Source: Pseudomonadota bacterium (GTDB lineage: Bacteria; Desulfobacterota; Desulfobacteria; Desulfobacterales; RPRI01). From it: 37,412 nt of DNA. The notes beneath the pieces are model-generated. The model was not told where the DNA came from, searched no databases, and was given only the letters and a program-made list of their open reading frames with translations. Shown here in pieces: positions 1 to 37,412 of this stretch. Where the stretch lies: contig JAHJQU010000222.1 in NCBI GenBank assembly GCA_018819005.1, positions 1 to 37,412 of the forward strand. Reading direction: 5' to 3'. Both the position numbers and the translations under genes were made by a program. How positions within the stretch are numbered: the first letter of the stretch is position 1; each line of letters begins with the position of its first letter.

Positions 1-280
1 AATATACCGGGCCTCTCAATATCCTGTTAATCTTATTTAACCTGTTGAGCACTTATTCATAAAATATATGTTTCAAAAACTATGCTATTATATTAGATTA
101 TTCTCCCAAACCCAACTAATCCCGAGATGATCCTTATATTAATATATTGTTTATGCGTCATTTTTAATTTTTATAAAAATATCTAACTACAATTGCATTT
201 TTCGTGTGTTTATGGCTTATTGTTAAATTATCGCTTAATTGCATAAAGCATCTTAAAAAACATTATATGAGTATCCGCAA

Positions 281-1762
281 ATGCCAAATAAAACAGAAAA
301 TGAATACCTTTTAAAAGCAGTAAAAGCCTTTAAAAGAAAGATTGTCATAATATCCCCCGATTTTAAAATCATTTCAATTAACACCGATCCAGGTCGGATT
401 TTAAAACATGATGTCACAGGCAAACTATGCTACCAGGCCCTTTATGACCGTAACTCCCATTGTGATAATTGTCCTGCGCTGAAGGTTATGGAAACAAAAC
501 AGCCCGCCATGGCGGACAGAATAACTGCGCCAAACCGTGGAAAGGTACTCTGTCTATATTCCTATCCGATACTCTCCGGAGATAACGTCGAGGCGCTTGT
601 TATTTTCGATTTTGATTTTCCATCCATCGAAAAACTGGAAGAAAGACTGAAAAGGTCGAACGCTTTTTTACGGAATCTGATTTTAAGCTCGGTGGACGGA
701 GTTATTGCGGCAGACATAAAAGGCAAGATTATCATTTTCAACGATTCCGCTGCAGAGATCAGCGGCTATAAGGTTGAAGAAGCTTTAAATAATCTGACTA
801 TCAGGGATGTTTATCCGGGCGATGGCGCAAGGGAAATAATGCAAAAACTGAGAAGTGACGAATATGGAGGAAAGGGAAAACTTAAATCACATATAGTTGA
901 TGTTGTCGGAAAAGACGGAAAATTAATCCCAATAAGCCTGAATGCTTCAATAGTATACGAAGAGGATCGTGAAGTTGCTACAATCGGTTTTTTCCATGAT
1001 ATGCGTGAAACCCTCATGATGAAAAAAGAACTTGAAAAAGCACAGATACAGATTCTACAGTCGGAAAAAATGGCATCTCTCGGGAAATTGGCAGCAGGCG
1101 TTGCACATCAGTTGAACAACCCGTTAAGCAGCATCGCCATTTTTTCACAGCTCGCGCTTGAAGAATATAAACTTGAGGAAGGGGCGCGCAATGACCTCAG
1201 CCGCATCAATAAAGAAGCCCGGAGATGCCGGGACACGGTTAAGGAATTGCTTGAGTTTGCTCGGCAGACCCGCCAGGAAATGCGTCCGCACGATATAAAT
1301 AGTGCTATTTTGCGCACCTTGTTTCTGCTTGAAAACCAAACCCTTTTTCATAATATTGAGATAGAAAAGGAGCTCTCTCCATCACTACCTGAGGTTTACG
1401 GAGACATTCAGCAGCTGAACCATATTTTTATGAACGTAATATTAAATGCTGCAGATGCGATGGAAGGAAAGGGAACACTTTCCATAAAAAGCTATAGACC
1501 TCCGCAAAGTGATACCATAATCATTGAAATATCAGACACCGGCTCCGGAATACCACAAAATATACTGCCGCATATATTCGAACCTTTCTTTACCACGAAA
1601 GAAGAAGGGAAAGGCACTGGCCTCGGGCTTAGCCTTGTATACAGCATTATAGATAATCACAAGGGAAGAATATATGCAAAGAGCAGCGCCGGGAAAGGAA
1701 CTACTTTTTTCATAGAACTTCCGGCGGCAAACCCGGATAATGGAGATCCTGCAATTGAATGA
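281..1762 (+). CDS. PAS-domain sensor histidine kinase (NtrB-like)
   Basis: 493-aa ORF with an N-terminal PAS-like domain (CY..L..R..HCDNCP) and a second PAS domain. H-box AHQLNNPL, N-box NVILNAADA, G-boxes DTGSGI / FEPFFTTK / GTGLGL. Confidence 0.93.
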   Translation: MPNKTENEYLLKAVKAFKRKIVIISPDFKIISINTDPGRILKHDVTGKLCYQALYDRNSHCDNCPALKVMETKQPAMADRITAPNRGKVLCLYSYPILSGDNVEALVIFDFDFPSIEKLEERLKRSNAFLRNLILSSVDGVIAADIKGKIIIFNDSAAEISGYKVEEALNNLTIRDVYPGDGAREIMQKLRSDEYGGKGKLKSHIVDVVGKDGKLIPISLNASIVYEEDREVATIGFFHDMRETLMMKKELEKAQIQILQSEKMASLGKLAAGVAHQLNNPLSSIAIFSQLALEEYKLEEGARNDLSRINKEARRCRDTVKELLEFARQTRQEMRPHDINSAILRTLFLLENQTLFHNIEIEKELSPSLPEVYGDIQQLNHIFMNVILNAADAMEGKGTLSIKSYRPPQSDTIIIEISDTGSGIPQNILPHIFEPFFTTKEEGKGTGLGLSLVYSIIDNHKGRIYAKSSAGKGTTFFIELPAANPDNGDPAIE

Positions 1763-1772
1763 TAAAATAAAT

Positions 1773-3251
1773 ATGTTGTCTGTTCTGGTTGTTGACGATG
1801 AAGAAGGGATCAGAAGCGGTGCTGAAAGAATTCTGGTCAAAATGAACTTTAAGGTCTCGACAGCTGCAAGAGGAAATGAAGCCCTTGATATTCTTAACAA
1901 AGAAGAAGTCTCCATAGTACTCCTTGACCTGAAAATGCCGGGAATTGATGGTATGGAGGTTTTGAGACGGATCAGGGAAACATACCAAAACATCATGGTA
2001 ATAATTATAACCGGTTACGCTACTGTTGAAACAGCCATTGAGGCCATGAAGCAGGGCGCATATGATTTTATAGCAAAGCCGTTTGAACCTGATCATCTGA
2101 GAATAGTTGTAAACAGAGCAAGGGAAAAAATAAGATTAAAAGCTGAAACCGAAATTCTTGAACGTGAAAGAAGAAAAACACTTGCCGATCTCGGGACAGA
2201 AAAAAGCCGCATAAGGACCATAATAGAATCTCTTCCCAACGGAATAGTCGTTACAAATTCAAAGGGACAGGTTGCCCTTGTAAACCCGGCCTTTTTCAAA
2301 CATATAGGCCTCGATCCGGCAGACAATCCTGCTGGAGAGCATATAAAACACTATGTCAAGGATGGGCGCTTCTGCAAGCTTGTAATGGAGATATCACAGG
2401 GGGAACATAATGATATAGTTGACGTGCCAACCTGTGAATTCTCACCGGTACAAGGAACGTTTCTCATAGCCAGAGGAAGGCCGGTATTTGGAGATGAAAA
2501 CGAATGTCTTGGTGCTGTTGTTACAGTTGAAGACATTACCGCAATGAAGGTTTTAGACCTGCTTAAATCAGAATTTGTGGCCAAAGTATCCCATGAGCTG
2601 AGATCTCCCCTTTCTACAATCCATGAACAGATAGCCGTTGTTTTAAAGGATATGGCCGGGGAAGAATCAAACGACGACAAACTCGTACTTGCACGCGCAA
2701 AGGAGAAAACCAGCGGGCTCATCTCCCTGATAGGTGACCTTCTCGATCTTTCACGAATTGAAACAGGCGTGGTATACCAGGAGCCAAAACCTTTAAATAT
2801 AGGAGTGCTGCTGAAGAGTATAGTCGACTTTCTCGGCACCAGGGCAAAATCCAGGCAACAGTCGCTTGTGTTGAAGCTCCCGGAAACTCCCTTGCCCTCC
2901 CTTACTATTGATCCGATGGCTATTGAAAGCATTTTCGGAAACCTGATTACAAATGCAATCAATTACACAAATGAAGGAGGAGAGATTACAGTCACTGCTG
3001 AGACTGATGGGAAAAATATCATTGTAAATGTGCAGGATAACGGTTTTGGAATAGACCCTTCATATCATGAGAAAATCTTCGACAAGTTTTTCAGGGTAAA
3101 AAATGATAAGACAAGGCATATAACCGGCACCGGACTTGGGCTTCCGATCGTAAAAGGACTTTTAAATGACCTTGGCGGATCAATAAGTTTAGATAGCGCT
3201 CCGGGCAAGGGAAGCGTTTTTACCGTATCGCTTCCTGTTAAAAAAGAATAG
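1773..3251 (+). CDS. Hybrid receiver-PAS-histidine kinase
   Basis: Receiver domain (VLVVDDEE, LLDLKMPG, TGY, KPF), PAS domain, H-box SHELRSPL, NAINYT, DNGFGI, GTGLGL. Start is either ATG 1773 or the overlapping ATG 1740. Confidence 0.92.
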   Translation: MLSVLVVDDEEGIRSGAERILVKMNFKVSTAARGNEALDILNKEEVSIVLLDLKMPGIDGMEVLRRIRETYQNIMVIIITGYATVETAIEAMKQGAYDFIAKPFEPDHLRIVVNRAREKIRLKAETEILERERRKTLADLGTEKSRIRTIIESLPNGIVVTNSKGQVALVNPAFFKHIGLDPADNPAGEHIKHYVKDGRFCKLVMEISQGEHNDIVDVPTCEFSPVQGTFLIARGRPVFGDENECLGAVVTVEDITAMKVLDLLKSEFVAKVSHELRSPLSTIHEQIAVVLKDMAGEESNDDKLVLARAKEKTSGLISLIGDLLDLSRIETGVVYQEPKPLNIGVLLKSIVDFLGTRAKSRQQSLVLKLPETPLPSLTIDPMAIESIFGNLITNAINYTNEGGEITVTAETDGKNIIVNVQDNGFGIDPSYHEKIFDKFFRVKNDKTRHITGTGLGLPIVKGLLNDLGGSISLDSAPGKGSVFTVSLPVKKE

Positions 3252-3266
3252 AGGAAGATACCGTTT

Positions 3267-5378
3267 TCAGTCCAAACTGCTCCTCGCAAGTTCATTCAAT
3301 ATGAACGTCAGCGGCCTCTCGTCTTCACACTTTCCAACGAACCTGATAGGACCGGGCCTTCTATAATCATCTTCACCCGGAAAAGCACCGAGCCATTTTT
3401 CCCTGAGTGCTTTAACTATCTTGAAACAAGGTGAATTCACATCTACAAGAGTCTTTTCCAAAACAAGATCAAGCTTCCCTTTTCTTTCTTCTATGTGCAT
3501 AAGGGAAGCAATAGGAATACCAATGGGCTCCCACAGTGCAAATTCTTTTTCAAGGTTTTTTATAGCCGCCATCTGGCCGGTTGCACCATTAGCTACAAGA
3601 CTAAAAGCAGTCAGACCTAAATTATATGCGTAAACACAGTCAAAACCGCTTGGGTCATTTCCTCTTCCGTCATAGCCGTAAAAATGCACCTGTGTCTTGA
3701 AACTGGGGACCGATTTTTTAAATATTTTTTCAACCTCTGCCGGAATCATATCGCTTTCCTGAATAATGCCATCTCTGACAAGAGCCTGTTTCAGTGTTTT
3801 AACCGATGTAATGGTCTCTTTCACAATAAGGAACTCATCTCCGTAGTTCTTAAAAAGTACTGGCCCGAACATATCCGGATAAAGATTCCCCTTTTCAAGA
3901 GTCTTGGCGTAATAAACTTTCGATATCCCTATCTTATACTGGCCTTTTTCTTTAAGAATATCAAGATAGTCTTTCACAAGCCCCATAAGTACTTTGTCGG
4001 TTTCAACCTGGGAAAACTGGAAATTGCCGTGGCTGTCCCTTTCCATGAGCAGTCCTTCCTGGAAGAATGCGGGTATGTCATTAAACAAATCATCATCCCT
4101 CGCATTCCATATTGTGAAAGTACCTTCTTCCCGTGAGGTTTTCGCCAGACGCCTCAGATATTCCAGCTTATCATCAAGGAGCGGAAAATTGGTATGGAAA
4201 TCGGTGTCATGGGTTGAATTATACTGGGCAATAATAGTATTAAACTTGATGATAAAAACCTGAATCTCATTTATAAATTCCAGTATGCCTTCCGGGATAA
4301 CCATTACGCCGTAATTCTTGCCGACAGCAGCCCTGCGAACAATCCCGTCGCATATCACACGGGACAGATGCCTCAAAGTCATTCCAAAAGCGGTATAATC
4401 GAAAGCTCCCTCCTTTTTTGCTTTCTCGATCCTTCTTGAATCGGTATAATCGGCAAGGTCTTCACCGATAAGCGTTATATTGGCATGTGTCTGGAGAGCA
4501 ACTTCGAGGGCAAGGTGGCTAGCAACTCTTCCCATTACCTTGCATATATGCCAGTATTTAACATCAGAGCTGCTGTCGGTGCAAAGATTACTTATTGCAT
4601 TTGCGAAAGCAAGTGCTGCGGTATGAAATCCAAACGAAATTGCGCACAAGACTGTTCCTTTTGAATCCCTCACCTGTATGTCTCCGTCAATCGTCTTTGG
4701 AACTCCTATAATTTGTATGCCGTCCTTATTCATCTCCTGCGCAAGGAATGCTGCATTCGTGTTCGAATCGTCACCTCCCACAATTACAAGCGCATCCAGT
4801 TTAAGTCTTCTGCAGGTCTCTTTTGAAAGGCACATTTTCTCTTCAGAATCTATTTTGGCACGACCCGTTTTTATCATGCCGAATCCGCCAAGATTACTGT
4901 ATTCGTCAACAATACCGTCGGTAAGCTCAACATATTCATTTTCAACAATCCCGTCCGGTCCAAGCAAAAAGCCGAATATGCTGCTTTCCGTATTAGCCTT
5001 TTTTGCTGCATGGTAAAATCCCGCTATGACATTATGCCCTCCGGGAGCAGGTCCGCCTGAAAATACAATGCCGATATTTCTTCGTTTATGATATTTCTCC
5101 TTATAAGAACTGTCAGGAGAACTAATGGCTTCAACATATTGCACCTTGTTATTTATTATGTCAGGCAAACGCTTTTTAGCTTCCTTATCAATATTAAACG
5201 TGAATTCGTCGCTTTCTCTCAGGGTGTTATATTCATTTAAGAACACATTACATATTGAAGGTTTGTTTCCCCTCCTTGTAATCAGCTCGTGATTAACATT
5301 GCTTACTGCCTGTTTTATATCAGGATTATTTTCAATAAGGGCAGCAAAATCGATGTATTTATCATTTAGCATAGACAA
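3267..5378 (-). CDS. pfp: Pyrophosphate-dependent phosphofructokinase (long-clade PPi-PFK)
   Basis: Motifs FSGGPAPGGHNV, GGDDSNTNA (GGDD is the PPi-type signature), PKTIDGD, MGR and GYDGRG. Confidence 0.88.
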   Translation of the reverse strand: MSMLNDKYIDFAALIENNPDIKQAVSNVNHELITRRGNKPSICNVFLNEYNTLRESDEFTFNIDKEAKKRLPDIINNKVQYVEAISSPDSSYKEKYHKRRNIGIVFSGGPAPGGHNVIAGFYHAAKKANTESSIFGFLLGPDGIVENEYVELTDGIVDEYSNLGGFGMIKTGRAKIDSEEKMCLSKETCRRLKLDALVIVGGDDSNTNAAFLAQEMNKDGIQIIGVPKTIDGDIQVRDSKGTVLCAISFGFHTAALAFANAISNLCTDSSSDVKYWHICKVMGRVASHLALEVALQTHANITLIGEDLADYTDSRRIEKAKKEGAFDYTAFGMTLRHLSRVICDGIVRRAAVGKNYGVMVIPEGILEFINEIQVFIIKFNTIIAQYNSTHDTDFHTNFPLLDDKLEYLRRLAKTSREEGTFTIWNARDDDLFNDIPAFFQEGLLMERDSHGNFQFSQVETDKVLMGLVKDYLDILKEKGQYKIGISKVYYAKTLEKGNLYPDMFGPVLFKNYGDEFLIVKETITSVKTLKQALVRDGIIQESDMIPAEVEKIFKKSVPSFKTQVHFYGYDGRGNDPSGFDCVYAYNLGLTAFSLVANGATGQMAAIKNLEKEFALWEPIGIPIASLMHIEERKGKLDLVLEKTLVDVNSPCFKIVKALREKWLGAFPGEDDYRRPGPIRFVGKCEDERPLTFILNELARSSLD

Positions 5379-5675
5379 CCTCGCGACATGTTGAAATTGT
5401 TTTAATAAACACCGGATATTAATTCACAGGTTAATTATACCATTCATAACTGCCGGGAAATATTCATGTCAAGCTTATTTAATTTATTTAAGCACCGGGT
5501 AAGAATTGTCACTGTTAACCAGGATCATTTGATATTAATTATACACCCAATAATTCATTATAACAATTTGACATTATTGTCTATACATTATTGCGATAAA
5601 TTAAATAAAGACCCCCTTTACAATATAATATTTATGATATACAAAGTTATTTTAATTATTGTTTCTTATACATCT

Positions 5676-5803
5676 TTTGAACCGAAACAGTGAGCGCATT
5701 CTCCGCCGAAGGTCAGCCGCGGCGGGGTTAGCGAGCGAATCAAAAATAGGCACTATTCTCTACGGTCGAATATTTCCCGCAGTTTGATGCGGGGAGATTC
5801 AAA
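5676..5803. repeat. GC-rich palindromic element (REP/PATE-like), single copy in window
   Basis: TTTGAA...TTCAAA ends. Two internal hairpins, CCGCCG..CGGCGG and CCCGCA-GTTTGA-TGCGGG, in an otherwise very AT-rich spacer. No target duplication seen. Confidence 0.5.
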
Positions 5804-5817
5804 TACAGGAGCAGCCA

Positions 5818-5970
5818 ATGCGGGAAAAAAAAGAAGCAATAGAAGTAATATGCCCTAAATGCAAACGGACTGCAATAGTATATATACCGAAAGAGGATAT
5901 ACCCCAATGCAGGGATTGCGATATTATGATGATATTCAGAGAGCTTCTAACGGAAGGCAAATCATATTGA
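5818..5970 (+). CDS. Small 50-aa double-CxxC (zinc-ribbon-like) protein, not in ORF track
   Basis: Hand translation: MREKKEAIEVICPKCKRTAIVYIPKEDIPQCRDCDIMMIFRELLTEGKSY*. An AGGAG RBS lies just upstream of the ATG. Confidence 0.8.
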   Translation: MREKKEAIEVICPKCKRTAIVYIPKEDIPQCRDCDIMMIFRELLTEGKSY

Positions 5971-6016
5971 TTTAATGCGTATTAAATAAAACAAACATTG
6001 ATGGAGGAGGTATTTA

Positions 6017-6895
6017 ATGAAGAGAATTTTAAATTTTTCGTGGGTTGCTGGTATCATTGTTTTAAGTCTGCTTCTGGTTGCAGGTTGTGGAAAACAGGAA
6101 GAAAAAAAGGCTGTAGGCCAAGCCGGAACATCTTCCGATAGCGTACGCATGCAAATTGTAAAACAATCCACTCTGGAACATATTCTGCAAAAAGGAGAAC
6201 TCCGCGTTGGCTTTGAAGCCGGATATATGCCTTTTGAAATGACCGATAAAAACGGAAATTTCGTGGGATTCGATATTGACATAGCAAGAGAAATGGCACA
6301 GGCGCTCGGAGTCAAATTTGTTCCTGTCAACACGGCATGGGACGGTATTATTCCTTCTCTGATTACAGAAAAGTTCGACATAATTATGAGCGGAATGACG
6401 GTAACACAGGAAAGAAATCTTAAAATTAATTTTGCAAATCCCAATATTGTAGTCGGCCAGACAATTCTTATTAACAAAAAACACCAGGGCGTAATTAAAT
6501 CCTATAAAGATCTTAATGATTCTAAATACACTGTTACATCAAAGCTTGGCACAACAGGCGAACAGGCTGTAAAAAGAGTCATACCGAAAGCAACATACAA
6601 ATCTTTCGAGACAGAACCTGAAGCAGCCCTTGAAGTAGTGAACGGGAAAGCCGATGCTTTTGTTTATGACCTTCCTTACTGTGTCGTGTTCATGGCTCAG
6701 CAGGGAGTCGGAAAGCTGGTATTCCTCGATACACCTTTTACATATGAACCACTTGCGTGGGCAATAAGAAAGGGTGATCCTGATTTTCTTAACTGGCTTA
6801 ATAACTTTTTAAGTCAGATAAAAAATGACGGCAGGTATGACAAGACTTATGACAAGTGGATTAAAAGCACAGACTGGATAAAAGAAGTTCAGTGA
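6017..6895 (+). CDS. Polar amino-acid ABC transporter substrate-binding lipoprotein
   Basis: Lipobox VAGC; family-3 SBP motifs GFDIDIA, WDGIIPSL..KFDII.SGMT.T.ER; GGAGG RBS. Confidence 0.93.
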   Translation: MKRILNFSWVAGIIVLSLLLVAGCGKQEEKKAVGQAGTSSDSVRMQIVKQSTLEHILQKGELRVGFEAGYMPFEMTDKNGNFVGFDIDIAREMAQALGVKFVPVNTAWDGIIPSLITEKFDIIMSGMTVTQERNLKINFANPNIVVGQTILINKKHQGVIKSYKDLNDSKYTVTSKLGTTGEQAVKRVIPKATYKSFETEPEAALEVVNGKADAFVYDLPYCVVFMAQQGVGKLVFLDTPFTYEPLAWAIRKGDPDFLNWLNNFLSQIKNDGRYDKTYDKWIKSTDWIKEVQ

Positions 6896-6911
6896 TATAA
6901 ACCGAAAATAC

Positions 6912-6945
6912 AAACCGGCAGGGCAACAAAGCCCTGGCCGGTTTT
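6912..6945 (+). terminator. Intercistronic stem-loop / partial intrinsic terminator after the SBP gene
   Basis: AAACCGGCAGGGC-aacaaa-GCCCTGGCCGGTTTT. Confidence 0.7.
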
Positions 6946-7020
6946 CTTATTATATTATCTGATTGTCAAACTGCCCTGACAAGATATCAGATAAATATAG
7001 AGGAAGCTGCAAGCATAAAA

Positions 7021-8025
7021 ATGAATCAGCCTGCAACTATTAAAAAAAGCAAAACCGCTTCTTATTACGCCTGGGTGGGCGTTTTCTTCCTGTGTCTGGC
7101 CGGGCTGATTGGTGCTTTGTATTATTCCACAATAAAAATTGACTATGTCTGGCGATGGTATCGGATTCCTCAGTATTTTATATTCAAAGAAAAGATTGAT
7201 ATTAAATCCCAGGTTGTTGGAAGGATATCCGAAATTTCATATCATAATGGCAAAGCTCTTATTATTGTTAAAACTGATGGAGAAGATAAAACATATGCAG
7301 TTCCCGAAGGTGACATTAAAGTATCCAAAGGAGAATATGTTAATCACGGATATGTATTAGCCTTCTACGAAAAATGGAAGCCCGGCATCCTGCTTCAGGG
7401 TTTATGGCTTACAATAAAGGTAAGCGCCATCGCTACTCTCCTCGGAATACTTATAGGCCTTATTGGCGGTCTTGCACGCCTCTCGTCTAACCCAGCTTTT
7501 AAATGGGCATCCATAATATATATAGAAATTATCCGCGGTTCCCCCCTTCTTGTTCAGATATTTATCTGGTACTTTGTTCTCGGCACTCTCATAAATACGA
7601 TTTTAGGTAAATACGGAATAAATCCCATACCTCCTTTATGGTATGGTGTAGCCGCTCTTGCATGTTTTACCGGAGCATACGTTGCTGAAATAGTAAGGGC
7701 CGGAATACAATCGATACACCGTGGACAGGTTGAAGCATCGAGATCTCTCGGCATGACGTACGCTCAGTCCATGCGATATGTAGTCCTTCCCCAAGCATTG
7801 CGCAGAATACTCCCACCGCTGGCAGGCCAATTCATCAGCCTTATAAAAGACTCTTCCCTTTTAGGAATCATTGCAATAAGAGAGCTTTCAAAAGCAACAA
7901 GAGAGGTTGTTACAACCAGCCTTCAACCCTTCGAACTCTGGTTTGTCTGTGCGCTTTTGTATCTTGTTCTTACATTTACTCTCTCCATGTTTGTTCAGTA
8001 CCTTGAAAGGAGGACTGCGGTATAG
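7021..8025 (+). CDS. Amino-acid ABC transporter permease (HisM/GlnP family) with an extra soluble domain
   Basis: [33 protein letters not shown] (EAA loop), LIKDSSL. Confidence 0.93.
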
Positions 8026-8756
8026 TGATCGAAGTTCAAAATATCTATAAAACCTTTTTGATCCCCCATAGAGTTGAGGCACTGGTTAACGTCTCATGCA
8101 AAATAGAAGCAGGTGAAGTGGTTGTGGTCATAGGACCTTCGGGATCCGGAAAAAGCACTCTTTTAAGATGTCTTAACCACCTTGAAGCGGCAGACAGCGG
8201 TAAAATTATTATTGAAGGGATTGATATCCTTGATCCTAAGACCAATATCAACAAACTTCGCGCTGAAGTGGGAATGGTTTTCCAGTCCTTTAGTCTCTTT
8301 CCTCATAAGTCAGTTTTAGAAAATATAACTCTGGCCCAGAAAGTCGTTCGTAAACGTACAAAGAATGAATCCCTGGATAAGGCATTTTTTCTGCTGAACA
8401 AAGTGGGAATTAAAGATAAGGCAAATGTATATCCTGACCAGCTTTCAGGAGGACAGCAACAGCGTGTGGCTATAGCAAGAGCCCTTGCGATGGATCCCAA
8501 GATCATGCTCTTTGATGAGCCGACTTCAGCTCTTGATCCGGAAATGATAGGGGAAGTTCTGGACGTTATGAAAAACCTTGCAAGAGAGGGAATGACCATG
8601 GTCGTCGTAACCCATGAAATGGGATTCGCAAAAGAAGTTGCGGACAGGGTAATTTTCATGGACATGGGAGCAATAGTGGAAGAAGGAACACCCGAGCACT
8701 TTTTCACAAATCCCGAAAATGAAAGGACAAAATTATTCTTAAGCCAGATACTTTAA
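8025..8756 (+). CDS. Amino-acid ABC transporter ATP-binding protein (GlnQ family)
   Basis: Walker [34 protein letters not shown]; GTG start overlapping the upstream stop. Confidence 0.95.
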
Positions 8757-8806
8757 TATATGCCGGTGTCCTCTTTTTTCCGGCTTAACTTGTTTAAAAC
8801 AGTAGG

Positions 8807-8853
8807 GCACCATATATTGTACCTATATTATCACAATATACCCTCCATTGTGT
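8807..8853. promoter_or_regulatory. Candidate NrdR-box pair upstream of smc
   Basis: 8807-8822 GCACCATATATTGTAC (reverse complement GTACAATATATGGTGC) resembles the NrdR consensus acaCwAtATaTwGtgt. A weak second site, ATACCCTCCATTGTGT, lies 31 bp away. Confidence 0.4.
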
Positions 8854-8860
8854 TTTTTCC

Positions 8861-8889
8861 TTTACAACCTGTTTATTATCTGTTATAGC
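8861..8889 (+). promoter_or_regulatory. Possible sigma70 promoter for smc
   Basis: TTTACA-17 bp-TATAGC with a TG extension; the -10 element is imperfect. Confidence 0.35.
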
Positions 8890-8992
8890 TCAAGCGATAG
8901 AATATTATCCGATTCTTTTATAATGAAATTTCCGATTTTATGTGGTTCGAAGTATTATTGTCAAAACAATCAAAAGGAGGGTATGTCTTTAT

Positions 8993-11900
8993 ATGAAACT
9001 TAAATCGCTGGACATAAGCGGATTTAAATCTTTTCAGGACAAGGCAAGTATTGAATTCCCTCCCGGTATCTGTGCAATAGTTGGTCCGAATGGATGCGGT
9101 AAGAGCAATATTGTTGATGCGCTAAGATGGGTTATGGGCGAACAAAGCGTCAAACAACTGCGCGGTAAATCTATGGAAGACGTCATATTCGCAGGCGCAA
9201 ACGGAAAACCTCCATTGAATATGGCCGAAGTAACCCTCACGCTTGCAAACGACAATGGATCTGCACCGGAAGAGTTAAAAGATTTTACGGAAATAATGCT
9301 GACAAGACGCCTTTACCGCTCAGGCGAAAGCGCATATTATTTAAATAAAAGGCTCTGCCGTCTTAAAGATATCCACAATATTTTCATGGGCAGCGGCCTT
9401 GGCCCTAAATCATATTCGGTAATCCAGCAGGGCAACATCGGTGCAATTATCGACGCGGGGCCTGAAGAAAGAAGATTCTTCATAGAAGAAGCTGCCGGAA
9501 TAACCCGTTATAACAGTCGTAAAAATGAGGCCCTCAGAAAGGTTGAAGCAACAAATCAGAATCTTATTCGGGTAACAGATATAATTTCCGAAATCAACCG
9601 GCATATGGCAGGATTAAAGCGTCAGGCCAGAAAGGCGGAGATTTACAAAAGCGTTCAGGATCGCATCAGGAAGCTGGACACCTGTATTACCATTTACCAG
9701 TATGACGAACATACAAGACAGATTAATGAAACCGAAGCAATATTAAAAAATCTGGAAGATACAGATATAGGGCATATTTCGAAACTGCAGAAACTTGATG
9801 CTGTTGTAGAAGAAATAAAGCTGAAGTTGTCTCAGAAAAATCACGAAATATCCGGCCAGAAATCGAGCATATTTGAAATACAGAGAAATACGGACCGATT
9901 CGAAAATGACCTTCTATATCTGCGCAAGGAAGTCGAACGGCTTCTCTCGGAAGTTTCTGAACTCGAAACAGCGCGAACCGGACTTGATGAAAGAAGCGCT
10001 AAAATTCTCTCGGAAATATCCCAGGCTGAAAAGGAAATCCTTTCAGTTAATGACGAAATAAACATAACACGCTCTGGCCTCGATCAGGATCGCAACGCAT
10101 ATCAAAATATAAAACTCAAACTGTCAGACCTGAACTGGGAACTCGATGCATGCAAAACGAATATGATGAATCTTGTCGCCCATGAAGCAAGGTATAAAAA
10201 CATCTATCAAAACGCTTCAAACAACAAGGAAAATCTTAAAAGGCGGCTGAAAAGAGCGGATGAAGAATTGGTTGTTGCCGCACAAAAGGTTACAGAAACG
10301 TCCGGTTTGGAGGTTGGCGCAAAAGAGAACATTGAGTCTTGCAGACAGTGCCTTGATAAAATCGGAAAAGAAATAAATTCAGTCGAACAGAGGCTTACAG
10401 ATAAAAGAAAGTCGCTTGGAAACCAGGTAAAGCTGGTACAGACACTCGAAATGGATAGAAATAAACTCAGGTCAAATTATACAGCCTTAAAGAAAATGGA
10501 AGATAATTTCGAGTGGTATAAAGACGGCGTTAAAACCATCATGAAAAGCAGGAGCGTGCAGAAAGGGCTTGAAGGCAACATTGTTGATGGTATTATAGGG
10601 CTCATGGCCGATATTCTTGAACCTGAACCTTCCTTTGAAACCGCAGTAGAGGCTGCCCTTGGAGAATCACTCCAGTACATTATTGTAAATGATCAGAATA
10701 CCGGTAAATCTCTGATAAAATTTCTGCAACGCCAGGGAGCCGGACGCAGCGGATTCATTCCCATATCATCCCTTAAGAAACTTGAATGCGAACACTACTC
10801 AAAACCCGATTCTTCAAAACTGCTGATAAACCACGTGACTGTTAAAGCCGGTTATGAAAAAACGGTGGAAACCCTTATCGGGCATGTTATTTTCTCCGAG
10901 GATATTAATGAAGCGCTTGAAACATTCAACGCTAATGGATCTTTTCAAACGGTTGTCACTAAAAATGGTGAGGTTATTTCCCACAATGGCACTATGGCGG
11001 GCGGAAGCAAAGAAGCTTCTTCGGGTATCCTTGCGAAAAAACATGAAATCAAAGAGCTTGAAAAACAAATATCAGAGCTTGATCTGGATCTTGAAACCGC
11101 CCGTGCTGCCCAGAAGGCGCTGGAATCAGAAGTAAAGTCTTTCGAAATAACCCTGCAAAAACTCATGGAACAAAAACATGTGGCAGTTCAGGATGAAATT
11201 GAGGCCGAAAAATACCTTTACAAGATATCTGAAGATTTAAAACATGCGCGCCATCATCTTGAAATTGTGCAACTCGAACAGGAACAACTGATAGGCGAGC
11301 GAAGCGACATTGATGAAGAAATAGCAAAATATAATGAAGCCCTGGCGAAAGTTGAAAGCGAGGTTTCAGATGCAAAAGAAAAGGTTACGGTGATTTCCGA
11401 AAAGATAACAACTGCATCATCTGCGCTTGCAGATTACGATCAGAAAGTTGTAGATCTTAAATTAAAGCTCACAACACTCAATGCCAGGCTGGAAAACGGA
11501 AACAATTCACTCAATCGCCTTAAAGATTATTATAATGACGGAATCGGCCGGCTGCAAATCCTTGCGCAGGAGATATCACAAAAAACCGGTAAAATTGAAG
11601 CATCGAAGATCAAGCTTGTTGAAAATGAACAGGCTCTTCACGGTATGTACAACCGAATATCAATTTTAAAGCAAGCTCTTGAAAACAATGAGGCTGATTA
11701 CAACACCATAGACGTTACACTCAAAGAACACGACAGTCTGATTACAAATGTCAGGAATGAGCGTGAACAGACTTTGCAAAAATTGCGACTGCTTGAAATC
11801 GAGCAATCCCAGCGGCAGATACAGAGGGAAAACATTTCGAAGCGTTTTGAGGAGCGCTATCAAAGCCTTCTTTCGGAAGCGGAGTCTATACCCGATTTCG

Positions 11901-12586
11901 CCGTTGATAATCCTGAAATGGCAATTACCGGGATGGAAGAAGAACTGGAACGGTGCAGAAAAAAAATCGGAGATTTTACAGATGTTAACCTTGGCGCAAT
12001 AAAAGAATACGAACAACTCAAAGAACGCTTTGATTTCCTCTCCAGGCAGCGCGATGACCTTGTCAAAGCCATTGAAGATCTCCACAAGGTCATAAGAAAA
12101 ATAAATAAAATATCTCAGGAAAGATTTTTAAACACATTCAATGAAGTTAATAAAAAAATCGGTGAGGTCTTTCCAGGTCTTTTTGAAGGAGGCACGGCCA
12201 ATCTTATTCTGACCGAACCCGACAAGCCTCTAGAAACAGGAGTTGAATATATGATTCATCCGCCCGGTAAAAAACTGACAAGGATGAGCCTTCTTTCAGG
12301 AGGAGAAAAAGCCCTTGCCGCCATAGTTTTTGTATTTGCGATATTCCTTCTGAAGCCGGCCTCTTTCTGTGTGATGGATGAAATAGACGCGTCTCTTGAT
12401 GACTCAAATGTTTACAGGTTCAATAACCTTCTGAAAATCATAGGCGCTAAATCTCAGATTGTAATGATTACTCACAATAAAAACAGCATGGAATTTGCTG
12501 ATATGCTATTTGGAATAACAATGGAACACATGGGTGTTTCAAAGGTTGTTTCGGTCAACCTTGAAAGAACAAAGGGGGATATGTAA
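8993..12586 (+). CDS. smc: Chromosome segregation protein SMC
   Basis: MKLKSL..GFKSF, Walker A GPNGCGKSN, long coiled coils, hinge, LSGGEK, MDEIDASLD. AGGAGG upstream; ATG 8993 preferred over GTG 8942. Confidence 0.97.
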   Translation: MKLKSLDISGFKSFQDKASIEFPPGICAIVGPNGCGKSNIVDALRWVMGEQSVKQLRGKSMEDVIFAGANGKPPLNMAEVTLTLANDNGSAPEELKDFTEIMLTRRLYRSGESAYYLNKRLCRLKDIHNIFMGSGLGPKSYSVIQQGNIGAIIDAGPEERRFFIEEAAGITRYNSRKNEALRKVEATNQNLIRVTDIISEINRHMAGLKRQARKAEIYKSVQDRIRKLDTCITIYQYDEHTRQINETEAILKNLEDTDIGHISKLQKLDAVVEEIKLKLSQKNHEISGQKSSIFEIQRNTDRFENDLLYLRKEVERLLSEVSELETARTGLDERSAKILSEISQAEKEILSVNDEINITRSGLDQDRNAYQNIKLKLSDLNWELDACKTNMMNLVAHEARYKNIYQNASNNKENLKRRLKRADEELVVAAQKVTETSGLEVGAKENIESCRQCLDKIGKEINSVEQRLTDKRKSLGNQVKLVQTLEMDRNKLRSNYTALKKMEDNFEWYKDGVKTIMKSRSVQKGLEGNIVDGIIGLMADILEPEPSFETAVEAALGESLQYIIVNDQNTGKSLIKFLQRQGAGRSGFIPISSLKKLECEHYSKPDSSKLLINHVTVKAGYEKTVETLIGHVIFSEDINEALETFNANGSFQTVVTKNGEVISHNGTMAGGSKEASSGILAKKHEIKELEKQISELDLDLETARAAQKALESEVKSFEITLQKLMEQKHVAVQDEIEAEKYLYKISEDLKHARHHLEIVQLEQEQLIGERSDIDEEIAKYNEALAKVESEVSDAKEKVTVISEKITTASSALADYDQKVVDLKLKLTTLNARLENGNNSLNRLKDYYNDGIGRLQILAQEISQKTGKIEASKIKLVENEQALHGMYNRISILKQALENNEADYNTIDVTLKEHDSLITNVRNEREQTLQKLRLLEIEQSQRQIQRENISKRFEERYQSLLSEAESIPDFAVDNPEMAITGMEEELERCRKKIGDFTDVNLGAIKEYEQLKERFDFLSRQRDDLVKAIEDLHKVIRKINKISQERFLNTFNEVNKKIGEVFPGLFEGGTANLILTEPDKPLETGVEYMIHPPGKKLTRMSLLSGGEKALAAIVFVFAIFLLKPASFCVMDEIDASLDDSNVYRFNNLLKIIGAKSQIVMITHNKNSMEFADMLFGITMEHMGVSKVVSVNLERTKGDM

Positions 12587-12620
12587 TGAAGGCCTATATT
12601 AATGGCGCCCGGAGACAAAT

Positions 12621-13589
12621 ATGACGTTCGGATGGTTTAAAAGAAAAAATGATTCGGAAGAAGTAACGGATGATTCATCAGATTCACTAAACTACTTTAA
12701 ACGCCTTAAAGAACGCCTTTCAAAAACCCGGGACATCTTTTCAGGAGGGATTGAAAAGATTTTTTCAGGTAAAAACCATATCAATGATAACCTGCTGGAA
12801 GAGCTTGAAGAGCTTCTTATCACTTCCGACATCGGTGTTCAGACTGCTACCGACCTTATACGATGCGTATCCGGAAAATCTTCTGCGATCTCAGGACCGG
12901 ATCAAATCAAAGATATTCTGAAAAATGAAATAATCCGGCTTTTTAACGGCAATGCTCAACGTCCGAAGGCGCCGGTCAGCAAGCCACACGTAATCATGGT
13001 CGTTGGGGTCAACGGTGTCGGTAAAACCACGACCATAGGAAAGCTCGCGACAAAATTCGCTGCTTCAGGAAACAGAGTCCTTATCGCGGCGGCAGACACC
13101 TTCCGTGCCGCAGCAGTTGAACAGCTTTCCATATGGGCGGAGCGAGCCGGAGCCGAAATTGTAAAACACAAGGATAACGCCGATCCTGCAGCTGTAGCAT
13201 ATGACGGGATCGAAGCGGCTTTGGCAAGAAATATCGATGTTGTTATTGTCGATACTGCCGGGAGGCTTCATACAAAAACAAACCTGATGGAAGAGCTTAA
13301 AAAAATAAAACGCTCCATTTCAAAAAAAATCCCGGATGCACCTCATGAAATACTTCTTGTGCTTGATGCCACAACCGGGCAGAATTCCATATCACAGGCA
13401 AAACTTTTCAACGAAGCGCTTGGAGTAACAGGCATAGCGCTTACAAAACTTGACGGAACAGCCAAAGGCGGGATCGTCATCAGCATATGCAATACCTTTA
13501 AATTACCGATCCAGTACATCGGGATTGGCGAAAGCATTGATGATCTGCAGGAATTTGACCCGGTGGTTTTCGTCAAAGCTCTTTTTTAA
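12621..13589 (+). CDS. ftsY: Signal recognition particle receptor FtsY
   Basis: GVNGVGKTTTIGKLA, DTFRAAA, DTAGR, TKLDGTAKGG; conserved smc-ftsY order. Confidence 0.97.
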   Translation: MTFGWFKRKNDSEEVTDDSSDSLNYFKRLKERLSKTRDIFSGGIEKIFSGKNHINDNLLEELEELLITSDIGVQTATDLIRCVSGKSSAISGPDQIKDILKNEIIRLFNGNAQRPKAPVSKPHVIMVVGVNGVGKTTTIGKLATKFAASGNRVLIAAADTFRAAAVEQLSIWAERAGAEIVKHKDNADPAAVAYDGIEAALARNIDVVIVDTAGRLHTKTNLMEELKKIKRSISKKIPDAPHEILLVLDATTGQNSISQAKLFNEALGVTGIALTKLDGTAKGGIVISICNTFKLPIQYIGIGESIDDLQEFDPVVFVKALF

Positions 13590-13753
13590 CCTTACGTGAT
13601 TGCTGCTTCGCAATAGTCACCGGGCAACATAATAACAGTTTTTTTCTTTTCGTGTTAATATGATCTTCCATACAGGCATCGCGCAAGAGGCTGGCATGGC
13701 GCGGTTTAAGATAGATAGAGCCATAAAAAGTGTTGTTGGATGCTGATCTTCAC

Positions 13754-13780
13754 TTGACATCAATAAATTCCTGCTATATT
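13754..13780 (+). promoter_or_regulatory. Possible sigma70 promoter for the HU gene
   Basis: TTGACA followed by TGcTATATT (extended -10), but the spacer is only 15 bp. Confidence 0.4.
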
Positions 13781-13839
13781 GGCAGGGGGAAAGAGGATGT
13801 TCATTATTAACCAAAAAAATCAAAAGGGGGAAAAGCACT

Positions 13840-14112
13840 ATGACAAAAGCAGAATTGGTAGACAAAGCAGCACAGGATGCCGGCATTCCCAAAGTCGCAG
13901 CGGCAGCAGTTCTAAACTCTTTCATGGACAGCATTTCAAAAACTCTTAAGAAAAAAGACGGCAAGGTTACTCTCGTTGGTTTTGGCACTTTTACAAAAGT
14001 CCGCCGTAAAGCCCGAAAAGGCCGCAATCCTCAGACAGGTGCGCCCATCAAAATCAAAGCTTGCACCGTTGTTAAATTCAGACCGGCAAGAATCTCAAAG
14101 GTTAAGATCTAA
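13840..14112 (+). CDS. hup: DNA-binding protein HU
   Basis: MTKAELV..., VTLVGFGTF, RKARKGRNPQTG. The C-terminal few residues are atypical (see findings). Confidence 0.93.
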   Translation: MTKAELVDKAAQDAGIPKVAAAAVLNSFMDSISKTLKKKDGKVTLVGFGTFTKVRRKARKGRNPQTGAPIKIKACTVVKFRPARISKVKI

Positions 14113-14126
14113 TTTCAATCCACTTT

Positions 14127-14176
14127 AAGGCGGTTTGTTTTTTAAGTTTAAAACAAAAAACAGGCCGCCTTTTTTT
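14127..14176. terminator. Probable bidirectional terminator between convergent HU and acylphosphatase genes
   Basis: AAGGCGGTTTGTTTTTT...AAAAAACAGGCCGCCTTTTTTT. Confidence 0.75.
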
Positions 14177-14462
14177 ATCCAAACCTTATATCAAATCCTT
14201 CAAATTCGCCGGAATAAGAATCCTGTTCAACGTCAACCCTCACAACTCTCGAATAGGGTGGGCCTTTTTTGCACCATTCAATCACTGAAGCTATATCACT
14301 CATTTCTCCTTCAAAAACAGCTTCAACTGTCCCATCCCTGTTATTCCTTACCCATCCGCAGACATTAAACCTATCAGCAACCCGTTTAGTCTCCATCCTG
14401 AAGCAAACGCCCTGGACTTTACCGGCAATTATAACACAAGATCTTATCTTGTCGGACGACAT
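14175..14462 (-). CDS. acyP: Acylphosphatase
   Basis: GKVQGVCFR, GWVRNNRDGTVE, WCKKGPP; a GGAGG RBS supports ATG 14462. Confidence 0.93.
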   Translation of the reverse strand: MSSDKIRSCVIIAGKVQGVCFRMETKRVADRFNVCGWVRNNRDGTVEAVFEGEMSDIASVIEWCKKGPPYSRVVRVDVEQDSYSGEFEGFDIRFG

Positions 14463-14563
14463 ATGTATTTCCTCCATGAGACCTCTGTATAACACACCGT
14501 TAAAGACCGGTCGACCCCTTCTTCAATCTTTTCCTTAAAATATGGCAAGAGGAGATTGATCAA

Positions 14564-17316
<2,753 letters not shown>

Positions 17317-17411
17317 GCATTAAACCCCGTCGGCAGAAAACGGAACATATTGAAAATTCTTCATGGAAGGCTGCCGGCAACCTTAAGATCTTTTATTGAA
17401 ACCCCCGGTAT

Positions 17412-17663
17412 TTAACGGGGGCCGGCAAGCTTTGACAACTCATCCTTCACTTCATCAATTATATCGTAGAACCACATGAGGTCTTCTATTGTAAGGCGGC
17501 CCGCCTTTCGCTGGCTCTCATTTCCGTCTTTTTTAACAAATACCCTGGGGCCTATCTGAAGCTTCGGCTCACCGGCGCCGTATCTGTTTATGGAAACAAC
17601 AAGACCCGTTTCCTCACACTTCCACTCTTTAAGTATTTTATCCATCTCGGGATCAAAAGGCAT
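17412..17663 (-). CDS. Hypothetical 83-aa protein (possibly PC4-like beta-sheet + helix)
   Basis: Clean ORF filling the operon gap with an AAGGAG RBS; protein-like composition. Confidence 0.8.
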   Translation of the reverse strand: MPFDPEMDKILKEWKCEETGLVVSINRYGAGEPKLQIGPRVFVKKDGNESQRKAGRLTIEDLMWFYDIIDEVKDELSKLAGPR

Positions 17664-17709
17664 TTTATACTCCTTATTTCAAGTTATAATATGTTCATAT
17701 CTGACGGCT

Positions 17710-19794
17710 TCATATTTTTGAAAAATCTGCAAACAAATCGAAAAGATCGGATATACATCCAAGCAGGGCAAGCCGGTTGTTTCTAATATTTATATCTTTG
17801 GCCATTACAAGCACCCCGTCAAAAAAAGCATCAACAGGTTTTTTCAGAGCTGCAATATCAAGAAGAGCCTGATCAAAAGCTCCGTTTTCCAGATTCTTCA
17901 GGATACTGCTATTAACATTTTTGTAAGAAGTAAACAGAGCTGACTCGCATTCATGTTCAAACAATTTCTCGTTGACACCGGCAATCCCCTTGACGCTTAC
18001 TTCATGCCCGGATTTTCTGATTATATTTACAACTCTTTTAAAGGCGCTCGCAAGAGGTTCAAAATCAGGAGCTGCTTTCAGTTTTTCCAGCGCCTTTATC
18101 CGGCTCCAGACATCAGGCACAATATTTACCGAAGCGCCCATTACAGCAGAGATAACAGCCCTGGAATAACCCTGTTCGGAAAGAAGATGCGACATTCGGC
18201 TTTGCAGGAAACCGTAAACCTTGTCCGCGCTGTCACTTGTTTCACCTGTCATTTTGGTATCAAAGAGCGACAGACTTTTTTCAACAAGGGCTCTTAATGA
18301 AAAAGAAAAGCTCTTATCTATTATTATTTGAATTATACCAATACCCTGGCGCCTTAACGCATAAGGATCGGAAGCTCCGGTAGGAATGAGCCCTGCTGAA
18401 AAACAGCCGCATATTGAATCAATCTTATCGGCAATGCCGACTATTGCTCCAACCAACGTTTCAGGAAGAGATCCGCCTGAATAGTTTGGCCTGTAATGCT
18501 CTTCAATGGCAGAAGCAAGGTCTTTCGACTCACCGCCGTTTATTGCATAGATTCTGCCCATGATGCCCTGCAGTTTAGGAAATTCGCCAACAACCCGACT
18601 GACAAGGTCTGCTTTGCACAAGCGGGCAGCTCTTAAAGCCTGCCTTTTGATTTCAGGATCATCAGACACTTTATCTGCCAGATATCCTGCTATTTTTTCA
18701 ACTCTTTCAATTTTTTCATGCATTGAACCGAGCTTCGCCTGAAACAGAACTCCTTTTAGTTTTTCGACCCATTCATCAATAGGCACTTTTGCGTCACTTC
18801 TGTAAAAAAACCTTGCATCTTCAAGCCGCGCTCTCAAAACACGCTCATGCCCCTTTGCAACGAGCGACATGTTGTTGGCTTTTGTATTATTTACAGCTAT
18901 AAAACACGGCATAAGACGCTTGCTGCCGTCAACTACCGCAAAATATTTCTGATGCTCCCGCATGGAATTAATTAATATTTCATCGGGAACTTCGAGATAC
19001 GACTTGTCAAATCTACCGGCAACAGGCACGGGATATTCAACAAGGTTCGTCACTATATCCACAAGTTCGCTGTCTTGCAAAACGCTCCCGCCCAGCTTTA
19101 AAGCAACTTCCCCGATAAGCTTTTCAATATTTGCTTTTCGCTCATCTATATCCGCAATGACACTGGCTGTTCTCAATTTATCAAGATATTCGTCCGGGTG
19201 GGATATTTTTATTCTTCCGGGAGATAAAAATCTGTGGCCGAAAGTATATCTTCCGCTTTTAATATTACCTGCTTCAAACGGTACAACCTGTTTGCCGAGA
19301 AGAGCTAAAACCGATTGGATAGGTCTTGCAAATTTAATATCGAGGTCACCCCACTTCATGACTTTGGGGAAAGGAACATCTGCAATTACCTGTGGAAGCA
19401 ATTTAGTTAAAACAGCTCTGCTTTCAAGACCGGTTTCTGTTTTAACAGCGCAAAGATACGACCCTTTGTCAGTCTGCTTTATGCATATTGCCTTTAAGGG
19501 AATACCCATCTTTTCCGCAAATTTTCTCCCGGCCATCGTCGGCTGACCGTTGCCGTCAAATCCCACTTTTTCGGGGGGGCCGATAATTTCAGTGGTAAGG
19601 GGTTTTTGCTTCGTCGAAATATTCGCGACCTGAAGGGAAAGCCTTCTTGGAGTTCCAAATGTCTTTGCTTCCCCGTACTCAATCCTCTCCTCTGACAATT
19701 TCCGCAAAAGAACTTCCGTCATCGCATTTAAAGCGGGTTTTATATAACCGGCAGGAATTTCTTCCGTGCCTATTTCAAGCAATAGAGTCTCCAT
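17710..19794 (-). CDS. glyS: Glycyl-tRNA synthetase beta subunit
   Basis: LLLEIGTEEIP, TPRRL, MKWG..KFARPI, EFPKLQGIMG, SDPYALRR. A GAGGTG RBS supports ATG 19794. Confidence 0.97.
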   Translation of the reverse strand: METLLLEIGTEEIPAGYIKPALNAMTEVLLRKLSEERIEYGEAKTFGTPRRLSLQVANISTKQKPLTTEIIGPPEKVGFDGNGQPTMAGRKFAEKMGIPLKAICIKQTDKGSYLCAVKTETGLESRAVLTKLLPQVIADVPFPKVMKWGDLDIKFARPIQSVLALLGKQVVPFEAGNIKSGRYTFGHRFLSPGRIKISHPDEYLDKLRTASVIADIDERKANIEKLIGEVALKLGGSVLQDSELVDIVTNLVEYPVPVAGRFDKSYLEVPDEILINSMREHQKYFAVVDGSKRLMPCFIAVNNTKANNMSLVAKGHERVLRARLEDARFFYRSDAKVPIDEWVEKLKGVLFQAKLGSMHEKIERVEKIAGYLADKVSDDPEIKRQALRAARLCKADLVSRVVGEFPKLQGIMGRIYAINGGESKDLASAIEEHYRPNYSGGSLPETLVGAIVGIADKIDSICGCFSAGLIPTGASDPYALRRQGIGIIQIIIDKSFSFSLRALVEKSLSLFDTKMTGETSDSADKVYGFLQSRMSHLLSEQGYSRAVISAVMGASVNIVPDVWSRIKALEKLKAAPDFEPLASAFKRVVNIIRKSGHEVSVKGIAGVNEKLFEHECESALFTSYKNVNSSILKNLENGAFDQALLDIAALKKPVDAFFDGVLVMAKDINIRNNRLALLGCISDLFDLFADFSKI

Positions 19795-19842
19795 ATTCAC
19801 CTCAATTCTAAAAAATACAGAATCCGTTAAATCAATCAAATA

Positions 19843-19915
19843 TGATATCTTCCCTCACCTCGTGCCGGGGCTTAATCGCCCTCGGCCTGCTGATAGACTT
19901 TTTACGAGTCCATCA
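19843..19915 (+). mobile_element. MITE family AB, cargo B, internally deleted copy (73 bp)
   Basis: TGATATCTTC left end joined directly to CCTCAC..GCCGGGGCTTAATCGCCCTCGGCC..GACTTTTTACGAGTCCATCA; flanked by AATA/AATA. Confidence 0.8.
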
Positions 19916-20800
19916 AATATCATTTTGTTTGAGTGTTTGTAAAAGCGGAAATCCCATGACCTCTCTCTGCTTTAAATAACCTTCTGCACATGCCCGCGCA
20001 AGATTTCTGATCCGCGCAATGTAACCGGTTCTTTCAGTAACACTAATGGCTCCGCGTGCATCAAGAAGATTAAAGGTGTGGGAACACTTTAAGCAGTATT
20101 CATAAGCCGGGAGTATAAGCGATTCTCCGATTATACGCATTGATTCGGCTTCGTATCTGGTAAAAAGATCCAGCAGGAAATTAATATCAGCCTTTTCAAA
20201 ATTATAAGTGGACTGCTCAACCTCCTGCTGGTGATGCACATCACCATATTTTATCACATCATTCCATTTCAGGTCATAAACATTGTCGACATCCTGGAGA
20301 TACATCGCAATCCGTTCAAGACCGTATGTTATCTCAACTGAAATGGGATGAAGGTCTATGCTTCCGGCAAGCTGAAAGTATGTAAACTGGGTTATTTCCA
20401 TTCCGTCAAGCCATACCTCCCATCCGAGACCTGAAGCCCCAAGGGTTGGAGATTCCCAGTCATCTTCAACAAACCTTATATCATGATCAAGAGGTTTAAT
20501 TCCAAGAGCCTTCAGACTCTTAAGATACTGCTGCTGAACGTCGAGTGGTGAAGGTTTTAGTATTACCTGGAACTGATAGTAATGCTGAAGCCTGTTGGGA
20601 TTTTCTCCATAACGGCCATCGGTAGGTCTTCTGGAGGGCTGGACATAAGCGACATTCCACGGCTCCGGCCCTAATGCCTTAAGCAGGGTTGCAGGATGAA
20701 AAGTCCCGGCGCCGACTTCCATGTCATATGGCTGGACCAGAACGCATCCCTTGCGGGCCCAGAATTTTTGCAACGACAGAATAACTTCCTGAAAATTCAT
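19913..20800 (-). CDS. glyQ: Glycyl-tRNA synthetase alpha subunit
   Basis: [55 protein letters not shown]. Confidence 0.99.
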
Positions 20801-20835
20801 GTTTCATACCTCATATGTAAAAATCAAATATACAG

Positions 20836-21903
20836 TTATTGTTTTACCGAAAGACCTTTATAATCTATACCGAATTCAAGCAAACCGGCCCCTTCCCTTC
20901 GCGATAATATCGATTCCCATCTGTCTTTCAATCTCTCAATATCACTGGCTTCACCAATGGCCCATATGCAGCCTCCACCTCCTGCGCCTGTAAATCTTGC
21001 TCCACATCCGTTTTTCCGGGCCGACATTATGAGTTTGCGCCCAATCTCATCCACAACATCCGGCGTCATGCTTCTTCTTATCGCGGTCTCCTGATTCATA
21101 AACGACGCAGCGTCATGGAATTTACGGTTTGATACCGCGTCAACAAACCTGCCTGTACACACAACTATTTCATCCCAGAGATCGCGGTATTTTCCGGAAA
21201 CAAACTGATTGACCCACTTGCCATTGATATTTTTTGATTCATGCGGAACGCCACAATATGCAAGAAGAATATTTTTTTCAAAATCATTTAAGAATTCCTT
21301 TTTAAATATGCTCTTTTTCACAAACCCGGGGCTTTTCGTTCCATCTTTCCAGAACCATGCATTCACCCCTCCAAACGCTGCAGCCAACTGATCCTGCAAT
21401 CCGCAAGGCACACCCGCGACACTCTGCTCAATTGCATGGGCAAGAAAAACGGCTTTCTGCCTCGAGAAGGATTTCTGCCCTGATTTTTCAGATATTTTTA
21501 AAAAACCCGCGACAAGGGCTACGGCTGCCGCCGAAGATCCTCCCAGAGCGCTTCTTGGCGGAGACGATGACTCAATTACAATATGGACTCCGTCTGCATT
21601 GAAAAACGACGAGATAGCAAATACAAGCCCTAGAGGGTGATTAAAAGGAGCTTTGCGCGAAGCAAACACCGTGCTCCTGAAACCCCGCGAAGAAACCTTG
21701 ATCTTCCCATCTTGAAATGGGAGAAGATAAATCCTTGTTCTTAAATCTATTGAGATATTAAAAGTGCATGGATTAAGGTGCATCAGGGGATAATAGAATG
21801 TACTTATATCCAGTGTTCCCCCCATATCTATCCGGCACGGAGCGGAAATTGCAATCTGTTCTGCCTTTATCAAATCTTTAAAATTATCCGGCATTGTATA
21901 CAT
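20836..21903 (-). CDS. GHMP-family sugar kinase (HddA/galactokinase-like)
   Basis: SAPCRIDMGGTLD, PPRSALGGSSA, GLQDQLAAAFGG, GARFTGAGGGG. Start at ATG 21903 or 21894; the ORF-track extension to 21972 is MITE sequence. Confidence 0.85.
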   Translation of the reverse strand: MYTMPDNFKDLIKAEQIAISAPCRIDMGGTLDISTFYYPLMHLNPCTFNISIDLRTRIYLLPFQDGKIKVSSRGFRSTVFASRKAPFNHPLGLVFAISSFFNADGVHIVIESSSPPRSALGGSSAAAVALVAGFLKISEKSGQKSFSRQKAVFLAHAIEQSVAGVPCGLQDQLAAAFGGVNAWFWKDGTKSPGFVKKSIFKKEFLNDFEKNILLAYCGVPHESKNINGKWVNQFVSGKYRDLWDEIVVCTGRFVDAVSNRKFHDAASFMNQETAIRRSMTPDVVDEIGRKLIMSARKNGCGARFTGAGGGGCIWAIGEASDIERLKDRWESILSRREGAGLLEFGIDYKGLSVKQ

Positions 21904-21915
21904 CCGAGTCAATTT

Positions 21916-22070
21916 TGATACCTTCGTAAAAAGTCGAAATCCAGACGGCAAAGTAAAAAGCTCATTATGCAAGGCGCACGAATCTTGAGGAATGAAGCGT
22001 ACTTACTGGTACGCTGCAATGACGAAAGATGAAGCGCAACACAGCAGAATGACTTTTTACTAAGCCGTCA
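21916..22070 (+). mobile_element. MITE family AB, cargo A copy 1 (155 bp)
   Basis: TGATACCTTCGTAAAAAGTC...GACTTTTTACTAAGCCGTCA; flanks ATTT/ATTG; near-identical to 35895-36047 (reverse) and 32119-32257. Confidence 0.88.
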
Positions 22071-22100
22071 ATTGTTATATCCAAAGAGATTGCTACTCCA

Positions 22101-22868
22101 TCATTTCTTTCTAATCTGTCTTAAAATTTTAAGACTTTGCATCTCTTTGCCAAGATTATAAGTCACAAAAGCCTCTAAAAAGTTCAACCCTCCCTCTAAA
22201 GCTAAAGAGGTAAATCTTATTTTTCCGGCCTTTTTCAAATCGCCGCTATCAACCCAAAGAAGCTGCTTAATCGTTCCTTTTGAAAGAGAAAGCCGGTTTC
22301 CGGAGTTTCCGGTGCATTTCCGGCAAACAACCCCCCCTTTTTGAAAGTCGAAGGATATATGTTCTTCCCTTATACTGTCAACTGCAAGCTGACACATGCT
22401 GCAACGAACTAAATTCGGACAAATACCGGCTATCGAAGCAAACCGCATCTGGAAAAGTATGCTCAATATTTCCGCAGAAACATGGCCTGAATCAATTTGT
22501 TCAAGAACATAATAAAGCAACCGGTAAAGCCGTTCCTGTTTCGCATCATTTTCAGCCCAAACATTAACTATTTCTGACCAGTAACTTGCATATGCTGTTT
22601 TATTGAAATCAGTTCTGATATCCGCAAGGCAATTTATTAGATCAGCCTCCTGCAGAATAACAAGATTCCCTCCCCTCCCGGAACTGCAAACCACATCCAA
22701 AACAGAAAATATTTCGAGGATTCCTCCGAATCTTTTTGTGCTCTTTTTAGCCGACTTTGCTATTGCCGCTATCTTGCCTCTTTCCATGGTAAATAGAGTT
22801 AAAATTAAATCGTAATCTCCATAATCAATGCGCCTGAGAACTATCGCAGGAGATGAAAAGGTTTTCAT
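22101..22868 (-). CDS. recO: DNA repair protein RecO
   Basis: AIVLRRIDYGDYDLILTLFT..RGKI.AIAK.AKKS.KRF; CxxC...CxxC zinc finger. Confidence 0.93.
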   Translation of the reverse strand: MKTFSSPAIVLRRIDYGDYDLILTLFTMERGKIAAIAKSAKKSTKRFGGILEIFSVLDVVCSSGRGGNLVILQEADLINCLADIRTDFNKTAYASYWSEIVNVWAENDAKQERLYRLLYYVLEQIDSGHVSAEILSILFQMRFASIAGICPNLVRCSMCQLAVDSIREEHISFDFQKGGVVCRKCTGNSGNRLSLSKGTIKQLLWVDSGDLKKAGKIRFTSLALEGGLNFLEAFVTYNLGKEMQSLKILRQIRKK

Positions 22869-22872
22869 CTAC

Positions 22873-24225
22873 TTATATTCCGAGAAGGTGTGTTGCAATA
22901 ATAAAATAGATAGATACGCTTATAATGTCGATTGCGGTAGTAACAAAGGGGCCCGTGGCAACAGCGGGATCAATATTGATCCTTGCAAATATCATCGGAA
23001 CCATTGAGCCGGATAAGGCTGCCAGTGTCATTGAACAAACAACGGCAATACCAACGGATAAGGCAAGGTTGAAGGTGCTGTAACTAACCTGAGCAAAAGT
23101 AGCTATAAGCACTCCATAGATAATGCCCAGAAATAACCCTATAAGAAGTTCTTTCAGTATAATGGGCCACATATCTCTGATATTAAGTCGTCCTGTTGAA
23201 AGACCTCTTACAACAATTGTAGAGGACTGAATTCCAATGTTCCCACCCATCCCCATAATAACCGGAATAAAAGCTGCTAGATAGGCAATTTTATTTAAAG
23301 ATCCCGTAAATCGCCCGATAATAACAGATGCTATGATACCGCCAACACAACTAGCAAAAAGCCAAGGCAGCCGCAGCCTGGAACTCTTCAAAACAGATTT
23401 GGTTTCAATAAATTCTTCGCCGACACCGGCCATCTTCAGCATGTCTTCTGTGGCTTCACGTCGGAATATATCAATGACATCATCAACAGTAACAATGCCT
23501 ACAAGCTTATTCGAATCGTCAACAACAGGTACGGCCAGAATATCATATTTCGCCACAATTTTTGCTACTTCTTCCTGATCCATGGCAGTATGGACAGAAA
23601 AAACGTCCCTTGTCATAAATTCTTTTAACGGTTTATCGGGAGGAACAACGACAAGCTGTCTTAAAGAGCTGACGCCAACGAGTTTACCGTATTCGTCAAC
23701 AACATAAAGATAAAAGGGCATTTCAACATCAAGATTTTCCTTCTGCAGAGATTTTATAGCCTCTTTCGCAGTAGTATCCTCTTTCAGGGCTATAAAATCG
23801 GGCACCATGATCCCACCGGCTGTGTCATCTTCGTATCGCAGCAGACCTTCGACTTCTTCAGAACCCTCCTTCTTCATCTTGTCCAATATCGAATCTGATA
23901 ATTCCTTTGGAAGTCGCCCTATCAGATCCACCACATCATCTGTGGGCATATTCTCCAGAATCACTGCTATGTCGTCAATTTTCAGCTCGGAAATGAGTTC
24001 TACGGAGGTATCTTCATCAAGTTCGCTGAGCAGGACTCCTTTTTTTTCAACCTCTTTTATCATGTCAAAGAGCCTGCGCTGATTTGAAAGGGAGAGTGCT
24101 CTGAATACCTGAGATAAATCAGCTGCATGTGTCTTGTTCATTATTTTGCGGAGATGAGAAGTTGCTTCACGGCGGAGCAATCTTTTTACGCTTTCAATGA
24201 GTATTTTTATTCGATCCCCTTCCAT
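22873..24225 (-). CDS. mgtE: Magnesium transporter MgtE
   Basis: MgtE N-domain, CBS pair (TAGGIM, GIVTVDDV), RLPWL, GMGGNIGIQS, DPAVATGPFVTT. Confidence 0.97.
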   Translation of the reverse strand: MEGDRIKILIESVKRLLRREATSHLRKIMNKTHAADLSQVFRALSLSNQRRLFDMIKEVEKKGVLLSELDEDTSVELISELKIDDIAVILENMPTDDVVDLIGRLPKELSDSILDKMKKEGSEEVEGLLRYEDDTAGGIMVPDFIALKEDTTAKEAIKSLQKENLDVEMPFYLYVVDEYGKLVGVSSLRQLVVVPPDKPLKEFMTRDVFSVHTAMDQEEVAKIVAKYDILAVPVVDDSNKLVGIVTVDDVIDIFRREATEDMLKMAGVGEEFIETKSVLKSSRLRLPWLFASCVGGIIASVIIGRFTGSLNKIAYLAAFIPVIMGMGGNIGIQSSTIVVRGLSTGRLNIRDMWPIILKELLIGLFLGIIYGVLIATFAQVSYSTFNLALSVGIAVVCSMTLAALSGSMVPMIFARINIDPAVATGPFVTTAIDIISVSIYFIIATHLLGI

Positions 24226-24288
24226 ATCAAACCTGCCCGGATTTATCTGTTTCAGTTGTAAATTATAAAAGACTTCTGCCCTGTCTAA

Positions 24289-25002
24289 TCACGGAATCTG
24301 AATGTTTGCGGCACGGCCGCTTTCCCTCGCAATATCATATGCCTTTTCATTGAAGCTTAATTTGATGGCGCCTGCATCTCCTACAAGCAAGTTATAGCCG
24401 CTTGATGCGTTAAGTTCGAGAAGATCCCCGCTTTTTAAAATATATTCTTTAGGATTCTGTCCATCAATAATTAACTTCAGCCATGTGTCCTTTACGGCAA
24501 GTACTTTTAACGATAGTTTTTCGTCGGGTTTTTTTAAACTTTTTTCATCAATCACCTTTTGTTTAATATCTGCCGATCGATTTTTCTGTTTAATAATCTC
24601 TGCGGGTCCGGTCTTATCAGATAAATCATAAACCGAAGCAACCGAAATTATTACGATGCACAAAAAAGCCCCGAAAATCAAAAAGATTTTATGCCAGTAC
24701 CTTAAACCGGCTTTGTTTAATACTTTCTCCGGCTTAATCATTTTATTGATAACACCTATAGATGCGAGATACCGCCGGACAGCTTCGTCTCCATCTGCAT
24801 CGACGGCCTTTGCATAAGAACGCAAAAAACCCTTTACGAAAACCTCTGGAGGAAGCTTATCAACCTGTTCATTTTCTATTAATGAAAGACAATCTATACC
24901 TATTTTTGTTTCTCTTGACAGCTCCTCAAGCCCAATTCCTTTCTCTATTCTGAAAGCCTGAAGATAATGCCCGAATGAAAATGATTTGTTTTCGGAAATC
25001 AT
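24289..25002 (-). CDS. RodZ-like HTH membrane protein
   Basis: N-terminal HTH (LPPEVFVKGFLRSYA), one TM segment, C-terminal DUF4115-like domain (TWLKLIIDG, VGDAGAI). Confidence 0.85.
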   Translation of the reverse strand: MISENKSFSFGHYLQAFRIEKGIGLEELSRETKIGIDCLSLIENEQVDKLPPEVFVKGFLRSYAKAVDADGDEAVRRYLASIGVINKMIKPEKVLNKAGLRYWHKIFLIFGAFLCIVIISVASVYDLSDKTGPAEIIKQKNRSADIKQKVIDEKSLKKPDEKLSLKVLAVKDTWLKLIIDGQNPKEYILKSGDLLELNASSGYNLLVGDAGAIKLSFNEKAYDIARESGRAANIQIP

Positions 25003-25062
25003 ATGTTAAAATCAACATTAATAAGGTTTATCAGGTATTGTCTCGATATGGAAACTTAAACT

Positions 25063-25091
25063 GTGTCCGGACTTTGTTTCCGTCCGGATAC
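25063..25091 (-). terminator. Stem-loop directly after the surA-like stop codon
   Basis: GTGTCCGGAC-9 nt-GTCCGGATAC; weak U-tract. Confidence 0.5.
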
Positions 25092-26077
25092 TATTTAATA
25101 ACTTTTATATGGGATTTTTGCCTTAAATCCCCGATCCAGGATTCAAATTTTCTTTCAACTACTTCACCAAAAAGGATATCCTGTATTTCAGGAGTAACCT
25201 CTTCAAGAGATTTGTCCGGTTTTTCTTCAATTTTTTCTATGTAAACAATCTGATATCCGACTTCGGTTTCAACAACTTTCGTAAAATCACCCGCTTTGAG
25301 TCCCTTTATTGCCTCCTGTATCTCCGGAGATAATTCATTATATTTAAACATTCCTAGATCCAGATTCTTTACATCAAATTCAGAGTCAGCATATTCCTTG
25401 CCGACATCCTCAAATATTTGCCCCATCTTTAATTTGTTATAAATTTCTTCCATCTTTGACCTGATATTCTGTTTTTCACCATCGCTGACACTCAACCCGA
25501 CTCTCTTGACCATATTTTTAAGATTGTATGTTTTTTCTCCCCGGTACTTCTCAATATTGCTGTTGTAATAAGACTTTATTTCATCTCCCGTTATAATTAT
25601 TTTGGATTTAACCGCAAAATTAAGAAGTTTTGACCTTATGAGATGTTCCTTAACCTTATTGCGATAGCCTTCCATAGACATGCCTTCTTTGGCCAGCATA
25701 CTTCTTAAGTCTTCGTCTGTATAATGATTGACCTCTTTGACTCGCTCAATAGCGTTATCAAGCTCCTTCTCGCTAACTGAAATACTGTACTTTTTACTCT
25801 CCTGGTCGGTAAGCTTCTGGTTAATAAGCTGTTCAAGCATATCTTCCCGAACCTTAAAGAGCATCTCGCGTTCTTTTTCCGGCGGATATCCAAGCGATTT
25901 CATTCTTTCAGCATATGGATTAACAGCACTGGAAAGTTCCGAAAGGGAAATTATTTCTTCGTTAACCACTGCTACAACCCTGTCAACAACTTCAGCGCTG
26001 TTTGTTCCGCTATACGCGTAGGAACCAGACAAAATTAAGAAAAAGATGAGCGTTAATATTTTATTATATTTGTGCAT
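25091..26077 (-). CDS. SurA-like periplasmic chaperone / PPIase
   Basis: Signal peptide, VVDRVVAVVNEEIISLSEL (SurA N-domain), parvulin-like segment DLGMF...LSPE...GYQIV. Confidence 0.88.
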   Translation of the reverse strand: MHKYNKILTLIFFLILSGSYAYSGTNSAEVVDRVVAVVNEEIISLSELSSAVNPYAERMKSLGYPPEKEREMLFKVREDMLEQLINQKLTDQESKKYSISVSEKELDNAIERVKEVNHYTDEDLRSMLAKEGMSMEGYRNKVKEHLIRSKLLNFAVKSKIIITGDEIKSYYNSNIEKYRGEKTYNLKNMVKRVGLSVSDGEKQNIRSKMEEIYNKLKMGQIFEDVGKEYADSEFDVKNLDLGMFKYNELSPEIQEAIKGLKAGDFTKVVETEVGYQIVYIEKIEEKPDKSLEEVTPEIQDILFGEVVERKFESWIGDLRQKSHIKVIK

Positions 26078-26155
26078 TTTATATTTTTCTCTCCATAATT
26101 ATACTGTTGGTATCTGAATTACTTTTCCGGCAACGATATTTATAAGGAACGATAT

Positions 26156-26317
26156 TGATACCTTCGTAAAAAGTCAATAAATGACTTTTTACTTGGCGGG
26201 AAATCCGCCTAGGCGGACTCTCCCGCCGCTTGAAGTGAATTCAAGCGGTTCCACCCTCACACCGGGCCGGGGCTTAACCGCCCTCGGCCTGTTGATGGAC
26301 TTTTTACGAGTCCATCA
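26156..26317 (+). mobile_element. MITE family AB, cargo B copy 1 (162 bp, five tandem hairpins)
   Basis: Left end identical to the cargo-A copy at 21916 (TGATACCTTCGTAAAAAGTC); right end GACTTTTTACGAGTCCATCA; flanks TAT/TAT. Confidence 0.88.
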
Positions 26318-26331
26318 TATATTCCGTCACT

Positions 26332-27051
26332 TTATGAAGACAGAATTTTCTCCCATTGTTTATTGTTTATCTCTATCTTGTATTTTCTCTGCAACCCTTC
26401 AAACCATGTTTTATAAGCCTCTTCAGCTTTTAAATTGCGCAGATTCTTTATGATTGTTTCAGTGGTCGGCTCATTCGCTAATTTGCCGTCGGCGCCGTTT
26501 TTAATATTTTCGCGATAATACTTTGATAAGTCATCGGGTGTTATTTGGATATTATTTTTAAGGTCTTCAACGATAACTTTCTCTATAAGGAGGCGCATTC
26601 TTAATCTTTTCTCCCACAAGTTATAAGAAATTGCATACTCAAGAAGCATTTTTTCAAACTCACTTTCTGGGTAATCCCTTTTAATTTTCCGCACAGCCTC
26701 TTCAAGCTCAGAATCTGTTACTGTAATATTCAGTTCCTTAGACCTTTCAATTATAATTAATTCTTCAACCATCTGATTTAACAGCTGTTCTTTAGTATCT
26801 CTGTGAAAGGAAGCATTCTGTTCAATGTCATTACGTGAATAAGCGGACTTGGTTATTTCAAGTTCTCTTTGAAAGTCGAGCACCATTAAAACACTCTCTT
26901 GAACTCTGACAAGATATTCATCGCCCTGAACAGATTCCGTTCCGGAACAGCCTGAAAGTATCAACACTGCGAATAAAGCGCACACCGCAAATATCCTGGC
27001 GGAGCAGGTTTCTCCGGCAGTAAAATGTTCATGTACTTTAACATATATCAT
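26332..27051 (-). CDS. SurA N-terminal-domain lipoprotein (PrsA/SurA-like)
   Basis: Lipobox LSGC; LLNQMVEELIII...LNITVTDSELE; typical position downstream of mfd. Start uncertain (27051 or 27072). Confidence 0.8.
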   Translation of the reverse strand: MIYVKVHEHFTAGETCSARIFAVCALFAVLILSGCSGTESVQGDEYLVRVQESVLMVLDFQRELEITKSAYSRNDIEQNASFHRDTKEQLLNQMVEELIIIERSKELNITVTDSELEEAVRKIKRDYPESEFEKMLLEYAISYNLWEKRLRMRLLIEKVIVEDLKNNIQITPDDLSKYYRENIKNGADGKLANEPTTETIIKNLRNLKAEEAYKTWFEGLQRKYKIEINNKQWEKILSS

Positions 27052-27083
27052 AATTACAGGTTCTTCTCTCAACCAACTGGAGA

Positions 27084-27121
27084 AAGGGTCCCAGGATTCA
27101 GGGTTTTCAAGTGTTTGTTTC
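27084..27121 (+). repeat. Degenerate repeat shared with 36266-36378
   Basis: AAGGGTCCCAGGATTCAGGGTTTTCAAGTGTTTGTTTC versus ...ATTCAGGGGTTCAAGTGTTTGTTTTC. Confidence 0.5.
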
Positions 27122-27158
27122 TTATGAATTTATCTTCGGCATTCTTTAATACAGGTAT

Positions 27159-30100
27159 TCAGCCGTTAACACGTTGGATAATTTCTTTCAAGATGTTTTT
27201 GGCTTTCACAATGTGCCCCATAATGCTTTGTTTCGGGAGTCTTACCTTAAGGACATGCTCCGGAGTGAACTCGAACCGGTTTTTATCCGAGATAACCATT
27301 TTTATTATACCAGAAGTGTTATTTACATAAGACAGCTCGGCAAAATGAAGTAAAAGTTGCTGATCCCGTAAATCGAGGCGTTTAACACCTGCTTTTTGAG
27401 ACAATATCTTCAGCATGATTTTCAAGAGAAGATTGGAGGCTTCTTCCGGGAGGGCTCCGAAACGATCTGTGAGTTCCGCTTTAAAGTCTGCTATCTCCTT
27501 AACTTCCGTCATCTTTGCCAGGCGCCGGTAAGATGTCAGGCGCTGATCAATATCAGGCATATACGATTCGGGAAGATAAGCTGATATTGAAACATTTATC
27601 TCCGGATCCATGGTTTCCTGAACAGGTTCTCCCTTAAGCTCCGACATGGCATTTTCCATTAACTTGAGAAACATTTCGTACCCGACGGCAGCTATATGTC
27701 CGGACTGGGAAGCTCCGAGTATCGTTCCTCCTCCTCTGATTCTCAAGTCGCTCATAGCAATCTGAAATCCTGATCCAAGATCGCTGTGTTCCATTAATAC
27801 TTTCAAGCGTTTTTGAGCGTCCTTTGTGATAGAGCTCTCTTTAGGGATAAAAAGATAAGCATAAGCCTGCTCATCAGATCTTCCTACCCTCCCGCGCAAC
27901 TGATAAATCTGGGACAGTCCCAGTTTGTCAGCCCTGTTTACCAGTATTGTGTTAGCTGAAGGGATATCAAGTCCGGATTCGATAATTGTTGTGCAGACAA
28001 GCATGTCAATTTCTTTTTTCATGAACTTGAACATAACATTTTCAAGCGCCTCCTCATCAAGCCGCCCGTGAGCGATATCTATCCTTGCCTCTGGTACAAG
28101 CTCCTGCAGCTTACGGGAAATCTTTTCAATCGTATAAATATTGTTGTGGACAAAAAATATCTGGCCTTTTCTGCTCAGCTCTTTTTTTATCGCCCCGGCA
28201 ACGACAGCATCATCAAATTCTGAAACATATGTAATTATAGATTGCCGATGTTCGGGAGGTGTTGAAATTATACTGATATCACGCACACCCATTAAAGACA
28301 TGTGCAATGTTCGTGGAATCGGTGTTGCAGTAAGAGCAAGAACATCTACGGTATTTCTTAATTTTTTAAGCTTTTCCTTATGCTTGACTCCAAAACGCTG
28401 CTCCTCATCGAGCACAACAAGTCCGAGATCCTTAAAGACAACGTCATTCTGGAGAAGCCTATGAGTTCCGATAACAATATCTATCTTCCCGGATTTCAGA
28501 TCCGAAATTATTGTTTTTTGATCCCGGACGGACCTGAATCTGCTGAGGCATGCAATGTTAACCGGATACCGCTCAAACCGTAAGTTAAAAGTCGCAAGAT
28601 GCTGTTCGGCAAGAACTGTCGTCGGAACCAGCATCGCAACCTGCTTGCCGGAATTAACCGCGAGAAAGGACGCCCTTAAAGCCACTTCTGTTTTGCCGTA
28701 GCCGACATCTCCGCAAACCAGCCTGTCCATAGGCATCGGCCGTTCCATGTCATTCAAAACATCATCTATTGCCTGAAGCTGGTCTGTTGTTTCTTCGTAT
28801 GTGAAACCCGCCTCAAAATCTTTAAAATAGCTGTCCGGCATTCCATATCCATATCCGTCGCTTACTTTTCTGAGTGCGTATAATTTAAGAAGTTCTCCGG
28901 CAATTTTTTCAGCCGATTTTTTTACTCTTTCTTTTATTTTATCCCAGGCCTTTCCACCCATTCTGTCAAGAACAGGTTCCATACCATCAACGCCCATATA
29001 CTTATGGACTATGTTCATCCTTTCAACAGGAAGGTAAAGTTTATCACCGTCCTTATATACTATCAGCAGAAAATCATTGGTTGAACCGTTCAACTTCAGC
29101 TTTACAAGCCCTTCATACTGACCTATTCCATGATCATCATGTACAACAAGATCCATTTTTTTCAAGTCTTCAAAGGAGAGAATCTGGGATACTGTTTTCC
29201 TTACCGAATCCCTTCTTCTGCTTTTTTTTGCCCCGAATATTTCATCTTCGGTTATTATGGACAGTGATTCTTCGGGCCAAACAAATCCTGAAGAGATCCG
29301 TCCGATGCAGACAAAAACGTCCCCCTTCCCGCGGGAAGTAACAGAAAATCCTTCTTTTGTTTCCATTTGAATCCCATAAGGCGTTAAAAGAGACCTGATC
29401 CTTTCGGCTTGAGATTTTGTGCTGCAGACAACCAGGGTAGTATATTTGGAAGTTTTATTTTCACTGATCCGTTCGGCAAGCGGCAAAAGGTGATTATCTT
29501 TTTCTATATGGTACTTGATTTCCTGAATCAGCAGATTGTTATTTTTTATAAAATAATCGCATTCTAAACTGCACCCGTTTTTCTCTTCATTTTCGCAGAC
29601 AATTTTGAGAGCCCGGAAATTCAAAGTTTTCTTTGAGTTTATTATTTCACGTATATTCGCCCATGTAAGATATAAGCTCCCGGTTTCGACACACAGCCTC
29701 CGATCCGCACGGGCAGAAATATAATTATTTAATTTCCGCCTCTCTACTTCTTCCGCTTCCTTTTGGAGCTGTTCCGGTTCATCCTGTACAAAAAGAGTGT
29801 TTTCGGGAAGATAATCAAAGAAAGAATCAGGCTTTGAATAAATAAACGGAATCAGGCTTTCAATATCCGGAAGCACGCCCTCTCTTTTTATTCTGTCGAT
29901 TAAATCTCTGACTGTTGTAACAGGAATATCAAGCTTCGAAGCCTGTTCTCTTATCCTGCTTATTATTAAATTAAGATCCTCGGTATTATAAATCGCTTCC
30001 CTTGCAGGAAGTATAACTGCCTCGGGTATATTTTTTAAGGTCCTCTGGCTTGATGCGGAAAAAAACCTTATTGACTCCACCATATCGCCCAAAAACTCGA

Positions 30101-30680
30101 TTCTCAGCGGATCAGGATAAGAAGGTGTAAAAATATCGAGAATTCCACCCCTTACACAATAATCTCCGGACTCTTCAACTATCATTGACCTGGAATATCC
30201 GCCCGAAACCAGTTTCTCAAGAAGTCGTTCCCTGTCTGTTTCTTCGCTCTCCATCACAAGTTCAGCGAAACTGAACAATTGCTGTTTTGGAGTCAGCTTC
30301 TGAAGAAGAGCTTCCGGAGTTGTGACAATTACCGGTGGAGTATCACTTGTTGCAATCTTATATAGCGTATTTATCCGGGTTGCAGCAGTTTCATTGTGAT
30401 AAGAGACAAATTTAAATGGAGAATCATTATATGGCGGGAAAAGCAGCACGGGAATTGTGTGTCCGGTTGAAAAAAAAATCAGATCCTGTATAAAACGCTC
30501 TCCCTCCTTAACTGAAGGGAAAATAACTACAACAGGCATCCTGCACTTCAGATAGTATCTTGATACTATGAATGCTTTTTCTGAACCGGACAATCCTGTA
30601 AGATCTGCCGCTTTTTCTCTCGTGGAAATATATTCATAAAGAGAATCGAAGGAATAATTTTTCTCTTGATTTTGATACAT
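27159..30680 (-). CDS. mfd: Transcription-repair coupling factor Mfd
   Basis: VRGGILDIF, CGDVGYGKTEVA, DEEQRFGV, TATPIPRT, QLRGRVGR, DLRIRGGG. ATG 30680 chosen because the longer ORF-track start lies inside the tRNA. Confidence 0.97.
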   Translation of the reverse strand: MYQNQEKNYSFDSLYEYISTREKAADLTGLSGSEKAFIVSRYYLKCRMPVVVIFPSVKEGERFIQDLIFFSTGHTIPVLLFPPYNDSPFKFVSYHNETAATRINTLYKIATSDTPPVIVTTPEALLQKLTPKQQLFSFAELVMESEETDRERLLEKLVSGGYSRSMIVEESGDYCVRGGILDIFTPSYPDPLRIEFLGDMVESIRFFSASSQRTLKNIPEAVILPAREAIYNTEDLNLIISRIREQASKLDIPVTTVRDLIDRIKREGVLPDIESLIPFIYSKPDSFFDYLPENTLFVQDEPEQLQKEAEEVERRKLNNYISARADRRLCVETGSLYLTWANIREIINSKKTLNFRALKIVCENEEKNGCSLECDYFIKNNNLLIQEIKYHIEKDNHLLPLAERISENKTSKYTTLVVCSTKSQAERIRSLLTPYGIQMETKEGFSVTSRGKGDVFVCIGRISSGFVWPEESLSIITEDEIFGAKKSRRRDSVRKTVSQILSFEDLKKMDLVVHDDHGIGQYEGLVKLKLNGSTNDFLLIVYKDGDKLYLPVERMNIVHKYMGVDGMEPVLDRMGGKAWDKIKERVKKSAEKIAGELLKLYALRKVSDGYGYGMPDSYFKDFEAGFTYEETTDQLQAIDDVLNDMERPMPMDRLVCGDVGYGKTEVALRASFLAVNSGKQVAMLVPTTVLAEQHLATFNLRFERYPVNIACLSRFRSVRDQKTIISDLKSGKIDIVIGTHRLLQNDVVFKDLGLVVLDEEQRFGVKHKEKLKKLRNTVDVLALTATPIPRTLHMSLMGVRDISIISTPPEHRQSIITYVSEFDDAVVAGAIKKELSRKGQIFFVHNNIYTIEKISRKLQELVPEARIDIAHGRLDEEALENVMFKFMKKEIDMLVCTTIIESGLDIPSANTILVNRADKLGLSQIYQLRGRVGRSDEQAYAYLFIPKESSITKDAQKRLKVLMEHSDLGSGFQIAMSDLRIRGGGTILGASQSGHIAAVGYEMFLKLMENAMSELKGEPVQETMDPEINVSISAYLPESYMPDIDQRLTSYRRLAKMTEVKEIADFKAELTDRFGALPEEASNLLLKIMLKILSQKAGVKRLDLRDQQLLLHFAELSYVNNTSGIIKMVISDKNRFEFTPEHVLKVRLPKQSIMGHIVKAKNILKEIIQRVNG

Positions 30681-30710
30681 AAACAAAGTACCTATTTTGA
30701 CCTGTGATAT

Positions 30711-30786
30711 GCCGGCGTAGCTCACTTGGTAGAGCAGCTGATTCGTAATCAGCTGGTAGGCGGTTCAACTCCGCCCGTCGGCTCCA
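30711..30786 (+). tRNA. tRNA-Thr (anticodon CGT)
   Basis: Acceptor GCCGGCG/CGTCGGC, D-arm GCTC..GAGC, anticodon arm GCTGA-TTCGTAA-TCAGC, T-loop GGTTCAACT, encoded CCA; 76 nt. Confidence 0.97.
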
Positions 30787-30795
30787 TTAATTTTC

Positions 30796-30826
30796 AAGGG
30801 TTTCCTGCCTTTCCGGAAACCCTTTT
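30796..30826 (+). terminator. Intrinsic terminator of tRNA-Thr
   Basis: AAGGGTTTCC-tgcctttcc-GGAAACCCTT followed by TT. Confidence 0.8.
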
Positions 30827-30934
30827 ATATTAGATAAATTTATATCAATAAGTATTCTGAATGAAATCCTTAATATGAAATATTTTTATCCCATATTATG
30901 GCATTGTGCAACCTTGTTTGACCAATTATCACTT

Positions 30935-31096
30935 TGACACCTTCGTAAAAAATCAAAAACCGATTTTTTACTTGGCGGGAAATCCGCATAGGCGGACTCT
31001 CCCGCCGCTTGAAGTAAATTCAAGCGGTTCCACCCTCACCCCAGGCCGGGGCTTAATCGCCCTCGGCCTGTTGACGGACTCATAAAAAGTCCGTCA
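30935..31096 (+). mobile_element. MITE family AB, cargo B copy 2 (162 bp)
   Basis: Colinear with 26156-26317; flanks ACTT/ATTT; the loop of the terminal 25-bp palindrome is inverted. Confidence 0.88.
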
Positions 31097-31256
31097 ATTT
31101 TGTCCGCAGCAACCAATTATCATAAAATGTTTTTTGCCATTTTTACCGGAAGCTTACACGACAGAAAATGTCAATTCACGATAATATGTTGATATTATAT
31201 AGGTTTATCATGTACTCATATCCGGACACTTACTGAATTTTTCTTTCTTTAATTTC

Positions 31257-31285
31257 TTGACATAGATTCATTATCCGTATATTTT
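31257..31285 (+). promoter_or_regulatory. Possible sigma70 promoter upstream of ORF 31445
   Basis: TTGACA-17 bp-TATTTT in an AT-rich region. Confidence 0.4.
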
Positions 31286-31354
31286 AGATACTTACATGGT
31301 TTTGTAATATATGATATATATATCAATGATGAGCTATCTTCCGGCTTGGAATTT

Positions 31355-31425
31355 GAGAGCTTTAAATAACTCACGTTCGTCATGTCATAGGATACGGGTA
31401 TAGATTGATGTTATGCAAAGGTTTT
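31355..31425 (+). mobile_element. MITE family C copy 1 (71 bp)
   Basis: GAGAGCTTTAAATAAC...GTTATGCAAAGGTTTT; 5-bp flanking duplication AATTT/AATTT. Confidence 0.8.
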
Positions 31426-31444
31426 AATTTGAAACAGGAATTAA

Positions 31445-31783
31445 ATGAATTGCATAGATGCTGTTGAAGGAACAGCTAAAACTATAATTGACGGGCTTTT
31501 CCGCCTTTTTATTGAAAATAATCTTGACGATACTGAATACATTCGAAACATCAAGGCAGTTATGGATTCAACTGATGTTTTTTTACAAAATAACAGGGAA
31601 ATAGCTGATAGTCCTCATACTCTTAAGAGAGTCCTTTATGAACATGCAAAGGATTTATGGCTGAATAATCTTTTAAATAAATTCGAAACCGATAACGCCA
31701 ACAGCGAGCATATTCCCGATAATATTGAATATAATGGATATTCTTTCGATTATATTTACAACCACGGAACATATCCTCTATAA
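31445..31783 (+). CDS. Hypothetical protein (112 aa)
   Basis: ATG with AGGA upstream; protein-like, probably helical sequence with an aromatic C-terminus (YSFDYIYNHGTYPL); no family recognised. Confidence 0.7.
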   Translation: MNCIDAVEGTAKTIIDGLFRLFIENNLDDTEYIRNIKAVMDSTDVFLQNNREIADSPHTLKRVLYEHAKDLWLNNLLNKFETDNANSEHIPDNIEYNGYSFDYIYNHGTYPL

Positions 31784-31824
31784 AGATATTGTTGACGGTT
31801 TGCATATGGTCGGGGCAGTTTAAA

Positions 31825-31953
31825 ATGAATGATTCCGAAGAAGATTCAAAATTGAAAGCCGAAATGGATGAAATATTAATTAAGATTGATAATATAATTG
31901 AAAAAATTGAAAGTTCCATGCCTCCTGAAAAGGATGACATCAATAACGAATAA
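31825..31953 (+). CDS. Possible small acidic coiled-coil peptide (42 aa)
   Basis: Hand translation: MNDSEEDSKLKAEMDEILIKIDNIIEKIESSMPPEKDDINNE*; amphipathic pattern; weak RBS. Confidence 0.4.
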   Translation: MNDSEEDSKLKAEMDEILIKIDNIIEKIESSMPPEKDDINNE

Positions 31954-31986
31954 CATGGGAAATGCCTTACGGCTATTATTTATAAT

Positions 31987-32257
31987 TGCTGGACTCGTAA
32001 AAAGCAATTTTATGCCGTAAACGGCATCCTGTGAGAAACGAAGTCAAAACCGGATAAAATTAACATTATTAAAGAATATTAAATATTTATGTCCGGTTTT
32101 TGAATTTGACTTCGTTGGAAGTCGAATTTCAGACGGCAAAGTAAAGAGCTCATTATGCAAAGCGCACGAATCTCGAGGAATGAAGCGTACTTTCCGTACG
32201 CTGCAATGACGAAAGATGAGGTGCAACACAGCAGAATGGCTTTTTACGAAGCCGTCA
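31987..32257 (+). mobile_element. MITE family AB, extended cargo A copy (271 bp)
   Basis: TGCTGGACTCGTAAAAAGC...GGCTTTTTACGAAGCCGTCA; TAAT/TAAT duplication; extra ~110-bp hairpin module before the cargo-A body. Confidence 0.85.
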
Positions 32258-32309
32258 TAATTGGAGAATTACATCTATCTGCAAGAGAATATGACTATTA
32301 GGAGGTGCC

Positions 32310-32594
32310 GTGGCGTTAACTAAAAATGACATTGTTGCTAGGGTGCATGAACTTGGCTTTACCAAGAAGAAATCGGTCGAGATCATTGAGTCACTGCTTG
32401 AAATTATTAAAAATAATCTCGAAAAAAGTGACGATGTTCTGATCTCTGGTTTTGGAAAATTCTGTGTAAAGAATAAGAATCAAAGAAGGGGCAGAAATCC
32501 GGCCACTGGTGACGATCTTCTTCTCCGGGAAAGAAAGGTGGTTACCTTCAAATGCTCGGGCAAATTGAGAGATAAAATAAACGCCGAAGGCTAA
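32310..32594 (+). CDS. ihfA: Integration host factor alpha subunit
   Basis: MALTKNDIV, VLISGFGKF, RRGRNPATG, RKVVTFKCSGKLRDKIN; AGGAGG RBS, GTG start. Confidence 0.9.
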   Translation: MALTKNDIVARVHELGFTKKKSVEIIESLLEIIKNNLEKSDDVLISGFGKFCVKNKNQRRGRNPATGDDLLLRERKVVTFKCSGKLRDKINAEG

Positions 32595-32676
32595 TAGATT
32601 AAATATCAAATAGCTGTATTATTTTTTGCCTGGGGCGGATCAAGTGGATTCTCACGGTAGCCATCTCAGGCAGAAT

Positions 32677-32748
32677 GAGACCTTTGAATAACTCACGTTC
32701 GTCATGTTGTGTGATATGGCGATAGATCAGATGTTATGCAAAGGTTTC
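32677..32748 (+). mobile_element. MITE family C copy 2 (72 bp)
   Basis: GAGACCTTTGAATAAC...GTTATGCAAAGGTTTC; 5-bp duplication AGAAT/AGAAT. Confidence 0.82.
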
Positions 32749-32801
32749 AGAATATACAATCACAGCCCTTGCAACTTTAAATAATCATGATTCGCCATTG
32801 A

Positions 32802-34187
32802 TCAAAGCTTGATATTATAAGCCTTTATTTTGCTCAAAAGTGACGGATGGCTTATTTCAAGAAGGCGGGCTGCTTTTGTTCTGTTGCCTCCCGTTGAATT
32901 GAGAGCTTTTTCGATTAGCTTCTTCTCAATGACAATCTGCGCTGCTTTTAATGAATACCCTCCGAAGACATCACCATATTCTATGCACGATTTTATTCCC
33001 GGTTCAGGGAGAAAATTCTCAGTCAGAAGAACAGGCCCTTCTGCCAGCACAACTGCCCTTTCAATTATGTTTTCAAGCTCCCTGACATTACCGGGCCAGT
33101 CACGCTTCAGCAAGAGTGCCATGGCAGTAGGAGATATGCCTTTGATTTTTTTTTCAAATCTAACATTAAGCCTGTTTATAAAATGTTCACATAAAAAAGG
33201 AACATCTTCCATTCGTTCTCTGAGAGGCGGCAACTTTATTGCAAAAACATTGAGCCTGTAATAGAGATCCGGGCGAAAAGCAGAATTTTTGATCTCATCT
33301 TCAAGATTTTTTGAAGTGGCAGCTATAACCCGAACATTAATTTTTTTTGTTTTTGAATCCCCCACCGCCCTTATTTCGTTCTCCTGCAAAACACGCAGAA
33401 TTTTCACCTGTAAAGAAAAGGGAAGTTCTCCGATCTCATCCAGAAAAATGGTCCCACCGTCGGCTTCCTCAAACAGGCCTTTTTTATCCTTTTCGGCTCC
33501 CGTAAAAGCACCTTTTTTATATCCAAAAAGCTCGCTTTCAAGCAGATTTTCTGGTATTCCACCGCAGTTAACGGGAACAAAATTTTTTTTCGCCCGCAAT
33601 CCACCGAAATGAATCCCCTTTGCAATGAGCTCTTTACCGGTTCCGCTTTCACCCGATACCAATACCGTAGTATCATACTGGGCTGCTTTAGCAGAAAGAT
33701 TAAAAACTGACAGCATGCTCCTGCTTTTGGCAACCATCTTGCCGAAAGAATACTTCTCCTCTATTTTTCTAATCTGTTCCTGAAGAAAAAGGTTCTCCCT
33801 CTTTAAACTTTCTCTCTCCTCGGCTTTCTTCAGTGCAAGAAATACCTCATCAGCCTTGAACGGTTTTGAAATGTAATCGTAGGCGCCCTCTTTCATGGCC
33901 TCAATAGCGGTATCTATAGTGCCGTATGCCGACATCATGATAACAGTCGTCGAACCTATTTTATCTCTGGTTCTTTTAAGAAAATCCATCCCGTTCATTT
34001 TAGGCATTTTTATATCGCAGAGGATAAAGTCATACCTCTCTTTGTCAATCATACTGAGCCCCTCGAGCCCATCCGCAGCAGTATCAACAACATAACCGGA
34101 TTTTTTCAGCATTGCTGTCAGCATGTGACGCATATTCTCTTCATCATCAATTACAAGAAGCCGCTTTTTATTGTTTTTATTTTCCAT
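32802..34187 (-). CDS. Sigma54-dependent response regulator (NtrC/AtoC family)
   Basis: Receiver domain, GESGTGKEL, ESELFG..KGAFTGA, FLDEIGE, WPGNVRELEN, Fis-type HTH. Confidence 0.95.
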   Translation of the reverse strand: MENKNNKKRLLVIDDEENMRHMLTAMLKKSGYVVDTAADGLEGLSMIDKERYDFILCDIKMPKMNGMDFLKRTRDKIGSTTVIMMSAYGTIDTAIEAMKEGAYDYISKPFKADEVFLALKKAEERESLKRENLFLQEQIRKIEEKYSFGKMVAKSRSMLSVFNLSAKAAQYDTTVLVSGESGTGKELIAKGIHFGGLRAKKNFVPVNCGGIPENLLESELFGYKKGAFTGAEKDKKGLFEEADGGTIFLDEIGELPFSLQVKILRVLQENEIRAVGDSKTKKINVRVIAATSKNLEDEIKNSAFRPDLYYRLNVFAIKLPPLRERMEDVPFLCEHFINRLNVRFEKKIKGISPTAMALLLKRDWPGNVRELENIIERAVVLAEGPVLLTENFLPEPGIKSCIEYGDVFGGYSLKAAQIVIEKKLIEKALNSTGGNRTKAARLLEISHPSLLSKIKAYNIKL

Positions 34188-34224
34188 AGGCCGGTCAATC
34201 CTGTTAAATGTTTTTTATCAGATG

Positions 34225-35781
34225 TTATCCTTGAACATTCTCATTGCTAAGAGGAAGATAGACTGACATGGTAGTGCCTTCTCCATCGACACTTTGGGCT
34301 TTAATCTTCCCCCCCATACCATCAAGAAGCGCAAAACTTACAAATAATCCAAGCCCCGTTCCCTTTCCAGGCTCCTTTGTTGTATAAAACGGATCAAAGA
34401 TATTGCCTATGTTCTTCTCAGGAATACCGGATCCATTATCTATAAATGATATTTTTAATACGGGCAGGTCATTTATTGCCTCATTATCCGATTCGGAAAC
34501 CACCTCACTCTTAATCAATAACTTACCTCGAAGTTTGTTTTGAGATGATGAGATAGCATCGGCTGCATTTATAATAAGATTTATAAATATCTGTCTTAAT
34601 TGATTCGGATCAGTCAGCACCTTGTCTTCTCTGGCTTCAAGAGATATTTTCAAATCAATACCGGACGTAAAAGGCTGGAACCTGACAATCTCAGCAACAT
34701 CTTCAATTACTTCATGTACATTTATAATTTCGGGTTTTCCTTCAGACGGCCTTGAAAAATCCAGAAGCTGCCTGATTATGCCGTTTACCCTGTTAATCTC
34801 GTTCTCGGCCCTTTTGATATATTCATTTTTCTCATCATCGGGCATATCCTTTTGCTTTAAAAGCTCCAGATAGCCTATAATTATTCCGATAGGATTTCCG
34901 ACTTCATGAGCAATTCCTGAGGATAGCCTTCCAACAGAAGCCAGTTTTTCCGCCATGACAACATCTTTTTGTGCCTGCTTTAAATCAATATTTGCTTTCT
35001 CAAGAGAGCTTATGGTTGCCAGGAGTTTTTCCTTGTCTTCAGAAACTCTTTTCAACAGCCGGTTTAAAGCCTTTGACAGCCTGTCAAACTCATTGTCATG
35101 TTTTCCGTCTAAAAAAAAGAAGTCATCTTCCTCCCTGAACTCTTCAGCCCTTTTGACCATTCTTTGAACCGGCTTAACTGCAATATTTAATATAAGATAA
35201 AGTCCTGTTATTGTTAGCACAAACAGATTGATGACAGAATAAACGAATAGAACCTTTTGTGTGCGTCTTAAAACCTTATATATATCCTCAAGCTCCATAA
35301 CAATACCGACTCCGGCTTCGGCATGGCCTTCTATAAGCAGGGGCGCCGAAACAACAAGGTAACGATTCTGCATCCAGAAAACTCCCCACGCTGTTCCCGT
35401 AAATCGTGTCATTTTTCTTGAAGATTCAATTGACTCTTCAACAATAATCCTAATCTCATCAGACATCGGGCAGTCCGGACTGGCGGGATACAGCATATTC
35501 GAATATCTGTCCTGTATTATAGCGCAGGAAAAGCCGGCCATATTCAGAATTACGTCAAGCTTGTCACTGTAATCAGGTTGCAGAATTAAAATGCCGGAAT
35601 CGAGCTTTTTTATCAGATGTTTCTCTATGTCGTAAGCAAGAAGATATCCTTTTGAAATGGCGGATTGCACATAATCTCTTTGCGCTGTTATAACCATTAT
35701 TATATCAACAAGAAGCATTGCAACAGCCAAAAGAATTGCAATTTTAATGGCGATATTGGTTTTTATCCCGTGAAAAGCCAC
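34225..35781 (-). CDS. Membrane sensor histidine kinase (cognate of the sigma54 regulator)
   Basis: Two TM segments, HAMP-like linker, AHEVGNPI, NLIINAADA, DNGSGI, FDPFYTTKEPGKGTGLGL. Confidence 0.93.
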   Translation of the reverse strand: MAFHGIKTNIAIKIAILLAVAMLLVDIIMVITAQRDYVQSAISKGYLLAYDIEKHLIKKLDSGILILQPDYSDKLDVILNMAGFSCAIIQDRYSNMLYPASPDCPMSDEIRIIVEESIESSRKMTRFTGTAWGVFWMQNRYLVVSAPLLIEGHAEAGVGIVMELEDIYKVLRRTQKVLFVYSVINLFVLTITGLYLILNIAVKPVQRMVKRAEEFREEDDFFFLDGKHDNEFDRLSKALNRLLKRVSEDKEKLLATISSLEKANIDLKQAQKDVVMAEKLASVGRLSSGIAHEVGNPIGIIIGYLELLKQKDMPDDEKNEYIKRAENEINRVNGIIRQLLDFSRPSEGKPEIINVHEVIEDVAEIVRFQPFTSGIDLKISLEAREDKVLTDPNQLRQIFINLIINAADAISSSQNKLRGKLLIKSEVVSESDNEAINDLPVLKISFIDNGSGIPEKNIGNIFDPFYTTKEPGKGTGLGLFVSFALLDGMGGKIKAQSVDGEGTTMSVYLPLSNENVQG

Positions 35782-35894
35782 CGTCAGATCCGCCGGTTTT
35801 AATGGTTTGAGAAAAATGTTTAACTGTGATTTATTATTACAATATAATCCCTATTTCTTGCAACAGCTAAACAGAATTGATCATGAATTAACAA

Positions 35895-36047
35895 TGACGG
35901 CTTCGTAAAAAGCATTCTGCTGTGTTGCGCTTCATCTTTCGTCATTGCAGCGTACCAGTAAGTACGCTTCATTCCTCAAGATTCGAGCGCCTTGCATAAT
36001 GAGCTTTTTTTTTGCCGTTTGAATTTCGACTTTTTACGGGTATATCA
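35895..36047 (-). mobile_element. MITE family AB, cargo A copy in reverse orientation (153 bp)
   Basis: Reverse-complement match to 21916-22070; ACAA/ACAA duplication. Confidence 0.88.
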
Positions 36048-36062
36048 ACAATAGGAAGCGAC

Positions 36063-36257
36063 TTGGAAAAATGTGTCAACCATAATGACAGGCTTACCAG
36101 TTATTCATGTATGAAACACGGAGTTTATATGTGTGAAGAGTGCATGCATTGCACCGATCCGACCATTTATTGCAAATTCCGCGAGTCCTGTCCGATATGG
36201 TATACGGAAAAAAACAACAAATCGGATGATAAAGTTTCAGGTTCTACTCCAGATTAG
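36063..36257 (+). CDS. Small Cys/His-rich (B-box-like) protein, 64 aa
   Basis: TTG start with an AGGAAG RBS; pattern C-x2-H-x8-C-x2-H-x4-C-x2-C-x2-C-x6-C-x5-C. The ORF-track extension to 36012 starts inside the MITE. Confidence 0.75.
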   Translation: MEKCVNHNDRLTSYSCMKHGVYMCEECMHCTDPTIYCKFRESCPIWYTEKNNKSDDKVSGSTPD

Positions 36258-36265
36258 TCGGGATA

Positions 36266-36378
36266 AAGGAGTCCATGATTCGAAAATTCAGGGGTTCAAG
36301 TGTTTGTTTTCTGAAGTTCTGACAGTCTTTCTTCCACTGGAATTTTTTCCGCCTCAGGCGGATTGACCCCTTGACCCT
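36266..36378. repeat. Degenerate short-unit inverted repeat with an inserted CCGCCTCAGGCGG palindrome
   Basis: GGGGTTCAAGTG...CACTGGAA...TTGACCCCTTGACCCT; similar to 27084-27121. Confidence 0.5.
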
Positions 36379-36383
36379 ATCTC

Positions 36384-37235
36384 TCATATTCCGGTAAGCT
36401 TCGCCATTTTATCTGCTATACCGTCAAATGCCATTGCGACAGGAGAATCAGGATGTTTATCAATCAGCGATAAACCCGCATCACCACATGATACAACCTT
36501 CTGATCAAACGGAATTTTACCGAGAAATTCTATACCCGTTTCCCTTGCCGTTTTTTCTCCCCCTCCGATGCCGAATAGATCGATAGTTTTATTGCAATGG
36601 GGGCAGATAAAACCGCTCATGTTTTCAATCAGTCCGAATATTTCCATTTTTACGATTTTGCAGAAACTGATTGACTTTCTGACATCCGCAAGAGAAACTT
36701 CCTGGGGTGTTGTGACAATAATTGCCCTTGCATCTTTTATAGTTTGCGCAACAGTCAAAGGCTCGTCACCTGTGCCCGGCGGGCAGTCTATAATCAGAAA
36801 ATCAAGTTCACCCCAGTCAACATCGCCTATGAATTGCTTTATAGCGGAATATTTAATCGGTCCGCGCCATATAATCGCATCATCCTTATTCGGGGTGAGA
36901 GCTTCTATGGATACGGCGCTTAACCTATCGGAATATTTCATGGGAGCAAGTTTATGGTTCTTGCTCAAATCGATCGTCCCATTCAGACCAAGCATTCTCG
37001 GAACATCGGGACCGTGAAGATCTACATCCATCAATCCGACTTTAAATCCTTTGTTTGAAAGGGCTATGGCAAGATTCACGGAAGTGCTTGTCTTGCCGAC
37101 TCCGCCTTTCCCACTCATAACAATAAACTTCCGTTTTATTTTTTTGAGAGATTCTTCAACCGAAGAATCCTGGGCGTCTTTTTTCATTTTCTGTTTTGCC
37201 GCGTCACAACCGGCACCGCTGTGTATGATTTCCAT
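36384..37235 (-). CDS. mrp: Mrp/ApbC/NBP35 Fe-S cluster carrier ATPase
   Basis: SGKGGVGKTS, DVDLHGP, IIWRGP, DCPPGTGDE, VTTPQ, ENMSGFICPHC; AGGAGG RBS. Confidence 0.95.
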   Translation of the reverse strand: MEIIHSGAGCDAAKQKMKKDAQDSSVEESLKKIKRKFIVMSGKGGVGKTSTSVNLAIALSNKGFKVGLMDVDLHGPDVPRMLGLNGTIDLSKNHKLAPMKYSDRLSAVSIEALTPNKDDAIIWRGPIKYSAIKQFIGDVDWGELDFLIIDCPPGTGDEPLTVAQTIKDARAIIVTTPQEVSLADVRKSISFCKIVKMEIFGLIENMSGFICPHCNKTIDLFGIGGGEKTARETGIEFLGKIPFDQKVVSCGDAGLSLIDKHPDSPVAMAFDGIADKMAKLTGI

Positions 37236-37258
37236 TAAACGATTCCTCCTTGAAGAAT

Positions 37259-37370
37259 AGCTATATTCGTAAAAAATCCAGCCACTCCCTTGAAAACGGA
37301 AGTCCAGAACTATTTAAATAACTGGATAGCATATGTGCTTCACTACGTGCCCCGATTTCATATCCGGGGC
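37259..37370 (+). repeat. Decayed family-AB left end followed by REP-like cargo
   Basis: AGCTATATTCGTAAAAAATC (15/20 to the AB left end), then CACTCCCTTGAAAACGGAAGTCCAG..CTGGA and GCCCCGA..TCCGGGGC palindromes; no right end seen. Confidence 0.45.
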
Positions 37371-37412
37371 AAAGTAACCCCTGCATACTTCATTGTCAAG
37401 TTATGACCGTAA

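What the first reader, a model, noticed from the sequence alone, without database searches (positions are those of the whole stretch)
19843..36047. Modular MITE system: one shared pair of ends carrying interchangeable hairpin cargos
Seen in sequence: six intergenic elements (19843-19915, 21916-22070, 26156-26317, 30935-31096, 31987-32257, 35895-36047) share ~20-bp imperfect terminal inverted repeats with TGA...TCA ends (TGC at the left end of one copy) and core CGTAAAAAGTC. The copies at 21916 and 26156 begin with the identical 20-mer TGATACCTTCGTAAAAAGTC but have unrelated interiors (cargo A versus cargo B). Flanks show 4-bp duplications: exact in three copies (AATA, TAAT, ACAA), 3/4 in two (ATTT/ATTG, ACTT/ATTT) and only TAT/TAT in one. 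Established knowledge: TIRs plus a short TSD are the hallmark of DDE transposition. Inference: this is a non-autonomous family mobilised in trans whose ends capture and shuffle structured modules. Six copies in ~16 kb suggest a high genome-wide copy number. I cannot tell whether it has already been described.
Basis: partly seen in the sequence, partly recalled or inferred. Interest (0 to 1): 0.8.

Follow-up and report, generated by a model that had tools for sequence, protein, structure and literature searches.

The report
Self-stacking MITEs that swap hairpin cargo
These repeats are small gene-less mobile elements whose ends and 4-base target duplication match a 1.9-kb insertion sequence that likely moves them; each insertion rebuilds the target, copies stack side by side, and ends and hairpin interiors are re-paired, likely by collapse of such stacks.

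Summary
Real, and mostly as described. The genome has 463 such ends (9 in a shuffle) and 118 paired elements; 33 of 117 show an exact 4-bp duplication (2.2 expected). Five of the six window sites are empty in close relatives. The same ends bound an 1882-bp IS with a 536-aa IS1182-like DDE transposase in a same-genus genome; this genome holds 13 near-identical end fragments of that IS at contig breaks. The target, T[CT]A-NNNN-T[AG]A, mimics two abutting ends, and IS and MITE copies stack with the same 4-mer at each junction. At least seven interiors, none IS-derived, share the ends: one is a known REP dimer, and cargo A is a covarying hairpin that also occurs between IS5-type ends in other genomes. 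In cargo A elements the outer 27 bp vary about five-fold more than the body, and one copy carries the IS's own first 26 bp. Corrections: copy 1 has only a 10-bp left stub; copy 4's right core is inverted. Verdict: new variant of a known kind (MITEs of an IS). Transposition and the stack-and-collapse mechanism are inferred, not tested.

The parts
19843..19915 (+). Element 1: internally deleted cargo-B copy; ~10-bp left stub, intact right end 19896-19915; AATA/AATA duplication; its last three bases are the stop codon of glyQ (ORF 19913-20800, - strand)
   Evidence: same site holds a similar stub in G007 and a 47-bp-type cargo-less element in G010
21916..22070 (+). Element 2: A155 = 27-bp cap (21916-21942) + 128-bp hairpin with its own inner left end (from 21943) + right end (22051-22070); ATTT/ATTG
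   Evidence: empty in 5 of 5 close relatives aligned and in one contig of run X8
26156..26317 (+). Element 3: B162 = cargo-less mini element (end + 7 nt + decayed inverted end) + hairpin cargo B + palindromic right end
   Evidence: empty in G001, G009, G010, G012, a 25-bp stub in G007
30935..31096 (+). Element 4: B162 with the loop of the terminal palindrome (31072-31096) inverted; about 150 bp downstream of tRNA-Thr
   Evidence: shared with G001, absent in G009, G010, G012
31987..32257 (+). Element 5: composite of cargo E + collapsed junction palindrome (32107-32123) + cargo A; TAAT/TAAT
   Evidence: the same E and junction are followed by cargo D on contig C293; absent in G001, G009, G010
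35895..36047 (-). Element 6: A-type copy in the opposite orientation; ACAA/ACAA
   Evidence: absent in G001, G007, G009, G010; the more distant G003 has a truncated cargo-C-like copy at the same position
37259..37360 (+).
   Evidence: seen in sequence; below the 14-bit threshold

Best explanation
These are several MITE families that share the 20-bp ends and 4-bp target duplication of a 1.9-kb IS1182-like insertion sequence, whose DDE transposase likely moves them in trans; copies stack end to end, and collapse of such stacks likely re-pairs ends and interiors. Steps: (1) shown: the IS and the MITEs have the same ends and duplicate mostly 4 (sometimes 5) bp. (2) Shown: the reconstructed target is T[CT]A-W-NN-W-T[AG]A, which is what two abutting ends (..TCA-NNNN-TGA..) look like, so each insertion leaves a target on both sides. 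(3) Shown: IS and MITE copies abut with the same 4-mer at each junction; inferred: they are steered there beyond the 10-bp consensus. (4) Inferred: in a stack, deletion between the directly repeated end cores, or across the junction palindrome, gives a hybrid with one element's outer end and the other's interior, still flanked by the duplication. (5) Inferred: the interiors are foreign hairpins (a REP dimer, shells of small nuclease cassettes, cargo A), not IS remnants. No host function is needed; the terminal TGA can replace a stop codon, which makes insertions at gene ends harmless.
For: Full IS in G008 with TAAT duplication and 536-aa transposase; both ends score >=12 bits in 20 of 25 near-full-length transposase loci. 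G000 holds 7 left and 6 right IS-end fragments, each 134-141 bp from a contig break; 4 pairs share a 4-mer. Target consensus from 63 reconstructed sites. 14 back-to-back junctions spaced 4 (11) or 5 (3) bp. 5 of 13 IS ends abut another end, whereas 3.3% of 2216 strict-consensus sites do. In G168, 5 of 6 IS loci abut a MITE; in L060 and L061 the MITE's older duplication has one mismatch and the IS copies its right-hand 4-mer exactly. In 20 A155 copies, diversity is 0.44 at left positions 4-9 and 0.40 at 21-27 against 0.08 in cargo and right positions 4-9; in 50 copies left 4-9 is linked to the adjacent spacer (p 0.004) but not to the central loop (p 0.64) or length class (p 0.74). The A copy on C516 begins with the IS's first 26 bases; the C copy on C342 carries the GGTCCC of the IS end it abuts. 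E+A and E+D share one collapsed junction. Interiors give one 14-bp match to the IS. 46 of 386 outer ends close a long ORF against 2.3% of control TGAs.
Against: No transposase of this IS is assembled in G000 (0 matches), and no movement was observed. Only 33 of 117 duplications are exact and 54 match at 2 or fewer of 4 positions. The 13 IS ends are not independent (about 7-9 insertions). The fixed cap length (8 nt before the inner GAC in 48 of 50 copies) is not explained by random deletion. Different cargos at one site (4 clear cases of 42 sites) fit independent insertion at a hot spot as well as exchange in place. High cap diversity could also reflect old, unconstrained positions. The IS ends show no second binding site like the MITE's inner end.
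Confidence: 0.72

Rival explanations
1. Same transposase, but cargos enter by another route: hairpin modules are copied into the gap between ends during repair after excision, or REP-type modules are inserted into empty 47-bp shells by their own enzymes; stacking is incidental. Not exclusive of the best explanation.
For: Cargo-less 47-bp elements exist (C273, C416, one in G001). The cap equals the first 27 bp of such a shell. A GIY-YIG gene between NTS-like REPs sits behind a good left end on C478. Di Nocera 2013 describes REP dimers inside longer palindromes (PMC3733652, passages).
Against: Insertion into a shell should leave the shell's own right end after the cargo's; A155 has only one right end. 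It does not explain an IS-derived cap on C516 or the shared collapsed junction in E+A and E+D.
Confidence: 0.18
2. Host regulatory elements: paired binding sites for a global regulator or nucleoid protein, with structured RNA interiors kept by host selection (the reading given to similar repeats in Geobacter metallireducens).
For: No copy lies inside a long ORF (0 of 106 A, 0 of 44 C). Cargo A covaries strongly and tolerates G-U pairs on one strand.
Against: Present/absent between close relatives with one copy of the duplication in empty sites; same ends on an IS; no sense/antisense bias for A (18 against 23, p 0.53); spacer types match background.
Confidence: 0.06
3. A REP-like family spread by an HUH (RAYT) enzyme or a site-specific recombinase acting at TCA-NNNN-TGA, with the IS likeness secondary.
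For: Cargo D is a REP dimer; the target is palindromic and end-like; G000 has 3 Y1_Tnp matches.
Against: 4-5-bp duplications are not made by HUH or conservative recombinases (established knowledge, recalled); no cargo scored near the 3 Y1_Tnp matches (two lie at contig ends); a DDE IS has the same ends.
Confidence: 0.04

Closest known systems
Type I MITEs moved by an IS with the same terminal inverted repeats (PMC3542288, PMC3733652, passages)
   Same: Short, non-coding, inverted ends, target duplication, high copy, intergenic, cognate IS.
   Different: At least seven unrelated interiors on one pair of ends, none derived from the IS; outer 27-bp cap re-assorts against the body; cargo A also occurs between ends of another IS family.
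Geobacter metallireducens 'class 1 global regulator binding sites' with ISGme8/ISGme9 (PMC2700814, passages and supplement S7)
   Same: 24 pairs of inverted sites about 75-145 bp apart with unrelated interiors, and IS copies at a fixed distance beside them.
   Different: Different end sequence (GTTGCTYN repeats); read there as regulator sites, with no duplication or empty-site analysis.
Gmet_R1001-1024 'predicted short RNA elements' (PMC2700814 supplement S4) and Pcar_R2xxx (PMC3543383 supplement passage)
   Same: By eye the same central palindrome as cargo A (R1022 and R1023 have GCGGCGTAC-loop-GTACGCCTC) and similar arm motifs; not scored.
   Different: No TGA...TCA ends; not described as mobile cargo.
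CGTC-1 REP / dRS3 / NTS dimers and Ssn GIY-YIG nucleases (PMC3733652, PMC11893778, passages)
   Same: Cargo D is a head-to-head dimer fitting the NTS consensus; G000 has GIY-YIG genes between such arms (C478, C59).
   Different: Here the dimers are nearly always wrapped in IS ends (16 of 19 with at least one end).
IS30 dual target specificity (PMC9333248, abstract)
   Same: Inserts at hot spots or next to its own inverted repeats; forms tandem dimers.
   Different: Other transposase family; here the hot-spot consensus is itself the end-to-end junction and the spacer is the 4-bp duplication; circles not tested.
IS1182 family (ISPse1: 1653 bp, 4-bp DR, PMC3281130 table; IS1272 and palindromic targets, PMC4923244 passages)
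   Same: Single ORF, DUF772 + DDE_Tnp_1_6, 4-bp duplication, palindromic target.
   Different: Scores 157.5 bits against the NCBIfam cut-off of 270: a divergent clade, not formally a member.
Mobile insertion cassettes (MICs) of Bacillus cereus (named in PMC3281130; details recalled)
   Same: IS ends enclosing unrelated DNA.
   Different: MICs carry genes; these carry 7-230 bp of hairpins, with one partial gene-bearing case.

Membership tests
MITE | Short, non-coding, multicopy | tested here: met
   115 paired elements of 47-295 bp clustered; 463 ends
MITE | Terminal inverted repeats | tested here: met
   12-16 of 20 identical in window elements 2, 3, 5, 6; elements 1 and 4 are damaged
MITE | Target-site duplication and empty orthologous sites | tested here: met
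   33 of 117 exact against 2.2; 18 of 42 testable sites called empty, 8 of them shorter by exactly element + 4 bp
MITE | Cognate IS with the same ends | tested here: met
MITE | Mobilisation in trans by that transposase | not testable with these tools
   needs a transposition assay
IS1182 family (partner IS) | Single long ORF with DUF772 and DDE_Tnp_1_6, acidic catalytic residues | tested here: met
   D152, D356 and E485 are among 18 invariant acidic positions in 31 close homologues; their catalytic role is inferred
IS1182 family (partner IS) | Passes the NCBIfam IS1182 model NF033551 | tested here: not met
   157.5 bits, cut-off 270; still the best of 4 models hit
IS1182 family (partner IS) | ISfinder assignment | not testable with these tools
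   ISfinder is not available
CGTC-1 / NTS REP (cargo D) | CGTCATTCCCGCG-MAV-GCGGGAATCYRG arms in head-to-head dimers, linked to a GIY-YIG gene | tested here: met
   sequence match by eye; arms flank GIY-YIG genes on C478 and C59
MIC / passenger-gene cassette | Gene enclosed by two intact IS ends with a duplication | tested here: inconclusive
   C478: left end 22 bits, right end 2 bits, no duplication; 2 of 10 GIY-YIG and 0 of 20 PF13366 loci had a left end >=10 bits
Any Rfam family | Match at gathering score | tested here: not met
   only tRNA in the window; nothing credible in 8 loci
IS30-like copy-out/paste-in elements | Circular intermediates with an active end-to-end junction | not testable with these tools
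   only assembled contigs were available

The most novel reading that the evidence does not exclude
A two-tier mobility system in Desulfobacterota: DDE insertion-sequence ends act as general carriers with an exchangeable ~27-bp cap, swapped by a defined, possibly transposase-directed, crossover; what they carry is a second layer of single-strand hairpin elements (REP-ssn and PD-(D/E)xK cassette shells, and cargo A). Cargo A would be an uncatalogued conserved ssDNA/RNA structure with its own unknown partner enzyme that has moved between IS1182-like, IS5 and further end families while keeping the cap + inner-end layout.
Probability: 0.3. Interest if true: 0.72.

Novelty: new variant of a known kind. 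Interest (0 to 1): 0.5.

Why it matters
It names the transposase clade behind one of the most abundant repeats of this bacterial group (cargo A alone matches about 3800 stored stretches of the GTDB collection, estimate) and gives a testable account of how new MITE families arise: a target that insertion rebuilds, then stacking and collapse. It recasts repeats that were annotated in Geobacter and Pelobacter as regulator sites or small RNAs as probable mobile DNA. It links MITEs to REP and Ssn biology. A small transposase system that would re-target its own ends and tolerate any interior down to 7 bp could be useful for stacked gene insertion. The repeats and the IS also explain contig breaks in these MAGs.

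Tried and rejected
Assembly artefact: rejected; contigs of independent runs cross the element junctions (X2, X3, X5) and G001 shares element 4. Interiors as IS deletions: rejected (one 14-bp hit). Variable end positions copied from the target: no clear excess over permutations in 124 comparisons. A second transposase site inside the IS ends like the MITE's inner end: not found in 20 loci, best inner score 1.3 bits. Gene-carrying elements between ends 350-5000 bp apart in G000: 6 candidates, host genes or short ORFs between unrelated ends, none with an exact 4-bp duplication. C518/C366 as a second IS: they are a duplicated response-regulator region behind a lone end. A gene-bearing parent of cargo A in G000: not found. 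RAYT link: no cargo near 3 Y1_Tnp matches. Orientation bias to host genes: none for A or C; B 0 of 5 sense, p 0.06. Terminator or promoter role: none of the 16 terminator-like sites falls in the elements and their number matches shuffles; promoter-like sites 56 against 38.9 in the whole region, not pursued. Pair-finding gave a bonus to duplications, so its duplication count is not used as a test. Literature: no paper held all of 'miniature inverted', 'Desulfobacter', 'transposase', 'intergenic'; searches gave only the analogies cited. The TGA ends were not seen in the passages returned from P. carbinolicus supplements or in G. bemidjiensis supplements (3 of 15 files not searched, and spaced letters can defeat the search). 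A paper id recalled for the Siguier 2015 IS review was wrong, so that review was not read. ISfinder and subscription journals could not be checked.
Full report
Observation. The six stretches are present as written and lie between housekeeping and signalling genes (glyS/glyQ, GHMP kinase/recO, two SurA-like genes, tRNA-Thr, an IHF/HU-like gene, a histidine kinase). Four have two good ends. Element 1 keeps only about 10 bp of its left end, and element 4 has the loop of its terminal palindrome inverted. A seventh, decayed copy starts near 37259. Rfam finds only the tRNA.

Genome scale. A matrix built from 266 pattern hits (13 in a shuffle) finds 463 ends at 14 bits or more, against 9 in one block-shuffled genome, and 118 paired elements. 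Of 117 with full flanks, 33 have an exact 4-bp duplication (permutation mean 2.2, maximum 8 of 2000), 63 match at 3 or more positions (14.9), 7 have 5 bp (1.0); 54 match at 2 or fewer. An exact end pattern occurs in 16 of 16 same-genus genomes and 5 of 14 other genomes of the order. Record titles of related loci suggest Desulfobacterota; this is an inference.

Empty sites. Sites 2-6 of the window lack the element in most close relatives; site 1 is occupied in G007 and G010 and differs wholesale in the others, so it has no clean empty allele. I compared all 118 elements with 799 kb of G007 (40 stretches from the largest contigs) and 542 kb of G001 (40 stretches chosen for holding ends, hence biased to occupied sites, plus the window orthologue). 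24 and 18 sites were testable; the script called 12 and 6 empty, 1 and 4 the same, 11 and 8 different. By eye the 19 'different' are 4 with another cargo between ends (C101, C268, C289:12091 in G007; C110 in G001), 3 with the same cargo class, 6 collapsed stubs and 6 without ends or poorly aligned. G003 has a cargo-C-like copy where the window has element 6, while nearer relatives are empty, which points to a hot spot.

The autonomous partner. Thirteen near-identical fragments end 134-141 bp from contig breaks in G000. Searching with them gave a complete 1882-bp element in G008 with the same ends, a TAAT duplication and one 536-aa ORF. It has DUF772, DDE_Tnp_1_6 and DDE_Tnp_1; its best NCBIfam model is IS1182, at 157.5 bits, below the cut-off of 270. 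Homologues occur in 43 of 201 genomes of the order, not in the G000 assembly, and 5429 database proteins pass 1e-30. Both ends score 12 bits or more in 20 of 25 near-full-length loci; three of the five misses are under 32% identical.

Target and stacking. Sixty-three rebuilt sites give T[CT]A-W-NN-W-T[AG]A, the look of two abutting ends. G000 has 14 back-to-back junctions spaced 4 or 5 bp, and C365 repeats TCCT at all four borders. Five of 13 IS ends abut another end, against 3.3% of 2216 strict-consensus sites (the ends come from about 7-9 insertions and are not independent). In G168, 5 of 6 loci have a MITE against the IS, including MITE-IS-MITE and MITE-IS-IS arrays with one 4-mer throughout. 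The terminal TGA closes a long ORF at 46 of 386 outer ends, against 2.3% of control TGAs, as for glyQ here.

Interiors. Among 115 elements up to 300 bp: A 63 (two with a small palindrome inserted), C 22, D 8, B 5, F 3, G 2, four composites, and 8 unassigned, of which 4 form a C variant. They give one 14-bp match to the IS. All 107 A copies have at least one end nearby. Window elements fold with z of -2.0 to -10.9, their interiors -2.1 to -6.4. D fits the NTS/CGTC-1 consensus (PMC11893778 and PMC3733652, passages), and its arms flank GIY-YIG genes on C478 and C59; C478 also has a 22-bit left end but no convincing right end. C-like arms flank a PF13366 gene on C14 (score 41, reached by 6 of 1000 random windows; the label GxxExxY for this family is recalled); most of 20 such loci lack them.

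Modularity. One left-end motif is found on the IS and on A, B, C, C2, D, E and F. A155 is a 27-bp cap plus a 128-bp hairpin with its own inner end. In 20 copies the cap's free positions are about five times as diverse as the body; in 50 copies there are 27 hexamers at left 4-9 and 7 at right 4-9, and the cap is unlinked to the central loop and length class, although the loop is itself variable (20 types). The A copy beside an IS end on C516 starts with the IS's first 26 bases. E+A (element 5) and E+D (C293) share one collapsed junction. Cargo-less 47-bp elements and stubs of 18-25 bp exist.

Cargo A elsewhere. A pattern for its central hairpin returned 119 loci from a partial scan (about 3800 stretches estimated). 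79 have a TGA-type right end, 13 CAGGCTG-type ends, 7 a third type, 20 other or cut. The CAGGCTG ends bound 1.3-kb elements whose transposases pass an IS5 model in 3 of 3 tested. In 33 of the 79 loci with all three ends scored, the cap-to-inner distance is 26-27 in 23, 15 have an exact duplication, and the inner end tracks the right end (0.82 against 0.70 shuffled, maximum 0.77) while the cap does not (0.41 against 0.40). An alignment of 41 loci picked by hand from 91, plus the window copy, has 97.5% of cells paired and 118 compensatory cells against 26 in shuffles, with slid controls at 7-36; the central helix was fixed by the search pattern and relatedness inflates the count. There is no orientation bias to host genes. 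By eye it resembles Gmet_R1001-1024 (PMC2700814 supplement S4).

Mechanism. Shown: shared ends, duplications, empty sites, end-like target, stacks, re-assorted caps, one cargo in several end families. Inferred: movement by this transposase (about 0.9), steering to resident ends (0.75), and stack-and-collapse as the main source of hybrids (0.6). Unexplained: the fixed 26-27-bp cap, and what selects the cargo A structure.

Comparison and verdict. MITE criteria are met except the assay. The partner works like an IS1182 element but fails the family model. Precedents: G. metallireducens class 1 sites (PMC2700814 passages and supplement S7), IS30 insertion next to its ends (PMC9333248 abstract), REP dimers inside longer palindromes, palindromic targets in IS1182 (PMC4923244 passages). 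PMC3281130, PMC3542288, PMC2996986 and PMC3543383 were read as passages with partial supplement searches for the last two. I found no description of this family in ten literature searches; ISfinder was not available. An unreviewed note of this scan (e1-9906995) reports the same pattern with a 6-7-bp duplication in another genome; I did not check it and it is not independent support. New variant of a known kind; interest 0.5.

Noticed in passing
window:37259-37360: A seventh, decayed element with a REP-dimer (cargo D) interior near the contig end.
   Followed up: partly
window:36275-36385: Another repeat type between genes: imperfect heptamer-like arms with a small CCGCC-N-GGCGG palindrome inserted; relatives carry variable versions at the same place.
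   Followed up: no
window:36074-36260: Short conserved Cys-rich ORF (CEECMHC...CKFRESCP-like) present in relatives, under the 80-aa listing limit from its ATG.
   Followed up: no
G000 many A, B and D copies (e.g. C328:540-702, C144:10405-10610): Small palindromes (CCGCC-N2-GGCGG type, and a 51-bp one) recur inserted at fixed positions inside cargos: a third layer of mobile hairpins.
   Followed up: partly
G000:C478:1002-1465 (L415): Ssn-like GIY-YIG gene between NTS-like REP arms, behind a good element left end; G004 homologue also has an end upstream.
   Followed up: partly
G000:C14:4392-4763, C506, C404, C418: PF13366 small nuclease genes each flanked by their own short repeats; those on C14 resemble cargo C.
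   Followed up: partly
L220:2301-2450, L233:397-536, L205, L215: IS5-type ends also enclose unrelated hairpins, including cargo-A-like arms with another centre and a REP-like dimer.
   Followed up: partly
window:19843-19960 against L069, L070, L072: The 3' end of glyQ and the glyQ-glyS spacer fall into two unrelated types among close relatives; the element supplies the stop codon in one type.
   Followed up: no
G000:C518:2679-3590 and C366:3020-3932: Duplicated response-regulator region, each copy starting at a lone element end, possibly a one-ended mobilisation.
   Followed up: no
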